Virus record (IMG/VR): IMGVR_UViG_3300025133_000033
Strand: one strand, 5' to 3'
Length of the DNA: 64,000 nt
Source of the DNA: a virus
In this document: piece by piece, positions 1-64,000 of the stretch
Layout of the letters: every line of letters begins with the position of its first letter
Position numbering within the stretch: the stretch's first letter is position 1
The notes under the pieces: model-generated
Databases searched by the model: none
Seen by the model: only the letters and a program-made list of their open reading frames with translations
What the model was told of the DNA's origin: nothing
Program-made: the position numbers and the translations under genes

Positions 1-49
1 GCAAAACAAAACAATAGGAGCAGTGCCGCCATTGAGCCAGCCTCCTTAA

Positions 50-418
50 TTAATGTAGAAGATCAATCCTACCTTTCTCTAGCACTTCTTTCAAAGGAGC
101 TGTCTTGCCGTTAGTATGGTTCGTGACAATTCCCTTTTTGAAATCGTATGTGCGAATCCTTGGAGTGTTTTTAATCTTATCGTCGCGTCTCGCCTTCTTC
201 TCTGCTGCCTGCTGCTCGTCTTGTTGTTCTTTTATTTTTTCCTCGATACGCTTAAGAGCTATGCGATGATTCTGCTTGCGGGTACGCTGTTCGTCTATCT
301 CCACCTTTAGTCCTGTGGGGATATGAACAATCCTACATCCTGTCTCTACCTTATTCTTATTCTGACCACCAGGGCCTTTCCCTTTGTAGTAAGAAATCTT
401 TAGGTCTTTCTTATTCAT
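50..418 (-). CDS. Stand-alone class I release factor GGQ domain (ArfB/PrfH-like peptidyl-tRNA hydrolase)
   Basis: GPGGQNKNKVETGCRIVHIPTG and C-terminal RIRTYDF; only 122 aa, so no codon-recognition domain. Confidence 0.85.
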   Translation of the reverse strand: MNKKDLKISYYKGKGPGGQNKNKVETGCRIVHIPTGLKVEIDEQRTRKQNHRIALKRIEEKIKEQQDEQQAAEKKARRDDKIKNTPRIRTYDFKKGIVTNHTNGKTAPLKEVLEKGRIDLLH

Positions 419-685
419 CTCTTCTTCCTTTTGTTAAGTAAGTCGTACTCCTGTGAGTCGAACACAGTACGTCTTCCTTATCAGGGAAAACCGCATAACC
501 GATGCAGCGAGTACGGTGTGCAGGCTCACGAGTTCCTGCGTGCCCCTTGAACTGAACCTTGGCTGGCCAATTTAACTCTGTAAAGAGGACCAAGGTAGGG
601 TAATGTTCCGACCTACATTCAAAGGCCGTATTGGTTGCGGACGACTACCCCCATGAAGAGTAGCCACTGATCAGGTTATCCGCAG

Positions 686-757
686 TGGACAGTACGGGAC
701 TCGAACCCGTAAAACCAGCTTGCAAGGCTAGGATGATCCCAATTTCATCAACCGCCC
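686..757 (-). tRNA. tRNA-Ala(TGC)
   Basis: Cloverleaf; anticodon arm CTAGC-CTTGCAA-GCTGG; G3:U70; T-loop TTCGAGT. Confidence 0.9.
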
Positions 758-768
758 ATGATTGACAG

Positions 769-841
769 TGGGGCCGGTGGGAATCGAGCCCACATTGCCT
801 TGATTAAAAGTCAAGTACATTACCTTATCTGTCACAGCCCC
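769..841 (-). tRNA. tRNA-Lys(TTT)
   Basis: CTTGA-CTTTTAA-TCAAG; acceptor GGGGCTG/CGGCCCC; 5' end overlaps the stop of ORF 832..1056. Confidence 0.85.
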
Positions 842-1056
842 GTAATAAATGCCTGAATCCTACCGCTTAGGTCTGGCATTCCATCGTTTGCAGCCTCGTC
901 TCTGAGTTCGACGAGCAAGTCCTTTAGTTCAGATAGCTCGTTGCGTCCTAGCTGAGCTAGATGACAATTCTGCGGATCATCACCATTAAAACCACCTCTT
1001 ATAATTGCTTCAAGTACCCAGATAGCATGTTCCATTAATAAACCTCGTGATGACAT
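832..1056 (-). CDS. hypothetical protein
   Basis: ORF in co-oriented gene run. Confidence 0.5.
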   Translation of the reverse strand: MSSRGLLMEHAIWVLEAIIRGGFNGDDPQNCHLAQLGRNELSELKDLLVELRDEAANDGMPDLSGRIQAFITGL

Positions 1057-1433
1057 TCATCGTCTTCTTTATTATACACTTTACAGTAGTATTCTTCGTC
1101 GATTATTTGATGCTCAGACCATGCCCCGTCTTCACAAATCTCATAACCGCACTTGGCACAGTTAATTCTTATGTAGTCGAGCGGATTAGAACCAGAAATA
1201 TCTGTTGTCCCCATCAGCCCTACTAGCCATTCTATCTTCTTTTGATCATCAGATAAAACTTCTAGGTCGTCCCAATCAAGCTCGCCACGGATCTCGGGGT
1301 GCTTGCCTAAAGCCTCTCCAAAATAAACTATTTCTCCTACGGCCCGCTCTACATCCTCTTCTTCGGCAACAAACAACCCATGTATATCACCGTGTCTTCC
1401 GCAGTCCCAATGAAACTTGTACAGTTTCTTCAT
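1035..1433 (-). CDS. hypothetical phage protein (C-terminal CxxC)
   Basis: 132-aa ORF with AAGGA RBS. Confidence 0.65.
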   Translation of the reverse strand: MKKLYKFHWDCGRHGDIHGLFVAEEEDVERAVGEIVYFGEALGKHPEIRGELDWDDLEVLSDDQKKIEWLVGLMGTTDISGSNPLDYIRINCAKCGYEICEDGAWSEHQIIDEEYYCKVYNKEDDECHHEVY

Positions 1434-1467
1434 GCTTAAGATCCTTTCATAATAATGCCCTTTAAAG

Positions 1468-1552
1468 CGGAAGGTGAGGGACTCGAACCCATCAACCCGT
1501 CTTAGGGGCGGCTGTTTTCAAAACAGTCTGCTTTCCAATTCGCATACCTTCC
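1468..1552 (-). tRNA. tRNA-Ser(TGA)
   Basis: Loop TTTGAAA, long variable arm, G discriminator. Confidence 0.85.
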
Positions 1553-1884
1553 ATTTTTAAAGGTAGAACTTAACAACAATCACAACCATCGTAGCAAGGA
1601 CAGCAAGGACTACTGAAGAATATATAGCCCAGTTTGCCGTAGCTATCTGATGATCTATCTTAGCCATACGCTCCTTAATCAATCTCTCTTGTTCCAGTAT
1701 TTCTTTTTGCCAATCAGTCATTACCGACCCTCTCTATAAGTGTTAGTGCCACTACAACTCTTGCAAAGAAAAAACGTTCTAAACTCTGAAGTAGGTGAAA
1801 CATCCATCATATTAAAGGAACGACAGTCGTTACAGACTGGAAAAAACTTATTCAGTATCCAGTGAATCATATTCTCTCCTTGTA

Positions 1885-1942
1885 TGGTGGACTGATCGGG
1901 GAATCGAACCCCGCAGCAACTAGTATAGATCCAACCCAGCCC
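1885..1942 (-). ncRNA. 58-nt tRNA-like RNA (acceptor with G3:U70, T arm, encoded CCA; no anticodon arm)
   Basis: GGGCTGG...CGGGG-TTCGATT-CCCCG-A-TCAGTCC-A-CCA. Confidence 0.6.
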
Positions 1943-1947
1943 ATAAG

Positions 1948-2022
1948 AGGTTCCGATGGGACTCGAACCCACATATTCTTGATTACAAATCAAGACCGAT
2001 TGCCATTTCCGGTCACGGAACC
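1948..2022 (-). tRNA. tRNA-Thr(TGT)
   Basis: CTTGA-TTTGTAA-TCAAG; acceptor GGTTCCG/CGGAACC. Confidence 0.88.
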
Positions 2023-2199
2023 ATACGGCGGTTTTAATTATCCTGGTATTGAGATAGTTACTTTTTTTGATCTAGGATGATCCCATCTGTCTTTGATCTT
2101 TTTTAGCCTGCCGTTAGGCATCTCTTGAAAAACGATATGACTTGACCATAGCAGCACTTCTTCTTGAGGCTCTAAGGAGTCTTCTTTTTCTAAAAGCAA

Positions 2200-2255
2200 A
2201 ACCTACCACAACGTGATTAACAGTCACGCTCCCCGACCTACGGCGATTCTCTGGA
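2200..2255 (-). pseudogene. tRNA-Asn(GTT) 5' fragment truncated in the T loop
   Basis: TCCAGAG...CGTGA-CTGTTAA-TCACG...GTAGGTT then similarity ends; no 3' acceptor strand seen nearby. Confidence 0.6.
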
Positions 2256-2325
2256 ATAAGGCGGGCTACAGACAGTCTTACGCGATTTAACGCACTGTAG
2301 CTGGATTTTCAGCAACCCGCACAAG

Positions 2326-2411
2326 TGGGCCATTCGGGATTCGAACCCTCTTTCACCTAGCACTGCCGCATGTTACCGGAACAATGTGATCTAGGCTAAC
2401 GCCAGTGACCC
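2326..2411 (-). ncRNA. tRNA-like RNA with expanded anticodon region
   Basis: Acceptor GGGTCA/TGGCCC, GGGTTCGAATCCC T loop, CCTAG/CTAGG stem enclosing ~30 nt. Confidence 0.45.
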
Positions 2412-2470
2412 AAAAAAAATGAGGTGCTTTCACACCCCATTATAACATCTATTAGAGGTGAGTCAATCCT

Positions 2471-2872
2471 TTAAAACGGAATTTCTTCGTCCGCTGGAAC
2501 GTTCGTATTTGCAGCAGGGGCGGAACCACTACTGGTTTTTGGGGAGGTCGAACGAGGGGCCAAGTGGATTCGATCTGCGACCACACGCAGCTTCGAACGC
2601 TTATTCCCATCGGTCTCCCAAGTGTCTAGCTTGAGCCTACCTTCTACCATAATGTATTGCCCCTTCTTTAAATACTCTGCAATTGCTTCTCCCTGCTTCC
2701 CCCAGACGGTAACGTCTACAAAGCAGGCTTCCTCTTGTTTCTCACCATCCTTCGACCAGACACGATTACTGCATACCGAAACATCGGTAACAGCCGTACC
2801 TGCGGGGGTAAATCGTAGTTCAGCGTCTCGCGTTAATCTACCTGAACCCATCCATTTGTTAAGATCACTCAT
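2471..2872 (-). CDS. ssb: single-stranded DNA-binding protein
   Basis: GRLTRDAELRFTPAG, VEGRLKLDTWE, acidic tail DEEIPF. Confidence 0.95.
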   Translation of the reverse strand: MSDLNKWMGSGRLTRDAELRFTPAGTAVTDVSVCSNRVWSKDGEKQEEACFVDVTVWGKQGEAIAEYLKKGQYIMVEGRLKLDTWETDGNKRSKLRVVADRIHLAPRSTSPKTSSGSAPAANTNVPADEEIPF

Positions 2873-2903
2873 TCTTTATCTCTCCTAGTACACCAACAAA
2901 AAA

Positions 2904-3137
2904 TTAAAGGGTCGAAAGGCCACGGTACTTCAAGGCTTTCCGAGCTAAACGACGACCATAAGTAGTGCCATTTTCACGCACTAGGTGCCTGAATTCACCA
3001 GCAAAGGTCGTATGTGCGAGTTGGCTAGATGCCTCTCGGGTTGTTAATTGGCCAGAACTCCAACGTCCAATGACCTTTTTTGCGTCATTGTCAGTCTCTA
3101 AAAGTAGTCGCCAGTCCACAGAATTCACTGTTTTCAT
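2904..3137 (-). CDS. hypothetical protein
   Basis: ORF with GAGG RBS. Confidence 0.6.
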   Translation of the reverse strand: MKTVNSVDWRLLLETDNDAKKVIGRWSSGQLTTREASSQLAHTTFAGEFRHLVRENGTTYGRRLARKALKYRGLSTL

Positions 3138-3199
3138 GTCCTAAAATCCTCTCTTTTTAAAAAGTGTTATGTCTTCACCCTATATTATACTCTGGAATC

Positions 3200-3481
3200 T
3201 CATTTTTTCTTGATCATCTCAAAAGGATTTGGTAATTTTATGCTTTCGGTCCTATCTTTAGGGTCAACGTGATGTTCGCTCAGCGGTCTCTCATCTTTAC
3301 TATCAGAGAAGGTAGGGATCTCCGTTTGATTTCGGATCTCCTCAAGACACTCCTCTAGGTGTACTTCTAGATCCGCCAAACGCTTCCGGTGCTCGTCAGC
3401 AGTAAGCTTATGTCTATCTATCTCCAGACGTACACTAGCGATATATGCTTGAGCCATTTGTGTTACATTAGGTGCAACCAT
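3200..3481 (-). CDS. hypothetical coiled-coil protein
   Basis: ORF with GGAG RBS. Confidence 0.6.
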   Translation of the reverse strand: MVAPNVTQMAQAYIASVRLEIDRHKLTADEHRKRLADLEVHLEECLEEIRNQTEIPTFSDSKDERPLSEHHVDPKDRTESIKLPNPFEMIKKK

Positions 3482-3490
3482 TTTTTCTCC

Positions 3491-3832
3491 TTACTGTATA
3501 TAAGTTCGTACTTGTTTAATTTTACCCCAACTATCGAATAAAATAAGGCTTACTATAGGGGTTTCTGTTTCAATGTCTCCCTTTTTTTCTGTAAAAATAG
3601 AAGATTCAACACAAACAAGCTTGTCTCGATAACAGGTATTTTTGATTTGGATACTTATTGTATCGAACTCTTCCCAAACCCCACGATGATCCTCCATTAA
3701 ATCAGCTTTCCCAACGAAGTGGGCTTCTGGATCAATGAATTCTACTTCGCTAGAGTACATTTCCTGAAGACCTTTTTCATCTTTTGCCGCAAAAGCTGCC
3801 AAATACCTCTTAGCTGCTTCATCCCATATCAT
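3491..3832 (-). CDS. SnoaL/NTF2-like fold protein
   Basis: YLAAFAAKD...MYSSEVEFIDP...GK and C-terminal FDSWGKIKQVRTY pattern. Confidence 0.75.
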   Translation of the reverse strand: MIWDEAAKRYLAAFAAKDEKGLQEMYSSEVEFIDPEAHFVGKADLMEDHRGVWEEFDTISIQIKNTCYRDKLVCVESSIFTEKKGDIETETPIVSLILFDSWGKIKQVRTYIQ

Positions 3833-4502
3833 AACAACATCCTCCTACTGAGCCAATACCACGAGTTTCAGGGTCTATCTCTAGATCAGATAATATAGAT
3901 CGTAGGGGCTTCCCGTTAAAATCCAAATAAGTATCACTCCATAACGAACCAGTAATAATATCAGAGACCGCATTATAAATCCCGCATCTCCAATAGGTTA
4001 TCTTCATGCTTGGCTGGTCTGATGCCCGATGAAAGAAGGCTCCGTCTATTTTTCCTACTTCTAATGATTCCCAATACAACATATTCTTGTCACGACTAGA
4101 GTTAATCCACTCATGAAATTCAGAGGTCTTCCAAATATGAGGAGTTAAGAAAAAACTTCCTCCTGCATCAGGACACAGGTTATCTGACCCCTCTATCTTT
4201 GTAAAGGAAGATCGACCTATCTTACGTAGTCGAACGTAAGATAAGTTTCTACTAATCATCTCTCCAGCTACTACCTCAAGAGCCTTAAAGTTAGGGGCTT
4301 CTAGCAATACTGTCCAGGGAGGATTAAAAATAAGGCACTCTCCTAGATCCACGTCCTGTAGTGCTTGAAGAGTCTCTTTGTGGCTCTTGTTTATATCTGG
4401 GGCTAAGAACACCAAGTCTTTCTCATCAATAAATTTAAGAGCCTGAGACTTGATCACATCTTGTATGTCTTGGTCTACGGGAATAATAAATACGTGTTTC
4501 AT
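3819..4502 (-). CDS. hypothetical protein, possibly degenerate glycosyltransferase-like
   Basis: YVRL and PHIWK motifs; overlaps neighbours in the glycan cluster. Confidence 0.5.
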   Translation of the reverse strand: MKHVFIIPVDQDIQDVIKSQALKFIDEKDLVFLAPDINKSHKETLQALQDVDLGECLIFNPPWTVLLEAPNFKALEVVAGEMISRNLSYVRLRKIGRSSFTKIEGSDNLCPDAGGSFFLTPHIWKTSEFHEWINSSRDKNMLYWESLEVGKIDGAFFHRASDQPSMKITYWRCGIYNAVSDIITGSLWSDTYLDFNGKPLRSILSDLEIDPETRGIGSVGGCCYDMG

Positions 4503-5302
4503 TTTTTAATTCCTAATATATGATTAAGGGCTGGTCTGCCATGATAACCAAAGCTTAGTCTTTGGTCAATGCATTCACCTATTGGTAGGTGCTGCATCAT
4601 AAAGCCTTCCTTGCGTGCTGTATATCTAGTAGCCTCTTCACTAACAGCTTCCAAAGAAAATCTAGAAGCCACGTCTACAGGAGCAAAATTAATTCCTCTT
4701 ATATCAAAGTATGATCTTGCTCCGACACAGAAAAAGAAATCATCAAACTTCGGAGCAGTAGTAAAATGGTTAAAGTGTACAGGACAAACATGCAAAGGGT
4801 AAGTTGATTTAGAGCTGACCTCTAAGAACTTTCTACTCCTTAAGCAGAACCCGCTATTGCCAACTAGATATCTATTGGGTACTGTTTCTAAGTCTATTTC
4901 ATCGTCGCCCACGTTATAGTAATTATCTAAGTGAGCTTTTAAATTTACCGGGCTCCACGGAGCACCTATGTAATCATACTCTAGGAATTCCTCTTTCCAG
5001 TTTTCTGGATACAGAGGAAAACCATCCAACTGACAGGATACGACAAAATCCTCGGTGAACATATCATATAACTTAAAGACAGAAAGAAGCTGGTACTCCT
5101 CATAAGACAACTGGGGCATAGGCATATAAGCTATACCTTTAACGCGATAGTCTCTATCAATTTTAGTATGGGTGGCAAAATAAATCTTATCGAAGCAGCT
5201 AAAATCTTGCAGATGCTCCCCAAGAAACCCACAGAAGCTATTAAAGTTCTCTAACGCAAGATCTTCATGAACAGCACAGTCAATTAAAACGCACGATATC
5301 AT
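4499..5302 (-). CDS. DUF5672-family putative glycosyltransferase
   Basis: QLDGF...FLEYDYIGAPW...VGNSGFCLRSRK...SFGYHG. Confidence 0.8.
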   Translation of the reverse strand: MISCVLIDCAVHEDLALENFNSFCGFLGEHLQDFSCFDKIYFATHTKIDRDYRVKGIAYMPMPQLSYEEYQLLSVFKLYDMFTEDFVVSCQLDGFPLYPENWKEEFLEYDYIGAPWSPVNLKAHLDNYYNVGDDEIDLETVPNRYLVGNSGFCLRSRKFLEVSSKSTYPLHVCPVHFNHFTTAPKFDDFFFCVGARSYFDIRGINFAPVDVASRFSLEAVSEEATRYTARKEGFMMQHLPIGECIDQRLSFGYHGRPALNHILGIKK

Positions 5303-6021
5303 GAGAATCTCTTTGTGTAAGTGGCAGTATCTAAGTCTTTGTTAGGAGTCTCTTGAAGAATCGAAACACCGTAAGGTTTTCTAATGAGCTTAATATTCTG
5401 AGCTACTAGATGCCATAGTAAAATATTTTCAACTTGAAGATAACAGCCTTGCTCAAGATAGCTATATAGATTATCTAATATTCCACAATGATACTTCTTC
5501 ATCTGTAGTTCAGATCCTACAGCAAAAACATCGCATAGACCACCCTTCCAGTTTCCAAATTGAGGAATAAGAATTCCACGTCCATATTCTCCTACTGGAG
5601 GCAAGGCATGATCTAGCTGATGAGATAGTAATATCCTATCTCTATACCTAACCACATAGTCATAGTTGTATAATGAATGTTTCTCGAATGTTTTATATAC
5701 ACGGTCTAGCTTATAGAGCGTTGAAACCGTACTGATAGGATTTGACTCTGGCCACTTATCATAGTGTGTCTTTTGAAGATCTAGCATAGCCTCTTGTGAT
5801 TTGGCGGTGACTTTCTCTAGGCTCTCTACATCTATATGAACAGGCTGATAAAGTTCAGTAAATTCTTCCACATCTTCGGACTCATAGGTGCTAACATATA
5901 GATCTACCTCAAGATCGTTGTCTCCATGCCTACAAGATTGCAGGATAGCCCCCCTATAATTTGACCATGTGCGTCTGAAGTCACGAATGCCTCCAGCCCA
6001 CAAGACTGCTACCTTTGTCAT
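5299..6021 (-). CDS. putative glycosyltransferase-like protein
   Basis: KVAVLWAGGIRDF, YDYVVRYRD, CDVFAVG; start moved to the ATG overlapping the upstream stop. Confidence 0.55.
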   Translation of the reverse strand: MTKVAVLWAGGIRDFRRTWSNYRGAILQSCRHGDNDLEVDLYVSTYESEDVEEFTELYQPVHIDVESLEKVTAKSQEAMLDLQKTHYDKWPESNPISTVSTLYKLDRVYKTFEKHSLYNYDYVVRYRDRILLSHQLDHALPPVGEYGRGILIPQFGNWKGGLCDVFAVGSELQMKKYHCGILDNLYSYLEQGCYLQVENILLWHLVAQNIKLIRKPYGVSILQETPNKDLDTATYTKRFS

Positions 6022-6749
6022 AAGTTTGTGTTCCGTTGAAAATACTGAAGATCTTCCGGTGTACCAAGCCCCCACATCTTAGCCGCTTCAGAAGTACGTA
6101 TGATCTTCCCATCAGAGATAGCCTCATTAAATACGGGACATACATAGAACTCTCCGTTCACCGTAAGATTCTTCTCTATCATTTGTTGAGCATATTTAAT
6201 ATAATCCCATGCTCTTTTCCAGTAGTAGATACCTGCTGTAGCATTGGTACTGATAGGTCTTTTCTCTGCTACCTCAACCACCCTTCCCTTGCTATCCAGT
6301 CTGGCATAGCTCCATTTAGGATGAACTGATTGAAAAGTTAGCATTCCCCCATCAGCATTCTCTTCCTCCATCTCTTCAATAAAGTAGGCTAAGCCTCTCC
6401 ATTCTACAAGCTGATCAGTATTAGCAATAACAAGAGGTTGCTTCTCTACTAGATGTGGCTTTGCGAGCAGAGTAGTACATGCTGCTCCAGCAGTGAGACC
6501 ATTAACTAATACTACCTGCATTGTAGTGTTGATAGGGATAATACGCTTTAGCATTTCTTTTATATGATATTTTTTTTCATGCTCTGCCCGAACAAGAAAG
6601 ATGTAGTTCGCATAGGGATAAGTGAGATTGTTTACCACTGCCTGGATCATAGGCACTCCATGACCGACCTCGATTAAAGGTTTGGGGAATGTGTATCCCG
6701 CAGATTTAAAACGGCTTCCCTCACCAGCCATAGGGATCACAATATTCAT
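6018..6749 (-). CDS. sugar nucleotidyltransferase (dTDP-glucose pyrophosphorylase-like)
   Basis: IPMAGEGSRF...PKPLI, VAEKRPIS, GLGTPEDL. Confidence 0.9.
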   Translation of the reverse strand: MNIVIPMAGEGSRFKSAGYTFPKPLIEVGHGVPMIQAVVNNLTYPYANYIFLVRAEHEKKYHIKEMLKRIIPINTTMQVVLVNGLTAGAACTTLLAKPHLVEKQPLVIANTDQLVEWRGLAYFIEEMEEENADGGMLTFQSVHPKWSYARLDSKGRVVEVAEKRPISTNATAGIYYWKRAWDYIKYAQQMIEKNLTVNGEFYVCPVFNEAISDGKIIRTSEAAKMWGLGTPEDLQYFQRNTNL

Positions 6750-7369
6750 TGCATTTTTCCTACTAAATCTAAAAGACCTTGGTTGATATCTTGAGGACCA
6801 TTAACACGATACATATAAGCACCGCTTCTATATCCCGCTAATATGCCTGTATTAGAATCTTCAACGACAATGCACTCATCGGGAGCTACTCCTAGTCTTA
6901 CCATTGATAAGTTATACATCAGAGGGTCAGGCTTTGTTTTAGCTATAGAATAGCTACCAATAACAGAATCAAAAAACAAGGAAATCTCTTTGCGTTTCAA
7001 TACCTCGTGGACAAACTCGTCCGATGCATTGGATGCTACGGCATACTTGAGATTATATTTATCTTTACCCTGATGAAGCAAGTCTATAAGGTTATCGTCT
7101 CGGCCCATTTCAGATATTAGATGCTGAGTATTTCTCTTCTTAGCATCATGTAGTGCAGCTACTTTCTCTTTATCATATAAGATATAGTCCTTATCACACA
7201 AGAACTCTGTGCGTCCTCTGGTAGGAATGTTTCCCATAGACTCATACAACTCTGACGAGACAACAAGGTTGTATACCTTTTTTACTGCGGCTATATATGC
7301 CTCATAGTGGAGAAGATGAGTATCGCTAATGACCCCATCCAGATCAAACAGAATAGCTTTTATTGACAT
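6746..7369 (-). CDS. HAD-family phosphatase (beta-PGM-like)
   Basis: FDLDGV, KPDP, VEDS motifs. Confidence 0.9.
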   Translation of the reverse strand: MSIKAILFDLDGVISDTHLLHYEAYIAAVKKVYNLVVSSELYESMGNIPTRGRTEFLCDKDYILYDKEKVAALHDAKKRNTQHLISEMGRDDNLIDLLHQGKDKYNLKYAVASNASDEFVHEVLKRKEISLFFDSVIGSYSIAKTKPDPLMYNLSMVRLGVAPDECIVVEDSNTGILAGYRSGAYMYRVNGPQDINQGLLDLVGKMQ

Positions 7370-8493
7370 GGCTTATAGCTCCTCAATACATCTATAATGT
7401 ATTCGATGGATTCATCTGCCAGCTTTGGATAAAGGGGAACGTAGAATCCTCTTGATGCCAACTCTTCTGAATGAGGATAGGTCCATGCTCCTACGAACTC
7501 TTTTAGAAAGACTTGTTCGCTCATTGGCTGGAAATATGTGCGAGAATCAATGCCATGACTAGCAATATGCTGCCTAATATTATCACGCTCCTCTAAGCTG
7601 TCTGCCAGTAGAGGCATGACCCAATAAGCAGAGTGCTCTGTGGTGACGGGGATAGTTAGATGCGGAACATCTCCCAGTCCTTCCTCATACTTTATTCTAA
7701 TCTCAGCACGCCTCTTCATAAAATCAGGAGCCCTCTTTAGTTGCTCTAGACCAATTGCTGCCTGCATATCAGTCATTCTATAGCCAAATGCTCTCTCGGT
7801 ATGACAGAAGTGTTGCCCTGGAGTAAAGGCGTGCATACGTACACGGTCTAGACGAGCCTTTGTGTCTGGACAATCAGTTGTTACCATTCCCCCTTCACCA
7901 GTTGTAATATTTTTATTAGAATAAAAAGAGAAGATAGAAACATCTCCAAATGATCCTAACGGCCTATCCTTATACTGCCCAAAATGACACTCGGCACAAT
8001 CTTCAATAACATCAATGTTATTTCTATGGCAGTAGTCCGTTATCTTTTCTATCTCTTCTACTGGCTCACCGTATGTATGGACAAGAATTACAGCCTTAGT
8101 TCTTTTTGTTATCTGCTCATAGACAGATAGAAAGTCTAGGTTTCCCACCTCACTATAAGCAGAAGAGTCTGCAAATACCGGAGTAGCACCAGTCAATAGG
8201 ACAGCATTAGCAAGAGCTATCATTGTCAAGTTTGGTATGATGACCTCATCACCAGGACCAACATCGCATACATGCAGAGCGAGATGGAGAGCGGTAGTAC
8301 CTGAGTTACAGGCAGAACCATAAGTCTTTCCTGTCTGGTTCGCAACCTTTTGCTCAAACTCCTTAACTCTTGGGCCTTGAGAAATCCAGTTGTCAGTCAC
8401 AGCATTAGCTACAGCGGCAGCTTCCTCTAAGCCTAGCCACGGTTCAGCGATCCAGATTAATTTCTTAGCCTCTAGATTTAATACGGGGTCCAT
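7360..8493 (-). CDS. DegT/DnrJ/EryC1/StrS aminotransferase (perosamine synthase-like)
   Basis: NSGTTALHLAL, IEDCAE, FSFYSNKNITTGEGGM. Confidence 0.93.
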   Translation of the reverse strand: MDPVLNLEAKKLIWIAEPWLGLEEAAAVANAVTDNWISQGPRVKEFEQKVANQTGKTYGSACNSGTTALHLALHVCDVGPGDEVIIPNLTMIALANAVLLTGATPVFADSSAYSEVGNLDFLSVYEQITKRTKAVILVHTYGEPVEEIEKITDYCHRNNIDVIEDCAECHFGQYKDRPLGSFGDVSIFSFYSNKNITTGEGGMVTTDCPDTKARLDRVRMHAFTPGQHFCHTERAFGYRMTDMQAAIGLEQLKRAPDFMKRRAEIRIKYEEGLGDVPHLTIPVTTEHSAYWVMPLLADSLEERDNIRQHIASHGIDSRTYFQPMSEQVFLKEFVGAWTYPHSEELASRGFYVPLYPKLADESIEYIIDVLRSYKPCQ

Positions 8494-9092
8494 TACGTCT
8501 CCAATTTTATGTATTGTTTGTTACCATTGTTATCATAGTAATAGCAGGATTCTTTGCCAGTAAAAGTAAAAGCTCTTATAATATGAGTTATATCCTTTGC
8601 TTCCTCTAAATCTTTACGAAAATATAGATGCCCTCCTTCGTTCGGACGAAGAGAGTAAGTTCCATAAATAATGTTATAGAAATGATCACGAAACATAACA
8701 TATAATAGCATCATGCAGCGTGTGAATAACGATTCAGCAGTGTCTCCTGGGTAGATTATAGTTTTGCGGACCTCTATGATAGCTCCGCTGTCTATACCGC
8801 AGTCCATCTCATGAACAGTGACCCCCGTTTCTTTCTCTTTATTAATCAACGCCCAACTATAAGCCCCTGAGCCACGATAGTCTGGTAGAACTCCTGGGTG
8901 GAAGTTGATACATCTTTTCTTACTGCTAATAAAGTCTTGGCTTACAAGAGAATCATATAGAATAGAGATAAAAATATCACAGTCGTCAGGATCTTCTACT
9001 AGAGAAAACTTTGGGGGTATAGCACTGCGTGCATATTCCTTGCACAAAGCCCCTATCTCTTCGTCTCGTGATGATGCTATATGAATCTTCAT
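8493..9092 (-). CDS. sugar N-formyltransferase
   Basis: INFHPGVLPDYRG, TGVTVHEMDCGIDSG. Confidence 0.9.
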   Translation of the reverse strand: MKIHIASSRDEEIGALCKEYARSAIPPKFSLVEDPDDCDIFISILYDSLVSQDFISSKKRCINFHPGVLPDYRGSGAYSWALINKEKETGVTVHEMDCGIDSGAIIEVRKTIIYPGDTAESLFTRCMMLLYVMFRDHFYNIIYGTYSLRPNEGGHLYFRKDLEEAKDITHIIRAFTFTGKESCYYYDNNGNKQYIKLET

Positions 9093-9955
9093 GCTTTATT
9101 TAATTCCAAAAACTTATCGTGAAGTCTTTTGGCAAACGACTCTAATGCAAATTCTATACAGAACTCTTTCCTGTCCGACAAAGGATATGGAGAGTCCTTC
9201 TTGCGATTATCCCACATTAATTGTAGGTTTTCCTTAAGGGATTCGTAGGTAGGATCAAAGTAATGAGCCCTATCTCCAAAGTAATCCGCTGCTCCTTGAT
9301 AAGGTGTACGGCAGATTAGAACTTCCTTCCCTAAATGATACCCCTCAAGTAACGACATTCCTCCAGTAGAAGCCTCGTACCAAGGACAAACAATGAAGCT
9401 GGCACCAGCAATGAAGTCTTTATACTCTTCCCATGTTGTACCTCTCTGTCCTCTTTTTCTACCACCATGTTTATAGGGAATATTTAATTCAGCACATGCC
9501 TTTGCTATCCATCCTCTATGCCTATCAGGTATTTCTCTTAGCGGGTCACATACATACCCCCCATCATGAACATTAGAATGATTAAAAAATTGAGCATAGC
9601 ACTTGACCACATCATATTTTTCAATACCCCAGTGCTGCTTTAAACGTAGAACTTGACCATGAGAGGGCACCCATACCTCATCGCTAACCTTACACAGGTC
9701 TCCATAACCCTTCCAATCATAGTGACGCTCATGCTCCCAAATCCATTCATAACAATCCCAAGCATACGTAATAAACTTGACATGGGGAAATGTTCTTCGA
9801 ATCCTAATCAGCTCAGCATGATCTCCCATCTGCAAGGAGAAGAAAAAATCACAATCACTGTCTGGTTTGGTGGCAATTTCTACATGCTCTCCAAGAGCCC
9901 TTACTATTTTCTTTACAAACTCTGTATGTCCTGAGTGGTAAATAAAAATTTTCAT
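9089..9955 (-). CDS. GT-B glycosyltransferase-like (paralog of 15446..16315)
   Basis: EASTGGMSLLEG motif. Confidence 0.7.
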   Translation of the reverse strand: MKIFIYHSGHTEFVKKIVRALGEHVEIATKPDSDCDFFFSLQMGDHAELIRIRRTFPHVKFITYAWDCYEWIWEHERHYDWKGYGDLCKVSDEVWVPSHGQVLRLKQHWGIEKYDVVKCYAQFFNHSNVHDGGYVCDPLREIPDRHRGWIAKACAELNIPYKHGGRKRGQRGTTWEEYKDFIAGASFIVCPWYEASTGGMSLLEGYHLGKEVLICRTPYQGAADYFGDRAHYFDPTYESLKENLQLMWDNRKKDSPYPLSDRKEFCIEFALESFAKRLHDKFLELNKA

Positions 9956-11187
9956 ATAATCTCCAGCTTAGGACAAGGGACAATAAACCGACCCCCTTCA
10001 CGCAGGAAGGAGCTTTCTCGGGAAGTAAATTCGTGGACAAAATGCCAAGGAAGCATTAGCAGGTAGTCAGGCTTAGCCTTACGCATTTCTGCTTCAGAGT
10101 AAATAGGAATCTCTGTTCCAACTGTACGTAGTCCATATTTAATCTTTTGGCGTTCAGCAATACCGTCAATCTTAGTATGATCTAGACCAAAGAATTGTAG
10201 AAGAGTATTTCCTTTTGTTGAAGCTCCATAGCCCCACACGGTCTTACCCGCTGCTCTTACTTCATCTATCATAGAGGTCACATCTTCTCGTAGGCGTAGC
10301 AAGTCATAATAGAACATATCATATGTCTGCTTTGTGTCTAGATTTAACCAAGTCTCTAGCTCTAGTATAGAATCTATTCGGAAATTAGCTACGTCTCGGA
10401 AAGGGGCGGTATGAAATGACTTGAGGCTTGCTGATGTTTTTTGAGCGAACACACGAAAGCTGCCGCCATTAGTATCGTTTATTTCACAGTCCCTAATAGT
10501 TAGCCCTGCTTCTTCAAAGAGAGGCCTTAATATCTCTAGGGAATAATATGTCAAATGCTCATGGCAAATATTATCGAAGGCGAGCTGTCGTATCATAAGA
10601 GGAAGGTAGCTCATTTGAACTACGAAGAGTCCCTCGTCATCAAGAGCTTTATGAATGTCTTGTAGAAATTCCAAGGGCTTATCTAAGTCATAGAACATAG
10701 CAATCGCTGTGATGAATTTAAATTTACCCTCGTCCTTAACCGCCTCATAATTAAAGTAGTCTGGAATAAGGCGGTCCGCTACATACTTTGCCTTCAGAGC
10801 ACTACTAGAAGGATCTATCCCCACTGTTCTCATTGAGATTGGAACAGAGTTCAATAAGGTTCCATCGTTGCATCCTATATCAAGCCACTGATCCCCTTCC
10901 TTCCAGTCAATATGATTTAGGCATGTCTCGACTATATTGTTTAGCTCATTAGTCATAGAGGTATTAGTCCCTGAATTATACCAATACTTTCGATACATAA
11001 CATCAAGGTCTACGCTCTTGGCTAGTTGAACGAGCTTACTCTTCTTCCCAATAGTCAGAGTTAGATCTCCTCGCTGGAAATCTTCAGACTTTTCGTCTGG
11101 ACGCATAAAGTTGGAGACATACATCTCACCTAAAGAAAATAGCTCATCAACCTCGCCGCCATCTATCCTGCACTTGGGATCAGTCAT
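9952..11187 (-). CDS. NDP-hexose C-methyltransferase
   Basis: LDIGCNDGTLL, FDNICHEHLTYYS, GYGASTKGNTLLQ, LPWHF. Confidence 0.92.
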   Translation of the reverse strand: MTDPKCRIDGGEVDELFSLGEMYVSNFMRPDEKSEDFQRGDLTLTIGKKSKLVQLAKSVDLDVMYRKYWYNSGTNTSMTNELNNIVETCLNHIDWKEGDQWLDIGCNDGTLLNSVPISMRTVGIDPSSSALKAKYVADRLIPDYFNYEAVKDEGKFKFITAIAMFYDLDKPLEFLQDIHKALDDEGLFVVQMSYLPLMIRQLAFDNICHEHLTYYSLEILRPLFEEAGLTIRDCEINDTNGGSFRVFAQKTSASLKSFHTAPFRDVANFRIDSILELETWLNLDTKQTYDMFYYDLLRLREDVTSMIDEVRAAGKTVWGYGASTKGNTLLQFFGLDHTKIDGIAERQKIKYGLRTVGTEIPIYSEAEMRKAKPDYLLMLPWHFVHEFTSRESSFLREGGRFIVPCPKLEII

Positions 11188-11812
11188 CTAAGTGTTCCTC
11201 GCGTACATAAAAATCATTAACAAAAAATCTTTTTACCTTGACCCAACCGAAATCTTTAAGATAGTTTTCAATATGGGGTTCGTCATGATTATTTTCTATT
11301 ACTAATAAACCAATATCATAATACCTTCCAGTTAGCTCTAGTCCTTGAAGTACATCTATCTCTGTGCCCTCTGTATCAATAGAGATGAAGTCTATAGACT
11401 CTAGCTCTAGCTCCCGAATTATAGCATGAAGAGGACGGACGGGCACCTTAATTGTGCGACAGCCATTAATTAGATGGGCATGAGATGTTATTAGTTTTGG
11501 ATCGGGCTTCAGACCGCTTAGAGTGGACATGATATTTCTTTCACCAATATCGAATACATAGAAGTCTCGACTCCTACTATAATTCGATCCACAAGCAACC
11601 TCCATCACCTCTTTTCGTATCTTCTTTGCCGCCTCAACATGCTCTGGGATAGGGTCAATGCATATTGCTCTCCACCCTCTTTCTTCAAAGTGTAGAGTAT
11701 TAGATCCTCTTTGACCATCAGATACTCCTACCTCAATACACACCCCATTTGCTACGCCTTTGAAGTAGTCCGCTATATGTTTGTCTGTTTCTTTTTGTCC
11801 ATGCCAAGTCAT
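11180..11812 (-). CDS. FkbM-family methyltransferase
   Basis: IEVGVSDG..SNT, IDFISIDTEGTE. Confidence 0.9.
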   Translation of the reverse strand: MTWHGQKETDKHIADYFKGVANGVCIEVGVSDGQRGSNTLHFEERGWRAICIDPIPEHVEAAKKIRKEVMEVACGSNYSRSRDFYVFDIGERNIMSTLSGLKPDPKLITSHAHLINGCRTIKVPVRPLHAIIRELELESIDFISIDTEGTEIDVLQGLELTGRYYDIGLLVIENNHDEPHIENYLKDFGWVKVKRFFVNDFYVREEHLDD

Positions 11813-12039
11813 TTCTTTTTCCCATATATTTTAGTGTTCAGTCCAGAAGATTTCCCATCTATCTTCTCGTCAATTGCCGCGATAAGCTGGTTCCTCTGAG
11901 GGTTTAACGAGTTAGTCTTACGGCAGGCTTCGGCAATCTCTGCGTCGTCTTCACTATCTCTTTTTATATCTTCCAGCATCCATATCTTGAGATTAACAAT
12001 AGTCAGTTGATCAATAAGGTTTCCAATTGTGATTTCCAT
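11809..12039 (-). CDS. DUF4254-like small helical protein
   Basis: LIDQLTIVNLKIWMLED...NPQRNQLIAAID. Confidence 0.6.
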   Translation of the reverse strand: MEITIGNLIDQLTIVNLKIWMLEDIKRDSEDDAEIAEACRKTNSLNPQRNQLIAAIDEKIDGKSSGLNTKIYGKKK

Positions 12040-12729
12040 CTACTTAAATACCTCTGCTGTGGCTTGTTCAAATACTTCTCGGTCTTCAGGACAGGTTACA
12101 CGCTTGTCCCAGAACTCTTTATTAGGTCTTCTGCGACGGACAACATCTGCTACAGGCCAAGGCTCTGGGCTCTCCCTGTAGATACATCTCCAATTCTTCG
12201 CAAGCGAGGAGTCATTATTGGAGGTCTCGAAAGCCCAAGCGTCAAGGTTCTTTCCTGCGTGTAGAAGCTCTACGAACAGATTGGTACGCCAAATACTGGG
12301 CTGTAATGACGACACGAGGTTACACTCAGGGGTCATTGAGTAATAGCGAGAGTCATGCTCAAAGGGCTTATAGCCAGACCTTTTTCCTATCTGGAATCCC
12401 ATCTTATCAATCAATCTCTCCTCCATATACCTTATACCATCCCAAACGGCACTCTGGTCTACATAATCATAAAGAAAATGGTCTTCCATACAGGCGAAGA
12501 AGTATTCTTCTTTAAATTGTTCAAAAAAAGGCTTCAGATCATTACACCACGATAAACTATACCCTGGTAATTGAAACCCTGTGAAGTTGTCTGGCAACCC
12601 TTTAGGCAGAGGTCTTGGGCTAAGCACAACCACTTCATCAAAATCGCTGGCATATTTATTGTATTGATGAGCGAAGTATGGTAATAGCTTATTATACTTA
12701 CAGCTAAACACTATAGTTTTCATTATCAA
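12040..12729 (-). CDS. putative glycosyltransferase-like protein
   Basis: MEDHFL (DxD-like) and SLQPSIWR motifs; cluster context. Confidence 0.55.
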   Translation of the reverse strand: MIMKTIVFSCKYNKLLPYFAHQYNKYASDFDEVVVLSPRPLPKGLPDNFTGFQLPGYSLSWCNDLKPFFEQFKEEYFFACMEDHFLYDYVDQSAVWDGIRYMEERLIDKMGFQIGKRSGYKPFEHDSRYYSMTPECNLVSSLQPSIWRTNLFVELLHAGKNLDAWAFETSNNDSSLAKNWRCIYRESPEPWPVADVVRRRRPNKEFWDKRVTCPEDREVFEQATAEVFK

Positions 12730-13441
12730 TTATCTCCTGTAGGTCTAAGGTATAACCATACCTCTCAAAGTCCTCCTTGTGTTTTTCAGCTATCATGTCT
12801 ACACAGGCTTGAGTAATATTCTTATGGATAATCTTACGCTCAGAACGCCACTTATTTGTGGCACAAATAGTACGAACGTCTAAGCCCCACTGGTATAGGT
12901 TATTATATACGGAGAGGTCATCATACAGTGTTTCCAGCTTCATTATATTAGCATCTCTTGGCACATAGTCTGACTGTGATGTAAAATGACCGTCTTCTAG
13001 GTCAATAAAGTTATTAAGAAAATAGTAGAAGGTGGAATCCTTCTTTATTTCTGCGTCTTTAAGTCGTTGCTCCCACTGCTCCCTACCCCCTGATCCTAGC
13101 AAGGTTTTGTACATCGAAAACAATTTTAGCACAGGATGCCTAACGCAGGCAAAGCATGTATATGTTGCTAATTGCTCCTTTAATATTCTATTAGGGACAT
13201 GCTGAGGGTTTCTACTTTCATAATAGCCTCCTCTTATATTATATATAACGGAGGGAAAGTGGTCACGAAGATTCCTGTTCGCCGCTCTCGGCACTAAAAT
13301 CAATAACATCTTTTTATCACGCATAAGACATGCACTGCACGAGGAGTGCTCCGTTTTGACAGGAGTAAAAAGATGAGTACCTTTAGGAGGACGATATAAC
13401 ATAGTATGTACTAGACTCCGTATCTGTGTCTGCCGTACCAT
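12704..13441 (-). CDS. sulfotransferase family 2-like protein (true start likely downstream)
   Basis: VPRAA (PAPS-loop-like), FACVRHP..KLFSMY, HFTSQSDY, DFERYGY. Confidence 0.65.
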   Translation of the reverse strand: MVRQTQIRSLVHTMLYRPPKGTHLFTPVKTEHSSCSACLMRDKKMLLILVPRAANRNLRDHFPSVIYNIRGGYYESRNPQHVPNRILKEQLATYTCFACVRHPVLKLFSMYKTLLGSGGREQWEQRLKDAEIKKDSTFYYFLNNFIDLEDGHFTSQSDYVPRDANIMKLETLYDDLSVYNNLYQWGLDVRTICATNKWRSERKIIHKNITQACVDMIAEKHKEDFERYGYTLDLQEIIDNENYSV

Positions 13442-13934
13442 ATTCTAAACATAAAACATTCTTAGAGACACGCAGCAATTCGTTTTGAATAGCCTCCCAC
13501 TTTGACCAGCCAAGATTCTGAACCACCATAATCATAACGCTGATACAAAAGGCCCAATCAAAAGTATTGTCTTCAAAGGGTAGATTTGTCAAGTCTTCTA
13601 CTCTAAAGTCTTTGCCGGGATACATTTGCTGAGCAATAGAGATGAAGTCTGGGGACTGATCAACCCCTACATACCCTCCTCCTGCATCGGGATTTATATT
13701 TATCAGCTCTGAGGCACGACCATAACCACAGCCAGCATCAAGGACCATACAGTCTGGATCTATAAGGTCAGAGAGGATCTTTTTATGATGCTCCGTCACC
13801 TCCTGCCACATATGTTCTGGTACTCGGAATACAGAGTGTCTTATATTGCCGACCCCTATTGCCTCCTTGATACGTTTGTTCCAAAACTCAGGAGTATCTA
13901 CAGGCTTTTGCCTTTCAATTATCTCGTCATTCAT
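13383..13934 (-). CDS. class I SAM-dependent methyltransferase
   Basis: VLDAGCGYG, GVDQS, LPFEDNTFD. Confidence 0.9.
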   Translation of the reverse strand: MNDEIIERQKPVDTPEFWNKRIKEAIGVGNIRHSVFRVPEHMWQEVTEHHKKILSDLIDPDCMVLDAGCGYGRASELININPDAGGGYVGVDQSPDFISIAQQMYPGKDFRVEDLTNLPFEDNTFDWAFCISVMIMVVQNLGWSKWEAIQNELLRVSKNVLCLEYGTADTDTESSTYYVISSS

Positions 13935-14830
13935 ATTTGCTCCAACATTTTTTCGACTCGATGAATATAACAGTGTCTATCTAAAACAACGGCCTGAGTT
14001 CTCTGTGCTTTTCCCTTACAATGCTCTGGACTAGCTAGTGAGTCACGAATTAAAGAAACCAAATGATCATAGTTATGAAACATAGTTAATTCTGTGGGAG
14101 AGAACTGCTTTGCTAGATCAGCAGAGTAGGGGTGTAATATATAGGCTCCATAACCACCAAGGATATAGACTCTGTTTGACCAGTAGCTATCACTGACAGG
14201 AGGCAAGGCCAACATTATCTGTGTATTTTCAATAGTATATTTAAGTTCGTGCTGGAATATAGTATACTGAAGATGAGCCATAGGCCCAAAGTCGCTGGAT
14301 AGCCTCATGATTATTTCTGCCCGCTCACGATAGCCATTGCCTGGAGTCTGCCCAATAAATAATAGCTTTCTCCAAGTAGTCTCTCCTCTATGAGCAGTAT
14401 ATTTGTCATGTATATGGTCTGTAGTAATTCCTATCATGCGGCTATCAAAGCCTTGTTTTAAGTCAATGACATTGGGTCTATTTTTAATTCTTACGTAATC
14501 ACCATCAGTATAGAATCCTCTATAGACATGCTCATCTATGGCCTCAATATATTTATCGTTCCACGGGAATCCTTTATAGAGAGGATCAAAGAACCAGACT
14601 ATACCTTTCCACTTATTGCAGACCCATCGAGCATAGTCTACGGGCAGCTTATGGAACAGGACAAAATCGAACTCTTCATTATCAAAGCTGTCTAACGTAG
14701 GCTGGTCCTGAGCAAGAGTGCGGAAGTCCATAGTATGAACCTCGTGACCAAGCTGTCTGAAGGACCATGTAATTGCTCCTTCGTCGTCATTATTTTGCTG
14801 GCCATGTCTGCCTAGATATAAGATTTTCAT
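13931..14830 (-). CDS. CgeB/Glyco_trans_1_2-type glycosyltransferase
   Basis: YWSNRVY..LG.G and HCYIHRV C-terminus. Confidence 0.8.
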   Translation of the reverse strand: MKILYLGRHGQQNNDDEGAITWSFRQLGHEVHTMDFRTLAQDQPTLDSFDNEEFDFVLFHKLPVDYARWVCNKWKGIVWFFDPLYKGFPWNDKYIEAIDEHVYRGFYTDGDYVRIKNRPNVIDLKQGFDSRMIGITTDHIHDKYTAHRGETTWRKLLFIGQTPGNGYRERAEIIMRLSSDFGPMAHLQYTIFQHELKYTIENTQIMLALPPVSDSYWSNRVYILGGYGAYILHPYSADLAKQFSPTELTMFHNYDHLVSLIRDSLASPEHCKGKAQRTQAVVLDRHCYIHRVEKMLEQI

Positions 14831-15387
14831 TGCTCTCTAACCTTAAATAAACCTATTTGCTTAACACGTTCTACTGGCTCTAACCAACCCATCACTACAT
14901 CATAGTAGGTGCGATGAGATAGGTGTGGATGGTATGCCTCTGGCCCAAAGTCATGGATTAGTACTCGGCTATTAGAGTCTCGCAATAAAGCCTTAGCTAA
15001 GGAAGCACATGCTACCCTCGCCCTTCCATCTATATACATTAGGTCGAAAGGTTTATTTAGAGACAAGAGAGGTGCGGTGACATAAGATGCGAAGTCCATA
15101 AAATCGCCGTCATCTCCTGCGGGAGTCTTTCTTCCCGATCCATCAAACTGATCTTCCCATAGCATATTGTCAGGGGGGACAAATAAATATTCTACATTGT
15201 CATTAAGCTTTGACTTTATCTTGTTGTACCACTTGGCAGTATGCTCTACAGAGGTTAGGTGCTCTGCCTTATTCTGTAATACTGTGGTTGAATGCCCTGA
15301 TCCATACTCAAGTATGCTTTTCGGATTATTCTTTTCTATCCAATCAAGTATAAACTTCTGTTCGTCTGGATCAGTCCAAAATTCCAT
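14827..15387 (-). CDS. SAM-dependent methyltransferase-like protein
   Basis: ILEYGSGHST, SVEH, FDLMYIDGRAR, IHD. Confidence 0.8.
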   Translation of the reverse strand: MEFWTDPDEQKFILDWIEKNNPKSILEYGSGHSTTVLQNKAEHLTSVEHTAKWYNKIKSKLNDNVEYLFVPPDNMLWEDQFDGSGRKTPAGDDGDFMDFASYVTAPLLSLNKPFDLMYIDGRARVACASLAKALLRDSNSRVLIHDFGPEAYHPHLSHRTYYDVVMGWLEPVERVKQIGLFKVREQ

Positions 15388-15445
15388 TATTATCTCCTGT
15401 TTCTGCTACGCATTTGTCCTAGTAAGGCTATTCTTCGTATGCCCT

Positions 15446-16315
15446 TCATTTTATAATATCTTTTAACTGCCCTGCAAAGGCTGGGCCACTAAAGTGGCTA
15501 CAGTAGGCTTGCTGGTCTAATAAATCCGTGTCTGGAGGATTCATCCATAATTGACTTATCTCATAGCAAAGATCGTCATAAGAATCAAATTGATACCTGT
15601 ATCCACGATCCTGAAAGATATCATTAGCTCCTTGAGTGACTGAATTGGGGAATAGTACAGGCTTTCCTAAATTATACGCTTCTAATAAAGACATTCCTCC
15701 AGTCGAAGCCTCGTTGTTTGTTGTTGCAATAAAGGAACAGCCAGAGAGAATGTCTTTGTATTGTTCAAAGGTCCACCTCTTATCTCTATTGCACATATAA
15801 GGGATATTTAGCTCCGTACACGCCCTAATCCCCCATTCTGCCGTCATATCCCAAGGATATTGTCTTTGAGCAAAACATACATAATGACGATTGCAAACAC
15901 TACGTCCTTCAAAGTATTGTGCAAAAGTCCTAACACAATGAACGTTGGTAAACCCAAAGCTTTCTAGGCATAGTTTACTACCAGCATTAGGACACATGAT
16001 AGTGATATAATCTTTGTATGGCTTTAATAATCTTGCTACTAGGCTGTCGTCCTGTTGTCTATTCTCAAAGTAAAAATCCCAAATAAAAATGAATGTTGGC
16101 TTAGGCCGTGTTTCTAGTAAATATACTAGCTGGTCTAGTTCTCCTTCGGTAAATAGAGACAGGTATATATCAGCATCCTCCTGCCGAGACAACTGTAAGT
16201 AAGAAGGCAGGGCTTGAAAGACGGGGGATAAAAAAGAGCTGGTATTAGTTACGTCTGCTCGTTTCTGGGGGCCTACCTGCGTTACTAAGTATACTTTTTT
16301 GCAATTCCCTGACAT
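15446..16315 (-). CDS. GT-B glycosyltransferase-like (paralog of 9089..9955)
   Basis: EASTGGMSLLEAYNLGKPV. Confidence 0.7.
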   Translation of the reverse strand: MSGNCKKVYLVTQVGPQKRADVTNTSSFLSPVFQALPSYLQLSRQEDADIYLSLFTEGELDQLVYLLETRPKPTFIFIWDFYFENRQQDDSLVARLLKPYKDYITIMCPNAGSKLCLESFGFTNVHCVRTFAQYFEGRSVCNRHYVCFAQRQYPWDMTAEWGIRACTELNIPYMCNRDKRWTFEQYKDILSGCSFIATTNNEASTGGMSLLEAYNLGKPVLFPNSVTQGANDIFQDRGYRYQFDSYDDLCYEISQLWMNPPDTDLLDQQAYCSHFSGPAFAGQLKDIIK

Positions 16316-16472
16316 ATGTTTCCTCTAGTCTTATCAATTCTTTTCTATACTCAAGCATCTCCTTCTCTTTATCTTCTATAAGCGAACGCATACCTAAAAT
16401 ATGCCTAAATGCCAAAGATTTAGATAGAGCTATTTTATTATTATCGGCGTCAAAACCAAACATATTATTTTT

Positions 16473-17468
16473 TTATCTTAGCACCTCATCATATCTTGGC
16501 TTTAGCTTATCCCCCTGGTTAGCCTTAGCCCACAGAGCACCCTCTTTCGACTGCTTGCTAATGTCCTGACCAGCCCATTTGTCTATCGTCTCAGCTATAG
16601 ATTGTGGTCGTATCATCGCGTTTTTAATCTCAACCCCTGTCCACGGCTGAACTGTTTTAAAATAGCCGCTTACGGGGATCAGGGGCTCTCGTGGAAGCCA
16701 TTCGTTGATGGGGAACCTATCTCCTGCCATCACACACATACCGGCAGCAGAAGCCTCCTGAAGAGGTAGTGATAGCCCGTTAAATTTCTCTGGAAATAGA
16801 AATACATCCCCAGTCTTCCATAGCTCTTGGAAGGGGATCTGCTCTTTGACTATCTCGACTCTATCATCTTTAATTTCATCAACAAGACTTAGCAGCTCAG
16901 GCTTAGCGTCTGGTTGTATTCGTATGATCAGTTTTATATCTGATTTAATCATTGGAAGAGCCTGCACTACCTCTACGGTCCCATTACGTGAGAAGATTCC
17001 CCCATGACCCACATTATGTACGAAGACGTTAGCCTTCTCACGAAGGTTCCACTCCACATCATTAGGTGCAGGCACAGGAATATAGCAGGCATTAAAGTCC
17101 TGGTAATACTCTAGATCGAGAGGAGAGGGACAAATGAACTCGTCCACAAGAGCCAAGGACTGCGTTGGAGTAGACTCATACATAGGCATAAGAACAACCT
17201 TCTTACTCTTGTATTTTGCACGCTGAACAAGAGACCAATCAAATGGATTGGGCATAGGTGCCTCTAATAACAGAAGAGTATCAATGGAGTCTAAGAACTC
17301 ATCTGCGGCAAGGATGATATCCTCAGTAGGATACCATTCTAAATGTGATTCAAATTTTGGATGCTGTACTACTAGAACCTTGTCTATTATCTTTGACTCA
17401 TAAAGAAGCTTCGCTAAGATACCTAGACCAGATTTAGTAGCATAGACTATAGAGCCTACAACTGACAT
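16473..17468 (-). CDS. GT4 glycosyltransferase
   Basis: DVFLFPEKFNGLSLPLQEA. Confidence 0.85.
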   Translation of the reverse strand: MSVVGSIVYATKSGLGILAKLLYESKIIDKVLVVQHPKFESHLEWYPTEDIILAADEFLDSIDTLLLLEAPMPNPFDWSLVQRAKYKSKKVVLMPMYESTPTQSLALVDEFICPSPLDLEYYQDFNACYIPVPAPNDVEWNLREKANVFVHNVGHGGIFSRNGTVEVVQALPMIKSDIKLIIRIQPDAKPELLSLVDEIKDDRVEIVKEQIPFQELWKTGDVFLFPEKFNGLSLPLQEASAAGMCVMAGDRFPINEWLPREPLIPVSGYFKTVQPWTGVEIKNAMIRPQSIAETIDKWAGQDISKQSKEGALWAKANQGDKLKPRYDEVLR

Positions 17469-18361
17469 TCCTTTTCCTCGCTAACATTTTTTTTCATAGC
17501 AACTACAGCACGCCCCACTAGATCTTCCCAATCCTTCTCGGGCCTGACCTTATTATTATACTCTCGGGCTGTTTCTAACAATGCTGCATCTACCCCGTTA
17601 TCTTTAAACAAGGTAATCATTCCGCTTAAGTCTTTTGGAAAACAGCTTCCCCCAAAGCCCAGCTTACCATCTGGTCCTGGCACCTCCCAATGAGTAGGTT
17701 CGATACGACGGTCTGCGATGACTGCCGACTTAATAAACTTAGAGTAGTCAACTCCTAGCTCCTGACAAAGCTGATACATATGATTAGCAAATGTTACCTT
17801 GACAGAGAAGTATGAATTCGTAATGTATTTAATAAGCTCCGCTTCTATAGGCGACACAAAGATACACTCTGCCTGCGTCCATAGATTTTTATGATAGTCC
17901 TTAAGCACTGTTCTAACTTGAGGATTGTTATGCGGATTAGCAATTCCTAGAACATGACGATCAGAGTTCTTAAAATCTTCGTAGGCATTACGCTCAGTCA
18001 AGAATTCTGGGTTCGTAACTAAAATCAGACTATTAAATAAAGACTGTAGCCTTTCGCTTGTCCCAGGCACCATAGTAGATTTGATTAGGACAAGAGGCAT
18101 CTTGTTGGCGGCAGAAGCACAGTTGTTGAGAAGCCTCAAGGCATCTGTCACAATATCTAGGTGGCATCTACCCTCCTTATCCATAGGGGTAGGCAGGCAG
18201 AGATAAATCATCTCACTGTTCCTAACTACATTATGATACCCTATATCAAAAGGAATATCGTCTTTGATATCATAAGTAGTAATAGAATGATCACACCACT
18301 CTTCAAGAAAGGTTCTGATTGCTGTCCCTACAAATCCTTGGCCTATAATTCCTATCTTCAT
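17456..18361 (-). CDS. ugd: UDP-glucose/GDP-mannose 6-dehydrogenase (short form)
   Basis: GQGFVG, CLPTP, KST, NPEFL, GFGGSCFPKD. Confidence 0.88.
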   Translation of the reverse strand: MKIGIIGQGFVGTAIRTFLEEWCDHSITTYDIKDDIPFDIGYHNVVRNSEMIYLCLPTPMDKEGRCHLDIVTDALRLLNNCASAANKMPLVLIKSTMVPGTSERLQSLFNSLILVTNPEFLTERNAYEDFKNSDRHVLGIANPHNNPQVRTVLKDYHKNLWTQAECIFVSPIEAELIKYITNSYFSVKVTFANHMYQLCQELGVDYSKFIKSAVIADRRIEPTHWEVPGPDGKLGFGGSCFPKDLSGMITLFKDNGVDAALLETAREYNNKVRPEKDWEDLVGRAVVAMKKNVSEEKECQL

Positions 18362-19215
18362 GCCTTTATCTCCACTAAATCCCAGAATTTATTTTTAGAC
18401 TCATCGCACCGCTTACGGAACTCTTGAAGCCCGTAACTATTATAGTCATGCACTGCCCCTATATTATCTCCAACCTCTAGGTCAATACCACAGAGGACAG
18501 CCTCTCCAACCGCACGACAGAACGCTTCAAAGCCAATGGGGTGATAGTATAAGGTCTTGTACTTGTTATATAATACAGGCATGTAGTCGTAGCTTACAGT
18601 ACCTAGAAATTCTACATTAGGAAATCTCCTAACAGTATTCTCCATGTTCGGGTCACCCCAAGCGGCAACAACAAATTGCTTATCAGGATTATGGAGGACA
18701 TGAGAGAAAAAGTTCTGAGTCCCTTTAAGAAAATGCATGAACCCAATATATAAGGTCTTGTCTTGTCTTTCTTCTGGACTCTTGGTTACCTTAAACTTTT
18801 TAGTATTAATAGGAGGAGTTATGATGCTGACATTATGAAAGATGGGTCCAAATCTTTCAACAAACATCCGGTGATGATAATCGGATAGAAAAAAAGACTG
18901 CTTAGCACTACCGTATAATAGCTTACGGTCTTCTACAGAGAGATATGAGCAAGAGTCATGCTCTAGTCGCACATGATTAGGGAACTGGCATATGAACTGA
19001 AACACCTCGGGACGACGTAATCTCAGGTGCTCTAGGTTGTTACTGACTAGTAGATCAAAGGTATTGGCCTGTATTAGTTCATCTCTATCATTTAGATTAA
19101 AGCAAGTGATCTCATGACCCCTCTTCCTTCCCTCTTTAATGATCTCGTCATCTGTCCTTTGCGACCCACCAGGATTATTATTGATGTTGAAGTCGCTTAT
19201 CCATAATACTTTCAT
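18358..19215 (-). CDS. GT4 glycosyltransferase
   Basis: KG...VEFLG...EAFCRAVGEAVLCG. Confidence 0.82.
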   Translation of the reverse strand: MKVLWISDFNINNNPGGSQRTDDEIIKEGRKRGHEITCFNLNDRDELIQANTFDLLVSNNLEHLRLRRPEVFQFICQFPNHVRLEHDSCSYLSVEDRKLLYGSAKQSFFLSDYHHRMFVERFGPIFHNVSIITPPINTKKFKVTKSPEERQDKTLYIGFMHFLKGTQNFFSHVLHNPDKQFVVAAWGDPNMENTVRRFPNVEFLGTVSYDYMPVLYNKYKTLYYHPIGFEAFCRAVGEAVLCGIDLEVGDNIGAVHDYNSYGLQEFRKRCDESKNKFWDLVEIKA

Positions 19216-19223
19216 ATTGGTCC

Positions 19224-19844
19224 TTATCTTAATGGTGCTGGCAGGTATGGGCTTGGTTCACTTTTCGTAGCCATACGACCAAAGATCTTATCGTAATCAA
19301 AAAATCGCCAGCGATTTTGGTGATCAAAATTAGGGGCGTAACAAGCCTCAGTTATATACTTATGAGTATCTATCCAATTATCGAAAAACATATCATGCTT
19401 GCAAATTCCAAACATCCAGTGAGGTATTTCTTTCTTTCCTTGAGGACAGCAGATAATAACGGGCTTGCGTTGGTAGGAAGATAGGCATGACTCATGGTAG
19501 CTACCACACATATGAGCTGTCTTGTCTATATAAAGAAGAACCGCATCGGCCTTATCAACCATGCGGTAATCGTCTGCTACGACAGTCTTAATGATCTCGT
19601 GCATCTCATCGTAGCGTCCTTCCTCTTTCATATCGAGGATCATTTGATAGTATCCATCGTCCTCATCTAGTCCGTAGGTTGCCTTATTGTATGGGCAAAG
19701 TACTCCTATGCCATGAGAATGGAGGAATTTAGTCTCTTCCTGTCTCCATGTAGCACCACGATCAGCTACATCATCCATAGGACCAGCCAAGTAAAACATG
19801 GCCCCATCTAATCTATGTCTCATTAAATTATCCTGTAGTACCAA
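19224..19844 (-). CDS. nucleoside 2-deoxyribosyltransferase-like protein
   Basis: FYLAGPM, D..MVDKAD, GSYHE. Confidence 0.75.
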   Translation of the reverse strand: MVLQDNLMRHRLDGAMFYLAGPMDDVADRGATWRQEETKFLHSHGIGVLCPYNKATYGLDEDDGYYQMILDMKEEGRYDEMHEIIKTVVADDYRMVDKADAVLLYIDKTAHMCGSYHESCLSSYQRKPVIICCPQGKKEIPHWMFGICKHDMFFDNWIDTHKYITEACYAPNFDHQNRWRFFDYDKIFGRMATKSEPSPYLPAPLR

Positions 19845-20343
19845 CCACTACCAGCGTAAATGCTGCTCCTGAACCAACTGCCCCATCCCCCAAGATGACT
19901 TCTCGATTGGTCCCATCTACCACTAGTCCAGCCGTAGGATCGGAATAAATATAGCAGGACTTAGGCTTTATCAGCACATTTCCAGTTCCGCCATTAAACA
20001 AAGTGTCTAAAGCCAATGTTCCTGTAGAGTATACATGAATATCTACTCCAGACAATGTTTGTCTGTTCTCAAAAATTATACTCTTGACTTGATTGAATTG
20101 AACAGATGTGACTAAATCAAAAACTTCTTTTTCTAGTGCCCTAAGATCGAAGTACTGCTTACCCCCTGAAGGAAGGTTCCCGCTCGCAATTACACCGTAG
20201 TTAATTTCCTCAGAGCCAGTGCCATTAGTAAGAGCCTGACTATAGGCTAGACCAGCGGACTCATTCTGTAGATTTGATCCTGCTTTAATTAAAGTAAAAT
20301 TAATATCACTTTCTAGAGTGGCTGTTGCCGTTACGTTTGACAT
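19828..20343 (-). CDS. hypothetical beta-rich protein (possibly virion)
   Basis: G/T/S-rich composition. Confidence 0.55.
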   Translation of the reverse strand: MSNVTATATLESDINFTLIKAGSNLQNESAGLAYSQALTNGTGSEEINYGVIASGNLPSGGKQYFDLRALEKEVFDLVTSVQFNQVKSIIFENRQTLSGVDIHVYSTGTLALDTLFNGGTGNVLIKPKSCYIYSDPTAGLVVDGTNREVILGDGAVGSGAAFTLVVVGTTG

Positions 20344-20782
20344 TTTTATCCCTTATCTTTCTCTTTCTTACTTGTTTGATTCGATGAGGCTCTAAGTTCA
20401 TGCCTGTATGTGGTGACACGCACGTTGGTCCCATATAGATGAATGCAAAACCTGCATTTTTATGAGAGGCCCCATAGGTATGTAGTCCCTTATTGTCCAT
20501 TCCTACTACCTTAAATACACCAGTATGACCCATTCTAATCCGTTCTCCAGCTCTCCCGTCCTCTGAGTCATATTGGGCTAAGAAGTATGGTCCTGTACCT
20601 TGTACAACCTTAATATAAGTATCTATTTCGAGATTTTTCCAATCCATTATCTCATTTTTAATAGGAGTTTTCTTAGCAACAAACTCATGGCGACAATATT
20701 TGCAGATAAAGCTGCGTGAAGCACTTACTCCTCCGCACTCAGGGCATAGCTTTTGTCCACGTTTTAGCTTTAGATTAGTCAT
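20306..20782 (-). CDS. zinc-ribbon protein
   Basis: CPEC...CKYC. Confidence 0.65.
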   Translation of the reverse strand: MTNLKLKRGQKLCPECGGVSASRSFICKYCRHEFVAKKTPIKNEIMDWKNLEIDTYIKVVQGTGPYFLAQYDSEDGRAGERIRMGHTGVFKVVGMDNKGLHTYGASHKNAGFAFIYMGPTCVSPHTGMNLEPHRIKQVRKRKIRDKNVKRNGNSHSRK

Positions 20783-20811
20783 TAAAAGTGTCCTATTAAA
20801 TTAGTATTGTA

Positions 20812-21117
20812 TCATCCGTTCACGCTATCGTCAAGATCCTTCTCCCTAAGAAAAGCACCGATCCCTGCCAGCAGGACCGATTCAGTGCCCCACAGCTCGT
20901 CACGACTTCTCTTGCTCATTTTTGCCGCCACCTCGTCCTTTGACCAGCGAACGAGCGTAGAGTCCCCCTTCTTGGCGACAAAGGCCCACTTGGATTCTTC
21001 GTCCTCTTCGGGTTTCTCGGGTATGGTTTCTTCGTAGCCAAAATAAAAGTAATATTGACCAGCAGTTAATATTGCATAATCATCACTGGTAGCCAGTGTG
21101 GTTTTCTTTGTTTTCAT
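20812..21117 (-). CDS. hypothetical protein
   Basis: ORF in gene run. Confidence 0.55.
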   Translation of the reverse strand: MKTKKTTLATSDDYAILTAGQYYFYFGYEETIPEKPEEDEESKWAFVAKKGDSTLVRWSKDEVAAKMSKRSRDELWGTESVLLAGIGAFLREKDLDDSVNG

Positions 21118-21118
21118 T

Positions 21119-21676
21119 TTACCCTCTATGGTAAGTTAATTCTTCAGATTCAAAATAATTTTCATACTCTTTATCGTAAATTCGTAAGCAGATTTTCCCG
21201 CCGAATTTAAATTCGCTGTAATACTCCTCTTTTTTATCTTCAAGCATCTTAGCAATAGACTCTGGAGATATAATGGCCCAACGAGCACTATCATAATTCA
21301 TATTGCTTAGATCATAGTTAATATTTCCAGTATCGTAGAATAACAGGATAGAAGCACCCGCCTCGACATACTTTTGTAAATTATACACCTTGAACGTACA
21401 CTTGTGTCCTACATAGGAATTCTTAACCTCTAGCTCTACATCATCTCCGTCAATAGTCGCCGCATAGTCAGCATCACAACTAGCCTTACCCTTTACAACC
21501 TTACCGGAGTTATCCACCCCATTATCACGCACGTCAATTTTGTGACCACGATGTTTCATTTCCCTTTTAAATGTTTGAATAAGAAACTTCTCCTTCTTAG
21601 TCCTCGAACTAATGTCTCGTTTAAATTCAGCATCAGTCCTAACATCTCGTCTCTGGTTGTAACTTCGTTTGCTCAT
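21119..21676 (-). CDS. putative PD-(D/E)xK nuclease
   Basis: DADY...ELEVK motif. Confidence 0.6.
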   Translation of the reverse strand: MSKRSYNQRRDVRTDAEFKRDISSRTKKEKFLIQTFKREMKHRGHKIDVRDNGVDNSGKVVKGKASCDADYAATIDGDDVELEVKNSYVGHKCTFKVYNLQKYVEAGASILLFYDTGNINYDLSNMNYDSARWAIISPESIAKMLEDKKEEYYSEFKFGGKICLRIYDKEYENYFESEELTYHRG

Positions 21677-21774
21677 ATTCTCTTTTCCAAAAAATTTTTA
21701 TGAATAGCTAATTAAAAGACCACTTTTAGGATTCAACAAAAAAATTTTATGCTGACCTGACTAAATGGCAACTT

Positions 21775-22314
21775 TTAGTCCAAATACCTCAAAACATTTT
21801 TTACAGCAGCATTATCATCATTGTCTCGCGGCCCGCTCATGAAGGCTATCTTTATATCGTTTTTTACAAGCAGATCTGCTAGATTAGCATCTAGTTCAAG
21901 TGCCTCTTTTGCCGTTTGAACTCGTCCTATGGAATTATAGGTTTTTCGCCGTCTGAGGAAAAAGTTCAGATTATCGAATTCATTGAATTGGTCGATTACG
22001 TACTTAGAAAACGATTTTGGGAACATTCCCGGCTTTTCATAAAGTAGCGAAAGCAAGATTGGAGAGTCTGTTACGACAACATCCACTTTTCCCTTTAATC
22101 GCCATAAATTCCGCATTTGCTTCGAAAAGATGTAGGGTTGGCACTCTAGCGTTTTTGCTCGTTCTTCCCAAACCAGTTCTTTCGCCTCCTCATGGACATA
22201 TTCGACTTTCACCCCTTTCTTCTTCAAGAAATAAGATACACCATATGCCAGAGTAGACTTTCCTGCTCCTGGTCCCGCAAAAAGGTTAATTACCTTCATT
22301 CTATTGACTCCCAA
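21775..22314 (-). CDS. P-loop NTPase/nucleotide kinase (AAA_28/NadR-like)
   Basis: INLFAGPGAGKST, VVTDSPILL, GRVQT. Confidence 0.85.
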   Translation of the reverse strand: MGVNRMKVINLFAGPGAGKSTLAYGVSYFLKKKGVKVEYVHEEAKELVWEERAKTLECQPYIFSKQMRNLWRLKGKVDVVVTDSPILLSLLYEKPGMFPKSFSKYVIDQFNEFDNLNFFLRRRKTYNSIGRVQTAKEALELDANLADLLVKNDIKIAFMSGPRDNDDNAAVKNVLRYLD

Positions 22315-22487
22315 ACAAGTATCACCTCTCCCTTTTTATAGGGAGTGGCAACTTGCATAAAAAGGGTTTCGCCCTTATTCACTCCTTCAAGCAATTTGAC
22401 CTTTGCTCTACCACAGTGAATACCGTGAAAAAACATTTCATACTCTAGAACCTTAGCCTTAACTTGTTTACGCATCCTACTTTCTCC

Positions 22488-23849
22488 TTAAAAGGGAACG
22501 GGGGGGCACCAATCTGTTCCCGTAAGTGCCCTTTTGATAACAACCTTGGCTGTTCTACAAGCCCCATTTTGCTGGTTTTGAGGACCATGAACCTGGATAA
22601 TGACACCTTTGTTATTCATTTCTATGGTAGCCTTATTTCCTGATTTCTCATAATGATAGATGAAGCTTTGGCCTTGAGCTGCTTTATATGCATAAGAGCC
22701 AACACAATGACTCATCTTTTTGCCTTCTCCACGAACTTCTCCCACAGTTTTCAAAAGGGTAAGTCCAGAGATATCTAGTTCTCCCCAAGGAGGATCAGGA
22801 AGAGCATAACTATCTTTATAACGAGACTCATACATAGTGGTCATGGGTCCATTCAATCTTACCTGGCCTTCATGCCACCTAAAACTTCGCATAAATAAAC
22901 CCTTCAGATCTCCATGATAAGTTTCAGGATAGTCATTCAAGTATCTTTTAAAGTCCTCTATCCTAGACATTCTGTTCATTTTATAATCCAGACCTCGATA
23001 ACGAGCCATACGTGCTACACGCAAAATGTCTTCATTTGTACTACGACGAAATACGGAAAGATGCCTATCAGAATGTATAAAGTCTCCGCGATCTGTAAGC
23101 ATGAATAAGATCTTTACCTTACCATACCAAGGCGTATCTAAGCGATGACGCCGTACATCCTCAACTATACCACCGTACATACATCTTGGAAAGCTCATTA
23201 GAGTTTTATTCAAAGACCTATAAGGCTTTCCTGTATCAGAATACATCTCCATCCAATTAACATCGTCTGGTACAACCTTACTATGCACGCGAAGACTTCT
23301 CAGTGCGTATGCTGCCGCAGGATACTTAAGAAGATCGCTAAGCCAATATTTCGATTGAAATGCCGATTCTAAAAAGGAACTAGAAAAGGCTCCAAGGGCA
23401 CCAGGACCAAAGGCGGAACAAAGAGCCCTAGAAAGAGTCCGGCGAGCGGGATCTTGGTATTTCTCCATCATTTCGTTCCAATGAGTAGCAAACCTCTTGC
23501 GGATATTATAAACCGCTTTACCATGCCACCACTTCTTTAGCTTGCGAGGCAAATCCTTTCCTGTATTCTTTTCTTTCCAAAAATCAGGCTGATAACTGGG
23601 CTGAGTAAAACGATTAGTATGATCATAGGGCCAATTAAGCAATATCTCCATACATTGTTTTTGTAGCTCGCGATACTGAGCCGCGAAAAAGAATTGCGAT
23701 ACCCCGTATGTACAGCCCTGCTCGTATTTTGCAACATCAACCATCACAACGCCAAAGTCGCGTGCTAGGATACTCACCTGACTGCCCGTTACTTTATTAG
23801 TAACGGTGAACCCGCCATCAGTTTTTTCAAAAAGAAATTTAAATAACAT
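22488..23849 (-). CDS. PcfJ-like domain protein
   Basis: C-terminal EGKKMSHCVGSY...ATIE...Q.HG..N. Confidence 0.75.
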   Translation of the reverse strand: MLFKFLFEKTDGGFTVTNKVTGSQVSILARDFGVVMVDVAKYEQGCTYGVSQFFFAAQYRELQKQCMEILLNWPYDHTNRFTQPSYQPDFWKEKNTGKDLPRKLKKWWHGKAVYNIRKRFATHWNEMMEKYQDPARRTLSRALCSAFGPGALGAFSSSFLESAFQSKYWLSDLLKYPAAAYALRSLRVHSKVVPDDVNWMEMYSDTGKPYRSLNKTLMSFPRCMYGGIVEDVRRHRLDTPWYGKVKILFMLTDRGDFIHSDRHLSVFRRSTNEDILRVARMARYRGLDYKMNRMSRIEDFKRYLNDYPETYHGDLKGLFMRSFRWHEGQVRLNGPMTTMYESRYKDSYALPDPPWGELDISGLTLLKTVGEVRGEGKKMSHCVGSYAYKAAQGQSFIYHYEKSGNKATIEMNNKGVIIQVHGPQNQQNGACRTAKVVIKRALTGTDWCPPVPF

Positions 23850-24021
23850 AGTTTATCTTAAGTAAGAATACCTATTGTTGTTGCGATAATACCTAATATA
23901 GTAGCAAGATACAGGAAGCAGAAATACTCTGTCTGCGTTCTGGACCCATGCATAACTACGAACATTGCCACAGAGAGCCCCATAAACAGGAGTCCTGATA
24001 TTTGGAGTGGTGTAAGAATCA

Positions 24022-24393
24022 TCATTTTATTACGCCTGCTTTCTTATAAAAGGAACGACGGTAATTTTCGCTATATACGTTAAACTCTTTTTCTTTTTTA
24101 CATCTCGCCTTAGCTTTATGAATAAGACTGGTCCCAATCCCTCGTCTACGATATTTCGATTTTACATAGACCATAAGGTTGCAATCCCATACATGGGACT
24201 CTGTAATAATAGCCACTCCTATAGGAGTCTCCCCATCAAAAGCCATAGCCATAGAGTAGACTGGATAACCAGGAATTGCACATGCTACTTTGATCCCGCT
24301 AGAGCCCCACTGAAAGTGTAGTCGGTGGGCGATGACTAGACCTTTCCACTCTTTTATTTTTCGGCTACTTTTAGTTGTCTTATACTTTATCAA
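24022..24393 (-). CDS. GNAT acetyltransferase
   Basis: VYVKSKYRRRGIGTSL, FYKK. Confidence 0.85.
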   Translation of the reverse strand: MIKYKTTKSSRKIKEWKGLVIAHRLHFQWGSSGIKVACAIPGYPVYSMAMAFDGETPIGVAIITESHVWDCNLMVYVKSKYRRRGIGTSLIHKAKARCKKEKEFNVYSENYRRSFYKKAGVIK

Positions 24394-25331
24394 ATCAATT
24401 TCCTCCCACCTTTGGTCTTAATGATCTTATGATGTTGGATCAGCCACGGCTCAATTGTACTCTTCACTGTCTCTATGTCAACATTAATTCCAGAACAAAT
24501 TGAATCTACTCCAACCGGACCTCCTCCATTTTTCAACAAAAAATCAAGATAGAGACGGTCGTTCTCGGTCGATCCATCTAGGCCAATTCCACGAAGTGCC
24601 AATGCACGCTCTACGTGGCTCGCTGAGAGCCTTGAGACCCTTTTGGCGATACCGTAGTCGCGAATCCACTCCAGTAGCCCATTGGCGATCCTGGGGGTTC
24701 CTCGGCTGGATTTGGCAATTGTCGTCAAACCCTCCTGTCCGATGGGAACTTCTAGCTTTTTGGCGTTATTTATCAACAAAATAACCAATTCCTCTGGATC
24801 ATAGAGACGCAGAGGGAACTTCAGCTTGAATCGGTCGCGGAATGGAGCAGCAAGACTTCCCATTTCAGTCGTTGCACCCACTAAAGTGAATTCTGGCAGT
24901 TGCTCGCTGATTACTTCACCCACTTGTCCCTTTTTTCCTTCCACAGAGATATCTAAGCGGAAATCTTCCATTACAGGATACAGGAACTCTTCAACTAGAT
25001 TGGTGATTCGGTGAATTTCATCAATAAAAAGAATCGAGCGTCGATAGCGAGCAGGATTAGCCACCATCTTCCATAGGAGAGGTAGCAGCTTACTTACAGT
25101 TCGGAGATTTGCCCCATTAGCCACCTGAATGTCAACATTTAGCTCATTGGCCAGTGCATTAGCCAGAGTGGTCTTGCCAAGTCCTGGTGGACCGTGGAAT
25201 AAGCAGTGATTGAGAGCAGCATCTCGCTGATTAGACGATACTACAGCGATCTTTAGCGACTCAAGAAGTTCTTCCTGGCCAACTAGGTCATTAAACCGTT
25301 CGGGTCGTAGTATATTCATCGGAACTTTCAT
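24390..25331 (-). CDS. ruvB: Holliday junction branch migration helicase RuvB
   Basis: LRP..F...GQ, GPPGLGKTTLA, FIDEIHR, LYPVMED, GATT, RDRF, RGTPRIAN. Confidence 0.95.
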   Translation of the reverse strand: MKVPMNILRPERFNDLVGQEELLESLKIAVVSSNQRDAALNHCLFHGPPGLGKTTLANALANELNVDIQVANGANLRTVSKLLPLLWKMVANPARYRRSILFIDEIHRITNLVEEFLYPVMEDFRLDISVEGKKGQVGEVISEQLPEFTLVGATTEMGSLAAPFRDRFKLKFPLRLYDPEELVILLINNAKKLEVPIGQEGLTTIAKSSRGTPRIANGLLEWIRDYGIAKRVSRLSASHVERALALRGIGLDGSTENDRLYLDFLLKNGGGPVGVDSICSGINVDIETVKSTIEPWLIQHHKIIKTKGGRKLI

Positions 25332-25689
25332 GTGCCAAAGCTAGTTTAACTAAGACAGAAGCTTTGGTGTTTTTAGGTAGAGATTTTTTTGTTAAAGCCG
25401 CAAGCAGAAGAGAATACGCCTCTTTAGCATCATAGCCCAGACCTACCAACGTCCATTTTGCTGCCGATAAAGAAGTATGAGGATAAGTGTCCTTGGCAGG
25501 AGCCCTCTTTTCCCTTTCTTCAACCATAACAACAACAGGCTCTATATCAATCGACTCCCAGCAATTAACACACTCGTGTTTGATCTTACGAGCTGTTGGG
25601 ATCTGATCATTACGAAACTTGAAGGCTAACCTGCAATTAGGACATTGATAGTTAATGTCTACTTCGTAGTTGATTATTTTTGCTTTCAT
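25291..25689 (-). CDS. Zn-ribbon fused to RuvA domain III-like C-terminus
   Basis: CPNC/CVNC; A...LVGLGYDAKEA...LVKLAL; overlaps ruvB start. Confidence 0.65.
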   Translation of the reverse strand: MKAKIINYEVDINYQCPNCRLAFKFRNDQIPTARKIKHECVNCWESIDIEPVVVMVEEREKRAPAKDTYPHTSLSAAKWTLVGLGYDAKEAYSLLLAALTKKSLPKNTKASVLVKLALAHESSDEYTTTRTV

Positions 25690-25757
25690 TTTAAAAGAGG
25701 GGCTAGTTTCCTAACCCCTCCCCCTAATGAGATGCTCGCGATAGAAAGAGCATACTC

Positions 25758-26123
25758 TTATTCTGTGTCTGTTTCCGGCGATGGATCAAGAACCTCAATC
25801 TCATCACGCTCAGGCATCACGAAGCCCTCTGGATCAGGAACAGGAGGAACCGTTGACACTTCTTTTTCTAAAAGAATAGAGTAATTCTCAAAGTCTTTGC
25901 CGCTATTTCCCGCTCTAAACACGGTAGACTGATTAGCTTCATTCTCATGCTTATAGTCTACCCTTACCTCCTGACCTTCCTGAACGGGTATAGTATACAC
26001 GTACTCGTTTTCATCAAGATCGTATTCGAACCTGGGATCTGCTTTCACTGAAACCTTTACACGTCGAGTAAAGCTTTCATCTTCAGGAACGTTGACCTTC
26101 TTCACAATTAAAACATATTGCAT
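25758..26123 (-). CDS. hypothetical protein
   Basis: ORF with GAGGAG RBS. Confidence 0.6.
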   Translation of the reverse strand: MQYVLIVKKVNVPEDESFTRRVKVSVKADPRFEYDLDENEYVYTIPVQEGQEVRVDYKHENEANQSTVFRAGNSGKDFENYSILLEKEVSTVPPVPDPEGFVMPERDEIEVLDPSPETDTE

Positions 26124-26144
26124 CTGTTTCTCCTCGCTTTTTAT

Positions 26145-27020
26145 TTAATAACCAAACTCGTCGTAGCTATCATCATCATCATAGCTATCGTCGTAATCAT
26201 CATCATCATCGTCATCATACTCGTCACCTTCATCGGTGGCAAGAGTATAGGCTAGTTCGCCTTCGTAATCCTTAACTACATAGTACTCTTCAGTCCTTAG
26301 TTTCTGACAGTCAGAACATAGAGGAACCGAAACAACATGCATCGGATTAATCTTGACGATGATACATTTATCAGAAGTCTCGGTAAAGCTGAGATCTCCT
26401 TCGTCGTCCTTTTGAAAACTTCCAAAAGATTCAACATACGATAGAGTACCGGCATGAAGACCTCTGGAGCATCCGTTCTCACGATTGTCGTCAATCTTAC
26501 GACGAGCCTCATTCACTGTCGAACCTACGCTATTGTCCTTGGTGCCAGTCCTCTTGTCTCTATAGTCACAAGTAACTGCCTTATACGCAAGGAAGTCGCC
26601 GTCTTCACAGATGGGCAGACTACGATGGTCTAGAAAGTCGTACAGTTCCTTGGCCGACTGATAGCTAGGGTTCTGCATTATCTTCTTGATAAAATTAACC
26701 AGACCTTGCACAGGAAGATCCTCCTTAACAAAATCTAGCAGACGATCAATCATAGTTCCATGAATGGGCTCTTCGTCGCCATCTTCGTCAGTATAGACAA
26801 CTTCGCCGTTCTCTACACGAAGACTTTCATCTTGAATAGACAGATAGCTCTGCACTCGTGCAGACCGATCAATGATATCCACAAGATCGTCTTCTGTAGC
26901 ACCTTCTCGTAGTGCGTCCAAGGCTTTAGGATGAGCCTCGTCAGTTACACTAACGTAATACTGGCGATGGTTCAATACCAAGCTAAGATTACCACTTCCA
27001 TCTTTTGTCCACGCAACCAT
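26145..27020 (-). CDS. rIIB: rIIB-like protein
   Basis: NPS...ELYDFL...DGDFLAYKAV...CSRGLHAG...VKINP..VVSVP. Confidence 0.9.
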   Translation of the reverse strand: MVAWTKDGSGNLSLVLNHRQYYVSVTDEAHPKALDALREGATEDDLVDIIDRSARVQSYLSIQDESLRVENGEVVYTDEDGDEEPIHGTMIDRLLDFVKEDLPVQGLVNFIKKIMQNPSYQSAKELYDFLDHRSLPICEDGDFLAYKAVTCDYRDKRTGTKDNSVGSTVNEARRKIDDNRENGCSRGLHAGTLSYVESFGSFQKDDEGDLSFTETSDKCIIVKINPMHVVSVPLCSDCQKLRTEEYYVVKDYEGELAYTLATDEGDEYDDDDDDDYDDSYDDDDSYDEFGY

Positions 27021-27022
27021 GA

Positions 27023-29062
27023 TTATTCTCCAGAGTGTAAAGTTGCCAAATCTAACATATTAATAGTATCCACCAACATTGATGAATGCGAAGAAAGTTG
27101 CCAGTCTCCAATCTCGTCAAGGAAAGAGATTAAGATAGGGTATCTTTCTCTTACTGCGTCTTCCAACTCTTCAACTTTAATCGAGTCTTTCTTGTATTCA
27201 AAATTATACCCCGCTAGACTCGCAAGAGATACAAAAGAGCTGACAAAATTATCAGTTTTTACATTTTTTAAATCCTTCGTATAGTCAGCCAAGAGCTTAG
27301 CAGGGCTGTTTGGGTCGATGAACTCCCCTCCGCCAGCAATAGTGCATAGCCGTTTTCCTAGACCCATGATGCCCAATGCGTACATATTGGAGGCACGCTC
27401 TTGAAGGTTGTCTCCATCCAACTCTGCCAGTTCCGCCTTAATCCAGTCTCGGAAATGAATAAAGTTCGACTTGTTAGACAGCTTACTTGTTTGGTTATTA
27501 AGCCCGATAATATCTGGAACATCCAAGCCTAAAGAAACGCATTCGTTTCTAGCACTATGAACGTTAAAGTCCATATCATATCTGTCCAGGTTAATATACA
27601 CCTGATCCTCAGACACATCAATTTCGCACTCAGTATCCCAGTATCGAGACTCATAGACGTTACTACGAGTTGAACTGTTCCCTTTAGGACAATACCCTTT
27701 TACTGTTCTAGTGGTCTTTCTAACACGAGACCCACGAGCCGCTGGTGCAGGCTTAGGTAGCTCACTAGACAGGAAGACAACATTGTCGGGCTCTGTAGCA
27801 CCAACCGCTGTCAGGGCCTCAGCCTTTGTTATTCCTTTTACTAGATAAACAAAAAGGTCCGAATCAGTGCTTGCCAAAAGACGACAGGCTTTATCAAACC
27901 CACGCTCCTCGTCTTGAATTACAATCTTAGAGTAGGGAGATACTGGACAACTATTCTTATATTCCAGAGTATTCCTTTTAACCTTGGTTCCAGTACCAAC
28001 GCCGCTATACTTGAATCTCCAGGTAGCCTCAAGCTCTATGCTCTTAACAATGTCCCACTTCGAAGAAGAGAAGTCAAGGTTAAGATTAGTAAGCTTAGTT
28101 CTCCACCTTTTAGCAAGTAGAGAGGCATCCCACTGGCTTTCGCATTCGTCTAACTGCTTAGTTACTTGTATTCCTACTTCACTAGCAATCTCTTCACAAC
28201 GACGCTTAATTGTCGCAATTGTTTCGTCGTTGTATTCTAATTGCTCACGAGAGGGAGTCATATGAACCTCTCCCATGTCAACAGTGAAGTGAACACCTTT
28301 ATCTAAGATCTTCTCTGCAACGCTGCCATATGGCATCTGACTTGAATTAACAGGATAAGCAATGTTACCCATAACCACATACGATCTCTCATAACTCCCA
28401 GTCATATACCAAGAGTCACCTTCAAGAGTTTTTTCGTATGTCTTAAGAGCAAATTCATCGCTCCCATTAACTACAGGTGAAGTAGAGAAGAACGAATAGA
28501 CATGCTCTGCCGACTTGCGGAAGCGGGTATGGTCATCTTCTTTTACAGCAAAAGAAATCTCAACCCCATTAGGTTCGTCCGTTGGATGTTCACCGTACAC
28601 ATTGAGTTCTGGAATACCAGACTCATTGTAGCACATAGTGTACATTCGTAGGCAACCATCAATGTAGGTTGTCACATTGAAGCTGTCGCTGTATGCGAGA
28701 GGAGTCTTAGACCCGATACCAAAGTATCCAGTTTCATCATTGGTATGCTGCTTGTCAGACTTCATGTACTCTGCGTACACGTTTCTCATAGTGTCTGGAG
28801 ACATACTCACACCAAAGTCACGAATCCGCAAATGAGGATCGAGCTGAGTGGGTAACTGGACACGAAACGGAGTATCGTTAATCTCCGCCCGATAATGGGA
28901 ATCCATCGCATTGGCACCCAACTCTTGCAGGATCGCTTTAATAGGATCAGAGTATTGGCGTGCCAACATTTTAAAAGAATGGGCAGTTGGTGCCAGACCG
29001 CAAGTAATGCGTTCTACGATACCATGTCGTTCAATATCGTTCGGCGTGTTTTGAACTTTCAT
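27023..29062 (-). CDS. rIIA: rIIA-like protein (N-terminal GHKL ATPase)
   Basis: YSDP...EL.ANA.DSH, IRDFGVSM, GYFGIGSKTPLAYSDSF, VVMGNIAYP; adjacent to rIIB. Confidence 0.9.
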   Translation of the reverse strand: MKVQNTPNDIERHGIVERITCGLAPTAHSFKMLARQYSDPIKAILQELGANAMDSHYRAEINDTPFRVQLPTQLDPHLRIRDFGVSMSPDTMRNVYAEYMKSDKQHTNDETGYFGIGSKTPLAYSDSFNVTTYIDGCLRMYTMCYNESGIPELNVYGEHPTDEPNGVEISFAVKEDDHTRFRKSAEHVYSFFSTSPVVNGSDEFALKTYEKTLEGDSWYMTGSYERSYVVMGNIAYPVNSSQMPYGSVAEKILDKGVHFTVDMGEVHMTPSREQLEYNDETIATIKRRCEEIASEVGIQVTKQLDECESQWDASLLAKRWRTKLTNLNLDFSSSKWDIVKSIELEATWRFKYSGVGTGTKVKRNTLEYKNSCPVSPYSKIVIQDEERGFDKACRLLASTDSDLFVYLVKGITKAEALTAVGATEPDNVVFLSSELPKPAPAARGSRVRKTTRTVKGYCPKGNSSTRSNVYESRYWDTECEIDVSEDQVYINLDRYDMDFNVHSARNECVSLGLDVPDIIGLNNQTSKLSNKSNFIHFRDWIKAELAELDGDNLQERASNMYALGIMGLGKRLCTIAGGGEFIDPNSPAKLLADYTKDLKNVKTDNFVSSFVSLASLAGYNFEYKKDSIKVEELEDAVRERYPILISFLDEIGDWQLSSHSSMLVDTINMLDLATLHSGE

Positions 29063-29128
29063 CTTGTGTCTCCGGTTTTCGTTAAGTGTTTCACTGATGC
29101 ATTCATTTTAGCATAGGAATCAGTGAAG

Positions 29129-29356
29129 TCAACCCGTACTGGGAAAAATTTTTACGTATTCTTCATTTACTTCGTCTGAGTCAATTTTTTGGGTATCGGG
29201 ATGCACACCAAAACCCTGCTCTGATACCCAGTAGTGCCCGCCAACCATAATCGTTGAAAAACGAAATAGATGTAAAGCTTTAGCACAGGCAACAACTGGA
29301 TTATCAGCCTCTACGATAGTAGTCTCTTTACCGTCTCGGATATAATACTTAGGCAT
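29129..29356 (-). CDS. hypothetical protein (MPKYYI...)
   Basis: Likely start at the MPKYY Met overlapping the end of the sigma gene. Confidence 0.55.
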   Translation of the reverse strand: MPKYYIRDGKETTIVEADNPVVACAKALHLFRFSTIMVGGHYWVSEQGFGVHPDTQKIDSDEVNEEYVKIFPSTG

Positions 29357-30158
29357 GAGACAATTCCTTCCTTGCCTGAGCCGCTTCCTTAACAGCCTTC
29401 TTAGTTTTACGAATAGTCTTTCCAACTTCCTGAACAGAACTATCTAAGTCCTCAGCAGTTAATCGGGTCTTGTTATTCTTATGGATATAACGCAACCAGT
29501 GGAAGAAGGTCTCCTTCTCGCTTTCGTCCTCAACTGTTTCTTCTACTAACTCAATCAACTCTGCTAAGCAACCATCTATATTAGTTCTGGTATCAGACTC
29601 CAACGCCTCCTGGTTATGAAGCCTCATATTCAGTACTGTATAGTCGATTCTCTTTGAAGACATGATACGCATCAATAGCTTGATACGCTTTACAGTCAAC
29701 CCTGTACTCTTGCGGATAGTCTCAATATCCTCACTGCCAGAGTCTCTGATTTTCTTCATGTCGTCGCAGGACTGACGACTCATTTCAAACTTATTTTTAA
29801 TTGAATACTTACTTTCTTTGATCATATCAATCAAAGAGTTACGAACATACCAAGTCGCTACTGTACTCAACTTTGCTCGACTAATATCCCATCCATCAAC
29901 TGCACGAATCAAAGCAATGTTTCCATGCTGAATCATATCTTCCAGGTCGATGTGTCGGTTATTCTTTCGAAACTTTTGAGCAAGGTCGTAAACCAGCGGC
30001 AAGCAGCTCGCAATCAATTGATCTCGGGCTACTTGATCTCCTTCCTTCATCTTGTCATACAATATGCGGTGGTCTGAACTTTTCACTTGGCTATATGCGG
30101 TGGTAAGGTCGATTTTGTATTGATCTGTCATGACGATCTCCTTTAGTTTTGTGAGCAA
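29349..30158 (-). CDS. sigma70-family RNA polymerase sigma factor
   Basis: ARDQLI..CLPLV, DLEDMIQHGNIALIRAVDGWD, STVATWYVR (region 2). Confidence 0.85.
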   Translation of the reverse strand: MLTKLKEIVMTDQYKIDLTTAYSQVKSSDHRILYDKMKEGDQVARDQLIASCLPLVYDLAQKFRKNNRHIDLEDMIQHGNIALIRAVDGWDISRAKLSTVATWYVRNSLIDMIKESKYSIKNKFEMSRQSCDDMKKIRDSGSEDIETIRKSTGLTVKRIKLLMRIMSSKRIDYTVLNMRLHNQEALESDTRTNIDGCLAELIELVEETVEDESEKETFFHWLRYIHKNNKTRLTAEDLDSSVQEVGKTIRKTKKAVKEAAQARKELSHA

Positions 30159-30253
30159 AAATCTACGAGTACACTGTTCTTTTATTATAGCATCGGCAGG
30201 CTATATTTCAAGCCCCCGATTCATTTTTTTTGTATTATTGTCGCTTTCGTTTA

Positions 30254-30694
30254 TTACTCAAATTTTTCTAGGTCATGTAGGGGGTATGCAATCACATTTG
30301 TCTGTGGGCATTCAAGGTCGTAGTATACTTTGATTGCATCTTCTGTAATACTCTCATCCCAATCGCGAGAGTCACGAAATTCTTTAAACGACAGGGTTCT
30401 CTGCATAGTCTCAAACTTAACATAACAGATAGGAGACAGGAACCATTCAGGATAGAGGTCGTCCCAGAGGGTGTACGGGTTTTCACCGTTCCGGTTGACA
30501 CATTTAAGAAGTTCTTCACCATCAGCATCTTCTTTGCCCATGATGACGTACTTATGTTGGGCTACAAATAAAGGCCCAGAGAGAATACCTACAACCTTAC
30601 CCATTCCAGGCAGGCCAGTTCTTCGGGTTACAACAGTATCCCCAAGAGTTAGTCCGGTATCATAACTAATCTTATCTTCGTTTAATTCAGGCAT
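30254..30694 (-). CDS. hypothetical protein
   Basis: ORF in gene run. Confidence 0.6.
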   Translation of the reverse strand: MPELNEDKISYDTGLTLGDTVVTRRTGLPGMGKVVGILSGPLFVAQHKYVIMGKEDADGEELLKCVNRNGENPYTLWDDLYPEWFLSPICYVKFETMQRTLSFKEFRDSRDWDESITEDAIKVYYDLECPQTNVIAYPLHDLEKFE

Positions 30695-31037
30695 CTTCGT
30701 CTACCTCATTACATGATGAACAAATCCAAGCCACAGGAATATCACTATTCATTTTTGTTAAATAAAACCATCCTTTAGCAGGAGGCTGGCGATCATCCTC
30801 CGGTTTGAATCCTGGCATCCTTTCTCCGCAATCCACGCAGAGACCATTCTTTAACGAGTAGTCATGGAATACCTCAATCTCTTTAATTATATCTAGATGT
30901 TCCTCTGTAACTTCCTCGTCAGGTAGATCACCGAGAAAGACGATCTTCTTATCAGGGAACATCTTCTGCAACTTTGCTACCATATCCATGTCCATGTCAT
31001 CGCGGTGAGGAAGTCCTTGATTATTGTCTTGGATCAT
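30687..31037 (-). CDS. hypothetical Zn-binding protein
   Basis: CVDC...CSSC. Confidence 0.6.
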   Translation of the reverse strand: MIQDNNQGLPHRDDMDMDMVAKLQKMFPDKKIVFLGDLPDEEVTEEHLDIIKEIEVFHDYSLKNGLCVDCGERMPGFKPEDDRQPPAKGWFYLTKMNSDIPVAWICSSCNEVDEDA

Positions 31038-31061
31038 AGCTTTTCTCTATTAAAAGTAAAG

Positions 31062-31143
31062 TGTGCCGAGAGGGATTCGAACCCCCAACGTTTCTTTGTA
31101 ACTGATTTACAGTCAGCGTGCTTCACCATTTGCATATCGACAC
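31062..31143 (-). tRNA. tRNA-Tyr(GTA)
   Basis: GCTGA-CTGTAAA-TCAGT, long variable arm. Confidence 0.88.
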
Positions 31144-31151
31144 ATACTAAG

Positions 31152-31223
31152 TAGGACTGGAAGGAATTGAACCTTCAAGGCCAGCCTTATAAGAGCTAGT
31201 GGAGTACCATCTCGCTCAGTCCC
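31152..31223 (-). tRNA. tRNA-Ile(TAT)
   Basis: TAGCT-CTTATAA-GGCTG; A discriminator. Confidence 0.75.
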
Positions 31224-31228
31224 ATAAG

Positions 31229-31300
31229 CTGACCCCCTGCGATTTGAACGCAGAATACGAGGACCAAAACCTCGTGTGTTACCTGTTACACCAAGGGCCA
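31229..31300 (-). tRNA. tRNA-Gln(TTG)
   Basis: CGAGG-TTTTGGT-CCTCG; U1:A72. Confidence 0.9.
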
Positions 31301-31313
31301 ATAAAAAGCCTAG

Positions 31314-31386
31314 TATCGCGGACGGGAATTGAACCCGCATAGCCCAGCTTGAAAGGCTGAGTGCCTAACCAATACAGCACCGCGAC
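31314..31386 (-). tRNA. tRNA-Glu(TTC)
   Basis: TCAGC-CTTTCAA-GCTGG. Confidence 0.88.
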
Positions 31387-31394
31387 ATATATAA

Positions 31395-31510
31395 GTCTAC
31401 CCTGCGGGAATCGAACCCGCTTGCGTTTCACACTCTTACGCCTTATGTTTCGAACCACTCAACTTATCGAGCCTAGCTAGTTACGCACGCCACCACGGTT
31501 CAAGAGCAGA
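31395..31510 (-). ncRNA. tRNA-like RNA with 8-bp acceptor, T arm and ~55-nt insert in place of the anticodon loop
   Basis: TCTGCTCT/AGGGTAGA, GCGGG-TTCGATT-CCCGC, TGCGT/ACGCA stem. Confidence 0.55.
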
Positions 31511-31527
31511 TAAAAAGTGACTCGTAA

Positions 31528-31803
31528 AAGAATCAGTGGGAGAAGCAAGAGGGGCTTTGTACCCTCTCCGGTCTACCAATGATACTTCCTCATTCAAGTT
31601 CTTCTCATTCTAATACTAACGATCCTTGTCTCGCCAGCATTGATCGTATCAATCCTAATAAAGGGTATATAACTGATAACATTCAATGGGTTTGCTTAAT
31701 AGGTCAGTATTGTAAAAATATATACTCTATGGAAGATGTAATTAAATTTTGCAATGCTGTAAGCAAAGGGGCTGGAGGAGGATTTGAACCTCCAAACACT
31801 TGA
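31528..31803 (+). pseudogene. HNH-type endonuclease fragment
   Basis: WEKQEGLCTLSGLPM...SIDRINPNKGY..DNIQWVC; in-frame stop upstream; antisense to the tRNA cluster. Confidence 0.7.
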
Positions 31804-31842
31804 TTTAATACAAGCCGCTTTGATCTATTAGCGTACCCAGCC
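31769..31842 (-). tRNA. tRNA with atypical 8-nt anticodon loop (TATTAAAT), identity undetermined
   Basis: Intact acceptor, D and T arms. Confidence 0.6.
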
Positions 31843-31852
31843 AAAATAAAAG

Positions 31853-31920
31853 CAGCGAGCGATGGACTTGAACCACCATATCCTGTGCCCAGGCAGCATT
31901 AGACTTATGCCGAACTCGCT
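31853..31920 (-). ncRNA. tRNA body with anticodon loop reduced to 4 nt (CCTG-GGCA-CAGG)
   Basis: AGCGAGT/GCTCGCT, GGCAT/ATGCT, GGTGG-TTCAAGT-CCATC. Confidence 0.6.
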
Positions 31921-31983
31921 GTAAATTAAGATAAGTGTTTATGGGTTTTCCACTATAGTTGACCCTTTATTTTTTTTTCTGAG

Positions 31984-32058
31984 TGGTACGAGGAGGATTT
32001 GAACCCCCGACAACCGAACGCTTCAAGATCGTGCTCTACCAAGCTGAGCTATCGTACC
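31984..32058 (-). tRNA. tRNA-Phe(GAA)
   Basis: Canonical D arm AGCTCAG..GGTAGAGC; loop TTGAAGC; one stem mismatch. Confidence 0.75.
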
Positions 32059-32299
32059 ATATCGTGGATAAGCCCTGAATCATAGCTATTCGCTCCTCAA
32101 GTACCCCATAGGACTTATTGTTGTGCCTATCGAGCTTGCCCCTGTTAGTGGGTCTCTTACTGGGACGCCACGACGCCCCCGGTATCCGCCGAACCGACCT
32201 CTTTACCTTATGGCTTTCACGTTACGGGCTAATAACTCATAAAGCTGGGGCAATCACCCCCCTTCCATCATCTAGCTCAGGAGCTAGACTAGCTACTAA

Positions 32300-33139
32300 T
32301 TAAGTAGCGTGGATTTCATCGCAGTCATAAATTCTATACTCACATACCCCAATACCTGAAGGATTAGGGGAATCGTCGTCCCACCTATTGTTTGTGATTT
32401 GTAAGTTTTTCTCGTGACTGACCTTCTTGTCTTTTTCTTTATAATGCTCAGTTCTTAAGCTTTCGTGATGATTCATTTGAAGAATAAGGGGATGCCCTTG
32501 GGTTTCCTGGAACGTATATAGTTGATTCAATCTATCATACATATCGTTGTCTTCCCAGCCCCACCCCTCCATTAGCTCGTCGTACCCTCTTACCGCTAAA
32601 AAGGCAGTCATAGTCATACTCATAGTGCCTTTGCCCGGAATCGGAACTCTTAGCACCGGAGCCCGCAGAGCACGGCGACTCTTAGCATCCCACAATCGGG
32701 TTCTTCGTTGTGCCGCACCCCCAGGTCCATATTCGGAGCGATACCAAGCCCCTGGTTCAGTTAAATGTGCTCCGCCTCGCAATATAGGAAGAGAGGCATT
32801 GATTAACCAAAGAGGCTCAACTAATACATCAGAATCTAAAAAGTTAATGATATTAGCATCTGCCAACATAGCCCCACAATTCCTTGCCCTAGACAAGTTA
32901 AAGTAATCGGTTTTATCCTCTACTTTTATTACTCGTAAATTGGGCAGGGGATTGCGATGGAAATATTCAAATGTACCGTCAGGACAGCCATAGTCTACAA
33001 GCACCACTCTATAGGTAAACGTATCCCTGGTATCTTGGCTGCACATCTTAGGCAGCGTATCTTTAAGGAAGTCCAGCCTACCTTTACACGTAACAACAAT
33101 AGCTACGTCTTTAGTAGTCTCGGGCGTATCTGACCCCAT
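32300..33139 (-). CDS. GT2/GT7C-type glycosyltransferase, copy 1
   Basis: VLVDYG, FNLSRARN.G, DSD, GYDE.MEGWGWEDND. Confidence 0.9.
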   Translation of the reverse strand: MGSDTPETTKDVAIVVTCKGRLDFLKDTLPKMCSQDTRDTFTYRVVLVDYGCPDGTFEYFHRNPLPNLRVIKVEDKTDYFNLSRARNCGAMLADANIINFLDSDVLVEPLWLINASLPILRGGAHLTEPGAWYRSEYGPGGAAQRRTRLWDAKSRRALRAPVLRVPIPGKGTMSMTMTAFLAVRGYDELMEGWGWEDNDMYDRLNQLYTFQETQGHPLILQMNHHESLRTEHYKEKDKKVSHEKNLQITNNRWDDDSPNPSGIGVCEYRIYDCDEIHAT

Positions 33140-33240
33140 TAAGCCACCTCCAATTCAGGTTGAGCCTCGAATAGCTTGGTAAAGGTATCCTTTTTCAATT
33201 TATCCAGCCACCTACCTCCGCAATCTTGACAGTAAAACAT
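33139..33240 (-). CDS. 33-aa chimeric mini-ORF (MFYCQDCGGRW + C-terminal tail of the TerD-like gene)
   Basis: GGAGG RBS, ATG at 33240, TAATG overlap with the GT start. Confidence 0.5.
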   Translation of the reverse strand: MFYCQDCGGRWLDKLKKDTFTKLFEAQPELEVA

Positions 33241-33381
33241 TACCTACCTCCAATGAATAAAGTATCCCAATCCGCTCCGACCTCGTTGCCTTATACTTTC
33301 CCGATTAAAAATCTTCCAGTATAAAGCTGGGGCAATCACCCCCCTTCCATCATCTAGCTCAGGAGCTAGACTAGCTACTAA

Positions 33382-34227
33382 TTAAGTAGCGTGGATTTCA
33401 TCGCAGTCATAAATTCTATACTCACATACCCCAATACCTGAAGGATTAGGAAATCCTCTTCTATTGTTTGCGATTTGCATATTTATCTCATGACTGCGAT
33501 GCCTATTCTTTTCTTTATAATGTTCAGTCCTTAACTCTTCATGATGATTCATTGACGAAATCAAGGGATGCCCCTCGATTTGATGGATAATATACAACTG
33601 ATTCAATCTCACGTACATATCGTTGTCTTCCCATCCCCATCCCTCCATTAGCTCGTCATACCCTCTTACCGCTAAAAAGGCAGTCATGGTCATAGCCATA
33701 GCACATTTACCCGACATTAAAACATCTTTGATATGATTAATGGCAGATATATCTGTAGCTCTCTCTCCCTCGCTATAAATAGCTTCTCCTGCCGCATACA
33801 TAGTGCCTCCAAGACCATACTTAGAGCAATACCAGTCTACAGGATTAACTACGTGTGCTCTATCGTATCGTATAGGCTTAGTAATATTATACAGCCAAAG
33901 AGGTTCTACTAATGTATCGGCATCTGAAAAGTTAATGATATTAGCATCTGCCAACATAACCCCACAATTCCTTGCCCTAGACAAGTTAAAGTAATCGGTT
34001 TTATCCTCTACTTTTATTACTCGTAAATTGGGCAAGGGATTGCGATGGAAATATTCAAATGTACCGTCAGGACAACCATAATCTACAAGCACCACTCTAT
34101 AGGTAAATGTATCCCTAGTGTCTTGGCTGCACATTTTCGGCAGCGTATCTTTAAGGTAGTCCAGTCTACCTTTACACGTAACAACAATAGCTACATCTTT
34201 AGTAGGCTCGGGCGTATTTGACTCCAT
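33382..34227 (-). CDS. GT2/GT7C-type glycosyltransferase, copy 2
   Basis: Near-identical N- and C-termini to 32300..33139. Confidence 0.9.
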   Translation of the reverse strand: MESNTPEPTKDVAIVVTCKGRLDYLKDTLPKMCSQDTRDTFTYRVVLVDYGCPDGTFEYFHRNPLPNLRVIKVEDKTDYFNLSRARNCGVMLADANIINFSDADTLVEPLWLYNITKPIRYDRAHVVNPVDWYCSKYGLGGTMYAAGEAIYSEGERATDISAINHIKDVLMSGKCAMAMTMTAFLAVRGYDELMEGWGWEDNDMYVRLNQLYIIHQIEGHPLISSMNHHEELRTEHYKEKNRHRSHEINMQIANNRRGFPNPSGIGVCEYRIYDCDEIHAT

Positions 34228-36011
34228 TAAGCTACCGCCAATTCAGGTTGAGCCTCAAATAGCTTGGTAAAGGTATCCTTTTCCAATTTATCCAGAGACA
34301 GATCAACATCTGCTTCATCAGCTTCGTCAACAAACTGAACACCCAGATCCAACAGTAGCTCGTTAAAGCTAAGAGGATTAGACCATTGCTGGTATAGTGC
34401 ATTGATAGCTTGCTGTGGGTTACGACCAGACACTCTCGCGTGACCTGCACCAAAATTCAATAGCACAAAGGCATGTTGCTTTACACCTCCAAGCTTAGGA
34501 GGCAGTAACATTCCAACTACAGTTTGTTTTTGTACAGAATTACACTTAACTTCCATAAACAGGTTGTTAGGGTTCATCATGTACTTCATATTAATACGAT
34601 CTCCACGACCGACAATGATCTTGTAGCCCGCATCAGGATTACCGCTATACACGTTATTCATGATCAGGTATGCCTGAGACAAACCCTCCGATGAATATAG
34701 GTATTCTACCGCACCATCTGGAGCATTAGTAATATCTCCAGAATACGCTAGAACATCATCGCTATAGCTAGAGTTCCATCCAATCTTACCTCCCTGAACA
34801 TCCAATGCCGACAGGTCATGATCGTTAGCACCCCAATCATTACGCCAGTATACTCCGCAGGCCAATCTCTCACCATAGAACTTAGTTCCAGTTGGGACAT
34901 TTCCCACGAACATCTTTTCAGATGTAGGTATAGCATACTCTACGTCACGAGGCAATAAGACCTTAGTACCAGTCAAATCGAATCTCAGCTTAAGGTAATC
35001 GTACAGAATACCAAAGTTAGTCACAGGAATAACAACCGAACTAGTTGCTTTGTCTGCAATCCAACTCTTACCATTTCTAATTCTGTAAACAAAATCAGTC
35101 TGGCGACCCATACGATTATAGCACGCAGTAAGTGCCTTGAACAACGCAAACGGAGTCGCATTGTCCAACCAGTGTCTATCTGCATCTGTCAGCTTACGCT
35201 GAGTTACCAAGTTCAGAGGGTTAGTCACAAGAGGCTTATGGTTGCTCTTGGACAGCTTACTGATCTTGTTAATTACTTTAGGACATTGACCCTTGAACGC
35301 TAGGAATAAAGGCTTAAATCTATTGAAGATTTCCGCCAGCTTACCAAGACCAAAGCTTTTTAGTTGAGCCGCAGGATTAAAGTTAGTATCTTTAATCTTA
35401 GCGATCATCTCTGGACTCTTAATCAGCAGGGACTCTCCAGTCGCTCTGAAGAGAATGTAACGAAAAAACTCCATTGTATCTGTAGGTAAGATACCATACA
35501 TATCGGCAATCTTAATGATAGCCTCCTTGTTCTTGATACCTTCCTTGCCAGTAAACGAGTAGTCTAGCTCGTCAACAAGCACCGACAGTACGTCGTTAAT
35601 TGTTTCTTCTGTTAAAGCAATACCGCTTTGCAACATACCAAGACACTTCTTAGTCATCGCAGTCTTGCAGTACGATTTAATAACCGTATACTTTAACTCC
35701 AGACCAGGAACCTCAAGTTCCTCGTCAGGGATGTATATTTCTCCCTTAAGGTCAGTACCATAGGTAGACAGATAGTGTCTGATCTGCTCGACCAACAACT
35801 CGTAACGAGACGAGCTGATCACCTTCTCCCATGACTTATGGAAGGTTTTGTTCAGATCATTACCGCTCAGCTTTTGCTCAGCATAAAATGCTACAATATT
35901 ATCCTTAGCCCACATAGCATCAGACTGGATAACATACCCTTCGTCAGATACGAATACTTCTGCCTTAGATGGCTTAGCAATAACAGCATTAAACAACTTC
36001 AGTGTCTTCAT
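34227..36011 (-). CDS. large protein with helical N-terminus and C-terminal TerD-like domain
   Basis: GVYW...DHDLSA...GWN...YSGDITNAPDGAVEYL; start MKTLKLF with GAGGA RBS. Confidence 0.7.
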   Translation of the reverse strand: MKTLKLFNAVIAKPSKAEVFVSDEGYVIQSDAMWAKDNIVAFYAEQKLSGNDLNKTFHKSWEKVISSSRYELLVEQIRHYLSTYGTDLKGEIYIPDEELEVPGLELKYTVIKSYCKTAMTKKCLGMLQSGIALTEETINDVLSVLVDELDYSFTGKEGIKNKEAIIKIADMYGILPTDTMEFFRYILFRATGESLLIKSPEMIAKIKDTNFNPAAQLKSFGLGKLAEIFNRFKPLFLAFKGQCPKVINKISKLSKSNHKPLVTNPLNLVTQRKLTDADRHWLDNATPFALFKALTACYNRMGRQTDFVYRIRNGKSWIADKATSSVVIPVTNFGILYDYLKLRFDLTGTKVLLPRDVEYAIPTSEKMFVGNVPTGTKFYGERLACGVYWRNDWGANDHDLSALDVQGGKIGWNSSYSDDVLAYSGDITNAPDGAVEYLYSSEGLSQAYLIMNNVYSGNPDAGYKIIVGRGDRINMKYMMNPNNLFMEVKCNSVQKQTVVGMLLPPKLGGVKQHAFVLLNFGAGHARVSGRNPQQAINALYQQWSNPLSFNELLLDLGVQFVDEADEADVDLSLDKLEKDTFTKLFEAQPELAVA

Positions 36012-36032
36012 GATCCTGGTCCTCGATAAAAA

Positions 36033-36420
36033 AGGTGGAGAGTAAAGTTTGGCAGGCCCGTTCCCCGAGGGGTGGGCCAATCAGTGAAAATAGGAACTCT
36101 CGTTACCCGTTCGTTTCCTTGTTTTATTAAAGTGATGGAGAGTAAATTAAGGCGGGGTTACCGCCAGTTTTCATAGATAGGAACTCTCTTTACCACTCCT
36201 TCAATTGTACTATTTGTTTCGTATAAAGCAACCCCTAAAAATAAAAAGATGGAGAGTAAAATCTGACATATATATAGGAACTCTCTTTATCTTTTGTTGT
36301 TTTAGAAAGGCGGGAAGTAAGGATTCGCCATTGAAAAGAATAGGAACTTCCGGTGCCCATTGGTTAAAAAGGCGGGGGATAAGGTACTTACAATAGTTAT
36401 ATATAGGAATCCCCGTTGCC
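36033..36420 (-). repeat. array of five structured repeats (stem-TTCCTAT-variable-TTA-stem)
   Basis: Units 36033-36108, 36131-36197, 36244-36295, 36308-36358, 36371-36420 with compensatory stem changes. Confidence 0.9.
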
Positions 36421-36591
36421 GTTATACTCTACGACTCGTTGGTTGGTTGTGATTCTCTTAACTCTTCCAACCATTGCATAAGCTTTTCTACCTTTTCTTC
36501 TGTAGTCTCTTCTTTTTTAGTTGACATTAGCCTTCACTTTTGCCTCCACCTTGATTTCAGTGATGCATGTAAAACTTATCCAAAAAATGAG

Positions 36592-36666
36592 CGACCCCAA
36601 CCGGAATCGAACCGGCAACCTCTAGATCGACAGTCTAGTGCTCTAACCTGATTGAGCTATGAGGCC
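36592..36666 (-). tRNA. tRNA-Asp(GTC)
   Basis: CTAGA-CTGTCGA-TCTAG. Confidence 0.92.
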
Positions 36667-36822
36667 AAATTATTAGTGGAAGTAAAAATCGCTTACAACT
36701 TCTTCTTCTACATACTTCTTTATATATATACGCTAGGATGAACCAACTTGTTAGGTATCTCATACATAAGACAAAAAGCCCTATGCCTAGCGTAAGTCTC
36801 AAAATATAACTCCAATATTTCT

Positions 36823-37095
36823 TTAGTCAACATAAGGCTCTGCCACTGTAATACACTTTGATGTATCTTCGTAACTTGAACCAGCAGTCATCGCACCAGG
36901 ACTCTCAACGCCACTATAGTAGTAACTTTGATTGATGCTACTAATACCCTGTGACACATTCTCAAACTCATTAATGACAGCAGTACGAACACTGTTCAAA
37001 CCAGTCACCAAACCTGCGACTAGAATACCACTCACCATAATATATTCAGCGGATATGATGCCGCCAATTTCATCAGCCCATAGTTTTCTCAACAT
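36823..37095 (-). CDS. Flp/type IVb pilin-like protein
   Basis: LWADE.GG|IISAEY (E+5, Y+6) followed by a hydrophobic helix and INQSY. Confidence 0.8.
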   Translation of the reverse strand: MLRKLWADEIGGIISAEYIMVSGILVAGLVTGLNSVRTAVINEFENVSQGISSINQSYYYSGVESPGAMTAGSSYEDTSKCITVAEPYVD

Positions 37096-37134
37096 AATTG
37101 ATCTCCTATTTTCATAAAATTTACCCTTTATAAG

Positions 37135-37208
37135 TCTGGATGAAAGGAGTTGAACCTTCGACCCCTTGGTCCCAAACCAAGTGCTCTACCAAGCTGAGCT
37201 ACATCCAG
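37135..37208 (-). tRNA. tRNA-Pro(TGG)
   Basis: CTTGG-TTTGGGA-CCAAG. Confidence 0.93.
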
Positions 37209-37213
37209 TCAAG

Positions 37214-37287
37214 CATGTGCGGCAGGAATCGAACCTGCAACCGGCAGTTTTGGAGACTACTGCTCTCCCTAATTGAGCTACGCACAT
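37214..37287 (-). tRNA. tRNA-Trp(CCA)
   Basis: GTAGT-CTCCAAA-ACTGC. Confidence 0.92.
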
Positions 37288-37359
37288 ATACAACAGCTTA
37301 TTCTACACCAACTGTACCATCCGATGTACCGTTTGTCAGCATTTAAATTCCAAAAAAAG

Positions 37360-37431
37360 TAGGGACAGAAGGATTCGAACCCTCAATGTCTGGTTAGAAG
37401 CCAGAAGTGATTTCCATTTCACCATGTCCCC
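37360..37431 (-). tRNA. tRNA-Arg(TCT)
   Basis: TCTGG-CTTCTAA-CCAGA. Confidence 0.9.
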
Positions 37432-37510
37432 TCAGTATGTCCTTAATTATACACCATGTTTTCCAAAAAGAGATAGAAAAGAATAGGGGCCGAAACCCCC
37501 ATCCTAGTGG

Positions 37511-37753
37511 CTACTTCAAGGCACTCTCCATGTCTCTTTTCACCTTTTCTCCACAAGCCTTAATATCATCCATCTCGGTCTTAAGACCAGCGACCTCTTT
37601 CTCCACTTCCTTCATTCCAGCCTTAAAACTAGGCAGAACTTTACCGGCGTTACGGGCCAGTTTAGGAAGGGCACTTGCTCCGAACAGCAGAACCACAATT
37701 CCACCTATGATCAAGAGTTCAGTTACTCCAGGCATAGCGAATGCAAACATCAC
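37511..37753 (-). CDS. tatA: TatA/E twin-arginine translocase subunit
   Basis: PG..ELLII..IVVLLFG...LPKLAR..GK....FK.G. Confidence 0.85.
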   Translation of the reverse strand: MMFAFAMPGVTELLIIGGIVVLLFGASALPKLARNAGKVLPSFKAGMKEVEKEVAGLKTEMDDIKACGEKVKRDMESALK

Positions 37754-38301
37754 TTGTCCTCCACATTAATTACCATTGCTGGCGGGGTTGAAAGTTTAAG
37801 TGGCTTATCGCAGAGCATATATGTGCCTGCCCACTCAACGTAAGTTCCATCAGTTGTAAAGAAGAAAATAGCATCCCCATTCGATCCGTATGAACCATCT
37901 AAGTCAGGAGATGCCACTACCTGCGTATGAAGTCCTCTTTCAAAATTACTCGTTTCAATAATCTGCTCGGGAGTGGTCAATAAGGAGTTTACCGAACTCA
38001 CCTTGCCTTTAACAGTATAAAATGCCATTACCTTTCCATAGTCAACCAGATAGATATAGGACACTTTTGAATCTACATTAAATCGCCTAAGTCTCTCAAT
38101 CAGGTTCTTTCGTTCCTGCGATGCTTTTAACAACGGAGGAGGAGTCGTCTTTAAGTGGACTGTCTGTTGAGCCTCAGTCTTTTGCTGTTCGGCCAACTGG
38201 GTCTGTGCTTTTCTTTCATTAGAGCATCCTGAGCTAAGAGTAAAAGCAACCGCAAAGCCAAAAGCAAACACTATCACCCACACAATGTGTAATTTCTTCA
38301 T
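37750..38301 (-). CDS. putative lipoprotein
   Basis: Signal peptide ending LSSGC. Confidence 0.7.
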   Translation of the reverse strand: MKKLHIVWVIVFAFGFAVAFTLSSGCSNERKAQTQLAEQQKTEAQQTVHLKTTPPPLLKASQERKNLIERLRRFNVDSKVSYIYLVDYGKVMAFYTVKGKVSSVNSLLTTPEQIIETSNFERGLHTQVVASPDLDGSYGSNGDAIFFFTTDGTYVEWAGTYMLCDKPLKLSTPPAMVINVEDK

Positions 38302-38310
38302 TACTTTTCC

Positions 38311-38775
38311 TTATTCAGTAGGGATTGATTCGGGCAGTGTTACATCTCCTGCCTTAAATATTGATCTGTTGACCATACGAGACCTAGCATTGTACTCAGC
38401 CGCCAGATCTGCCTTCTGCTGCTTTAGACCCATCGCCACGCTCGATAGTCGAGCAGACTCCTCACGGTCCTCACGGTGCCAATCAGGGCGAGGTCCAGCG
38501 TCCTCTTTAAATTGTTCAACAACTTTATCTGCCTGGACGATCTTGGTATCAATAGCACCAATATCTTCATGGCGTTGCTTGAACCATTCATAATTGTAGA
38601 TTACATTATCGGCATCAATTGTCTTGTTGATAATATTAGCCCCTTGCCTAAAGGGATTAGCAACAAATCCAATACCTCCAATAACAATAGAGAAGAACAC
38701 TACAAAGCCAATAACCTTCCACATTAACGCTCCAGGTCCACGTTCCGCAGCACTTTCCCATTTATTCCAACTCAT
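38311..38775 (-). CDS. membrane-anchored coiled-coil protein
   Basis: N-terminal TM helix; YEWF..., EYNA.S motifs. Confidence 0.65.
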   Translation of the reverse strand: MSWNKWESAAERGPGALMWKVIGFVVFFSIVIGGIGFVANPFRQGANIINKTIDADNVIYNYEWFKQRHEDIGAIDTKIVQADKVVEQFKEDAGPRPDWHREDREESARLSSVAMGLKQQKADLAAEYNARSRMVNRSIFKAGDVTLPESIPTE

Positions 38776-38848
38776 ACTTTCTCCTTCTTTTGTTTTGTTT
38801 AACCTACTCTTTGCTAAATTGTACTTTACAAACGCAGAAAAATTGTCG

Positions 38849-39253
38849 CTACCATGATACCTTCATATCAATCCAGCTACGCACCCCTATCCCATCGTGA
38901 CCGTATGCTAGCTGACACTCTAACTCTGTCTCTTGACAGGCATCCCAAACTAAGGCAGCTACCCCTCTCAACTCAGTAGGATGCGAGATAACATAGTAAA
39001 GGTCTGCTACCTCATAGTCTCTTTCGGGACGAAGACGCATAACCCTGGTAGAGCATCTGCCTATCCTCGCTTCCATTAAGCATTGATTAGGAAGATTATC
39101 AATAATTCCTTGGGCTAAAATCCTATGCTTAGCCTCAGTTAGCCTTCTTTCCTTCTCCTTACGCTGAACAACCAGCTCCTTGATATGCTTATCGTTCTCA
39201 ACTGCCTCTTGAGTTGTTGCTTGTAGATGTTCTAGATTGATTTCAACTTTCAT
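38849..39253 (-). CDS. hypothetical protein
   Basis: ORF in coupled run with 39250..39435 and 39432..39644. Confidence 0.6.
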   Translation of the reverse strand: MKVEINLEHLQATTQEAVENDKHIKELVVQRKEKERRLTEAKHRILAQGIIDNLPNQCLMEARIGRCSTRVMRLRPERDYEVADLYYVISHPTELRGVAALVWDACQETELECQLAYGHDGIGVRSWIDMKVSW

Positions 39254-39647
39254 TTAATCTCAACCTCCACTGCGGGTCGAGCATTTCTTCCTATTCGTCG
39301 TTTCAGAATAGCTTTCACTTTGTCCTTCGTTAGTCGCTCGCCCACGTTCCATTCCACAGTATTAAGAATCTTCAGAATCTTATAGGGAGCGGAAGCATGA
39401 CTGTCTTCTTTAAGAAAGAGCTTTTGAGTTTTCATGCTAATAGCTCCATTGCTGCGTCCGTGAACTCCAATTCGCCATCAACTCGCTTGGTATAACGATT
39501 GAGCAGACTACTCTTATTCTCACTAACCCAATGCTTAAAGTGCTGAGATAAGAGCAATACCTTTGCCTCATCACCATTAGGGGGAAAGGCTTGCTTTTGT
39601 AAAAAACGAAACCTACGTCTTAATGTGCCCTTGCTGATCTTCATGCT

Positions 39648-40097
39648 TTATGCCTCCATTTCAATTTTGTACATAACAAAGTTAGAAGTCTTTTTAACGA
39701 TAGGATAGTCCAGCTCAACAAACGTCTGGAAGGTATCCTTCATAGTGAATCCGTTAAGATTCTTTTTATCATTTCTTACAGAGATATAAGCAATCCCGCC
39801 ATCAAGCTTCAGAGTGCCTATAATCCCCTTTATAACATCAAACCATTCTTCCTCTGGCAAACAGTTGAGTACGAAGTTACACATGACGGTATCGTACCCA
39901 TCAAATTCTAGATGCCTTGGTCGATAGTGCGGGTCGTACCCGTCAATACCTAGAGCATCGCAGTCAAATCCCTTACCACAACCAAAATCAAGACACTTCC
40001 CCTTAAGCAGATCGTTGTCTACAAGGTACTGGGCAGCAGTTGAAAGCTTGCTGCGAGTAATAGCTGTCTTGTAAGCGTTTTCACTGGCCTTGCTCAT
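39648..40097 (-). CDS. small SAM-dependent methyltransferase-like protein
   Basis: TAITR..LS, LDFGCGKGFD, GYDPHY, YD.V.CNFVLN. Confidence 0.8.
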   Translation of the reverse strand: MSKASENAYKTAITRSKLSTAAQYLVDNDLLKGKCLDFGCGKGFDCDALGIDGYDPHYRPRHLEFDGYDTVMCNFVLNCLPEEEWFDVIKGIIGTLKLDGGIAYISVRNDKKNLNGFTMKDTFQTFVELDYPIVKKTSNFVMYKIEMEA

Positions 40098-40476
40098 AGT
40101 CTTCTCTCCGGTTTTAAAAAATGGGGGAGTCGTTCTCCCGATGTTTTTATTTTACCATACGAGCCAGGAATGTCAATACCCTTTTCCAAAAAAAAAAAAA
40201 TTTTCGCTACCATTTTCTGTAGGTGATCGCTTCGACCTGATCTAACTCTATAGAAAGAAGTTGATGGTTGGGAATATACCCTGCCGACTCCCAAGACATT
40301 TTAGAGTATTCCCCTTCACTATTACGGGTTATAGTAAGCTCCTCAACATCTAGTTTAATAACATTCCCGCTTTTCATATAGATATAGTGACGACTGCCAC
40401 GTCCTGTTAGCCTTCGCCACAAAAAGAAACAAAAACGAACAGGTCTTGTCAACGTCGCTAGAAATATATTTTTCAT

Positions 40477-41154
40477 TTAATGTTTCGCTGTTTTATTCCA
40501 GCGTCCTTTCGATACGTTCATCTTACTATCCAGATCGTAATAGTCAAGCTCATTTATACAGAAAAATTTTGTTTCTCCGATTTGTTTAGTCCAGGTACGA
40601 TGGAAGTGCCCAAAGAACCAAAGCTTCGGCTGATGGATGCTGAACATGGTTTGTAGAGCCTGCTGAGTCAAGCACGAGTGCTGCTCTGGCCAACCAAAGC
40701 GTTGCATCACATTCGGATTAGAGATCATATTTTTGACCACAGAGGGACAGTCATGAGTGATCATTATTTCTGGTTTTATTGTTTCATAACTATCAATTGC
40801 CGCATCAAGCTGTTTCATTGTAAGTTCTTCTTCGTACCACCAAGTTTTATTATTAGATAAAAAATAGTCATAAACACGAGACAGGCAGTCGATACTAACA
40901 GACCCACGCATAAAGAAGAAGTCTATCTCCCCGAGACGGTGTGTTCCATAATCTCCAATACTATGAGGAATAGAATAATAAGTATCATAATTGTCATGAT
41001 TGCCTCCAAAGAACTGGTGGCAAGCGAAATCCAATTCTTTCAAGGGATCATAATCGAAGCCCATGTCTCCTAACTGAAGAGAATACTCTGCTCGTTGAGC
41101 GACCTTCTTATACTCTTCCATCTTGCCGTGTACGTCGCCAATAATTCTTAACAT
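40477..41154 (-). CDS. calcineurin-like metallophosphoesterase
   Basis: GDVHG, LGD.G, GNHD, THDCP, GHFH. Confidence 0.9.
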   Translation of the reverse strand: MLRIIGDVHGKMEEYKKVAQRAEYSLQLGDMGFDYDPLKELDFACHQFFGGNHDNYDTYYSIPHSIGDYGTHRLGEIDFFFMRGSVSIDCLSRVYDYFLSNNKTWWYEEELTMKQLDAAIDSYETIKPEIMITHDCPSVVKNMISNPNVMQRFGWPEQHSCLTQQALQTMFSIHQPKLWFFGHFHRTWTKQIGETKFFCINELDYYDLDSKMNVSKGRWNKTAKH

Positions 41155-41361
41155 TATAATAGTGCCTTATATGCCGATGTACAATCAAGCGGAGAGTTCT
41201 TCCTCTACCTTCTTAATTTGATCTTTCATTGTCCTTGCCTCTCTTGTCATAGGGCTTTTCGTCCTCGTACTCTTCTTCAGAACGAAGATTACGCTGAGTC
41301 TGTCTCTTTCGCCGGAACTCCTTTTCCTTTTTGCGTTCTTTCTTTGATAACTTTGGTCCGC

Positions 41362-41655
41362 TCATACTGCTACCTGTCTTGATAATAGAGGTTGCGAACA
41401 CTTGGGGCAAACACCACCCTCTGGCTCGCCGCCATCAACGAATTGGTCCCATCCACAATACTCTTTCTTTGCTTCTTCGATATGCTTACACTTCTTGCGA
41501 TACTTAAAGCTCTCGCACTGACAATGCCAGTCGTACACGTAGTCTCCAAATACAGAGAGTCCATGACGCACGAGGTAGTCCTTGCTACCCTTGATGGTAA
41601 CAAATTTCTCAACAGAAGAACAGTATAGAAATGTTTCTGGTGTTAGATCAGGCAT
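41362..41655 (-). CDS. SWIM zinc-finger protein
   Basis: CQC..F.....CKH plus C-terminal CPKC. Confidence 0.8.
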   Translation of the reverse strand: MPDLTPETFLYCSSVEKFVTIKGSKDYLVRHGLSVFGDYVYDWHCQCESFKYRKKCKHIEEAKKEYCGWDQFVDGGEPEGGVCPKCSQPLLSRQVAV

Positions 41656-42089
41656 GTTTCCGCTTCCTATTCCTTTCGAGTGAGTCCTTTTTGCCTACTT
41701 CAAGAAGATTTCTCGCCGCCTCTTCTAGTCGGTCTCTAACATCGGATACTTCTGTCGCCGCCATCTCTAGGATGTAATCAGCAACATCTTCACGATGTAA
41801 GTAGGTAGTCATTGTGTACGGTTGAACAAAGCGAATATCCATTAAGCACCTAGTTGGGGGTTGCAGTAGATTACTCCACTTTCATTTGCTCTAATAAAGT
41901 AAGAGGAAGCAATCCTATTGACGGGATCACTCTCCCATACGTTGACTCGAAACCTACCATCATAAACTTCTTTGATCCTTACCTTCTGATCAGAGTTCAG
42001 AAAAGCATTCTCTTCCATATATTTCTCTACAATTTCTTGTGTCATCTTAGTCTCCTAGCGGGCCAAAAAAAGATATTCTTACTACTGAA

Positions 42090-42659
42090 TCACCCACTGT
42101 ACTTCCTCCAAATTTCGAGATCGAATTCGGCAAAACTCTTGCCCTCTGGAACCATTTTAGCATACGATTCCTGTAAGTCAAGATACCTTTTTCCAGAAGG
42201 TGTAGATTTTGGGACATTCGGTACGCCTGAATCTCTCAGAAACTTTAAAATGTGAGTGTCGAGGATAGCGTACTTCGTATCGGGACGACTAGAACTTATA
42301 AAGAAACGAGAGGTCTTGTCTCCCAACCATTTTATCTTTTTTAAATCAGTAATAGTACAGGTACGTAGATCAAGTCCAGAGGTGATTACTCCTACGATAG
42401 CATCTGCGTACTGTTGAGGGAACCTAAAGCCTCCTATGTCGAGCAGGAGGGCTAGGATGCCGTCTCCTTCGTTGTGGACCCGTCTGAGACGCTCAAACGG
42501 AGTGTGATCGCGTGTATGGTCGCCTCTGCCGCACGCTGAATCTACCTTTGGTGCGACAATGGAGGACTTCATCTGACGACAACAGATTGAAAAGATCAAC
42601 AACTCTTCCAGTTGTTCATCAGTGTAATCATACTTCACAATATCGTTAGGGTCAATCAT
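42090..42659 (-). CDS. HhH DNA glycosylase (8-oxoguanine glycosylase-like)
   Basis: L..IK.LG.KTSRFF, AILDTHILKFL, FDLEIW. Confidence 0.8.
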   Translation of the reverse strand: MIDPNDIVKYDYTDEQLEELLIFSICCRQMKSSIVAPKVDSACGRGDHTRDHTPFERLRRVHNEGDGILALLLDIGGFRFPQQYADAIVGVITSGLDLRTCTITDLKKIKWLGDKTSRFFISSSRPDTKYAILDTHILKFLRDSGVPNVPKSTPSGKRYLDLQESYAKMVPEGKSFAEFDLEIWRKYSG

Positions 42660-44732
42660 TTACCAATGATCCTTTGTTGAAGTTAAACCATAGATAAGCA
42701 GGGCCAATCCTACTCCTGCCCCTATCAAACAGTAGCCAATCACTGTATTTGGGGCTAGATTTATAATCTCATACATAATTTACTCGTCTTCAAGTTGATC
42801 CGCTCTTTTTTTACCTTGATCGGTTAGCCTGTACCTTACTTCTTCTCCATCTAAATCAGCCTCTAGATTTCCATCTAACACCTGTTGTGTTAAGAGGTAT
42901 CCTGCACGAAGCTCTCCAAACCTAGAGTTAATGTCTTCGTCAGAGAATTCAAACACTCCTTCTTCTGCAAGAGTGTCGAGGATATATGCTATGATCATCT
43001 CGTCTGCTGTTGCCCTGACAGGATCATTTTCATCATTAATACGAAGAGATACCCATAGGCATAGGTGCAGCAACTTCTCTTCTTGTATAATCTCTTTCAT
43101 AATACTCATCATAATTCCCCGTTCATTTTCATAAGAGCAGAAGCAATACCGCCGCAAGCCCCGCTTATAAAGAGACTGACTGATCCTATGATCGTCAGCA
43201 CAACGTCTAATACATCCCAAGGCGAGACTGGAACAAAGATAATAGCGGCTACTCCAATCAATAGCCAAGCCGCCGCCGCTTTTTGGTTTTGTTTAATTAG
43301 TCTATCTAATTCATCCATCTCTTTTACTCCCAAAGAACTCCTTGATTGCTACTGTGGCTAAGCAGAAACATCCTACTATTAACCACCACTTATTTTGAGT
43401 TACCGAAAAAGTGTTGATATTAACAGCCACGCAGAAAAGCATTAGTAGCTGCATCTTGGTACATTTCATTTTACCATACCTCTATCCAATGTCAAGGGGT
43501 GATTTCTATCATTCCCATTTTTTTCTTTAGCTCGCCAAGGGAATGCTGCCCCTGACCCCGATTCTGCGTCTCTTGCTCTGGATTTGTAGCCAAGATAAGA
43601 GCCCGCAGCTTATACATATAGTCCATACAAGGATTTTCTTCATGCACATGCTCAAGCCGCTCATGTATCCACATTAAAAATTCTCTATCTTTCATTAACT
43701 TATTCCTTATCCCTTAAACGGATTAATTCTAGTACAGCCGCTCTAGTAGATGGACTGAGTTGAGGCTGGGTGATTAGAATAGCCTCCAAATGCTCGGTTG
43801 AAAGGTCACTTAAATACCTAACTTGCTGAGGATCTTTGCCTTCTGGCCCATACGATCCCCATGCTGTCGTCTCCCAAGATTCAGCCAATCTGACAGATTT
43901 TAATAGGGTCTGAACCTCCTCTGAGGTGAGATACTTATAATGCACTGGAATTACACCGGCATTTAGTTTATTTCCCATTTGATTTACTTTCTTTGTTAGA
44001 ATTAGGCTTAATCGTGCCGACAAATAGGCCAAAACAATAAGAGAATAAGAAGAGGGCAATTACCCCTCCGACACGTATGTGAATATGGTCGGCTACAATG
44101 CTAACTCCTGATGATCCGATGACACAGATAATCAGGATCGGCTCAATTATATCAACCAATCCTTTCTTACGCATGAGGTTCCCCTTCGTTTAATAAGCCT
44201 TTTATCTTCTGATTATTTCTTAAGAAGGAGACATAATTCCCGCCATTCTTTTCCATAAGGTCGTTAGCTTTTTGCCAAGAGATAGGTCCAGATACTAGCT
44301 GCCAGTGTGAATCATGAGCCCGCTTACCATAGAGCCAAAACCCTTGTTCTGCTTCTTTATCTGGTAAGATCTCATACCACTGTAGCTTACCTTCAAGACT
44401 CTCTACAGCATAGATAGCCCCGTTCCATGAGTTGAAGTAGACTATATTTTTTGTATTCGTTTGCCCCGCCATTATAGTAATGGCTTGAGGAACGAAGGCT
44501 GCATTTATCTTGACTCTGCGGTTCTGTGAGTAGTTGTCCATTGAGGTTTTCCTACTTAATGCTGATCTGTTGATCTGTCGAAAATACGCTTACATATAGT
44601 GCATTCTTTCCAATTGACCCTAGTGAGCCAGGGGCGTGTGATCTTATGCTTCCACTTAAAGTTCGTATCGCAATCATGGAATACGTATCGGAACCCATTC
44701 TTAAACCATTTCATTTAGTTTCCTTTTCTTTT

Positions 44733-44942
44733 TTAATTGATACAACAAGCATTAATAGATTCATCTTCTTCTATCTCTTGACTAAACTCTCTATTAGAGT
44801 AGTGACCTAGAGTAGGACCGTAGTGGATTGAATAGAAGCCGTTTCCTTCTGGGTCTCTTGCGTAGACTGCCTCCAGTTCGAGGGCCTCTGGATTCTCTTT
44901 TACGAACTCATTTAGCTGGTTGATGTAGTCTTTTAGGAGCAT
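44733..44942 (-). CDS. hypothetical phage protein
   Basis: RDPEGNGF motif; first gene left of the strand-switch region. Confidence 0.6.
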   Translation of the reverse strand: MLLKDYINQLNEFVKENPEALELEAVYARDPEGNGFYSIHYGPTLGHYSNREFSQEIEEDESINACCIN

Positions 44943-45594
44943 GTTTTCCCTTAATTAAAGGTCGTTACCGTACAATAAGTAGAAACTTATGTTCAAACCC
45001 GTTATTTTGCTGAAAAAACGAGCGATGAAGCGTCAAAAATTGTTCAGACTGAATGCCTGATGACCCTATTATACTATATAAGTGTCCTTATGCAAGGGGT
45101 GAAGTAGAAAAAAGATGAAAAGGGTGTCATCCCTATGGTGAAACGGTCACTAAAAATTATACTCTGGAAATATTTTCCACTTTTTCCCCAGAATTATTTG
45201 AGGGAACCTCTCGCCGGTCGTACACTTATAGTAGAAGAAAAGTAGTACTTAGCAGTTTGACCCCACAGTGGGTTGGGGATCGTAGTGTTGTGCTGAGACG
45301 ACTTCACTTAATCAAATCAATTTTATTACTATCTAATACTGAAAAGGGAATTACTATGACAAATGGCCTAGACTCCGCAAATCCATTCGTAAGAGATAAA
45401 GCTCTAGATACTATAGCAAAAGATTTCTTCGCGATGGAGCATCCCCCAGGAAGTAAAAGATCTCATGCTCTTCGGTATGATTTCACTTCTACTTGATAAG
45501 GGAATTATATCTGAAGAAGAACTCACCGGCAAGGTTGAGGAGGCTACAACTTTCTATAAGATTTTAAAAACGAGGAAGGAAAAGCAGAAAGACC

Positions 45595-45622
45595 TTGCAA
45601 ATCCCGAATCGTAGTGTATAAT
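45595..45622 (+). promoter_or_regulatory. sigma70-type promoter for the + strand RNA/tRNA island
   Basis: TTGCAA-N16-TATAAT. Confidence 0.7.
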
Positions 45623-45627
45623 TAATG

Positions 45628-45737
45628 TAGGAGAGTTGGTCAGGTTGCCTATTCTTATGACCTCTAAGGGTCTGCGGAATAGGACGGGACAACAGACATG
45701 CCTTCTTCCCGGTTGGCGTGTGACCGTCACTCTCCTA
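45628..45737 (+). ncRNA. candidate structured ~110-nt RNA
   Basis: Closing stems TAGGAGAGT/ACTCTCCTA and GGTCA/TGACC, inner CCTATTC/GAATAGG; begins at the predicted +1. Confidence 0.5.
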
Positions 45738-45796
45738 ATAGTAGCCGCCTTAATTGTGCGGGGTGGATGGTGGGAATTTATACAGAAGAAATATGC

Positions 45797-45871
45797 TGTG
45801 GGGTGGAGCAGTCCGGTCAGCTCGCTAGGTTCATATCCTAGAGGTCGTAGGTTCAAATCCTGCCCCCACCA
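45797..45871 (+). tRNA. tRNA-Met(CAT), initiator-like
   Basis: 1:72 mismatch, A11:U24, loop TTCATAT. Confidence 0.88.
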
Positions 45872-46474
45872 CTTTCTTCTACTTTACTTTTTGTTAGTTA
45901 AGGGACTGACTATGATTATACGTATTACAGGCATACAAGATTGTATATACTCAAAGCGTACCCACTCTCACACGGTAAATTCTTCTGGAAAAGAAGAGTG
46001 CCCATACGAGTTAGCTTCCGTAAAATACTCTGGAAAAGAAGAGTACCACTGCATTTCAAAAGTTTATAAACTCAAAGGAAAAACAGTGATGTATACAGTG
46101 CGTAAATATTGTGCAACCATGCTCATGATGTTGGCAAGTCTGTTCAAGATCCTGACTGTGATAGTCGCCCCGGCTGATCTTAAAGAGGAGTTTGAGGAGT
46201 CTATATGACAAGGCTTGATATGACATTAGGGGCAGTAGGAGTTATCTTTGGTTTTACGACCATAGCTTTTATTACTCTACTTTATTTTCTTTTACAAATT
46301 TAAGGACCACTATGAGTATTCTAGACAGGATTAAAAGAGAGCTGGTATACAAAGACTCTGACTATACCAAGGGCCTCTTTCTCACGATCCTGCTCACTAC
46401 AGCCTTAGCGTTAGGAATGGGCCTGATTACCTTCCTTTCCATCTACTTCATTTGCATTTTATCCGGCCTGTAAC

Positions 46475-46733
46475 AAACTCAGGTGCAACTCGCGTGCTAC
46501 TGACTATCTCAAGACTACCCAAGCTAGGTCGGCTGCGACGGCGGAATACTCCCCGGTTGGTATTTAAATTCTCAAAAAAAAACTCGGGTGCAAAGACTTG
46601 ACGGGGGACTGGGGACTTTAAGCTATAAGGGCTGAGACATTCCTCAGAATGGCAAAAAATCCGCTGAAAAACTCGCGTGCAAGGACTAGACGAGGGACTA
46701 GGGGCTTTAAGCTATATGGGGTAGTACACCCCC
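46475..46733 (+). repeat. family B repeat, three tandem copies (AACTCGCGTGCAA...GAC...AAGCTA...ACA); also at 50890, 55662, 61749
   Basis: Visual alignment of six co-oriented copies (the 46487 copy is degenerate). Confidence 0.8.
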
Positions 46734-47120
46734 ACAATGGGGCAAAAAAAATCCCAGAAGTAGGAGTTTTTAACTTTTTGTTCTAAGTCCTTTAATACCA
46801 ACAACTTACGTCCACGCAACAAGGGCCAAGTCATAAGTCGTTACGTACCAATACCTTACAGCTATTATTATAGCACTTTTCCGGCTCAAATCAAGGGGGA
46901 ATTTCCGTAAACCCTTTAGCTGCAAGAGTTTACAACAAATCGCCCTAAGTCCTTTCATACCAAGGGGTTACGTCCAGGCCCGGCCCGGCGGCGAGCTAAG
47001 TCCTTTGATACCAACGGGTTACGTCGATTTTTTGCGAGAATGCATAAAAAAACCCCCACCCCCCGGTTACCGGCTTTGCGGGCCAGCTCACGGGGGGCAG
47101 GGGTAGGAAAGTCCCTCAGA

Positions 47121-48074
47121 TTAGGTAGCCAGGGCAACGGCCTGAGTTAGGGCGTCACGGTTCTGGTTTCCGTTTTGACCGAACCAGAGCGAATCCATTC
47201 GGTTGGCCTCATTTCGGCCCTTCTCGTAGTTCAGGTACTCGCTGACGGAGTTGTAAGCTCCCCACCAAGTGCCCGCTACGCCTTCCAGATCGGCACCGCG
47301 ACCCGTCTCAAAAAGTTCCTCCACACGCGACACGATATTCCGCGAGCGGGTTGCAATGTCCTCATCCTTTTTGATGGCTTCCTTTGCACCCAACATTACG
47401 ATTTTCACGTACTTGTGAAGATCGGCGGAGTTGATCGCACGCGATGCCAGAAAACGATACTGGTCGCACGTCGATTCAAATTCCTGATTTGCGAGGTTCA
47501 TAATGTCCCGCAACTTTTCCACGTTCTCCTTGACGAAACGGTGATGGCGAACGCGGATCAGCTTCGACGCTTCGCAATCACGAGCGAGAGCCTCAGTGTT
47601 CGAACACACCACCCGAATGGGGGTGAACCCGAAGTGAACCGCCAGCTTTCCATCGTGCCCGTTCGAGAGCAGAGCGAACTTGCGAATCTCATCACCCTTG
47701 ACGATTTCGCTGTTTTCTAAAGCCAACTGACAAAGAACCCAAACCCGTTGACCGTCGCGAAGGGAACCAGCCGTGTGCCAATTCATGTCGCCTGACTCAA
47801 CCAGAGGCTCGAACACCTTAAAAGAGTCTGCATTTTGCAGAGGAGTCCAACGAGGACCAACGACACCCAAAACGGAATCATCCGATTCGCGTACAGACGC
47901 TTGAGCCTTGACTTCCTCGCCATTAGCTCGAAAGAGGGGTTCGGTCTTGACTGACCAATCCAAACCCGCCTTGATCATCACATCCTCAGTGGTTTCAGTA
48001 CCATCGAGGGGGTTGCCCAAACCATGCCAGGGAACCTCACCAAAAAACGCCATCTGCTCAACTGCTGCGGTCAT
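47121..48074 (-). CDS. DUF932 family (phage/plasmid-like TIGR03299) protein
   Basis: PWHGLG, AGLDW.V, LQN, TAGSL..G..VW, NGHDG, TPIRVVCSNT, GTWWGAYN. Confidence 0.9.
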   Translation of the reverse strand: MTAAVEQMAFFGEVPWHGLGNPLDGTETTEDVMIKAGLDWSVKTEPLFRANGEEVKAQASVRESDDSVLGVVGPRWTPLQNADSFKVFEPLVESGDMNWHTAGSLRDGQRVWVLCQLALENSEIVKGDEIRKFALLSNGHDGKLAVHFGFTPIRVVCSNTEALARDCEASKLIRVRHHRFVKENVEKLRDIMNLANQEFESTCDQYRFLASRAINSADLHKYVKIVMLGAKEAIKKDEDIATRSRNIVSRVEELFETGRGADLEGVAGTWWGAYNSVSEYLNYEKGRNEANRMDSLWFGQNGNQNRDALTQAVALAT

Positions 48075-48116
48075 AACGACCTCCTTTTGAAAACCTTCCG
48101 AACTTGTTATGCCTTA

Positions 48117-48144
48117 ATTATACAATAGTTTATCGCGAAGTCAA
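48117..48144 (-). promoter_or_regulatory. sigma70 promoter (representative of about 20 in 48-64 kb)
   Basis: TTGACT-N16-TATAAT; similar at ~49928, 50836, 51284, 51852, 52655, 52945, 53148, 54119, 55793, 56515, 58846, 60139, 61055, 61337, 61699, 62169, 62629, 63142. Confidence 0.85.
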
Positions 48145-48554
48145 CCCCTGCTGGGAAAGTTTTTCAGAAAAATAAATCGCCGTAAGTCGTTGGTATCAAA
48201 GGGGTTAGGTCGGCCCCCGGCGGCGGCTGGCCCTAAGTCCTTTAGTCACAAGGGTTTACGTCAGAAACTTCCAGTAATTCGGTGCTGATAATTTTCGAGT
48301 CGCTCCCGTCGTGCGTCACGGCGTAGTAGCAATTAGCGTTGCAATCGTCAATCATGTCCTGCTCAGTAGTCGAGCCGTTCTCAATTAAATTTAATTTAAT
48401 TATAGCATAGGCGGTAAGATAGGGCATTGTAGCTCCAGTGTAATATAGCCCCCCTTGCGGGGGGCTATGGTTCACAAGTTAGGTTAGCTCTCCATCCATG
48501 TGACGAACACCCACAGAAAGAGGAGCACGATAAAGGTGAGGGCTAGGGCCTCAA

Positions 48555-48860
48555 TCATTCGGCGGATTCGGTAGGGGCCTCCGCCGTATCAGGTTCCGCC
48601 GTTTCAGCTTCCAGCTCAGCCATGAGCAATGCCACCTCATCATTGGTGGCCACATGCGGCCCATTAGAGGAGGTATACTTGGGAACCGCGTTGAAAACCT
48701 TGGGATACCGCTTTCGATTGCGGGTCAAGGCTTGCTTAAACGATTCGAGCGAGGTATAACCCAGCTCAGTCGCAGCTTTTTCGGCGGTGTCGAACTCATC
48801 CCGCTTGGAGATAGTAACACGTAGAAAATCTTTCAGGGGGACATGGATTCGATTGGACAT
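48555..48860 (-). CDS. hypothetical protein, possible HTH
   Basis: AEKAATELGY...SFKQ; own promoter at ~48896. Confidence 0.6.
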   Translation of the reverse strand: MSNRIHVPLKDFLRVTISKRDEFDTAEKAATELGYTSLESFKQALTRNRKRYPKVFNAVPKYTSSNGPHVATNDEVALLMAELEAETAEPDTAEAPTESAE

Positions 48861-49114
48861 AAAAGTCTCCTAAAAAAAGAAAAAGGTTTGCACTAATTGT
48901 ACCATACTGGTTGGGATTGTCAACCTTGAAAAGTCAAAAAAACACACCCAGCATCAAGCACATCGTCATGCTCAGAAAATTCGATAGTATCGGCGGGGTA
49001 ATATTCCCCTACGGTCGCATCGTAAAAAGTAACGCTCTCATCGAGAAAATCACCCCCAGACTCATTTGATTGTTTTAGAATAAACTCGCTCAATTCTCCC
49101 CATGACATCATTGC

Positions 49115-49897
49115 CTAGACTCCTACAAAAAACCCTTGTGATTGCTCAATGCGGGCTTTTGCTTTTTTCTTATTCTTAGGCAATTTGACCCCTAGCCCGA
49201 CTATAACGCCAGCCGGATCATTAAAGCGTAAATCGGAAACATCCCCGTTGACTACCTTCCACCCATTCCAACTAGACGGAATGATCGGCTTCAAAGTATT
49301 CTTATCGTAAAATGGAACCGCAACATTCATGCCACATTCTAGCACGTTCCGAACATAGTCCAGACTAGACCGTTCCGACCATGAGTAGGTCAGATGATAA
49401 TTCTCAGGTAAATCACCATGACACCATGCAGACACGTAAGATTTTACTTTTGTATATCCGTAAAATTTCCACTTAGGAAAAATGTCGAACATTTGCGGCA
49501 ATTTTAGGTGCCACGGTTGATCGCTCAACACATTAGGACGGAAGGCTACAGGAACCCCCAGACGGGTGGCTTTACGATCCACTTTGTGCAACTCAGGAAG
49601 CAAGATCGACCAAAATGCCTTGAGATCGGTCGCGTACAATTTTGTACGGTTAATTCTCACCTTGTCAATAGAGGGGGTAAATTCAGCCCGTCCCGTGCCC
49701 CCCAGACATGCGGCTTTGCATAGCTCAGTAAATGCGGGGCACATATTGTGACCAGACAGATCGGCTTGGGCCAGACTAACTCCGGCGTTATACCACCCCA
49801 CAGACTTGAGCAGTTTGGCGTTCGCGTGCGGCTCAGTAATAAGACTACCGAAACCATGCGATTGTGCCAGCGATTTTGCAGCTTGTAAACTCAGCAT
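49115..49897 (-). CDS. GP88-like phage protein
   Basis: NMCP....CKAACL...GR, RPNVLSD, FYGYTK, NYHLTYSWSE, GDVSDLRF.DP. Confidence 0.8.
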   Translation of the reverse strand: MLSLQAAKSLAQSHGFGSLITEPHANAKLLKSVGWYNAGVSLAQADLSGHNMCPAFTELCKAACLGGTGRAEFTPSIDKVRINRTKLYATDLKAFWSILLPELHKVDRKATRLGVPVAFRPNVLSDQPWHLKLPQMFDIFPKWKFYGYTKVKSYVSAWCHGDLPENYHLTYSWSERSSLDYVRNVLECGMNVAVPFYDKNTLKPIIPSSWNGWKVVNGDVSDLRFNDPAGVIVGLGVKLPKNKKKAKARIEQSQGFFVGV

Positions 49898-50024
49898 AGC
49901 TTTCCTTTCCTCTTGGGTTATGCTTCAATTATACAATACGTAGTCCGAAAGTCAAGCCCCCTAGCAATATTTTTATCAGAAAAACAGATCGTCGTAAGTC
50001 GTTACCAGCAAAGGGTTTACGGTT

Positions 50025-50040
50025 TGGCATGATATTTGCA
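50025..50040 (+). promoter_or_regulatory. sigma54 -24/-12 motif (first of 10 on + strand)
   Basis: TGGCAYG-N4-TTGC at 50025, 53207, 54189, 56574, 57828, 59413, 60478, 61406, 62238, 63211. Confidence 0.75.
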
Positions 50041-51037
50041 GTAAGAAATCGTCGTAAGTCGTTGGTATCAAAGGGGTTAGGTCGTCGCCGGGCCGGTCAC
50101 CAACCTAAGTCCTTACACAGCAAGGGGTTACGTCGATAATTAATCGCCTTTTAAAAGTCGGTTACGTGTTTCACCTAGAATTTTAAGCTGCTTCAAATAC
50201 TCCTCACGCTGAACAGTAAACCAAGCGTTCTCGGCCTTGAGGGATAGCTGATCAATAGCGACTTCTAGCTCAGCAATCTTCTTTTCTCTTTTTTCTCTCA
50301 TAATACCTCTAAGGTAGGAAGATCATCAACAACTTTACACTTAAAGCTTTTTACTAACCAGCCACTCTTATCGCTCAAGGCGTCAGCAATTCCTTCTTCG
50401 TCGTCAACGTCCACGGTCATTTGGTCGGAAAGATTACCTTTTATTTTAGTGGCTTCTATAGCATCTCCATCGGTATCCTCAGCCTCAACGCACCAGTCTA
50501 TATCATAGCAAAATACCTTCATTATAGCCCCTCCCATAAATTATCAGTTTGTTCCATGAACTCTTCAAAGTCACAGCCGCAATCGTCACAGAACCCGAAG
50601 CCGTTTATATTGCCTATCTTACAGTCAGGGCAACTAGCTCCCTCGTATTCACCGTATTCGCTGCTCATTTTTTCCCTCGATTCGGCGTTTCTTTTTACTG
50701 TACTTTTTAAGCCACTCCGTTTTCTCACGGCGACCCCTACCACAGCGGGAGCCGCCCATCCCTCCCTTAATCTTCATAAAATTCGTCCCTTTGTGCACGG
50801 GAATCGTTCAGTCATTGTGTTTCTCCTATGCTTCCATTATACCTTATGTATCGTCACAGTCAACCCCTAGCCTTTAATTTTATCATAAAAAGTCGCGTGC
50901 AATGAATGAATAGGGGACAGGGGACATCAAGCTAGATAGGCTGGTACATATTACCCCACAAAAAAACCCCATCAGACTAAACTGATAGGGCATTGGGTCT
51001 ACATCGTCGAAACGATGCACCACGCGGCATGGAGCCG

Positions 51038-51250
51038 CTAGACTAATGTGATTCGCGAATCAAGCCGCATAAACTTGTAGCTTGAAAACCGCTTGTCGTC
51101 GTAGAGCGAGGGATTCTCGTGGTCTACAGTAAAGATTGCCTTGTCAACTTCGGTAACGTGACCAATACGTTCCTTTTTGTTGTACATAAAAGACACCTTC
51201 TGTCCCGGTCGCACATTACGACAATCTGTCAAAATTACTGGCACTGTCAT
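51038..51250 (-). CDS. small Sm/WYL-like domain protein
   Basis: VSF.Y....R...V...RFSSYK..RL pattern; own promoter. Confidence 0.5.
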   Translation of the reverse strand: MTVPVILTDCRNVRPGQKVSFMYNKKERIGHVTEVDKAIFTVDHENPSLYDDKRFSSYKFMRLDSRITLV

Positions 51251-51611
51251 TTTCCTTTTCTCCTTGGGTTAATGTATATCCTAATTATACCATGTTAGTC
51301 TCGAAAGTCAATAGAAAAAAACGAAAAAACTTTTCGTCGTAAGTCGTTGCTATCAAAGGAGTTAGGTCGGCCCGCCGCCGGTCGTCGCCCTAAATCCTTA
51401 TCAGATAACGACTTAGGGGCATTCTATTCCCCTTCTTCTACAGAGTCAATATCTGTTGAGGCATCTATCCATTGCTGCCCCTGACCGCTTTCAAGCCAAG
51501 CCATCGACGCGGCATCATCTACGTCTTCGGCTTCTACCGGGATTGTTATTGTCTTTTTTAAAGTAACTAGATATTGAGGCATTTGCTTTCCTTTTGTTTA
51601 AAAATAAAAAT

Positions 51612-51753
51612 AAGGGATAACGGGATTCGAACTATAGCTGGCGTGTCTCACCACAGTACTATGCGACCACGAGGGCAGTTGCAACTACCCATTGGGACCA
51701 GCCCGCATTCCTGGCATTAGCTGCCAGTACATTGCCTCTTATGTTATATCCCC
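51612..51753 (-). tRNA. CUA-anticodon tRNA-like gene with 70-nt insertion in the T arm
   Basis: GGGGATA/TATCCCT, ACAT/ATGT, CTGGC-AGCTAAT-GCCAG, GCGGG[insert]TTCGAAT-CCCGT. Confidence 0.65.
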
Positions 51754-51764
51754 AACACTTTTAG

Positions 51765-51838
51765 CGACCCTAACCGGAATCGAACCGGCAACCCCTAGAT
51801 AGACAATCTAGTGCTCTGCCTGATTGAGCTATAAGGTC
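51765..51838 (-). tRNA. tRNA-Asp(GTC), second copy
   Basis: CTAGA-TTGTCTA-TCTAG; homologous to 36592..36666. Confidence 0.9.
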
Positions 51839-52295
51839 AAATCATACTATCATTATACCATCGGGCGTGGTAAAGTCAACCCCATAGCAGAAAAAACAAT
51901 AAGAAATCCGATAATAAGTAGAGTTTCCATTCTGGTCTCCTTCCCTACTACTATTATCGGCATTTGTCAACCCCAATCTTTAATACTTCATAAAAGAAAA
52001 AAAAGATGTAAGTCCTTTGGTAGCAAGGGGTTACGTCCACTCCTCCCGGCGGCTCGCCCTAAGTCCTTACGTGGCAAGGACTTACGACGAAACCTTAGTA
52101 ATTTATGTAGGAAAAAAATCGGCGGAACTCACCCTTTACTCTAGTGGAACCTTTACGTGCAAGCCGCACACCGGCAAGTCTTTTTTCATTCTATCGACTG
52201 TCGAAAAAAGCTCTAGCTGTCAAAAAAGTATGGCTACGGTCCTGTGAGTTTTGTCGGGACTACTCGATACAGAGACTTTACCCGTCACTAGTGAG

Positions 52296-52367
52296 TATTG
52301 CACCGGGGTAACGCTCCCCGCTCTCCAGCTTGAAGGGCTGGCGACATCGCTCCTAGTCCAGTGCAAC
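52296..52367 (-). tRNA. tRNA-Glu(TTC)-like with atypical T loop
   Basis: GTTGCAC/GTGCAAT, CCAGC-CCTTCAA-GCTGG, CGGGG-AGCGTTA-CCCCG. Confidence 0.65.
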
Positions 52368-52414
52368 AAAGATGCCCCGTTTTACGTCGGGGCCACACGT
52401 CAAGGGGATGAACC

Positions 52415-52603
52415 CTACAGGTCGGCGTTGACGTTGTAACGATCACGGGCGACCTTGCGAATGTAGCCGATCTGCCCAGTATGCAAGGTTTTACCCGAGC
52501 CTACTTCGACGATTCGAGCCCATTGGCTGTTTTGACTATTCGCCCGAGTATTTCGCACGATGCGAATCTTCGTTGCGAACAAAGCGGTAGAAACTTTACG
52601 CAT
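52415..52603 (-). CDS. small basic hypothetical protein (MRKVST...)
   Basis: AAGGGG RBS and own promoter. Confidence 0.6.
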   Translation of the reverse strand: MRKVSTALFATKIRIVRNTRANSQNSQWARIVEVGSGKTLHTGQIGYIRKVARDRYNVNADL

Positions 52604-53334
52604 GTTGATTTCCCCTTGTAGGAAAAAGAAAGTGATGACCAGCACGATACTTTGATTATACCATGCTGGTCGTGAAAGTCAATAGACTAATAGCTTTTTT
52701 TGCCGCGAATTACTTTCGCTTCGATCAGAGAGTTTTTGAGCGACTTGAACAAAGACAAAGCGTCGTTGTGGCTCATGTCCGTTTGGACCTTAGTTTCGTC
52801 CAGACCGACAATTTCGGTGAGCGTCAACTCGATCCGATCACGATAGTTTTTGTAAGTCGATCCGGTAGCGTTTTTCAGCTCGTGTTTGATGACAGTTTTC
52901 ATGGTCTCGTTTCCCTTGTGAAGTAGTAGTGAAGTTGTACCCTGATTATACCATGTCGATGGCAAAAGTCAAGGCCAGACTAAAAGAATTTCTTAAAAGT
53001 TTTGATCGCACGTCGTAGAACCCGAACGTTGATCTTGAACATATCGTTGTGGTAGCCTAGCTCGCACATTTCCAGTTCGCAGTCCAGCTCGTCCATTAGT
53101 CGTAAAACTTTTTTGTAGTTCATTGTTTTTCCCTTCCTTATACCCCCATTATATCATATCGGCTCTTAGAGTCAACCCTCTTGAGAGAAAAAACTCAGAA
53201 AATTTTTGGCACGGTATTTGCAGTAAGAAATCGCCCTAAGTTGTTGGTATCAAAGGGGTTACAGCGGCCCCCTGCCGGGGCTTGCCCTAAGTCCTTATAT
53301 GGCAAGCACTTACGACGATTCTTTCCGTATGTAC

Positions 53335-53370
53335 AAAAAGAAACCCCGGCAGATCTTTACCGGGGCTTCT
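53335..53370 (-). terminator. intrinsic terminator
   Basis: CCCCGG/CCGGGG hairpin followed by a U-rich tail on the - strand. Confidence 0.6.
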
Positions 53371-54110
53371 CGATTGGCGTAATAGTGCGTGCTTTCCTCC
53401 CCGATCAGGGGGTACGGTATGTGCATCACATCTAATCGCCTTGTGGGTCGAGGGTTGGGGGACTCGAACCCGCCTCCTTCCCGCCATCGCACGCTGTAAA
53501 TCTATAGCGGGTAATTAAGCCGCCAGCAAAATCCTCCCTTACCCGTTTAGTAGCGGGTATCCACGGCTTTGCTTTACCGTTTCGTAGGGCACCCTTTCGG
53601 GTGGTTCAAAGGACATTCGATTTGTCGCGTGAGATGTCGGTCGTGCAACCTTATACACCACACCCTCACATTGTTTTATGGCCTCCCTGCTCACGCCTAA
53701 CCCCGGTTGTGTACTTGCGTCACGAGGTAGCAGTTTGGTCTCGGGTGCTCTCACCCCTATCTGGCTCATGGTCTGAATCAACGGCGGCGATGCTTTTTCG
53801 GCCATCTTTCCGCGTCCCCCGCCTTACCTTGACTATTGGGTTTCTTCCTAACCGCTTAGGTTTTCGCGGCTCAGAATACCGATGGCATGTTACCATACCA
53901 GCCTATTGACAGGCATAACCGGCTGAGTATTCCCTCAAGTGTTTGGTGTAGCCGTTGACTACCTTTTCTAAAGTCGGCTCCTCGATTTCCAAATGACAGG
54001 TTGCCCAAATCGAGTTATAGTTAATAGCAAAACAACCTCACCATTAACCCGCCGCTCACATTATCGTCCTTTTTGTCACCTCCTCGTTGGCTTGTCTCTT
54101 GTTGCTTCTT
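53371..54110 (-). ncRNA. candidate large structured ncRNA (~750 nt)
   Basis: Promoter-to-terminator unit without a credible ORF; many GC hairpins. Confidence 0.5.
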
Positions 54111-55317
54111 ATACCACCATTATACCATTTGGGGTTATAATGTCAAGGGGCAACGGCTTAAATATCAAAGAAATAACAGAAAAACTTTTGGCACGGCATT
54201 TGCAGTAAGAAATCGTCGTAAGTCGTTTAATAGCAAGGGGTTAGGGCGAGCCCCGGCGGGGCGTCGATGTAAGTCCTTTGCTAGCAAGGGTTTACGTCGA
54301 TTTTTCTTCTTTTATCACATGAGAAATGGGAATCCAAAACTTTTTCTTACCCCCCTCAATGGATTGTCGAAACTCTACATAGGCTATGCCCATTCTAGTC
54401 TTGATCACATTACAATCATAAATAACCCCCATCGTCTGGGGGTGGAACGCTTTTGCTTTGGTCATTTTTATCCCTGTGGAGTAATAGAATCGAAGTTTAA
54501 TTCTCTAACATTACGCCTACGCATGTCGCGGCGTAATAGTCGAACCTGCTTCGCTAAAAGCTCAATCCTGTTCAGCTTAACATGATAAGCGTCCTCTGCC
54601 CTATGAATGTCTTTAGCCTCTACTAGCTTGGTCAGCCATTCTATTCTTTTTGCATCTATTAATTCAGCAATTTCTAATAGGTCGCATTCTTCCATTACCC
54701 GTCACTCCTTTGAATCCAATCAAAAATGGCATCGTCCAAGCTATCCGTATAGTGGCCCCAGTACGTTGACCCTGGAGTGCTCGGATTAGATAGCCACGTC
54801 ACAAACCTGTGGACGTGCTGTTCACCAAAATCAGCCACCCAGCACCAACAGCCATCCCGCCTTTGTAGCCGGTCGATGATCGTCGCCCCGTTGGGCAGCT
54901 TCTTATCTTCGTAGGGATTAAACATTTTAACCTTTCCAGTTGACTGAGCATTTAAGACCGTGAGATTCCAGATAGTCTAGAATCAACTCCGCCCTTTTCT
55001 TCGTTTCGACGATCTTGCTTTGCCTCTCGCCTCTTTTGTCCCACCATTCGATTTCCCACATCTGCCAACCTCCACGTCATTTTGGGCAACGTGAGAACCA
55101 TCTTCCAGCGTGATCCCGCCAGCAGTGATTTCCGTTACACGAGAACCATTGTAAAACCAACCCAAACCTAATAACTGCATAATCAATACTCCTTGAGTAC
55201 TTTACGAAACTTGTCCCCGCGTGTACGCTCACGCTTGGTGCGTTTATCTTTCATCGTTACCGCTCGGCATTTCGGCATCCAAATTCTTTTTTTTGTAGTT
55301 TTCATATCTCTATTATA

Positions 55318-55653
55318 CTATACGCCGTAAGGATTGCAACCCATTGAGTGATAAATTTTATCGAAAAAGTCTTCTAAGTCAGCGATAGACCACCCATGAT
55401 GTAGCTTAACATTAAAGGTTAATCCTCTATCGGTCTCGAATTGCCCGTCAGCCTCATAGCGGCCATTACTGGGGGCTTTCTCGTCTACAAAAGGGGGGTA
55501 CTCGTACACAGTGATAAAGTATAGCTTAACCCCTTCCTTCTTAACACACTTCTGGAACGCAGCACAGGCATATGGTGCTAATAGCTCATTAGGCTTAAAT
55601 TCCTTATAGCCGTTGTGTTTTAGTAGTGTGTGAAAAATTGAATTATCTCGCAT
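55318..55653 (-). CDS. hypothetical phage protein (MRDNSIF...)
   Basis: FQKCV....GVKLYFITVYEY; start placed downstream of the family B repeat. Confidence 0.55.
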   Translation of the reverse strand: MRDNSIFHTLLKHNGYKEFKPNELLAPYACAAFQKCVKKEGVKLYFITVYEYPPFVDEKAPSNGRYEADGQFETDRGLTFNVKLHHGWSIADLEDFFDKIYHSMGCNPYGV

Positions 55654-56675
55654 GGTAAAAAAACTCGCGTGCAATGAATGAATAGGGGACAGGGGGCAGG
55701 AAGCTAGATCGGCTAGGACAGATATTCCCCACGGATATGAGCGACCATAACACGCCAACGCCCGAACTTATTAGGTATCTTTCCATGCTTCTATTATAAC
55801 ATCGGCTTTCTTAGTGTCAACCCTTGAGGAAAAATATATAGAAAAACTTTTCGTCGTAAGTCGTGGCTATCAAAGGGGTTAGGGCGAGCCGCCGCCGGTT
55901 GTCGCTGTAAGTCGTTGGTATCAAAGGACTTATAGCCCTTTTTTGACAAACCATACCCTATACATTCCCGCCATAACGTGCTGGCTTTTAATCTCGTAAA
56001 AGCTGCCGTTAAAGGGTTTCTTAAAATCTTGAGCATCTTTAAGCCAAGTTTTAATATCCCTTAGCGTCCATGTATAGGTGCGGGATGGATTCCAATTTTC
56101 CATAACTAATCCTTAAACATAAGGGGCCAACCATCCTCATCCAGATCAAGCCCGATCTGTTGAGCCTCTTCGAACTCATCCATAGGATAAGTATCCTGGT
56201 CGTGCAAATTGCCTAGATTAAGATGTTCCACGGGTTCCACCAAATGATCAATCATTCTTAAACTCCTGGGATGTAGCCACCACTGGCCGATTCTACTTCC
56301 TTACCATTTTTGTCCACAGCTACCACATGACAGCCGCAACATTCACAATTAAACGACACCTTTATCTTGAGCAGCTTGATACGCTTCCGCCCTAGACTAT
56401 CCTTATAGGACACACGGACCTTTCGCCCCGCATGTTGAAGCAGCTCTTGGTTATTATAACCGGCTCGTAGATTGATAACTGGTTTCATTTTGTCACCTTT
56501 GCTTTGATACTTTAATTATACTATTGGTATCGGCTATGTCAAGGCACACCATTAAATATTTTGATATTTTTATTGGCACGATATTTGCGTAAGGAATCGT
56601 CGTAAGTCCTTTGATACCAAGGGGTTAGGGCGAGCCCCAGCCGGTCGTCGCCGTAAGTCCTTTGATACCAACGGG

Positions 56676-56888
56676 TTACGTCGATTTTTTTAGGGGCTTA
56701 GCAATATCTACCTCGTTTAGGGGGAGCCATCCCATCCACATATCAGCAGCCTCCACCAATACGGATTGCTCACCCCTCATGCAGGGAGGAAAGTCTACAT
56801 CTTTGATCTTAAATATGGGGCCATGCTCTCTGATCCTGTCGCGGGTTCTTTTGGTGGCTCGCCTTGCTTTGGGTTGTAGTATTCTCAT
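56676..56888 (-). CDS. hypothetical protein; near-identical copy at 63313..63525
   Basis: One amino-acid difference; stop codon supplied by the family A dyad. Confidence 0.7.
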   Translation of the reverse strand: MRILQPKARRATKRTRDRIREHGPIFKIKDVDFPPCMRGEQSVLVEAADMWMGWLPLNEVDIAKPLKKST

Positions 56889-56940
56889 TATAAGATCTTT
56901 ATGGTGATGTCGGCCAGGGCCAGTCTAACTCAAAATGTGT

Positions 56941-57135
56941 TGGTGGGTCAGCAGGAGTCGAACCCGCATTGGCACCGTCCACCTGTTGCTGTTGACCTTA
57001 GTGCTCCCGCACTGCAAGGAGTTGATCACCCTCCGAGCTGTCAACGAACGGAAGGGTGGATAGCCCTTCCAACAACGAACGATACTGGATACCACGTATC
57101 AGCCACCCGCTTTGTTGCGGATAACCTATGCACCC
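56941..57135 (-). ncRNA. ~195-nt tRNA-shelled RNA, copy 1
   Basis: T arm GCGGG-TTCGACT-CCTGC, encoded CCA; covaries with 58209..58402. Confidence 0.8.
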
Positions 57136-57260
57136 AAATTGTATTGTTGGAAGTTTCTGTTTTGTTATGCGGATCAACTTCCTAAGAAACCGCTTCGTCA
57201 ACTTGCTTAATGTACACTTGACAAGTCAACAGGCTTTGTGGGGGAATTTAGCCCCGAACC

Positions 57261-57515
57261 TTATTCGCATCCGTACTTTTCGCATTCCTTGATTTTGTTT
57301 TGAATGTATAACTCTCGGGCACCCGAGAACGCGGGCACGCGGTACACGTTGACCTTCTCGTCAAGTACAACGTCAACATCCCCGTAGGTTTCCACAAAGT
57401 ATTGAACATCGGACTCGTCACACAACAGCAGTTGCGAATCGGTTCGAGTTTCAACAGAACGCATAGCGTTGCCATAAGCGGGAAGGGTAACTTGCATTTG
57501 GGAAGCTTTAATCAT
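57261..57515 (-). CDS. hypothetical protein; paralog of 63577..63834
   Basis: Shared Y.VP..S.AR..YI..K...C..YGCE C-terminus. Confidence 0.7.
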   Translation of the reverse strand: MIKASQMQVTLPAYGNAMRSVETRTDSQLLLCDESDVQYFVETYGDVDVVLDEKVNVYRVPAFSGARELYIQNKIKECEKYGCE

Positions 57516-57538
57516 AATCTTACTCTTTCAAAAATACC

Positions 57539-57596
57539 GGCTATTCAGTCCCTTGGTGGGCTACTCGCTACTCACGAGTCCAGTAAGCCTTGCTTT
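57539..57596 (-). ncRNA. three-way-junction 5' leader motif (also 59123-59183 and 63854-63914)
   Basis: Conserved GGCTTACTGGA/TAGC/ACTGAAT with covarying stems. Confidence 0.65.
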
Positions 57597-57613
57597 CTAT
57601 AGTATATATATAA

Positions 57614-57629
57614 TGCACTATTCGTGCCA
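57614..57629 (-). promoter_or_regulatory. leftward sigma54 -24/-12 motif (copy at ~59198-59213)
   Basis: TGGCACG-AATA-GTGCA. Confidence 0.65.
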
Positions 57630-57930
57630 AAGCGAACAAAATAAAAACTTTTTTATAAGTCGTTGGTATCAAAGGGTTTAGGTCGTGCCAAAACTTTTCT
57701 TCAAAACCCCCCCTTTGTCAAGAAGTGTAGTCAGTTTGTGAGCAATTCTGAAAATCTTGTCGTAAGTCGTTGTGTGGTATAGGGTTACAGCGATTCTCAT
57801 TTTGGGACCAGATTCTCATTTTGGGATTGGCACGATATTTGCAGTAAAAAATCGTCGTAAGTCGTTGGTATGAAAGGACTTAGGGCATCGCCGGGCCGGG
57901 CGTCGATGTAACCCCTTGGTATCAAAGGGC

Positions 57931-58038
57931 TTACGTTAAGGCGTACGCTATAAGAATAATAGCAGTCGTGCCGAGGAACATCACGGCGGCGGGTATGATG
58001 AGAACCTCAGTAATAAAGAAAACAATAGCACGCAACAT
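57931..58038 (-). CDS. 35-aa hydrophobic membrane peptide MLRAIVFFITEVLIIPAAVMFLGTTAIILIAYALT
   Basis: GAGG RBS; same-length homolog at 62354..62461. Confidence 0.7.
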   Translation of the reverse strand: MLRAIVFFITEVLIIPAAVMFLGTTAIILIAYALT

Positions 58039-58129
58039 GTCAAGTACCTCTAGAAAGTGTCAAGTATAATCAGTACATCGCGGCCAATCTGGTATTACGC
58101 CGATTCGAGGGGATTTCTCCAGTCCCCTT

Positions 58130-58141
58130 TTAGTAGCCCAT
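58130..58141 (-). CDS. Met-Gly-Tyr minigene
   Basis: AGGAGG-N9-ATG GGC TAC TAA; conserved at 62572..62583 with synonymous GGA. Confidence 0.55.
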   Translation of the reverse strand: MGY

Positions 58142-58208
58142 TGGTTTTATCCTCCTCATGTTGAAACTGCTAACCCGTCTATCAGAGTCAGCCAAACTTG
58201 TCATGTAT

Positions 58209-58402
58209 TGGCAGGCGTGTCGAGAGTCGAACTCGAATTGGTCTAACCACTTGTTGACGTTTTGCTGCGATGCTCCCGCACCAAAAGGGCTGTACACACC
58301 CTTTGCAGCTAACTAAGGTAGGCTGGATAAGCCTACCGACAACGGTTAAACTGGATACCAAATATCAGCCACCCGCTTTGCTGCGGGCTAGCTTACACAC
58401 CC
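58209..58402 (-). ncRNA. ~195-nt tRNA-shelled RNA, copy 2
   Basis: GGGTGTG/CACGCCT-G-CCA; TCGAG-TTCGACT-CTCGA. Confidence 0.8.
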
Positions 58403-59697
58403 AGATTGTATTGTTGGGCGGCGGCTAGGTCGCTCGTTAGGCCACCATTCCAGGCGGCACCCATTTGTTTTAACCCGTTCAATCTAACCTGCGGGTTCAT
58501 GTACCCTGCGGAAGACTTTTGAACGACCCAGCGTTTTTTATCAACGACTTACGCAATCGGAACGGATGTCTTTTTGTATTGTGGCGGGGGTTAACCCGCT
58601 TGCCATGTTTTCAGTTATACTATAAATCTTGCCGTTGTCAAGCCCGAATATGAAATACTTTTTCAACTCGGTAAGTATATTCGCTTTCTTCCTCTCTGGT
58701 TAATTTGGCCCATGCCTCATTTGCCGCTTTCTCAGTCTCGTAACTTACGATGATTGAGTTACCTTGGCTTCCCCTGTTAAAATCCATAACGATGACATAG
58801 TTCATAGCTCTGTTTCCTTGGTGGCGTTGTGTTTTGTATTACTGAATTATAGCATAGGTGGCGGGTTGTGTCAACACCTAAAAGCGAATATTTTCACCAT
58901 TATGGCAGCGAATCCCCAGGACAGCATTACCCGCCCACTGGGTTAGGCGAAGATACTTCTCCTCCTTAGTTTCATGCCACTTGGCACGATATTCAGAAGC
59001 AAGACGCATAGCCTTATCCATATCATAGCCTAGCTTTTCAGCGGCCTCCAATGCTTTGGCTTTGCGGTGGTCGTGAATACGTTGGGCTAAAATGTAACTC
59101 ATAAAAACTCTTTCTAAAATTAGCAAGGCGATTCAGTCTCAGGTGAGCTACTCGAATTTTTCGAGTCCAGTAAGCCTTGCTTTCTATAGTATATATAATG
59201 CACTATTCGTGCCAAACTAGAGAAAATTGAAATTTAGTCGTAAGTCGTTGATACGAAAGGACTTAAGGCGTGCCAAAACATCTTCTCAAAACCCCTCCTT
59301 TGTCAAGAAGTGTCGTCAATTTGTGAGCGATTTTGAAAATCTTGCTGTAAGTTATTGGTATGTATAGAGTTACGGCCATTCCCAAATCGAGACTCGATTC
59401 TCATTTTGGGATTGGCACGGTATTTGCAGTAAAAAATCGTCGTAAGTCGTTGGTATGAAAGGACTTAGGGCATCGCCGGGCCGGGCGTCGATGTAACTCC
59501 TTTGGCAGTAAGGGTTTACGTCGATTTCTTTCGGGGGGTGCAGTCCATGTCTGTATGGGTATAAAAAAACCCCCCTGGAGCTTGGTTCGCCACAAACCGC
59601 TCGACAGGGGGGCACCACAACGTAAGATTTTATTTTTTTAATAATCCATTAAAACCCTTTCCCCAGATTGTATTCCTCGGCATTTAATTGTTTCTGC

Positions 59698-60096
59698 CTA
59701 GTATTTGTAACACACCCGATCTTCTAGGTCTTCAGCGTCGATCACGCCACCGCTAATCATACCCCCCACAAAGACCTGTTCATTTCGGTACAGCTTATCT
59801 GCATTAACATCATAGGTGATGTGGACTTCCTCTTGTCCGGTCTTGAACTCGATCAACTGAGCCTCCACTTGGGCACGATATGCGGCGATACGCTTGGCCT
59901 TTTCTGCCTTGAGTTGGGCACGCTCGACGCTCGCTTCCACTTCCCGATTGTAGACCTTGTTGATCCCGTCCAGGGTTCGCCCGCCCGACTTGTTATCGTG
60001 GTAGCGTTCGGGGAGCATGGAATTGGGAACGAAGATAGCATCATTCAGAGTCAGGGTGATTTCTTCTAGTAGCTCGTATCCAGTTTTGGTCGTCAT
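59698..60096 (-). CDS. hypothetical protein
   Basis: Own promoter, AAGGA RBS. Confidence 0.65.
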   Translation of the reverse strand: MTTKTGYELLEEITLTLNDAIFVPNSMLPERYHDNKSGGRTLDGINKVYNREVEASVERAQLKAEKAKRIAAYRAQVEAQLIEFKTGQEEVHITYDVNADKLYRNEQVFVGGMISGGVIDAEDLEDRVCYKY

Positions 60097-60764
60097 GGCG
60101 ATTTCCTTTATGTGGCGTATGTTGTTTCTTATACTCTTATTGTACCAAGTGATCTGAGAATGTCAACCCCTAGCACCGATTATTTCGAAAATACTTTAGA
60201 TTCGCAACAATCGGTTACAATCGAGTGCCCCGAAAATGGCAGGGTCTTAACTTCGAATTTCATATTAGGATCTTTGTGGGTATAGCTTACCCCCACGGTG
60301 CATTGTGTCTTACACCCGATAGAACTAGAAACGAGCAAGCCAGCAATGAGAGCGATGGTGATGTAGATGTACTTTTTCATAGTTTTTCCTTTATGTTGAT
60401 TGCCTTATCCTATACTATATATATCGGCATGTCAACCCCAATCCATTAACAAAACCCAAATAAATACGAAATACTTTTGGCACGGTATTTGCGTCAAAAA
60501 TCGTCGTAAGTCGTTGCTACCAAAGGAGTTAGGGCGAGCCGCCGCCGCCCGTCGTCGTAAGTCCTTACGTACCAAGGGGTTACGTCGATAATTTGAAGAC
60601 GGTTTCAATGCCGGATACGACAAGGCTAGAATAGTCCTTATAGCTATCAAGTAGCTGGCTAATAGCGTGGACTTCGTTCTCCGCTTCAAAGTCGCAGAAC
60701 TGTACAAACGTCAACTTGTCGTCGCGGCACAATTCCTGATAAGTTACGCGAAATTTAGACATTT

Positions 60765-61016
60765 TTATCCCTCATATCCAAAGTCGTAGTCCATCCCGTC
60801 ATAATCGTCATAAAAGCCATAGGATTCGTCGCATTCGCAGAAGTCGTCCAACTCCTGACGTTCGAGCTGCAAGTCACGATGATACTCCACCATGTCGTCA
60901 GCCGCCCCCTCACAGATAGCACAGATCTCTACGTCGTGGGCGACTAGGGAGCCGCAGTCCTCACAGGTCCACACGCCAGCCATGATACGCGAGTCGATTT
61001 CTTGCTTTTCACACAT
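60765..61016 (-). CDS. acidic Zn-ribbon protein; paralog of 61902..62129
   Basis: MCEK...DSR...W.CEDCG.LV...DFCECDESYG. Confidence 0.7.
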   Translation of the reverse strand: MCEKQEIDSRIMAGVWTCEDCGSLVAHDVEICAICEGAADDMVEYHRDLQLERQELDDFCECDESYGFYDDYDGMDYDFGYEG

Positions 61017-61901
61017 AATAAAAATCCTTGGGGGAACGTGGTGGTTATGCTTCAATTATAACAAGTGTTTGGCGGGTGTCAACCCTATCCCGATAAAATT
61101 CTCAAAGTTTTTTAAAACTCTGAGGCTGTCGGCTGATCGTTGTGCTGTTCAACGAACTGGTTGAATTCGAGCGTCCACCTATGTGGGTGGCTCACTATCC
61201 CCACGATCTCATCAGCTCGCCAACCCTCATCGGCTAGGTGGCTGAGGAACATGGCGAAACCTTCGGTCGTGAGCGTGAGTCCGGTAGTTGTCTTGAGCAT
61301 TTTGCTTCCTTAGCAAGTGGCGTTTAGTACTCTTCCATTATACATAGTATCGGTCGTTTGTCAACAACAAAACCACTAAATACCGAAATAAACCCGAAAT
61401 ACTTTTGGCACGATATTTGCAGTAAGATTTCGTCGTAAGTCCTTTCATACCAACGACTTACATCGACGCCGGGCGGGTGGCCCACCTAAGTCCTTATATA
61501 CCAAGGGTTTACGTCGAATCATTTTCCTTTTTTAGCTACACATACAGGTGCCCCAATCAACACAACACGTACTAGTCCACACTTGACACAATGAACACCA
61601 TACCATATCACCCCCACAGGAATGACAGTATTCGTCCCCTTCCTCATAATCATTTGGCTTATCGTCGTCGTACATCGTATTTCCCTTTCCTTTACTTTAT
61701 TATAGCATATGTTCCAACTGGAGTCAACCCCTAAACCCGCGTGCCAGAAACTCGCGTGCAATGTATGTAGAGGCGACAGGCGACCGAGAAGCTACTATGG
61801 GTAGTACAGTCCCCCCATTAGTAGGGCATCACCTCATCAGGAAGGTAACGGCTGATCCAACTATTCGGAAATTCCTAATAGTTCGCCAACTTTAAGATTT
61901 T

Positions 61902-62129
61902 CTACCATTCGTCCCCCCCATAGCAACCATAGGACTCATCACATTCGCAGAAGTCCTCCCGCTCCTGAGATTCGAGCATCTCATCACGAGCCATTTCCGC
62001 CGACCATTCCTCATCGACGCAACAGCATTCCTCCACGCTATTGGGCACGAGAGCCCCACAATCCTCACACACCCAAGCGTCACCAAGGAAAGATTCGCGG
62101 GAATCGACGTTAGCTTTTTTTTCACACAT
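61902..62129 (-). CDS. acidic Zn-ribbon protein; paralog of 60765..61016
   Basis: Same motifs. Confidence 0.7.
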   Translation of the reverse strand: MCEKKANVDSRESFLGDAWVCEDCGALVPNSVEECCCVDEEWSAEMARDEMLESQEREDFCECDESYGCYGGDEW

Positions 62130-62353
62130 GACATAAGCTCCTGAACACGTTGCGTTTAGTACTCCCTCATTATAGTATATATCGGCATCTTGTCAACATC
62201 TAAATCAACAAAATCACAAAGAAACCCAAAATACTTTTGGCACGATATTTGCGTAAGGAATCGTCGTAAGTCCTTTGATACCAAGGGGTTAGGGCGAGCC
62301 CCAGCCGGTCGTCGCCGTAAGTCCTTTGATACCAACGAGTTACGTCGAAAAAT

Positions 62354-62461
62354 TTAGGAGATTAGCACGGCCAGTACTAGTACGGATAGCGTACCCACGA
62401 ATAGTACTAGAGCGGGGATAACGAAAACTTGCGTCAAAAAAGAAATAATATCACTAATCAT
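62354..62461 (-). CDS. 35-aa hydrophobic membrane peptide MISDIISFLTQVFVIPALVLFVGTLSVLVLAVLIS
   Basis: Homologous to 57931..58038. Confidence 0.7.
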   Translation of the reverse strand: MISDIISFLTQVFVIPALVLFVGTLSVLVLAVLIS

Positions 62462-62571
62462 GTCAAGTACCTTGGAAAAGTGTCAAGTATTAGTCTGATT
62501 CGATAGCTAAGCTATCTCGGCACCCTTACGGATTATGGTGCCTTTTATAGGGGGCTGAGTCCGCTCCCCTT

Positions 62572-62583
62572 TTAGTATCCCAT
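62572..62583 (-). CDS. Met-Gly-Tyr minigene, copy 2
   Basis: AGGAGG-N9-ATG GGA TAC TAA. Confidence 0.55.
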   Translation of the reverse strand: MGY

Positions 62584-63312
62584 TGGCTTTGTCCTCCTAT
62601 GTTGGTTGTCGTTGTTTTGTATGGTTTAATTATACCATGTTGTCGATTGGTGTCAACCCCATTCGCAGTTACTTTTCTGGTTTGTTCAGAAAGTTTTCGT
62701 ATAGCCCCTGATAAGGGGGTACTGGCTTAGGGAAAGCACAAGCACCATGGAACACCACAGCACCGGGAACAGGCTTACTGCAAGGCTTACCGCATAAGCC
62801 GCAGTTTCCAGAACCTTTTTCTTTGTGTTCCCAAACGTGTGGTTTTCGTGGCATGATGTTTTTCCTTAGTGGCGTTGTTTTGTATAATTGAATTGTAGCA
62901 GATTAGTTGGTTGCTGTCAACCCCTGATAGCAGATTATTAGAACATTTCTCATCATGCTCTCGAAATCAGCATAGGATACAATCCCGCACCCATTGGTAT
63001 CGAATAGCACGTCAACAGCTACGTCCATACCATAGCGGTCGATTGCAATGAAGCAATCATTAATGGTAAGATCGCAACGGGCGAGAGTGTCATTTGTGTC
63101 AATCATCATAATTCCTTAGTAACCTTGTTTAGTACTCCCTCATTATACATAGTATCGGCAATTTGTCAACACCAAAACCACTAAAATCACAAATTAGTCC
63201 AAAATACTTTTGGCACGGTATTTGCGTAAAAAATCGTCGTAAGTCCTTTGATACCAACGGGTTAGGGCGAGCCGCCGCCGGTTTTCGTCGTAAGTCCTTT
63301 GATACCAACGAG

Positions 63313-63525
63313 TTACGTCGATTTTTTTAGGGGCTTAGCAATATCTACCTCGTTTAGGGGGAGCCATCCCATCCACATATCAGCAGCCTCCACCAATACG
63401 GATTGCTCACCCCCCATGCAGGGAGGAAAGTCTACATCTTTGATCTTAAATATGGGGCCATGCTCTCTGATCCTGTCGCGGGTTCTTTTGGTGGCTCGCC
63501 TTGCTTTGGGTTGTAGTATTCTCAT
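63313..63525 (-). CDS. duplicate of 56676..56888
   Basis: Near-identical DNA including flanks. Confidence 0.7.
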   Translation of the reverse strand: MRILQPKARRATKRTRDRIREHGPIFKIKDVDFPPCMGGEQSVLVEAADMWMGWLPLNEVDIAKPLKKST

Positions 63526-63576
63526 TATAAGATCTTTATGGTGATGTCGGCCAAGGCCAGTCTAATTTGTCAAGTA

Positions 63577-63834
63577 CTACTCGCACCCGTAGCGGGCACA
63601 ATCACGACGTTTTGCGTCGATGTATTTTCCGCGAGCTTCGGAAAGTTCGGGAACAATGTAAGTGTTACCGTCCAACCAACATAGGCAGTTGCCATGCTCG
63701 GCAATGAAGCCGTTAATATCGCCTTGATTGGATAGTACCCGTAGGGCATCCGTATCGGTTTCAATCTTAGGCATATCCCAAACGCTTTCAACAGACGATA
63801 GGGCAGGAAGTACGATTTCGGAAACTAAAATCAT
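63577..63834 (-). CDS. paralog of 57261..57515
   Basis: MILVSEIVLPA...CARYGCE; start placed downstream of the leader motif. Confidence 0.65.
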   Translation of the reverse strand: MILVSEIVLPALSSVESVWDMPKIETDTDALRVLSNQGDINGFIAEHGNCLCWLDGNTYIVPELSEARGKYIDAKRRDCARYGCE

Positions 63835-64000
63835 TGTAAACTCTTTCTTGTTAGCTGGGCTATTCAGTCTCAAATGAGCTATTCACTTTTGTGAATCCAG
63901 TAAGCCGTTGCTTTGTTATATCAGTATTATACCATAGGGGCGTGACACGTTAGGTCAACGGTCCAGGGAATTATCGTGATTTTCTTTAAGGCTTTTCCAA

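What the first reader, a model, noticed from the sequence alone, without database searches (positions are those of the whole stretch)
34227..36420. Array of five covarying RNA hairpins with variable loops directly upstream of a large TerD-like-domain gene: candidate RNP or RNA-guided system
Seen: on the - strand all five units read outer stem - 3-nt bulge (AAC/AAA/ACC) - 5-bp stem - invariant TTCCTAT - variable segment (about 14-45 nt) - TTA - 5-bp stem - single C - outer stem. The 5-bp stem changes compensatorily (GAGAG/CTCTC in three units, GGAAG/CTTCC, GGGGA/TCCCC). The outer stems differ in sequence yet still pair, and G-U pairs favour the - strand, the same strand as the 594-aa gene that starts ~20 nt after the last unit. 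Units are separated by A/U-rich linkers. Known: TerD-family domains occur in stress/anti-phage loci. Ro60 binds Y RNAs at a bulged helix. Arrays of constant boxes flanking variable segments are the layout of guide-RNA arrays. Inference: the array is processed into small RNAs loaded on the adjacent protein, with the loops acting as guides or decoys. A simpler alternative is a multi-site autoregulatory leader.
Basis: partly seen in the sequence, partly recalled or inferred. Interest (0 to 1): 0.88.

Follow-up and report, generated by a model that had tools for sequence, protein, structure and literature searches.

The report
Handle-and-cargo small RNAs with protein partner
Five small folded RNAs that share one conserved structural "handle" sit in front of an unstudied phage gene, and because this RNA-protein pair recurs in phage tRNA gene clusters and bacterial RNA-repair operons, it looks like an undescribed counterpart of the Ro60/Y-RNA particle.

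Summary
Five hairpins on the - strand (36032-36422) share one handle: outer stem, 3-nt A-rich bulge opposite a single C, 5-bp stem, UUCCUAU, variable cargo, UA. They end 20 nt before a 594-aa gene (34227-36011).

A covariance model built from phage units finds nothing else in the 64-kb window. It finds 1-5 units next to homologues of the gene in most phage loci. In 80 bacterial loci it gives 218 hits, all on the gene strand within about 400 nt upstream. In three whole bacterial genomes it hits only this locus. Stems covary, and G-U outnumbers A-C 114 to 7.

The protein has a helical N-domain with no PDB match and a TerD-like C-terminal sandwich, supported by fold only. It has no Pfam, PHROG or Rfam family, and it is not Ro60.

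In relatives the same handle carries T-arm mimics or whole tRNA-like bodies. The module lies inside phage tRNA arrays and, in bacteria, next to RtcB.

Best reading: small RNAs bound through the handle by the adjacent protein, analogous but not homologous to Ro60/Y RNA. Binding, processing and function are inferred. The guide-RNA idea gets no support.

This scan has reported the same module on other DNA several times. I found no published description.

The parts
36369..36422 (-). Handle RNA unit 1 (bulge AAC, inner stem GGGGA/TCCCC, 20-nt cargo loop)
   Evidence: R1 52.3 bits, E 3e-12; folds as handle, z -2.3
36307..36359 (-). Handle RNA unit 2 (atypical bulge ACC, inner stem GGAAG/CTTCC, 19-nt cargo loop)
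   Evidence: R1 42.5 bits; fold z -1.8
36246..36293 (-). Handle RNA unit 3 (bulge AAA, GAGAG/CTCTC, 14-nt cargo loop; outer stem extends to 7 bp)
   Evidence: R1 51.6 bits; fold z -2.2
36132..36196 (-). Handle RNA unit 4 (bulge AAA, GAGAG/CTCTC, 31-nt cargo with a GGCGG/CCGCC hairpin)
   Evidence: R1 29.7 bits; fold z -3.7, 0 of 200 shuffles as stable
36032..36109 (-). Handle RNA unit 5 (bulge AAC, GAGAG/CTCTC, about 45-nt cargo with an extended GC-rich hairpin). It ends 20 nt before the start codon and is a possible translational operator.
   Evidence: R1 26.9 bits; fold z -2.0; in homologous loci the last unit ends 12-28 nt before the ATG
34227..36011 (-). 594-aa partner protein (P0001), a member of a large uncharacterised family. 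Its stop overlaps the ATG of the next gene by 1 nt.
   Evidence: More than 2000 homologues; 1545 clusters at 50% identity; no Pfam or PHROG family
34956..36011 (-). N-terminal helical domain (residues 1-352), rich in conserved K/R/N/H motifs; putative RNA-binding part (inferred)
   Evidence: Model mb5a465f3ebcd, pLDDT 91.1; no PDB match: Foldseek best E 0.11, VIA best Z 5.2 over about 70 aa
34383..34877 (-). C-terminal beta-sandwich (residues 379-543) with a TerD-like fold
   Evidence: VIA Z 8.5 (2qz7, rmsd 3.6, 134 aligned) and Z 7.7 (2kxt). Invariant G386 W389 D397 D399 G425 D426 A434 E436. Pfam TerD not hit.
36591..36666 (-). tRNA-Asp(GUC) upstream on the same strand; probable co-transcript. 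In the closest relatives the first unit starts 2-4 nt after a tRNA.
   Evidence: L112 and L113
36429..36527 (-). 32-codon ORF with a GGTGGAGG upstream, lying between the tRNA-Asp and unit 1. Its status is uncertain and it is absent at this position in L112 and L113.
   Evidence: sequence; no Pfam hit

Best explanation
The five units are members of an undescribed family of 'handle-and-cargo' small RNAs.

Anatomy. Each unit has a constant handle that holds a variable cargo. The handle is an outer helix, an A-N-A bulge opposite a single C, a 5-bp inner helix (6 bp with the invariant U-A pair), and then UCCUAU on the 5' side and U on the 3' side.

Mechanism (inferred). The units are transcribed on the - strand together with the upstream tRNA-Asp and the downstream gene, and are probably released by the tRNA and RNA processing machinery. 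The handle is bound by the adjacent 594-aa protein to give a ribonucleoprotein.

Function (inferred by context). The module sits in phage tRNA arrays and bacterial RtcB operons, and relatives carry tRNA-like cargo. The particle therefore probably acts in surveillance, repair or protection of tRNA and other RNA. This is the way Ro60 works with Y RNAs, but the parts are unrelated.

A second role. The last unit, 20 nt before the ATG, may also let the protein repress its own translation.

Shown: structure, covariation, strand, exclusive linkage to the gene, modular cargo, and genomic context. Inferred: processing, direct binding, and biological function.
For: 1. Structure. On 25 units, 97% of cells are paired and 10 of 10 pairs show double-sided changes. 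The covariation score is 0.94, against 0.37 for shuffles and 0.14-0.21 for slid registers.
2. Strand. With both wobble types allowed, 187 distinct units show 114 G-U against 7 A-C. The bulge is A-N-A in 181 of 187 units (AAA/ACA/AUA/AGA) and the opposite base is C in 185 of 187.
3. Linkage in phages. R1 gives 74 hits in 266 kb of window plus phage loci, 72 of them beside the gene on its strand. These include homologues at 33-35% identity in S-CRM01 and S-CBWM1, and Phass-1.
4. Linkage in bacteria. All 218 hits in 989 kb of 80 bacterial loci lie on the gene strand within about 400 nt upstream.
5. Exclusivity. In three whole genomes of 3.4-4.6 Mb, R1 hits only at this locus.
6. Enrichment. In the bacterial loci, 193 of 255 upstream TTCCTA[TA] words form the handle, against 2 of 361 elsewhere.
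7. Not confined to a leader. Units lie just downstream of the gene (L029 4826-4877, L024 3897-3937), among tRNAs 2.5 kb upstream (L030 446-500), and 1.2-11 kb away in Phass-1.
8. Packed against tRNAs. In the closest relatives the array starts 2-4 nt after a tRNA 3' end.
9. Modular cargo. A permuted handle replaces the anticodon arm of tRNA-like RNAs in L038, L084 and phage L010. An S-CRM01 unit encloses T arm, stem-loop and D arm, which is the YrlA topology. T-arm-like cargo occurs in L029, L084 and L113.
10. Context. The gene lies within tRNA arrays in the window, S-CRM01, S-CBWM1 and most IMG/VR loci. RtcB lies on the same strand within 6 kb in 57 of 80 bacterial loci. WYL, PrfH-like and RNase T-like genes occur in examples.
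11. Handle and protein diverge together. Box position 6 varies in S-CRM01, whose protein is 34.7% identical.
Against: - There is no expression, processing or binding data.
- The window itself has no tRNA-like cargo and no RtcB.
- Two phage loci (L009, L013) show no unit within 3 kb.
- The units used for the covariation statistics were pre-selected for pairing.
- The bacterial sample is dominated by Chryseobacterium, so its loci are not independent.
- The near-constant position of the last unit before the start codon also fits a cis-regulatory role.
- The protein has no recognisable RNA-binding domain.
Confidence: 0.62

Rival explanations
1. Purely cis-acting autoregulatory leader. The hairpins stay in the mRNA 5' UTR as multiple operators. 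The protein, or another factor, binds them to control its own translation or stability, and no free small RNAs are made.
For: Most units lie upstream on the gene strand. The last unit ends 12-28 nt before the ATG in nearly every locus, and 20 nt in the window.
Against: Units occur downstream of the gene, among tRNAs 2.5 kb away, and up to about 11 kb away in Phass-1. The handle is embedded in tRNA-like RNAs with intact acceptor, D and T arms. Arrays abut tRNA 3' ends. An operator has no need for five copies with varied cargo.
Confidence: 0.15
2. Processing or stability elements of the tRNA-mRNA polycistron. On this reading the hairpins are RNase entry sites or protective structures used by host enzymes, and they have no specific tie to the encoded protein.
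For: The units are packed head to tail with tRNAs and A/U-rich linkers. Several are followed by U-runs.
Against: The motif is exclusive to this gene's neighbourhood in whole genomes, although those genomes hold many other tRNA operons. It is retained in bacterial RtcB operons that lack tRNA arrays. The invariant UUCCUAU, UA and C imply a dedicated reader that co-inherits with the protein.
Confidence: 0.1
3. Guide-RNA array. Constant boxes flank variable guides that direct the protein to complementary nucleic acids.
For: The layout of a constant handle plus a variable segment is guide-like (one search lists the five).
Against: The cargo loops show no antisense match beyond chance in the window: best 8-10 nt, against a null mean of about 10 and a null maximum of 13-15. 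Cargo often folds on itself or is a tRNA part. Cargo is not conserved among 70%-identical relatives. The protein has no nuclease or Cas-like domain. The handle stems differ between units, unlike CRISPR repeats.
Confidence: 0.05
4. DNA-level repeats (REP or MITE-like elements, or protein-binding palindromes) rather than RNA.
For: The units are clustered inverted repeats in an intergenic region.
Against: G-U against A-C is 114 to 7, which is strand-specific. Compensatory changes keep the pairing while the sequence drifts. The orientation relative to the gene is fixed in 218 of 218 bacterial hits. There are no copies elsewhere in whole genomes.
Confidence: 0.02

Closest known systems
Ro60 (Rsr; TROVE + vWA) with Y RNAs YrlA/YrlB/Yrn1, for example the Salmonella rsr-yrlBA-rtcBA operon and mycobacteriophage Ro60 loci (Chen et al. 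2014, PMC4201824; Rfam RF02553)
   Same: - Several small structured RNAs are encoded within about 2 kb of the protein gene, on its strand.
- Each RNA has a protein-binding bulged stem plus a variable module.
- In relatives, the module is a tRNA mimic, including a T arm / stem-loop / D arm permuted topology in S-CRM01.
- The module is linked to RtcB in bacteria and also occurs in phages.
   Different: - The protein has no TROVE or vWA domain by Pfam, and no Ro60 match appeared in the fold searches.
- Its C-terminal domain is TerD-like.
- The RNA lacks the GNCGAAN0-1G / GGUCCGA Ro-binding motif, and the units are not hit by the YrlA model.
- The single-nucleotide and 3-nt bulges lie on the opposite strands relative to vertebrate Y RNA (from memory, not tested).
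- In bacterial tRNA-like members the handle replaces the anticodon arm of a tRNA with normal topology.
TerD family (Pfam PF02342; structures 2kxt and 2qz7) of ter operons
   Same: The C-terminal beta-sandwich is the best structural match, at Z 8.5 and 7.7. Acidic and glycine positions are invariant (D397, D399, G425, D426, E436). These are reminiscent of the TerD Ca-binding motifs (from memory).
   Different: There is no sequence-level match to Pfam TerD or to PDB TerD chains. The domain is fused to a 350-aa helical domain. No other ter genes are nearby. The partner is RNA, which is not known for TerD.
Small stable RNAs encoded in phage tRNA clusters (T4 species 1 and 2 RNAs, rnaC/rnaD). Recalled from memory, not checked here.
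   Same: Non-tRNA small RNAs embedded in a phage tRNA gene cluster and presumably matured with the tRNAs.
   Different: No sequence or structure relation was tested. The T4 RNAs have no known dedicated protein partner.
CRISPR and other guide-RNA arrays
   Same: An alternation of constant and variable segments.
   Different: The stems of the 'constant' part covary between units, instead of the repeats being near-identical. There are no Cas genes, and no target complementarity was found.

Membership tests
Ro60/Y RNA RNP | Protein with a TROVE domain (HEAT-repeat ring) followed by a vWA/MIDAS domain | tested here: not met
   Pfam finds no TROVE or vWA in P0001 or in 73 diverse family members. The fold searches of the whole model and of the high-confidence N-domain list no Ro60. 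That fold result alone would be inconclusive.
Ro60/Y RNA RNP | RNA with the Ro60-binding motif (GNCGAAN0-1G in bacteria, GGUCCGA in vertebrates; PMC4201824) or a match to Rfam YrlA | tested here: not met
   An Rfam scan at E <= 10 over 35500-37500 gives no hit on the units. The only YrlA row (32 bits against a gathering score of 69) overlaps tRNA-Pro/Trp. The unit sequences hold no GNCGAAN0-1G. u2 has GGCGAAUC, which fails the final G.
Ro60/Y RNA RNP | RNAs encoded near the protein gene and on its strand; at least one with a tRNA-like module | tested here: met
   Proximity and strand are met in the window and in about 100 other loci. A tRNA-like module is absent from the window but present in relatives L010, L029, L038 and L084.
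Ro60/Y RNA RNP | Physical binding of the RNA by the protein | not testable with these tools
   Needs RIP, CLIP or EMSA, or a protein-RNA structure.
TerD family (PF02342) | Match to the Pfam TerD profile or to the sequence of a solved TerD | tested here: not met
   No hit at E <= 1 for P0001 and no hit at E <= 0.01 in the 73 members. Profile searches of PDB sequences are empty for TerD.
TerD family (PF02342) | TerD beta-sandwich fold | tested here: met
   2qz7_B gives Z 8.5, rmsd 3.6 and 134 aligned residues. 2kxt gives Z 7.7 and 141 aligned. These are the top two of 48,161 chains, and the next row is 5.7. The level is moderate and the model region has pLDDT of about 80-90.
CRISPR or guide-RNA array | Near-identical direct repeats, unique spacers that match foreign nucleic acid, and adjacent effector genes | tested here: not met
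   The stems differ and covary between units. There is no complementarity above chance in the window. The neighbours have no Cas-like domains.
tRNA genes | Cloverleaf recognised by ARAGORN or the Rfam tRNA model | tested here: not met
   There are no tRNA calls on 36032-36422.
Any Rfam 15 family | Covariance-model match | tested here: not met
   No family matches the units in the window at E <= 10. None matches upstream of the gene in five bacterial loci at E <= 0.01, other than tRNA and weak YrlA rows on the tRNA-like elements.

The most novel reading that the evidence does not exclude
The protein and its handle RNAs form a new class of ribonucleoprotein that displays interchangeable cargo, including tRNA arms and whole tRNA bodies. 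Phages place it in their tRNA arrays to sense, decoy or repair damage from host tRNA-targeting nucleases. Bacteria couple it to RtcB ligation. On this reading it is a convergent reinvention of the Ro60/Y-RNA principle, built on a new protein fold and a new RNA motif.
Probability: 0.35. Interest if true: 0.9.

Novelty: categorically new. Interest (0 to 1): 0.82.

Why it matters
If the pairing is physical, this is a widespread and unrecognised RNA-protein particle. The protein family has about 1500 clusters at 50% identity and occurs in more than 200 bacterial species and in many large phages. Its RNA family is absent from Rfam, and its N-terminal protein fold has no match in the PDB.

It would be a second, independent solution to the Ro60/Y-RNA design. 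That speaks to why RNA-repair operons and phage tRNA arrays need scaffold RNAs, and to what tRNA mimicry is for.

The module is directly testable in cultured systems: Synechococcus phages S-CRM01 and S-CBWM1, and Chryseobacterium or Flavobacterium isolates. The handle could also become a portable protein-recruitment tag.

The module is not new to this scan, which has flagged it on several other genomes. This window adds a clean five-unit 'simple cargo' example in an uncultured phage of about 176 kb.

Tried and rejected
- Rfam scans gave no family for the units.
- Pfam and PHROGs on the protein and on 73 relatives gave nothing meaningful.
- PDB sequence profiles found nothing relevant.
- Fold searches for a TROVE or Ro60-like ring found no such match.
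- The ESM Atlas showed only viral hypothetical clusters.
- The guide hypothesis was tested. Antisense matches of the cargo in the window are at chance level.
- A search for permuted handles or tRNA-like chimeras in the window found none. The single hit is an inter-unit coincidence between u4 and u5.
- tblastn for RtcB and the L084 RNase T-like exonuclease in the window found none.
- No whole genome is held for the window.
- Sigma-70 promoter and terminator scans were uninformative.
- Megablast against isolate phages matched only tRNA fragments.
- Literature searches and a reading of PMC7824862 found no description of the module.
- Burroughs and Aravind 2016 (NAR 44:8525), the paper most likely to mention it, is not held. 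Prior description there cannot be excluded.
- L009 and L013 have the protein but no unit within 3 kb, even with the filters off.
- Complex prediction was not used. It does not take RNA, and two full-length copies exceed its size limit.
Full report
**Observation.** The - strand of 36032-36422 holds five hairpins with one plan. The plan is an outer stem of 3-7 bp, a 3-nt bulge, a 5-bp stem, TTCCTAT, a variable segment, TTA, the 3' half of the 5-bp stem, a single C, and the 3' half of the outer stem. The bulges are AAC, ACC, AAA, AAA and AAC. The variable segments are 20, 19, 14, 31 and about 45 nt. The inner stems are GGGGA/TCCCC, GGAAG/CTTCC and three copies of GAGAG/CTCTC. Each unit folded alone gives this structure, with z-scores from -1.8 to -3.7. 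The fold adds a U-A pair between the first U of the box and the A of TTA. The heptamer itself is not enriched in the window; what is special is the structured context. The ORF that follows starts at the ATG at 36011, 20 nt after unit 5, and encodes 594 aa. Its N-terminus matches the homologues.

**Is it more than chance?** I fetched 28 IMG/VR loci that encode relatives of the protein at 33-63% identity. The same motif lies upstream of most of them.

- An alignment of 25 short-cargo units (A2) has 97% of cells paired. All 10 pairs show double-sided changes. The covariation score is 0.94, against 0.37 for shuffles and 0.14-0.21 for slid registers. These units had been chosen for pairing, so I added less biased counts.
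- Anchoring only on TTCCTA[TA] in the bacterial loci, 193 of 255 upstream occurrences form the handle, against 2 of 361 elsewhere. In phage loci the counts are 32 of 44 against 2 of 50.
- With G-U and A-C tolerated equally, 187 distinct units hold 114 G-U and 7 A-C. The bulge is A-N-A in 181 of 187, and the opposite base is C in 185 of 187.

The structure is therefore an RNA on the gene strand.

**Linkage to the protein.** A covariance model (R1) finds only the five units in the 64-kb window. It finds units next to the gene in nearly all phage loci.

- Synechococcus phage S-CRM01 has four units upstream of g174 and one just after it.
- S-CBWM1 has one unit before gp22 and one among tRNAs 2.5 kb upstream.
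- Gut phage Phass-1 has five units about 1.2 kb downstream of the gene, and three more about 10 kb away.
- A scan of species-representative genomes found the protein in 206 bacterial species, mostly Flavobacteriia, Chitinophagia and Cytophagia.
- In the 80 bacterial loci kept, R1 gives 218 hits, all on the gene strand within about 400 nt upstream.
- In three whole genomes the only hits are at this locus.
- Two phage loci, L009 and L013, lack units within 3 kb.

**The protein.**
- It has no Pfam, PHROG or PDB-sequence match.
- The family is large: more than 2000 word-sharing hits and 1545 clusters at 50% identity.
Its two best matches among 48,161 chains are TerD proteins, at Z 8.5 and 7.7, with the next row at 5.7.
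- The N-domain was refolded with 83 diverse sequences and reached pLDDT 91.1. It matches nothing: Foldseek best E 0.11, VIA best Z 5.2 over a 70-residue helical hairpin.
- It is not a recognisable TROVE ring.
- Conserved motifs in the N-domain are rich in K, R, N and H. This is compatible with RNA binding but does not prove it.

**Context.**
- In the window, the module lies in a run of tRNA genes on the same strand: Asp at 36591-36666, then Pro, Trp and Arg.
- The same holds in S-CRM01, S-CBWM1 and most metagenomic phage loci.
- In the two closest relatives, at 70% identity, the first unit begins 2-4 nt after a tRNA. This points to co-transcription and maturation with the tRNAs.
- In bacteria, RtcB lies on the same strand within 6 kb in 57 of 80 loci and in none of 33 phage loci.
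- Example loci add a divergent WYL-WCX regulator, a PrfH-like RF-1 protein and an RNase T-like exonuclease.
- The bacterial sample is dominated by Chryseobacterium, so these counts are not independent events.

**Modularity of the RNA.**
- In L038, L084 and phage L010, a tRNA-like RNA with intact acceptor, D and T arms carries the handle in permuted order in place of the anticodon arm. The order is NUA, 3' stem, C, outer hairpin, ANA, 5' stem, UUCCUAU.
- In S-CRM01, a normal-order handle encloses a T arm, a stem-loop and a D arm. This is the topology described for YrlA (PMC4201824, read).
- Other units carry T-arm-like hairpins as cargo, in L084, L029 and L113.
- The window's five units carry only simple loops or GC-rich hairpins. 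The window holds no permuted handle.
- Cargo is not conserved between 70%-identical relatives.
- Cargo has no above-chance complementarity within the window.

**Interpretation.** The handle is a dedicated recognition module that co-inherits with one protein family across very distant phages and bacteria. The simplest reading is that the protein binds it. Units occur outside the leader, inside tRNA-like RNAs and abutting tRNAs. They are therefore most likely free small RNAs rather than mere operators. The constant spacing of the last unit to the start codon suggests an added autoregulatory role. The RtcB and tRNA contexts and the tRNA-part cargo point to RNA or tRNA quality control, repair or protection. 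This parallels Ro60 with Y RNAs, but neither the protein nor the RNA passes the membership tests for that system, so it is an analogue and not a member. Binding, processing and function remain inferences.

**Novelty.** I found no Rfam or Pfam family and no paper that describes it. One key paper could not be read. Earlier agents of this scan reached the same reading on other genomes. I re-tested their main claims here: co-occurrence, RtcB linkage, tRNA arrays and tRNA look-alikes. All of them hold.

Noticed in passing
window 50-418 (-): A 122-aa stand-alone RF-1-domain protein (Pfam PF00472, E 1.6e-24), ArfB/PrfH-like, lies directly beside a tRNA cluster (Ile, Ala, Lys, Ser, Thr at 442-2022). 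It is a possible phage ribosome-rescue or peptidyl-tRNA hydrolase factor.
   Followed up: partly
window 442-2022, 31061-32058, 36591-37431, 45797, 51764-52367: The window holds 17 tRNA genes in several clusters, with duplicated Asp(GUC), Glu(UUC) and two Ile species. All but one are on the - strand.
   Followed up: partly
window 36429-36527 (-): A 32-codon ORF with a strong Shine-Dalgarno-like GGTGGAGG lies between tRNA-Asp and unit 1. Its stop is 7 nt before unit 1. It has no Pfam hit and no counterpart at this position in L112 or L113.
   Followed up: partly
window 32300-34227 (-): Two GT2 glycosyltransferase genes follow the partner gene. The first ATG overlaps its stop (TAATG), which suggests one operon. 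This neighbour is not conserved in other loci.
   Followed up: partly
window 7360-19215 (-): A sugar-modification block with a DegT/EryC1 aminotransferase, a C-methyltransferase and glycosyltransferases. Elsewhere there are a sigma-70 region-2 protein (29349-30158), a RuvB-like ATPase (24390-25331), a PcfJ-like protein (22488-23849) and DUF932 (47121-48074).
   Followed up: partly
L029 2788-2934 (S-CRM01 g173c) and L031 6085-6384 (Phass-1 WIC39680.1): Annotated hypothetical CDSs overlap handle RNA units, on the opposite strand in S-CRM01. They are probably spurious ORF calls over non-coding RNA genes.
   Followed up: no
L015 4732-4986: ARAGORN calls a tmRNA-like gene (tag AKSFAVAA) immediately after the partner gene in one phage locus.
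   Followed up: no
L043 7837-8028 and L084 12600-12956: Weak YrlA, tRNA and tmRNA-like Rfam rows lie downstream of the partner gene in two bacterial loci. They may be further tRNA-like RNAs of the module.
   Followed up: no

What the first reader, a model, noticed from the sequence alone, without database searches (positions are those of the whole stretch)
46784..63315. Cassette region punctuated by 16 fixed-geometry dyad pairs (9-7-9, 51-bp period)
Seen: each module is TAAGTCSTT-N7-AASGRSTTA, a GC-rich linker and a second dyad. The linker was 26 bp in nearly all pairs counted (25 bp at 46784) although its sequence varies, so the two dyads sit ~5 helical turns apart. Modules lie between transcription cassettes, and the last TTA supplies the stop codon of at least four genes (56676, 57931, 60580, 63313). 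Known: inverted arms around a 6-8 bp spacer are typical of tyrosine-recombinase core sites. Each half also resembles the IHF consensus WATCAANNNNTTR (for example TACCAAGGGGTTA). Inference: these are phased binding sites for a host nucleoid/IHF-like protein or a phage protein that organises a probable early region, or recombination sites that shuffle cassettes. No recombinase gene is in this window.
Basis: partly seen in the sequence, partly recalled or inferred. Interest (0 to 1): 0.8.

Follow-up and report, generated by a model that had tools for sequence, protein, structure and literature searches.

The report
Paired protein-binding dyads punctuating phage early genes
A large uncultured marine phage marks the start of nearly every early-gene cassette with two 25-bp palindrome-like sites held a fixed distance apart by a GC-rich spacer; related phages share the element, it behaves like a protein docking site rather than an RNA fold or a recombinase site, and its binding protein is unknown.

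Summary
The window holds 16 dyad pairs (15 at 51 bp, one at 50) plus 6 single dyads. All lie in 46784-63315, none in the other 46.7 kb (chance 0.08).

Genes here run on the minus strand. Each pair is the core of a 115-220-bp regulatory cassette, read in gene direction:
- end of the previous cassette, often with the dyad's TAA as stop codon;
- dyad, 26-bp GC-rich spacer, dyad;
- in 10 of 16 cassettes, a consensus sigma54 promoter pointing back into the dyads;
- an AT-rich tract;
- a near-perfect sigma70 early promoter.

I found 82 such modules in seven phage genomes whose proteins are only 25-55% identical. Twelve bases per dyad are almost invariant and the centre varies. Nothing covaries within or between dyads. 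Spacer length is fixed within each genome (51 or 53 bp) although spacer sequence drifts.

Best reading (0.5): paired sites for an unidentified dimeric, probably DNA-bending protein that controls the flanking promoters. Cassette swapping through recombination between the repeats would be a side effect, as with T4 PeSL motifs. The site-specific recombination reading is not supported. The IHF likeness is only partial.

Unchecked notes from this scan report more pairs near the start of the same genome record.

The parts
46784..46858 (.). dyad pair (50-bp period, linker 60% GC); lies just downstream of a sigma70-like promoter at 46867-46894
46946..47021 (.). dyad pair, 51 bp; preceded (in gene direction) by a terminator-like hairpin and T-run near 47040-47090
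48183..48258 (.). dyad pair, 51 bp; upstream of the DUF932 gene promoter
50055..50130 (.). dyad pair, 51 bp
51340..51415 (.). dyad pair, 51 bp
52009..52084 (.). dyad pair, 51 bp
53237..53312 (.). dyad pair, 51 bp
54219..54294 (.). dyad pair, 51 bp; its last TTA is the stop codon of ORF 54292-54465(-)
55857..55932 (.). dyad pair, 51 bp; stop codon of ORF 55930-56103(-)
56603..56678 (.). dyad pair, 51 bp; stop codon of ORF 56676-56888(-)
57858..57933 (.). dyad pair, 51 bp; stop codon of the 35-aa ORF 57931-58038(-)
59443..59518 (.). dyad pair, 51 bp
60507..60582 (.). dyad pair, 51 bp; stop codon of ORF 60580-60762(-)
61436..61511 (.). dyad pair, 51 bp
62267..62342 (.). dyad pair, 51 bp
63240..63315 (.). 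dyad pair, 51 bp; stop codon of ORF 63313-63525(-)
49995..50019 (.). single dyad, 5 bp upstream of the sigma54 motif at 50025
57656..57680 (.). single dyad ending 26 bp upstream of the sense-strand sigma54 promoter at 57614-57629 (centre about -65)
59241..59265 (.). single dyad; paralogue of 57656 in the duplicated block, upstream of the sense sigma54 promoter at 59199-59214
50025..50040 (+). sigma54-type -24/-12 motif (1 mismatch) pointing into the module, antisense to the genes
53207..53222 (+). consensus sigma54 promoter; the dyad starts 15 nt after the -12 GC
54189..54204 (+). consensus sigma54 promoter pointing into the module
56574..56589 (+). sigma54 promoter pointing into the module
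57828..57843 (+). consensus sigma54 promoter pointing into the module
59413..59428 (+). consensus sigma54 promoter pointing into the module
60478..60493 (+). sigma54 promoter pointing into the module
61406..61421 (+). consensus sigma54 promoter pointing into the module
62238..62253 (+). sigma54 promoter pointing into the module
63211..63226 (+). sigma54 promoter pointing into the module
57614..57629 (-). sigma54-type promoter in the gene direction (1 mismatch), in the duplicated block
59199..59214 (-). sigma54-type promoter in the gene direction; paralogue of 57614
63142..63169 (-). 12/12 sigma70 promoter downstream of module 63240
62169..62196 (-). 12/12 sigma70 promoter downstream of module 62267
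61337..61364 (-). 12/12 sigma70 promoter downstream of module 61436
56515..56542 (-). 12/12 sigma70 promoter downstream of module 56603
55793..55820 (-). 12/12 sigma70 promoter downstream of module 55857
54119..54146 (-). 12/12 sigma70 promoter downstream of module 54219
53148..53175 (-). 11/12 sigma70 promoter downstream of module 53237
51284..51311 (-). 11/12 sigma70 promoter downstream of module 51340
49928..49955 (-). 11/12 sigma70 promoter downstream of module 50055
48117..48144 (-). 11/12 sigma70 promoter downstream of module 48183 (drives DUF932)

Best explanation
Each 25-bp dyad is a docking site for a sequence-specific dimeric protein that probably bends DNA. The protein is unidentified. 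It could be a conserved host nucleoid factor of the IHF kind or a phage protein encoded outside the window. Two such sites are held at a fixed distance (51 bp here, 53 bp in sister lineages) by a stiff GC-rich spacer. The spacer also keeps this 76-bp near-palindrome from extruding as a cruciform. In gene direction the pair sits just after the end of one early cassette. It lies upstream of the next cassette's near-consensus sigma70 promoter, on a preferred helical face. In this lineage it also covers about +4 to +29 of an antisense sigma54 promoter. I infer that the bound pair works as an operator or architectural element that sets the output of the flanking promoters. It could tune or shut off the early promoter, and it could block antisense and read-through transcription, so that each cassette is a separate unit. 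Because the element is repeated about once per kilobase, it also gives homologous recombination a foothold for swapping cassettes, as with PeSL motifs. Shown: the anatomy, the conservation pattern, the spacing, the promoter geometry and the breakpoint positions. Inferred: protein binding, DNA bending and the direction of regulation.
For: Real and local: 36-38 sites, all in 16.5 kb, against 0.08 expected by chance. Family-wide: 82 modules and 177 dyads in seven genomes whose shared proteins are 25-55% identical. T1 A2 A3, C6, T8 T9, A17 A18, G20 and T23 T24 A25 are present in 145-177 of 177 dyads, while the 7-bp centre is free. Not a folded strand: variable arm positions 4/22, 5/21 and 7/19 pair no more often than shuffled ones. 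Dyad 1 and dyad 2 of one module are less complementary than random partners from the same genome. Spacing is selected: 15/16 (window), 22/22 (G007), 14/14 (G006), 9/10 (G001) and 8/9 (G002) modules share one length per genome, although linkers are only 57-78% identical. Linkers average 78% GC in genomes of 35-43% GC. Promoter coupling: the dyad starts 14-15 nt after the sigma54 -12 GC in 23 cases from three lineages. The distance from the proximal dyad to the -35 hexamer peaks at 33, 44, 54-55, 74, 84, 95 and 106 bp (Rayleigh R 0.42 at 10-10.25 bp, p about 2e-4 against a uniform null). A sigma70-like promoter at 46867-46894, and its counterpart in L055, also fires straight into a dyad.
Against: No binder was found. 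The window and its relatives show no DNABII, HTH_3, AbrB or enhancer-binding protein, and no conserved small ORF in the module regions. The complete relative G005 has no dyads yet keeps the same sigma70 promoters, so the element is dispensable for promoter function. Pair spacing differs between lineages (51, 52 or 53 bp), which argues against one strict helical phase. The periodicity test counts related modules as independent, so its p-value is too optimistic. About ten further strong sigma70 promoters in the region have no module. The direction of regulation is a guess.
Confidence: 0.5

Rival explanations
1. The modules are mainly recombination substrates with no dedicated binder. On this view they are repeated promoter-linked sequences of the PeSL kind that persist because homologous recombination between them shuffles and spreads cassettes.
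For: The repeat unit is 115-220 bp at 70-86% identity, while the genes between units are unrelated. In L060 against L066 (95% identical), a replaced segment ends exactly at the first base of a module and two others end just after the promoter. L056 against L060 shows three more breaks at the module's upstream edge. L056 and L053 carry an extra promoter-gene-terminator unit inserted at the promoter. L051 carries half-modules fused to a -35 hexamer. G005 lacks the element altogether. PeSLs are described in PMC2839356 and PMC4122927.
Against: Recombination needs similarity, not a particular sequence. It does not explain twelve near-invariant bases per dyad across phages with 25-35% protein identity, a free centre, an indel-free spacer, or the fixed distance to the sigma54 promoter.
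Confidence: 0.15
2. The module acts as RNA. It would be a roughly 90-nt long-hairpin small RNA made from the sigma54 promoter (or the sigma70 promoter at 46867-46894), or a two-way terminator between cassettes.
For: The predicted sigma54 start lies 4-5 nt before the dyad. The plus-strand module folds into one long hairpin of -29 to -39 kcal/mol, z -2 to -4. Several modules are followed by a T-run on one or both strands. Classical terminators are not enriched in a region with more than 20 strong promoters. Scan note e1-5704106 proposed such a unit elsewhere in this genome.
Against: There is no covariation within or between dyads, and partner dyads are if anything less complementary than random. 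The coding-strand folds are not better than shuffles in half the cases. The stems are AU-rich with systematic mismatches. In relatives the T-runs lie 10-15 nt away, and lineages G001, G002 and G007 have modules but no sigma54 promoter.
Confidence: 0.12
3. The dyad pair is the enhancer (UAS) for a host sigma54 activator. The activator would switch on antisense transcription through the preceding cassette and so shut off early genes.
For: There are ten consensus sigma54 promoters with invariant spacing to the pair, plus twelve more in G006. Paired dyads are typical of activator sites. FlrC of Vibrio binds downstream of the start site and still acts as an enhancer (PMC6504787). Two sense-strand sigma54 promoters have a dyad centred near -65.
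Against: Modules occur without any sigma54 motif in G001, G002, G004 and most of G007 and G009. No activator gene or GAFTGA signature is present in the window or its relatives. A site centred at +16 would overlap the open complex. A promoter-adjacent site at -65 is where IHF usually sits, not the activator (own knowledge).
Confidence: 0.1
4. The dyads are core sites of a site-specific (tyrosine) recombinase that excises, inverts or inserts cassettes.
For: The 9-7-9 geometry fits. The sites sit at cassette borders. One short contig (L023) joins sequences flanking the two copies of a 356-bp duplicate, as an excised circle or tandem duplication would.
Against: The central 7 bp differ among sites, and tyrosine recombinases need matching overlap regions (own knowledge). 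No integrase or resolvase is found in five module-bearing relatives, including the complete G007. None appeared among the families listed for the window's ORFs. The L023 junction lies in a 356-bp repeat that starts at the sigma54 motif, not in a dyad, and may be an assembly chimera. Breakpoints also occur at promoters.
Confidence: 0.05

Closest known systems
PeSL (promoter-early stem-loop) composite motifs of T4-like phages (PMC2839356, PMC4122927)
   Same: A repeated composite regulatory motif stands at the border of small-gene cassettes in a plastic early region. It includes a near-perfect TTGACA-N16/17-TATAAT promoter. Insertions and replacements between close relatives end at the motif. 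This phage also has rIIA and rIIB.
   Different: A PeSL pairs the promoter with a simple G-run/C-run terminator hairpin. Here the partner is two 25-bp sequence-conserved dyads around a GC-rich spacer of fixed length. There is no covariation, the element is usually not a canonical terminator, and an antisense sigma54 promoter is often present. The dyad sequence is kept across phages that share almost no DNA similarity.
Stoperators of cluster A mycobacteriophages (PMC9283540, PMC6550527); by my own knowledge also the conserved inverted repeats bound by the phiC31 repressor
   Same: One short site is repeated many times in intergenic positions, with a consistent orientation relative to transcription. 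In those systems it is bound by one phage protein that blocks initiation or elongation.
   Different: Those sites are single, 13-17 bp long, spread over the whole genome of temperate phages, and have a known repressor. Here the sites come in fixed pairs, are confined to the early region of apparently lytic phages, and have no identified binder.
IHF sites upstream of phage early promoters (lambda pL, Mu Pe; own knowledge) and the IHF-H' complex (PMC5829579)
   Same: Each half-dyad keeps YAA-N4-TTA, the core of WATCAANNNNTTR. The invariant TT/AA steps are kinkable. The sites lie 80-170 bp upstream of strong early promoters with helical phasing. A single dyad sits at about -65 of a sigma54 promoter, the usual IHF position.
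   Different: IHF sites are asymmetric, whereas these are palindrome-like. The two cores lie 2 bp closer than a symmetric fit to kinks 9 bp apart would need. W-A-T is not conserved in the family, while C6/G20 and the CG flanks, which the IHF consensus does not include, are conserved.
Downstream enhancers of sigma54 promoters (FlrC of Vibrio cholerae; PMC6504787)
   Same: Activator-type paired sites lie just downstream of a sigma54 start site.
   Different: The phage modules also exist without sigma54 promoters, start only 4-5 nt after the start site, and have no known activator.
BIME/REP elements of enterobacteria (own knowledge)
   Same: Pairs of about 25-35-bp imperfect palindromes with a short linker lie between genes, at the 3' ends of transcription units. 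Some bind IHF or gyrase.
   Different: REPs show structure-preserving variation and are chromosomal. These dyads show none and were found only on phage or phage-like contigs.

Membership tests
PeSL-type composite regulatory cassette | Repeated motif at the borders of small-gene cassettes in a plastic early region | tested here: met
   16 modules in 16.5 kb; the genes between them are unrelated
PeSL-type composite regulatory cassette | Near-consensus sigma70 early promoter within the motif | tested here: met
   Nine 12/12 and twelve 11/12 promoters on the minus strand; 13 of 16 modules have one within about 125 bp
PeSL-type composite regulatory cassette | Simple GC stem-loop terminator next to the promoter | tested here: not met
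   The partner is a dyad pair with no covariation. Terminator-like sites are not enriched (17 against 18.9 in shuffles), and only 3-4 modules have a separate terminator
PeSL-type composite regulatory cassette | Indel or replacement breakpoints between close relatives fall at the motif | tested here: met
   L060/L066 and L056/L060: breaks at the module's first base and just after the promoter. Few pairs were available
Tyrosine-recombinase core site | Inverted arms around a 6-8-bp spacer | tested here: met
   9-7-9 geometry
Tyrosine-recombinase core site | Matching spacer (overlap) sequence between partner sites | tested here: not met
   Positions 10-16 are close to random across 177 dyads and differ within the window
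Tyrosine-recombinase core site | Cognate recombinase encoded by the element | tested here: not met
   No PF00589 or PF00239 in G001, G002, G004, G006 or G007. The window's own complete genome could not be searched
IHF binding site | Match to WATCAANNNNTTR | tested here: inconclusive
   AA and TTA are invariant and C16 is present in 44%. W, A and T are present in 63%, 36% and 28%. Window sites mostly read TACCAA-N4-TTA
IHF binding site | Asymmetric site with kinks 9 bp apart and TTR 6 bp from a kink (PMC5829579) | tested here: inconclusive
   The site is symmetric. Its two cores fit only as two overlapping opposed registers 2 bp apart
IHF binding site | Binding by IHF | not testable with these tools
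   The host is unknown and no binding assay was possible
Sigma54 enhancer (activator UAS) | Linked to a -24/-12 promoter | tested here: inconclusive
   23 fixed-distance cases in the window, G006 and G009, but modules without a sigma54 motif in G001, G002, G004 and G007
Sigma54 enhancer (activator UAS) | An activator (AAA+ with GAFTGA) is available | tested here: not met
   None in the window or the loci. PF00158 hits in relatives are generic AAA+ hits. Host activators could not be tested
Integron attC site | Structure-conserved imperfect palindrome, promoterless cassettes, and an integrase | tested here: not met
   No covariation, each cassette has its own promoter, and there is no integrase
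Structured RNA or intrinsic terminator | Base pairs kept through compensatory change | tested here: not met
   Watson-Crick pairing at variable positions is at or below shuffled levels. Fold z-scores range from +0.2 to -4.1
Repeated operator network (stoperator-like) | Many copies of one site plus a cognate phage repressor | tested here: inconclusive
   The copies are there. No repressor-type domain was found in 42 cassette ORFs or in relatives

The most novel reading that the evidence does not exclude
A broad clade of large marine phages uses a dedicated nucleoprotein 'punctuation mark'. A protein of unknown family (or a hijacked host IHF-like factor) would clamp paired dyads at every early cassette. 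Its arrival or loss would then flip the whole early region at once. In this lineage the flip would release a battery of antisense sigma54 promoters whose transcripts run head-on into the early genes. That would be a phage-wide temporal switch built on host sigma54, which to my knowledge and in the searches made here has not been described.
Probability: 0.15. Interest if true: 0.85.

Novelty: new variant of a known kind. Interest (0 to 1): 0.6.

Why it matters
Early regions of large lytic phages are full of unknown host-takeover genes, and how they are timed and reshuffled is poorly understood outside T4, T5 and T7. This is a sharply defined cis-element. Its core bases are conserved across phages that otherwise share only a few distant proteins. 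That gives a direct handle (a 25-bp probe) for fishing out a regulator, from host or phage, in uncultured marine phages. Its rigid link to consensus sigma54 promoters pointing against the genes would, if functional, be an unusual use of the host's enhancer-dependent polymerase by a phage. The element also marks cassette borders and can be used to find early regions and cassette turnover in metagenomic phage contigs.

Tried and rejected
1. Whole-genome search of the window's own assembly: none is held. Extending past 64000 through an encoded protein gave only 1-1.7-kb contigs.
2. Similarity to deposited phages: no DNA match.
3. Strain-level cassette gain or loss: contigs L017-L022 are 99.98-100% identical to the window, so they carry no information.
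4. Phylogenetic profiling against the module-free complete relative G005. The one striking candidate (27023-29062, missing in G005) turned out to be rIIA and was dropped. Other genes missing from G005 are an epimerase, a DUF1501 protein, an HNH nuclease, a SET-domain protein and zinc-ribbon proteins, and none is present in all module-bearing phages.
5. Binder search. There is no GAFTGA or Walker signature of sigma54 activators. PF00158 gave only generic AAA+ hits. There is no DNABII, HTH_3 or AbrB/MazE. No DNA-binding Pfam family appears among 42 cassette ORFs. No ORF family is shared by all module regions.
6. Host clue from bacterial genomes: paired modules occur only on short contigs of metagenome bins assigned to unrelated phyla, most likely mis-binned phage DNA.
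7. RNA reading: folds and two covariation tests gave no support.
8. The paper on FlrC binding sites (PMC1082837) is not held, so the FlrC site sequence could not be compared.

Full report
**Observation.** A scan for TAAGTCSTT-N7-AASGRSTTA with up to 2 mismatches gives 67 strand-hits against 0.08 expected. My own scan with up to 4 mismatches finds 36-38 sites, all between 46784 and 63315 and none in the first 46.7 kb. Sixteen pairs have a 51-bp period (50 bp at 46784). The 26-bp linker is 77-92% G+C (60% at 46784). There are also six single or degenerate dyads. At least six minus-strand ORFs use the dyad's terminal TAA as their stop codon. The description is therefore correct.

**Anatomy.** Codon-usage log-odds trained on the long genes of the window, together with ribosome-binding sites, place all genes of 46-64 kb on the minus strand. 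Each unit then reads, in gene direction:
- the end of the previous cassette (a stop codon inside the dyad, or a separate terminator in 3-4 cases);
- dyad, GC-rich linker, dyad;
- 14-15 nt;
- in 10 of 16 units, the reverse complement of a consensus sigma54 promoter (TGGCACG-N4-TTGC);
- about 35 bp of AT-rich DNA;
- a near-perfect TTGACA-N16/17-TATAAT promoter with a conserved GCCGATA box in its spacer;
- a ribosome-binding site and one to six small ORFs.

The sigma54 promoters therefore point back into the module, antisense to the genes. Two further sigma54-type promoters, in a duplicated block, point in the gene direction and have a single dyad ending 26 bp upstream. Self-comparison shows that the repeated unit is 115-220 bp at 70-86% identity, while the genes between units are unrelated. 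The region holds nine 12/12 and twelve 11/12 sigma70 promoters, so it is an early region. About ten of these promoters have no module.

**Context and relatives.**
- The window comes from a large phage with 17 tRNAs, rIIA/rIIB, SSB, a RuvB-like ATPase, a sigma factor and sugar-modification genes.
- No whole genome is held and no deposited phage matches it. Identical contigs occur in marine metagenomes.
- The pair pattern is present in 16 IMG/VR loci and in relatives found through the DUF932 protein.
- Whole records show the dyads confined to one 10-20-kb stretch: G001 at 97-108 kb of 112 kb, G002 at 82-93 kb of 105 kb, G006 at 28-43 kb of 122 kb. In G007, a complete 229-kb genome, they lie at both ends and so adjoin on the circular map.
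- These phages share few proteins, at 25-55% identity.
- G005 is the complete relative closest to the window (DUF932 77% identical, syntenic over 40 kb). It has no dyads but keeps the same sigma70 promoters.
- In bacterial genome collections the pair occurs only on short contigs of metagenome bins from unrelated phyla. I read this as phage DNA.
- Unchecked notes of this scan report five more pairs and more sigma54 motifs about 85-88 kb before the window, at the start of the same record. The region probably continues around the record's ends.

**DNA-bound protein or folded strand?** Across 177 dyads, T1 A2 A3, C6, T8 T9, A17 A18, G20 and T23 T24 A25 are present in 145-177 cases, CG flanks are common, and positions 10-16 are nearly random. 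At the variable arm positions (4/22, 5/21, 7/19), Watson-Crick pairs are no more frequent than after shuffling. Only 11/15 is enriched, through lineage-specific longer palindromes. For the alternative long hairpin, in which dyad 1 pairs with dyad 2, partners within a module are less complementary than random partners from the same genome at all 13 variable positions. Predicted folds are only modestly better than shuffles, and on the coding strand often not better at all. Base-specific conservation without compensation indicates recognition of duplex DNA by a symmetric protein. The under-complementarity and the GC-rich centre look like avoidance of cruciform extrusion. That last point is my inference.

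**Spacing.** Within a genome the pair spacing is practically invariant: window 15/16 at 51 bp, G001 9/10, G002 8/9, G006 14/14 at 53 bp, G007 22/22 at 53 bp, G009 7/7 at 53 bp. The linkers, however, are only 57-78% identical in ungapped register. The orthologous module upstream of DUF932 has a 26-bp linker in L061 and a 28-bp linker in L060/L066. The difference comes from two single-base indels on either side of the GC core. Indels are thus excluded inside a module, whereas the distance from module to promoter varies freely. Linker composition is conserved (78% GC on average). A loose GGGCGGGCC or GGGGCCCC core appears in either orientation, but no fixed sequence is kept.

**Coupling to promoters.**
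- In 23 cases from three lineages (window 10, G006 12, G009 1), the dyad begins 14-15 nt after the -12 GC of the antisense sigma54 promoter. It therefore covers about +4 to +29. The intervening bases differ between lineages, so the distance itself is conserved.
- A sigma70-like promoter at 46867-46894, and its counterpart in L055, also fires directly into a dyad.
- In G001 and L001, TTGACA lies 33 bp from the dyad edge and points inward, often on both sides. In L051 the same 33-bp distance recurs with a wholly different GC-rich filling. I cannot say whether these are working promoters.
- The distance from the proximal dyad centre to the -35 hexamer of the outward sigma70 promoter clusters at 33, 44, 54-55, 74, 84, 95 and 106 bp. 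This gives R = 0.42 at a period of 10-10.25 bp and p about 2e-4 against a uniform null. The modules are related by descent, so this p-value is optimistic. The presence of several classes that differ by whole helical turns is nevertheless the expected signature of a face-of-helix constraint.

**Who binds?** I found no candidate.
- There is no sigma54 activator, no DNABII protein, no HTH_3 or AbrB domain, and no integrase or resolvase in module-bearing relatives.
- No DNA-binding Pfam family appears among 42 cassette ORFs.
- No ORF family is shared by the module regions of all lineages.
- The one gene that seemed to co-vary with the modules is rIIA.
- A protein so conserved in specificity across such divergent phages could be a conserved host factor. 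Each half-dyad keeps YAA-N4-TTA, the core of the IHF consensus, and the invariant TT/AA steps are kinkable. A single dyad at about -65 of a sense-strand sigma54 promoter is where IHF usually sits (own knowledge).
- The fit to IHF is nevertheless imperfect. With kinks 9 bp apart and TTR 6 bp from the kink (PMC5829579), the two cores are 2 bp too close for a symmetric fit. W-A-T is not conserved, and C6/G20 and the CG flanks are not part of the IHF consensus. IHF therefore remains a lead, not a finding.

**Recombination.** The 7-bp centres differ among sites and no site-specific recombinase is present, so I rate the tyrosine-recombinase reading at 0.05.

Cassette turnover is nevertheless tied to the element. 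Between L060 and L066 (95% identical), a replaced 300-bp segment ends exactly at the first base of a module, and two other differences start just after the promoter. L056 against L060 shows three further breaks at the upstream module edge. L056 and L053 have an extra promoter-gene-terminator unit inserted at the promoter. L051 carries half-modules.

Within the window, the 356-bp duplicate (56573-56928 and 63210-63565) starts at the sigma54 motif. Contig L023 joins the flanks of the two copies. It is either a recombinant or an assembly chimera. This is the pattern described for PeSL motifs in T4-like phages (PMC2839356, PMC4122927), where homologous exchange between repeated regulatory sequences moves cassettes.

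**Comparison with known systems.** The element works like a PeSL in marking and shuffling cassettes. It fails the stem-loop criterion, however, and carries a conserved paired protein site that PeSLs lack. It resembles stoperator or phiC31-type repeated operators in copy number and placement, but it is paired, confined to the early region and has no known repressor. It resembles IHF-assisted early promoters and, where sigma54 promoters are present, the downstream enhancers of FlrC (PMC6504787). It is not shown to belong to any of these groups.

**Verdict.** The feature is real and conserved. The literature searches I ran found no description of it. My best reading, at 0.5, is a paired operator or architectural site for an unidentified dimeric protein that controls the promoters on both sides, with cassette shuffling as a by-product. 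It is a new variant of known kinds of phage regulatory repeats. The binder and the role of the antisense sigma54 promoters are the open questions that make it worth bench work.

Noticed in passing
window 46867-63169 (sigma70 promoter spacers); also L047 6756-6790: Most early sigma70 promoters carry a conserved GCCGATA box in the 16-17-bp spacer. The box is kept even in the module-free relative G005, which suggests a second regulatory site or common descent of the promoters.
   Followed up: partly
L023 (1.7-kb metagenome contig) against window 56573-57307 and 62237-63565: The contig joins the sequence next to the 56.6-kb copy of a 356-bp duplicate to the sequence next to the 63.2-kb copy. This is either a recombinant (circle or tandem duplication) or an assembly chimera.
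   Followed up: partly
window 46600-46760; L047 9068-9199: Two to three copies of a roughly 30-bp motif that includes TAGCACGCGAGTT or TTTAAGCTATA, each followed by a small GC hairpin. They sit at the boundary between the early region and the oppositely oriented genes and are conserved in the relative G005. They could be a different promoter class or small RNAs.
   Followed up: no
window 51764-51838 and 52295-52367: Two tRNA genes (Asp, Glu) sit inside the cassette region as cassettes of their own, flanked by modules and strong promoters.
   Followed up: no
window 57522-57936 and 59107-59521: This is a duplicated block, 82% identical. In it a sense-strand sigma54-type promoter, two single dyads and a direct repeat (TCCCAAAATGAGAATC twice) replace the usual sigma70 promoter.
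   Followed up: partly
L009, L001 (G001 lineage) and L051: TTGACA lies exactly 33 bp from the dyad edge and points into the module, often from both sides. In L051 the same distance is filled by a GC-rich inverted repeat and the first dyad is missing.
   Followed up: partly
window 27023-29062 against G005 27.9-28.9 kb: The rIIA homologue has no detectable counterpart in the syntenic complete relative G005, although the adjacent rIIB homologue is kept.
   Followed up: partly
window 50-418 (-): A 122-aa protein with an RF-1 (peptide chain release / ArfB-like) domain lies next to the tRNA cluster. A TatA homologue and a sigma-70 region 2 protein are also present among the window's ORFs.
   Followed up: no
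L062 against L063, about 4861-4982: Two otherwise identical contigs differ by a 64-bp repeat unit between two modules.
   Followed up: no

Follow-up and report, generated by a model that had tools for sequence, protein, structure and literature searches.

The window, by which we mean the whole 64,000-nucleotide stretch of viral DNA analysed here (IMG/VR record IMGVR_UViG_3300025133_000033), carries ten + strand copies of TGGCAYG-N4-TTGC, a sigma-54-type −24/−12 box, each directed into a conserved, imperfect palindrome of ~90 bp. This box-on-linker layout is common to many related uncultured phages, and no description of sigma-54 boxes on palindromic cassette linkers was found in the literature searched. 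We consider the chances about even that the boxes are real and under selection, serving host sigma-54 RNA polymerase as linker-facing docking sites or promoters; possible sigma-54 binding, transcription and effects on neighbouring promoters we infer from the sequence.

An exact pattern search of the window recovered the ten + strand boxes at precisely the start positions given in a preliminary description of this DNA, and yielded 11 matches in all, where 100 dinucleotide-preserving shuffles predict 0.01. Each of the ten matches all 11 fixed positions of the published sigma-54 consensus, mrNrYTGGCACG-N4-TTGCWNNw (PMC2725144), the W position after TTGC being A in six and G in four. The ten are near-identical, N4 included, so this within-genome sameness could stem from recent gene conversion. 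The box TGGCATGATATTTGC (50025–50039), an exact match, has a single hairpin unit just upstream (49984–50022) and the palindromic module at 50049–50138 downstream. The form TGGCACGGTATTTGC occurs at 53207–53221 (module 53231–53320; divergent sigma70 promoter 53175–53148), 60478–60492 (module 60501–60590), and 63211–63225 (module 63234–63323; divergent promoter 63169–63142), the last within a 300-bp duplicate of 56573–56872 that is 96% identical. TGGCACGGCATTTGC is found at 54189–54203 (module 54213–54302; divergent promoter 54146–54119), and TGGCACGATATTTGC at 56574–56588 (module 56597–56686; promoter 56542–56515), 61406–61420 (module 61430–61519; promoter 61364–61337), and 62238–62252 (module 62261–62350; promoter 62196–62169), these promoters again being divergent. 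The box at 57828–57842 (module 57852–57941) is abutted upstream by two TCTCATTTTGGGA dyads (57795–57826), and that at 59413–59427 (module 59437–59526), within duplicated block D7, directly follows an inverted pair of TCTC(R)WTTTGGGA dyads (59380–59411). Modules and boxes are confined to 46.7–63.3 kb, with none in 1–46 kb of the window. As described previously, no + strand gene follows the boxes, where the only ORFs are short, begin with TTG or GTG, and overlap − strand genes. The eleventh exact match (49320–49334, − strand) lies inside and is co-oriented with an ORF of the GP88 family (49115–49897). A leftward, gene-directed variant, TGGCACGAATAGTGC, at 57615–57629 (− strand) overlaps a sigma70-like TTGGCA-18-TATACT and has dyads 165–200 bp upstream; its second copy, at 59200–59214 (− strand), is accompanied by TTGGCA-16-TATACT.

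On the − strand, ORFan cassettes driven by sigma70 promoters are set apart from one another by sixteen modules. The module consists of two TCGNCGTAAGTCSTT-N7-AASGRNTTACG hairpin units flanking a GC-rich centre; downstream of all ten + strand boxes it is conserved, starts with TCGYCSTAAGT, and is reached after an A-rich spacer of 8–9 nt. The dyad pair was originally placed 14–15 bp after the box, which is correct when the distance runs to the TAAG core, and the +1 predicted at the module start does fall, ~12 nt past the GC, at the base of the first arm. Read in the direction of the − strand genes, a linker runs from the ORF end through the palindrome, a tail that is U-rich in the mRNA (13 of 16 modules), and A/T-rich sequence to the near-consensus sigma70 promoter of the next cassette; five upstream ORFs share a stop, the TAA belonging to the module. 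Box plus spacer form an optional add-on of ~24 bp, present in 10 of the 16 linkers, placed between the palindrome and the A/T-rich stretch and directed away from the sigma70 promoter. Five complete modules on the + strand lack it (46940–47029, 48177–48266, 51334–51423, 52003–52092, and 55851–55940), and the one at 51334–51423 joins directly the A/T-rich region upstream of a sigma70 promoter. The homologue of the 60501–60590 module in the closest relative (contig L004, 3422–3512) also has no box.

A scan for sigma70-like promoters returned 59 sites versus 27 expected, and 21 − strand sites matching at least 11 of 12 consensus positions lie in 45–64 kb. The boxes had been described as back-to-back with sigma70 promoters, which holds for eight of the ten and fails for those at 57828 and 59413, where none lies within 120 bp. 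The distance from box to − strand near-consensus −35/−10 is 31, 31, 41, 41, 41, 42, or 69 bp, the 42-bp value belonging to the promoter divergent from the box at 60478, whose −10 is weaker. Where the box sits and which way it points follow the palindromic module; neither is tied to the sigma70 promoter. Five small cassette ORFs that were searched gave no PHROG match. The linkers are recombination-prone, with 300-bp duplicates at 96% and 84% identity; cassette order differs between the window and its closest relative, and similarity blocks begin or end at boxes or modules. Searches of five related contigs for tyrosine recombinase (PF00589) and Y1 transposase (PF01797) gave no match, and the positive controls worked. 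The module was also considered as an integron attC or a REP/BIME-type mobile palindrome, a candidate that found no support, no match to a cognate IntI or RAYT having been obtained in those five contigs.

The motif is conserved position by position in related phages. Among 45 distinct boxes, the positions of TGGCA and TTGC carry close to 2 bits of information and three of the four N4 positions carry 0.4–0.7 bits, the −24/−12 spacing is invariant, and a purine follows TGGCACG in 80%. Loss of the GG/GC spacing in relatives had been named beforehand as an observation that would refute the sigma-54 reading, and it does not occur. In contig L024, twelve arrayed copies of TGGCAC-NNNN-ATTTGCW vary in the spacer only. 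Box scores beside modules are bimodal (4–8 versus 10–12 of 12). Every related contig shows an excess of boxes (reversed controls, 0–1), and an independent sample of related IMG/VR contigs, 937 kb picked by the hairpin unit alone, held 60 boxes versus 1 in the reversed control. Module-adjacent boxes are directed into the module in the first related set (48 boxes) and in the independent set by 14 to 3, with a gap in relatives fixed at 7–9 nt; 43 of the 60 boxes in the independent sample lie away from modules, in several contexts. Some boxes in relatives are upstream of and co-oriented with genes, and some have dyad repeats 100–200 bp upstream, as in enhancer-dependent promoters. A single isolated box is by far the commonest form, and most relatives have only 1–7 boxes per contig; 26-bp tandem copies, face-to-face pairs 4–5 bp apart, and recurrent 35-bp palindromes (TGGCAC-N5-TTGC-N4/5-GCAA-N5-GTGCCA) are also found, of which the tandem copies and face-to-face pairs are awkward for a promoter reading. 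The earlier interpretation as a sigma-54 −24/−12 element is thus backed as far as sequence goes, by the 11 of 11 matched positions, the conserved contacts, and the fixed spacing.

Because the box is directed into the palindrome, sigma-54 RNA polymerase would initiate at the first arm's base. Sigma-54 can bind DNA in the absence of core enzyme, and the closed complexes it forms are stable (PMC2725144). In the mechanism that we propose, the holoenzyme would dock at the box as a closed complex and could be fired by a host activator, or by an unrecognised phage one, the product being a short hairpin transcript of about 95–100 nt confined by the palindrome. The boxes would then yield no more than a short hairpin RNA, or else keep a polymerase parked. 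Since a fired complex would yield only this short transcript, the box would probably serve as a docking or insulating linker element beside the upstream element of an early sigma70 promoter, not as a gene promoter. The preliminary description had offered three candidate roles: an RpoN sponge, repression of early promoters, and activator-dependent antisense RNA. All three appear weakened in part, because the box is coupled to the module whereas the distance to the sigma70 promoter ranges from 31 to 69 bp or the promoter is absent, because a transcript would be directed into the module and, barring readthrough, share only ~10 nt with the upstream ORF, and because neither an activator gene nor a shared enhancer was found for 8 of the 10 boxes.

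The bacterial enhancer-binding protein signature GAFTGA is absent from the window, where no sigma-54 gene was found either, and neither the activator domain PF00158 nor the sigma-54 domain PF04552 was matched in five related contigs, one of them rated 100% complete. No shared enhancer or upstream dyads are recognisable near 8 of the 10 boxes; the TCTCATTTTGGGA dyads occur only at the two sites given above, placed to serve the leftward boxes. A host activator may act from solution or from an unrecognised site. PF04552 was detected in all five Planctomycetota metagenome-assembled genomes that hold relatives of the phage RuvB-like gene, and the modules are absent from those five genomes; this hints weakly at Planctomycetota as candidate hosts, and the presence of sigma-54 in the host is presumed.

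An unlikely alternative, to be taken seriously all the same, is that the boxes bind sigma-54 or its holoenzyme and never fire, acting as decoys for scarce host sigma-54 on replicating phage DNA or as roadblocks or insulators. A static roadblock or insulator of this kind would sit next to the terminator of the linker and to the early sigma70 promoter's upstream element. Permanent silence would suit the missing activator gene or enhancer at 8 of 10 boxes, the lack of either a gene or a covarying RNA downstream, and the known ability of sigma-54 to bind without core and to hold stable closed complexes. Every box is a perfect consensus, which is rare among natural promoters, their density is ~50 times that in Salmonella, which has ~70 sites per genome (PMC3844500), and the tandem and face-to-face copies in relatives suit binding sites better than promoters. 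However, a decoy would have no need of the conserved orientation or of the 7–9 nt distance to the module, likewise conserved, and so few boxes per contig in most relatives would do little for titration. Boxes of relatives that precede genes, with dyad repeats upstream, also speak against sites that never fire.

It is rather improbable that the box is instead the operator of a phage-encoded DNA-binding protein, resembling a sigma-54 element only in appearance and forming with the module arms a regulatory or recombination site. The 35-bp palindromes and 26-bp tandem copies in relatives would be natural for such an operator, as would arms whose sequence, fixed mismatches included, is conserved and does not covary, and the related phages encode no sigma-54 machinery. 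An unrelated protein would, however, have to reproduce 11 specified positions, their spacing of one helical turn, and even the preference for a purine after TGGCACG; isolated single boxes, unlike half-operators, are the commonest form, no candidate protein was found, and neither integrase nor Y1 transposase was matched in the five related contigs.

We regard as very unlikely the possibility that the boxes are functionless passengers of a linker spread between cassettes by homologous recombination or gene conversion, in the manner of PeSL-type shuffling. The near-identity of the ten window copies down to N4, the recombination-prone linkers with their duplicates and altered cassette order, and the presence or absence of the box at homologous modules are all as passengers would have it; yet divergent contigs keep the sigma-54 contact positions while flanks, spacer, and N4 drift, most boxes of the independent sample occur off modules in several other contexts, and the 60-to-1 enrichment over the reversed control is likewise unfavourable.

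The three window modules tested fold with z-scores of −3.8 to −5.1 on the + strand, and, although both strands give stable folds, the box strand folds 6–14 kcal/mol better than its complement; for the module at 56597–56686 the values are −41.5 kcal/mol (z −3.8) on the + strand and −35.9 on the − strand. G.U pairs outnumber A.C pairs on the box strand (104 versus 56, and 61 versus 15 at two stem positions), and the 7-nt hairpin loops differ from copy to copy. A T-tract follows the module on the box strand in 6 of 10 cases in the window and 13 of 47 family-wide, and a simple terminator scan flagged one module, 54213–54302 (+ strand, last hairpin plus T-run). Sequence conservation of the arms extends to fixed mismatches, and pairs of arms that complement each other perfectly rank with the rarest combinations. 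No base-pair covariation was detected in the module: RNAalifold on 46 copies returned no consensus structure (0 pairs), and pairing did not exceed that of shuffles under a three-hairpin (79.0% versus 80.8%) or an extended fold (77.7% versus 79.6%). No Rfam family matched. A functional structured RNA product is unsupported, given the absence of covariation and of an Rfam match, and the dyad pair is not a covarying RNA but a PeSL-kind linker that is conserved in sequence and occurs also without the box. We accordingly give least credence to box and module forming sRNA genes, ten paralogous, sigma-54-driven, trans-acting structured sRNAs of ~95 nt: the layout of promoter, hairpins, and (6 of 10) T-run, the folding scores, the G.U bias, and the variable loops fit, but the covariation, pairing, arm-combination, and Rfam results do not, and the module occurs without any promoter.

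The PeSLs of T4-type phages are intergenic cassettes of ~100 bp combining a sigma70 promoter, an A/T-rich region, and a GC-containing stem-loop that begins at the upstream stop codon (PMC2839356, PMC4122927). The window linkers resemble them in that strong sigma70 promoters preceded by A/T-rich sequence recur between genes, and in flanking ORFans and being reshuffled between relatives. They differ in their much larger two-unit palindrome, with arms conserved across >100 viral contigs, and in the optional sigma-54 box, which is absent from PeSLs. By analogy, the window linker is best likened to a PeSL-like terminator/promoter linker, its terminator role being putative. Bearing on T4-type membership, the window phage has a rIIA-like gene; Gp23 (PF07068) gave no match in the relatives, in a search whose control likewise gave no match.

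Pseudomonas phage YuA (Ceyssens et al. 2008, as cited and re-mapped in PMC10914365) has host-type sigma-54 and sigma70 promoter sequences, as the window does, and, like the window's relatives, encodes no sigma-54 of its own; its single sigma-54-like promoter region drives genes. In contrast, the window has ten consensus boxes in 13 kb, aimed into palindromic linkers with no gene downstream, in a layout that recurs in many uncultured phages. In Salmonella, E. coli, and Vibrio, intragenic and antisense sigma-54 sites have been proposed to act in repression, transcriptional interference, or sRNA production (PMC3844500). Like the window boxes, such sites head no operon, but they lie scattered, ~70 to a 4.8-Mb genome, are intragenic, and often fall short of the consensus (PMC3844500), whereas the window boxes match the consensus, lie between genes in an array, and are tied structurally to a repeat.

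The motif TGGCAYG-N4-TTGC, a sigma-54 (RpoN) -24/-12-type box, occurs 11 times in the window, compared with 0.01 occurrences expected from dinucleotide-preserving shuffles. An exact pattern search recovered all ten plus-strand copies reported in the preliminary description, at exactly the coordinates assigned to them (50025-63226). The eleventh exact box (49320-49334, minus strand), for which the chance expectation is 0.01 per window, lies inside and is co-oriented with a GP88-family ORF (49115-49897), and a search allowing one mismatch added two minus-strand boxes of the form TGGCACGAATAGTGC at 57615-57629 and 59200-59214. When the ten boxes were considered as sigma70 promoters with TTGGCA as the -35 element, none had a suitably spaced -10 element, and the leftward variants at 57629 and 59214 were the only copies with one.

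Each of the ten plus-strand boxes points into a ~90-bp imperfect palindrome, here called the module, that occupies linkers between small minus-strand ORFan cassettes. Profile searches and a repeat finder detected 15 complete modules and one partial module at 46.7-63.3 kb, all in a single orientation, and none in 1-46 kb of the window. The module consists of two hairpin units separated by a GC-rich center, each unit comprising a left arm TCGNCGTAAGTCSTT, a 7-nt variable loop, and a right arm AASGRNTTACGNCGA, with a TAA-to-TTA distance that is always 19 nt. The gap between the box and the first module arm is 8-9 nt in ten of ten cases, which puts the predicted +1 position, ~12 nt past the GC element, at the base of the stem, in line with its earlier placement at the start of the module. 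The divergent sigma70 promoters that had also been described near most of the boxes were found for eight of them (-35 element at 31, 31, 41, 41, 41, 42, or 69 bp) and not for the other two. With its gap to the module fixed and the sigma70 -35 element variable in position or absent, it is the module, and not the sigma70 promoter, to which the box is tied. A box is missing from five complete modules, which abut an A/T-rich stretch ahead of the following sigma70 promoter; together, the box and its A-rich spacer thus form an optional ~24-bp insert. Five upstream minus-strand ORFs end at one conserved TAA in the outer arm of the module, at module start + 79 (53310, 54292, 56676, 60580, and 63313), so the linker supplies their stop codon.

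A composite pattern in which 8-11 nt separate the box from the module start was used to collect a first set of relatives; it matched 20 IMG/VR loci and six loci on short MAG contigs; together with the window these loci gave 104 distinct modules. Box scores on both flanks of every module were bimodal, at either 4-8 or 10-12 of 12 positions, and about half of the 104 modules had an inward-pointing box at a gap of 7-9 nt. Information content across 45 distinct boxes approaches 2 bits in TGGCA and in TTGC, three of the four N4 positions have 0.4-0.7 bits, and a purine follows TGGCACG in 80%. This profile matches the published sigma-54 consensus mrNrYTGGCACG-N4-TTGCWNNw (PMC2725144). One related contig carries twelve successive modules, each preceded by TGGCAC-NNNN-ATTTGCW, with the spacer alone varying. 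To avoid circularity, a second sample was drawn by the hairpin unit alone (GTAAGTCSTT-N7-AASGRNTTAC), which is present in at least 120 IMG/VR viral stretches from many metagenomes. Among the matches listed, 117 new loci (937 kb) contained 60 exact boxes and one copy of the reversed pattern, and 14 module-adjacent boxes pointed inward and three outward. Loss of the GG/GC spacing in related phages, named at the outset as evidence that would count against RpoN sites, was not seen, given the 45 conserved boxes and the 60-to-1 ratio over the control. At least 255 complete two-unit modules were present in 84 of the loci L070-L186 among the matches listed, and the module is a very widespread phage intergenic element without an Rfam family.

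Boxes also occur in other contexts. In related loci some precede sigma70 promoters of genes and share their orientation, and others stand directly before a ribosome-binding site and ATG, mostly as the box followed by ATTATATA, a form shared by the two leftward boxes of the window. Tandem arrays of two or three copies spaced 26 bp apart were found, together with recurrent face-to-face pairs (TGGCAC-N5-TTGC, 4-5 bp, GCAA-N5-GTGCCA) that form a ~35-bp palindrome (L022, 5503-5537 and 6739-6773; L008, 4973-5007; L070, 3717-3750; L094, 3278-3312; L097, 1142-1176 and 3610-3644; L160, 547-580; L186, 1312-1346). A third box at the face-to-face pairs is often aimed into a module, and such pairs do not readily fit ordinary promoters. 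Three GTAGCATTTTGC repeats lie between two divergent boxes, spaced 200 bp apart, in one set of near-identical related loci. Two candidates for a shared enhancer were rejected: GTAGCATTTTGCRAC repeats are confined to one set of near-identical related loci and TCTCATTTTGGGA dyads to a duplicated block of the window. In that block, paired TCTCATTTTGGGA dyads (57795-57826 and 59380-59411) lie 165-200 bp upstream of the leftward boxes at 57615-57629 and 59200-59214 and also directly adjoin two rightward boxes (57828 and 59413). The leftward variant has GTGC at -12 and overlaps a sigma70-like TTGGCA-16/18-TATACT, and the block carries a long structured leader ahead of an ORF of ~82 aa. The layout of dyads and leftward boxes has, in this duplicated block only, the geometry of enhancer-dependent promoters, and it is the most promoter-like of the putative sigma-54 arrangements in the window.

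We detected neither a GAFTGA-type motif in any frame of the window nor, in five related contigs, any match to the AAA+ domain of activators (enhancer-binding ATPases) or to the sigma-54 DNA-binding domain, with positive controls recovered; the five contigs include one of 151 kb rated 100% complete. A phage-encoded sigma-54 or activator was accordingly rejected within the scope of these searches. The window does encode a RuvB-like AAA+ protein (24390-25331, minus strand) with relatives of 38-43% identity, mostly in Planctomycetota MAGs. Sigma-54 was present in five of the five such MAGs tested; modules were absent from them, so Planctomycetota are only a weak hint of the host lineage. Assigning a host from the composite-pattern matches was also rejected, since the matching contigs are short and come from MAGs of four unrelated phyla, which probably reflects binning noise.

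Folding of the window phage copies gave one long imperfect hairpin on either strand, with the plus strand 6-14 kcal/mol more stable, in the three modules tested, because of G·U pairs. In the gene direction, the A-rich spacer forms a U-rich tail directly after the palindrome in 13 of 16 modules, and on the box strand a T-run follows the module in six of ten. The modules do not look like simple intrinsic terminators to the scan used, which found 18 terminator-like sites in the region versus 19.9 expected and flagged only one module. Nor did they match a known RNA family, there being no Rfam match at the gathering threshold in the whole window or at E ≤ 1 in 46-64 kb. RNAalifold yielded no consensus structure from 46 box-oriented copies. 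In a three-hairpin model, 79.0% of cells were paired versus 80.8% in shuffled alignments, with 500 of 500 column shuffles at least equal, and in a single long-hairpin model 77.7% were paired versus 79.6% in column shuffles. At several stem positions the majority of copies have a mismatch, and few arm combinations are rarer than the perfectly complementary ones. Because pairing does not exceed that of shuffles and mismatches are fixed, the arms are sequence-conserved inverted repeats and not covarying RNA stems. G·U outnumbers A·C in box-oriented modules (104 versus 56 overall; 61 versus 15 at two positions), a strand bias that is only suggestive because the copies are related. Integron-like or REP-like mobility was rejected, as the five related contigs encode no tyrosine recombinase or Y1 transposase.

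Cassettes are shared with the closest relative (the contig of loci L004 and L018) at 67-92% identity, and their order differs; one block of similarity starts exactly at a box (window 57827), and the homolog of the module at 60501 has no box. Within the window, 56573-56872 and 63210-63509 are 300-bp duplicates with 96% identity that span box and module together with most of the neighboring small ORF, and 57605-57904 and 59190-59489 are 300-bp duplicates with 84% identity that include box, module, and the leftward promoter block. These are evidence of recent cassette duplication. Promoter-early stem-loop linkers (PeSLs) of T4-type phages are repeats that combine a sigma70 promoter with a stem-loop, border ORFans, and act as sites of recombination (PMC2839356, PMC4122927). 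The window linkers resemble them in the layout of sigma70 promoter and palindrome, ORFan flanks, and reordered cassettes, and carry the notion of shuffling at promoter/terminator linkers over to a new palindromic element of much wider distribution.

On the most economical reading, the boxes would be genuine sites, kept by selection, for the host's sigma-54 RNA polymerase, added to PeSL-like linkers and aimed into the palindrome. We regard it as evenly balanced that they constitute a sigma-54 docking site or promoter of the linker with, at most, a short confined transcript as output. Firing of the putative sites is favored by the G·U bias, by their conserved orientation and spacing to the module, and by the gene-proximal copies, the last two of which also weigh against a pure decoy or roadblock. 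Nonproductive docking, be it as decoy, roadblock, or insulator, is in turn favored by the perfect consensus, the tandem and face-to-face copies, the failure to find an activator or enhancer, and the lack of a product under selection; a pure decoy or roadblock nevertheless seems to us rather unlikely. That the box is the operator of a phage protein is less probable again, since the full bipartite match at 11 positions, exact spacing, secondary preferences, and predominance of single boxes argue for sigma-54. Position-specific conservation across divergent contigs, 60-to-1 enrichment in the box-blind sample, and recurrence in several other contexts make passenger sequence very improbable. True sRNA genes are the least probable of all, with no Rfam match, no RNAalifold consensus, and pairing not above shuffles.

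A sigma-54 promoter stays silent unless an ATPase activator fires it, which means that a phage using such promoters can sense host state or hold polymerase in reserve. A bolder form of the sigma-54 reading, possible although we consider it doubtful, is that widespread uncultured phages have built host sigma-54 polymerase into their early linkers. The boxes would be fired into the module by a host activator or a phage activator still unrecognized, or helped by an extrudable palindrome starting at +1; the outcome, either short hairpin RNAs or parked polymerases, would insulate cassettes and tie early gene expression to the sigma-54 state of the host. If true, this would be a second, enhancer-type transcription layer, described for no phage.

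Some components are already known: PeSL promoter/terminator linkers, bacterial nonoperon sigma-54 sites, and the sigma-54 promoters of phage YuA (PMC10914365, citing Ceyssens et al. 2008). YuA is the only cultured phage reported to use such promoters, and it does so sparingly. Bacterial genomes have about 70 nonoperon sites each (PMC3844500), a density some fifty times below that of the ten boxes in 13 kb here. In the full-text literature searched, neither arrays of sigma-54 boxes nor linkers bearing such boxes had been described for phages, and no consensus sigma-54 box fused to a widespread palindromic linker, or recurring in this form in many uncultured phages, was found there. The consensus boxes appear to be a selected, recurrent linker part in a large uncultured phage group, enriched 60-fold over control in the box-blind sample. 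Their conservation and enrichment, together with the finding of no phage-encoded sigma factor or activator, point to real, unexplored phage use of the host's second transcription system, and they supply short, well-defined DNA fragments directly testable for sigma-54 binding and transcription.

The window derives from a large uncultured phage with 17 tRNA genes and an rIIA-like gene. A megablast search among deposited phage records returned no nucleotide-level relative and no close cultured one, and T4-type assignment via Gp23 was uninformative since the search's own control gave no match. From ~46.7 kb to the window end, small minus-strand ORFs (no PHROG match for the five tested) lie behind unusually good sigma70 promoters, with 59 promoter-like sites versus 27 expected and 21 sites matching at least 11 of 12 consensus positions. 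In these promoters (for example, 56542-56515, 61364-61337, 62196-62169, and 63169-63142) GGGG often precedes the -35 element (GGGGTTGAC), and a CCGATA motif, also present in related contigs, lies within the 16-bp spacer and may be a site for an extra factor. A second repeat family of ~65 nt, nonpalindromic, co-oriented, and unrelated to the module (AAAAACTCGCGTGCAA...GGGGACAGGGGAC), has five copies (46578-46642, 46667-46731, 50887-50951, 55659-55723, and 61748-61784), some overlapping small minus-strand ORFs. Elsewhere in the window, the minus strand of 3819-20343 carries a long run of sugar-nucleotide/glycan genes, unusually large for a phage, that includes a DegT-type aminotransferase, a C-methyltransferase, a UDP-glucose/GDP-mannose dehydrogenase-like gene, and a glycosyltransferase.

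What the first reader, a model, noticed from the sequence alone, without database searches (positions are those of the whole stretch)
51612..51753. Amber-anticodon tRNA interrupted in the T arm by a structured 70-nt insert
Seen: removing 51632-51701 restores a complete cloverleaf with anticodon loop AG-CTA-AT (no U33). The insert lies at the G53/T54 junction and is structured (GCTGG/CCAGC closing stem, GGGTAGTT/AACTGCCC hairpin). The gene follows tRNA-Asp under a strong promoter. Some genes in the window appear to end in TAG, so the genome does not look recoded. Inference: a conditional suppressor activated by splicing or cleavage, or another tRNA-scaffolded RNA. Bacterial tRNA introns normally sit in the anticodon loop.
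Basis: partly seen in the sequence, partly recalled or inferred. Interest (0 to 1): 0.7.

Follow-up and report, generated by a model that had tools for sequence, protein, structure and literature searches.

The report
Phage tRNA-like gene split in T loop
A marine phage carries a well-formed tRNA-shaped gene with a stop-codon-reading anticodon whose T loop is split by 70 extra bases; it is real but found only in this phage, and it is more likely a tRNA look-alike RNA or a disabled gene than a working, spliced stop-codon suppressor.

Summary
On the minus strand, 51753-51702 plus 51631-51612 form a complete cloverleaf with anticodon CUA. A 70-nt insert (51701-51632) lies exactly between G53 and T54. 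ARAGORN calls the joined exons a tRNA. A strict split-cloverleaf scan finds only this interrupted case in the window and none in 20 shuffles.

The gene lies 10 nt after an intact tRNA-Asp, behind a near-consensus sigma-70 promoter, in a large marine phage that uses the standard code (TAG ends 9 of 64 minus-strand ORFs).

- **No sign of splicing:** no Rfam ribozyme or intron match, no bulge-helix-bulge motif, and no RNA ligase or endonuclease in the window.
- **Weakly structured insert:** it folds no better than shuffles, and the full transcript is predicted to unpair the T stem.
- **Unlike the phage's real tRNAs:** G33 instead of U33, and no N73-C-T trailer, which 17 of 17 other tRNAs have.
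- **No comparative evidence:** ten near-clonal assemblies carry the identical insert. No uninterrupted allele or homologue was found, and relatives lack the whole cassette.

Best reading (about 0.4) is a tRNA-like non-coding RNA that does not decode. The rivals are an inactivated tRNA relic (0.3) and a processed suppressor (0.15). This scan has noted interrupted amber tRNAs in other phages, but with the insert in the anticodon loop.

The parts
51852..51879 (-). Sigma-70-type promoter (TTGACT, 16-nt spacer with TG, TATAAT) driving tRNA-Asp, the split tRNA-like gene and the small ORF
   Evidence: 11 of 12 consensus matches. Identical in ten assemblies.
51764..51838 (-). Intact tRNA-Asp(GUC), a second copy in the window
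   Evidence: ARAGORN. Rfam tRNA 62 bits. It differs from the copy at 36591-36666 by a compensatory C6-G67 to U6-A67 change.
51702..51753 (-). Exon 1: acceptor 5' strand, D arm, anticodon arm (loop AGCUAAU, anticodon CUA, G33), 4-nt variable loop, T stem 5' strand
51632..51701 (-). 70-nt insert between G53 and T54, with closing stem CUGG/CCAG
   Evidence: Unique in the window. Absent from the public collections apart from this phage.
51673..51690 (-). Hairpin inside the insert, GGGUAGUU/AACUGCCC. It holds a U-G wobble, which would be an A-C mismatch on the other strand.
   Evidence: present in both the MFE and centroid folds.
51612..51631 (-). Exon 2: T loop TTCGAAT, T stem 3' strand, acceptor 3' strand, U73. 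It is followed by AT and a T-rich run, not the C-T of the other tRNAs.
51424..51582 (-). Co-transcribed 52-aa acidic ORF that ends in TAG. It starts 30 nt after the tRNA-like gene, with no terminator between.
   Evidence: The only match in the protein database is itself.

Best explanation
This is a tRNA-derived gene made as part of one transcript: consensus promoter, tRNA-Asp, the gene itself, then a 52-aa ORF. Its body keeps every feature needed for the L-shape, but a 70-nt extra domain sits inside the T loop.

Most likely the 142-nt RNA is never spliced and does not decode UAG. It would be a tRNA-like non-coding RNA: its ends are trimmed like a tRNA's, and it then acts as a tRNA mimic, decoy or scaffold. 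It would be one of several tRNA-shaped RNAs with added domains in this phage.

Shown: the anatomy, the co-transcription layout, the departures from the phage's real tRNAs, the lack of recoding, and the absence of any recognisable splicing signal. Inferred: that the RNA is stable, that it stays unspliced, and that it works as a mimic.
For: - **Intact tRNA body.** All 21 stem pairs are intact, and U8, A14, an A15/U48 Levitt pair, G18-G19, A21, G53-C61 and T54-T55-C56/A58 are all present. A rare 70-nt insertion in an otherwise perfect body argues for selection on the body.
- **Not like this phage's decoding tRNAs.** It has G33, against U33 in 16 of 17. Its trailer is T-A-T, against N73-C-T in 17 of 17.
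- **No need for suppression.** No recoding appears, TAG is a real stop in 9 of 64 minus-strand ORFs, and no gene has an early in-frame TAG.
- **No splicing signal.** Rfam finds nothing at E <= 10 or across the whole window at E <= 1. There is no BHB (inspection). No ligase or endonuclease appears among the window's ORFs.
- **T stem predicted unpaired.** In the full transcript an extended helix competes with the T stem. It pairs GAAU with GUUC and GGCUGGU with GCCAGCU. T-stem pair probability is about 1% (MFE -48.6 against -44.9 kcal/mol for the cloverleaf-compatible fold).
- **Context.** The same phage holds two roughly 195-nt paralogous RNAs with tRNA-like acceptor and T arms, encoded CCA and compensatory stem changes. 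A neighbouring cassette holds an aberrant tRNA-Glu-like gene with C33 and no TTC loop.
- **A real sequence.** It is identical in ten assemblies from different samples.
Against: - No homologue exists anywhere, so there is no covariation or conservation evidence.
- Relatives with 61-80% identical GP88 lack the whole cassette; the 55% relative L022 lacks it too.
- The insert folds no better than shuffled sequence.
- No partner protein or target is identified.
- The assemblies are near-clonal, so identity among them says nothing about selection.
- The amber anticodon in an intact anticodon arm has no explanation under a pure mimic model.
Confidence: 0.4

Rival explanations
1. Inactivated tRNA gene (relic). 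A dispensable accessory tRNA in a hypervariable early-gene cassette suffered a 70-nt insertion in its T loop and point changes in the anticodon loop. It is still transcribed only because it lies behind tRNA-Asp.
For: - It is an orphan: no homologue, no uninterrupted allele, and the whole cassette is swapped out in the closest relative.
- The insert's folding energy equals that of shuffles.
- The T stem is predicted not to form.
- G33, G1-U72 and the missing C-T trailer look like defects.
- The phage has no need for amber suppression.
Against: - All 21 stem pairs and the tertiary-contact bases are intact despite a rare large insertion.
- The anomalies sit only in unpaired positions.
- The insert is not a repeat or a recognisable mobile element, so no insertion mechanism is evident.
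- Phage genomes rarely keep dead sequence under a consensus promoter.
Confidence: 0.3
2. Processed amber suppressor. The insert is an intervening sequence removed after transcription. Either protein enzymes cut and an RNA ligase such as RtcB rejoins the exons, or cutting alone leaves a two-piece tRNA held together by the acceptor and T stems. This would yield a late or conditional UAG-reading tRNA.
For: - Joining the exons gives a perfect cloverleaf as the minimum-energy fold.
- The predicted precursor helix brings the two junctions close together across a 3x3 internal loop.
- A relative of this phage encodes RtcB next to the DUF932 gene in the syntenic region.
- The next gene ends in TAG.
- Lak megaphages have small unexplained introns in tRNA genes (PMC6784885).
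Against: - No ribozyme, group I or BHB signal (and inspection).
- No RtcB or other ligase in this window.
- G33 should cripple decoding.
- 14% of the minus-strand ORFs end in TAG, and none needs read-through.
- The 42-aa read-through extension of the next gene runs through a repeat module and a promoter.
- No tRNA intron outside the anticodon loop is known in bacteria or their phages (own knowledge).
Confidence: 0.15
3. Unspliced decoding tRNA with an extra arm. The insert is extruded from the T loop as a side domain, and the RNA is still charged and used on the ribosome.
For: - The 6-nt single-stranded linker CUAUAG between the insert's closing stem and T54 could let the T loop close.
- The body is otherwise canonical.
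Against: - The G53/T54 stack is central to the T-loop/D-loop elbow that RNase P, EF-Tu and the ribosome read (established tRNA structure; own knowledge).
- G33.
- The thermodynamic model disfavours the T stem.
Confidence: 0.05

Closest known systems
'Enigmatic' small introns in tRNA genes of Lak megaphages (Devoto et al. 2019, PMC6784885)
   Same: Both are phage tRNA genes interrupted by short inserts that are too small to be group I introns and have no known splicing route. Both inserts are identical across samples.
   Different: Lak inserts were predicted with tRNAscan-SE's eukaryote settings, which as far as I know look for anticodon-loop introns. They recur in several genomes, and alleles with and without the insert exist. 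Here the insert is in the T loop at 53/54, is known from one phage only, and no insert-free allele was found. Lak phages are TAG-recoded; this phage is not.
Archaeal (and Cyanidioschyzon) tRNA introns at non-canonical positions, including the T arm, cut at bulge-helix-bulge motifs
   Same: The position of the insert inside the T arm, and its size of tens of nucleotides.
   Different: The junctions here show no BHB or relaxed BHB. The phage has bacterial-type sigma-70 promoters. First-reader notes also report a tmRNA in this genome (unchecked). Bacteria lack the splicing endonuclease (own knowledge).
Phage-encoded Sup-CUA tRNAs of stop-codon-recoded phages (Borges et al., bioRxiv 10.1101/2021.08.26.457843)
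   Same: A CUA anticodon on a phage-encoded tRNA body.
   Different: Those tRNAs are uninterrupted and have U33 (own knowledge). They sit in genomes with in-frame TAG in late genes. Here TAG is an ordinary stop and no gene needs suppression.
Small stable RNAs of unknown function made alongside phage tRNAs (T4 RNAC and RNAD; PMC9697503) and bacterial/phage Y RNAs of the YrlA type (Rfam RF02553)
   Same: Non-decoding RNAs encoded among phage tRNA genes. YrlA carries a tRNA-like module fused to another domain.
   Different: No sequence or model match: the only sub-threshold YrlA hit lies at 37183-37242, across the tRNA-Trp/tRNA-Pro junction, not at this locus. YrlA has a permuted tRNA module without an anticodon arm. 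Here the full cloverleaf order is kept. No Ro60/TROVE protein was seen in the window.
Intervening sequences of bacterial 23S rRNA, excised by RNase III without re-ligation (own knowledge)
   Same: An extra stem-loop inserted into a conserved structural RNA. This is a precedent for function after fragmentation.
   Different: Those are long, near-perfect helices that RNase III cuts. This insert has no long duplex. The two junctions are offset by about 5 nt rather than the 2-nt stagger RNase III leaves.

Membership tests
Canonical elongator tRNA (Rfam RF00005) | Continuous cloverleaf with a 7-nt T loop closed by G53-C61 | tested here: not met
   70 nt separate G53 from T54. No RF00005 hit at this locus even at E <= 10, and ARAGORN does not call it. 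Only the joined exons are called.
Canonical elongator tRNA (Rfam RF00005) | U33 before the anticodon | tested here: not met
   G33. 16 of 17 other tRNAs in the window have U33.
Canonical elongator tRNA (Rfam RF00005) | Four stems plus the conserved tertiary bases (U8, A14, G18-G19, A21, 15/48 pair, T54-Psi55-C56, A58) | tested here: met
   All are present once the insert is ignored.
Suppressor tRNA of a stop-codon-recoded phage | In-frame TAG codons in phage genes, so that ORFs lengthen when TAG is read as sense | tested here: not met
   No substantial ORF gain with TAG=Q. TAG ends 9 of 64 minus-strand ORFs. No TAG-locked gene. This covers the 64-kb window only.
BHB-type (archaeal/eukaryal) tRNA intron | Two 3-nt bulges separated by a 4-bp helix, with a splice site in each bulge | tested here: not met
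   Intron nt 1-6 (CUGGUC) cannot form the 4-bp central helix with the first bases of exon 2 (UUCGAA); at most 2 of 4 pairs form in any register. The predicted precursor places the junctions inside helices flanking a symmetric 3x3 loop.
Group I self-splicing intron | P1-P9 catalytic core, usually over 200 nt, located in the anticodon loop in bacterial tRNAs | tested here: not met
   The insert is 70 nt, lies in the T loop, and gives no Intron_gpI hit.
Small self-cleaving ribozymes (hammerhead, twister, pistol, hatchet, HDV-like and others) | A match to the family's covariance model or conserved core | tested here: not met
   No Rfam match at E <= 10 in 51400-52000. No CUGANGA/GAAA hammerhead core in the insert.
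YrlA-type Y RNA | A match to RF02553 and an adjacent or co-encoded Ro60/Rsr (TROVE) protein | tested here: not met
   No RF02553 hit at the locus. No TROVE domain among the window proteins scanned. The rest of the genome could not be searched.
tRNA-Pyl (the label ARAGORN gives) | 3-nt variable loop, 6-bp anticodon stem, small D loop lacking G18-G19, no T-Psi-C | tested here: not met
   The candidate has a 4-nt variable loop, an 8-nt D loop with GG, and a TTCGAAT loop. The label reflects the CUA anticodon only.
Mobile or repeated insertion element | More than one copy, or presence in other genomes | tested here: not met
   Single copy in the window. The 18- to 23-nt probes from the insert found nothing related in viral or genome collections.

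The most novel reading that the evidence does not exclude
This would be a phage amber-suppressor tRNA kept silent by an intervening sequence in its T loop. It would be switched on by protein-mediated excision and re-ligation, for example by an RtcB-type ligase like the one a relative encodes, or by cutting alone. That would be the first tRNA intron outside the anticodon loop in a bacterial system, and a timed stop-codon read-through switch in a phage with the standard code.
Probability: 0.12. Interest if true: 0.85.

Novelty: new variant of a known kind. Interest (0 to 1): 0.42.

Why it matters
Bacterial and phage tRNA genes are almost never interrupted. The known cases are group I introns or small unexplained inserts, all in the anticodon loop. 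An otherwise perfect tRNA body carrying a 70-nt domain inside the T loop is therefore one of two things:

- a natural example of a tRNA used as a scaffold or mimic, which bears on how phages deal with tRNA-targeting host defences and on tRNA-scaffold engineering; or
- less likely, evidence for a splicing route not known in bacteria.

The phage appears in marine metagenome runs from 18 studies dated 2017-2020, so the RNA could be sought in marine metatranscriptomes. The present evidence rests on a single sequence with no relatives, which keeps the finding tentative.

Tried and rejected
**Searches for relatives**
- blastn against 50,697 phage records found no match for the region. Only the tRNA-Asp part matched.
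- IMG/VR exact scans for the anticodon arm and the insert hairpin gave chance hits inside unrelated coding sequence.
- GP88-based search for related loci in IMG/VR found nothing.
- GP88 homologues at 55-80% identity were fetched as L006-L012 and L022-L024. None holds tRNA-Asp, the candidate or any interrupted tRNA.
- The metagenome scan for a 24-nt exon-1 word found only L013, the same phage at 99.5% identity.
- Exact scans for the uninterrupted junction and for insert words found nothing.
- The ORF52 protein search found only itself. Its contigs, L014-L021, are 98-100% identical strains with no difference in the 477-nt unit.

**Expression**
- No RNA holder was listed among public runs.
- The four DNA runs laid are contigs only. 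They are identical over the locus, with no joint that skips the insert.

**Ideas dropped**
- *tRNA-shaped mini-intron cut out by RNase P and RNase Z* (as in earlier notes on other phages): the insert has no acceptor/T-arm minihelix.
- *RNase III intervening sequence:* no long duplex, and the wrong stagger.
- *Promoter or ORF inside the insert:* none.
- *Recent duplicate of another phage tRNA:* the best identity is 69%, which is background level.
- *UAG triplets in the insert pairing with the RNA's own anticodon:* two occurrences against about one expected, so not significant.
- *sRNA-like complementarity to the rest of the window:* only 10-12-nt chance matches.

**Literature**
- Searches for T-loop or T-arm inserts in phage tRNAs found no precedent.

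Full report
**What is there.** The window is part of a large marine phage genome. Almost all genes lie on the minus strand. They include RIIA, a sigma factor, RuvB, DUF932, GP88 and many sugar-modification enzymes. ARAGORN finds 17 tRNA genes. Public runs that hold the region are all labelled marine metagenome.

On the minus strand, a near-consensus sigma-70 promoter sits at 51879-51852 (TTGACT, 16 nt with an extended TG, TATAAT). It is followed by an intact tRNA-Asp(GUC) at 51838-51764 and a 10-nt spacer. The candidate occupies 51753-51612. A 52-codon ORF follows at 51582-51424, with no terminator in between.

**Checking the observation.** Exon 1 (51753-51702) reads:
- acceptor GGGGATA, then U8 and A9
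- D arm ACAT/AAGAGGCA/ATGT
- A26
- anticodon arm CTGGC/AGCTAAT/GCCAG
- variable loop GAAT
- T stem GCGGG

Exon 2 (51631-51612) reads TTCGAAT, CCCGT, TATCCCT, T. Joined, they give a 72-nt cloverleaf that ARAGORN calls tRNA(cta) and that is also the minimum-energy fold. All 21 stem pairs form, two of them G-U. The bases for the tertiary contacts are present: U8, A14, A15 with U48, G18-G19, A21, G53-C61, T54-T55-C56 and A58.

I wrote a strict scan for cloverleaves that allows 0-150 nt between the T stem and the T loop. It returned seven ordinary tRNAs and one interrupted hit, this locus. It returned nothing in 20 shuffled windows.

The sequence is also not an assembly artefact. It is identical in contigs of four further marine runs dated 2017-2020, in an ENA contig (L013), and in eight more assemblies (L014-L021).

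**What does not fit a working suppressor.**
- *No recoding.* Reading TAG as sense does not create longer genes. TAG ends 9 of 64 minus-strand ORFs, including the GP88-family gene, most of whose listed homologues are also 260 aa. No gene has an early in-frame TAG.
- *Position 33 is G.* 16 of the 17 other tRNAs have U33. The exception is an aberrant Glu-like gene in the next cassette.
- *T stem predicted unpaired.* In the full transcript an extended helix is predicted instead. It pairs GAAU with GUUC and GGCUGGU with GCCAGCU, and so uses G52, G53 and T54-C56. The T-stem pair probability is about 1%. The MFE is -48.6 kcal/mol, against -44.9 for the best cloverleaf-compatible fold. That gap is within model error and ignores tertiary contacts.

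**What does not fit splicing.**
- Rfam gives no match other than tRNA-Asp in 51400-52000 at E <= 10, and nothing at this locus across the whole window at E <= 1. This covers group I introns and all the small self-cleaving ribozymes.
- At 70 nt the insert is too short for group I.
- The junctions do not form a bulge-helix-bulge. The first intron bases cannot make the 4-bp central helix with the first bases of exon 2.
- The junction stagger in the predicted helix is about 5 nt, not the 2 nt that RNase III leaves.
- None of the 40 window proteins scanned is an RNA ligase, a healing enzyme or a splicing endonuclease.
- One relative (L023, 61% GP88 identity) encodes RtcB directly after its DUF932 gene. 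The window has no RtcB, and the rest of this genome could not be searched.

**Is the insert a structured domain?** The hairpin GGGUAGUU/AACUGCCC and the closing stem CUGG/CCAG are present. The hairpin's U-G wobble would be an A-C mismatch on the other strand. However, the insert's folding energy equals that of dinucleotide shuffles (z = 0.03), and the whole RNA gives z = -1.27. On one sequence, structure is not demonstrated.

**Comparative evidence: none available.** The insert occurs once in the window. Outside this phage it occurs nowhere in IMG/VR, the GTDB genomes or the JGI metagenome records. No uninterrupted allele was found.

Phages with 55-80% identical GP88 keep the GP88-DUF932 backbone. 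They have other small genes where this cassette sits. In the closest relative with usable DNA (L011), about 1.1 kb holding the promoter, tRNA-Asp, the candidate and the two small ORFs is replaced by about 0.4 kb of unrelated sequence. The cassette is thus an accessory, moron-like unit of a hypervariable early region. The ten assemblies that carry it are 98-100% identical, so they say nothing about selection.

**Context.** The phage holds other tRNA-like RNAs that are not tRNAs. Two paralogous RNAs of about 195 nt lie at 58402-58205 and 57140-56942. They have tRNA-type acceptor and T arms, an encoded CCA, and compensatory differences in at least two hairpins and in the T stem. The neighbouring cassette carries a Glu-like gene with C33 and a T loop lacking TTC.

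First-reader notes list several more such elements in this genome; I did not check those. This scan has also reported interrupted amber-suppressor tRNAs in other phages. Their inserts lie in the anticodon loop, and one was re-read as a tRNA mimic. I used those reports only as leads.

**Weighing the readings.** A large insertion is a much rarer event than a point change. Yet no stem pair or tertiary base of the tRNA body is damaged, and the anomalies (G33, the trailer, the CUA anticodon) all sit in unpaired positions. This favours an RNA whose L-shaped body is still under selection over a decaying gene, though a very recent insertion would look the same.

Among functional readings, several features make routine decoding unlikely:
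- G33
- the foreign 3' trailer
- the absence of any need for amber suppression
- the absence of any splicing signal

| Reading | Probability |
|---|---|
| Unspliced tRNA-like non-coding RNA (mimic, decoy or scaffold; partner unknown) | about 0.40 |
| Inactivated relic | 0.30 |
| Suppressor made by excision, with or without re-ligation | 0.15 |
| Decoding tRNA with an extruded extra arm | 0.05 |
| Something not considered | the rest |

**Comparison with known systems.** The nearest precedent in phages is the set of small unexplained tRNA introns of Lak megaphages (PMC6784885). They differ in position, in recurrence, and in belonging to TAG-recoded genomes. T-arm introns are known in Archaea and in a red alga, but they depend on a BHB motif that is absent here. 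Small non-tRNA RNAs of unknown function are also made by phage T4 (RNAC and RNAD; PMC9697503). Literature searches found no phage or bacterial tRNA with an insert in the T loop.

**Verdict.** The feature is real and unusual, but it is an orphan. It is a new variant among interrupted or tRNA-like phage RNAs. The 'conditional suppressor' reading remains possible but unsupported. RNA data from this locus would settle the matter.

Noticed in passing
window 52295-52367 (-): A second tRNA-Glu(UUC)-like gene lies in the cassette just upstream. It is aberrant: C33 instead of U33, and a T loop reading AGCGTTA with no TTC. ARAGORN calls it, but Rfam does not, even at E <= 1.
   Followed up: partly
window 56942-57140 (-) and 58205-58402 (-): Two paralogous RNAs of about 195 nt have tRNA-type acceptor and T arms (TTCGACT loop) and an encoded CCA. 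A large inner domain shows compensatory differences between the copies (GGTAGGC/GCCTACC versus GGAAGGG/CCCTTCC; T stem TCGAG/CTCGA versus GCGGG/CCTGC). No Rfam match, and no homologue in the fetched relatives.
   Followed up: partly
all 17 ARAGORN tRNA genes of the window: Every tRNA gene is followed by C-T right after the discriminator, so only the first C of CCA is encoded. The split tRNA-like gene is the one exception.
   Followed up: yes
L023:12950-13993 (+): A related phage (61% GP88 identity, NCBI assembly contig) encodes an RtcB RNA ligase directly after its DUF932 gene. The window has no RtcB at that place or anywhere else.
   Followed up: partly
window 51424-51582 (-): The 52-aa acidic ORF right after the amber-anticodon gene ends in TAG. 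Read-through would add 42 residues, running through the dyad repeat module and the next promoter. TAG ends about 14% of the minus-strand ORFs, so this may be coincidence.
   Followed up: partly
window 50969-52109 versus L011:182-596: The whole unit (promoter, tRNA-Asp, split tRNA-like gene, two small ORFs) is replaced by an unrelated 0.4-kb segment with a 63-aa ORF in the closest relative with usable DNA. The early region is built from exchangeable cassettes bounded by a repeated module of about 100 nt, which has many diverged copies between 46.9 and 63.3 kb.
   Followed up: partly
window 36591-36666 versus 51764-51838 (-): The two tRNA-Asp(GUC) copies differ by a compensatory acceptor-stem change (C6-G67 versus U6-A67) and by a G2-U71 to A2-U71 change. 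Both therefore look functional, and the cassette copy is not a recent duplicate.
   Followed up: partly
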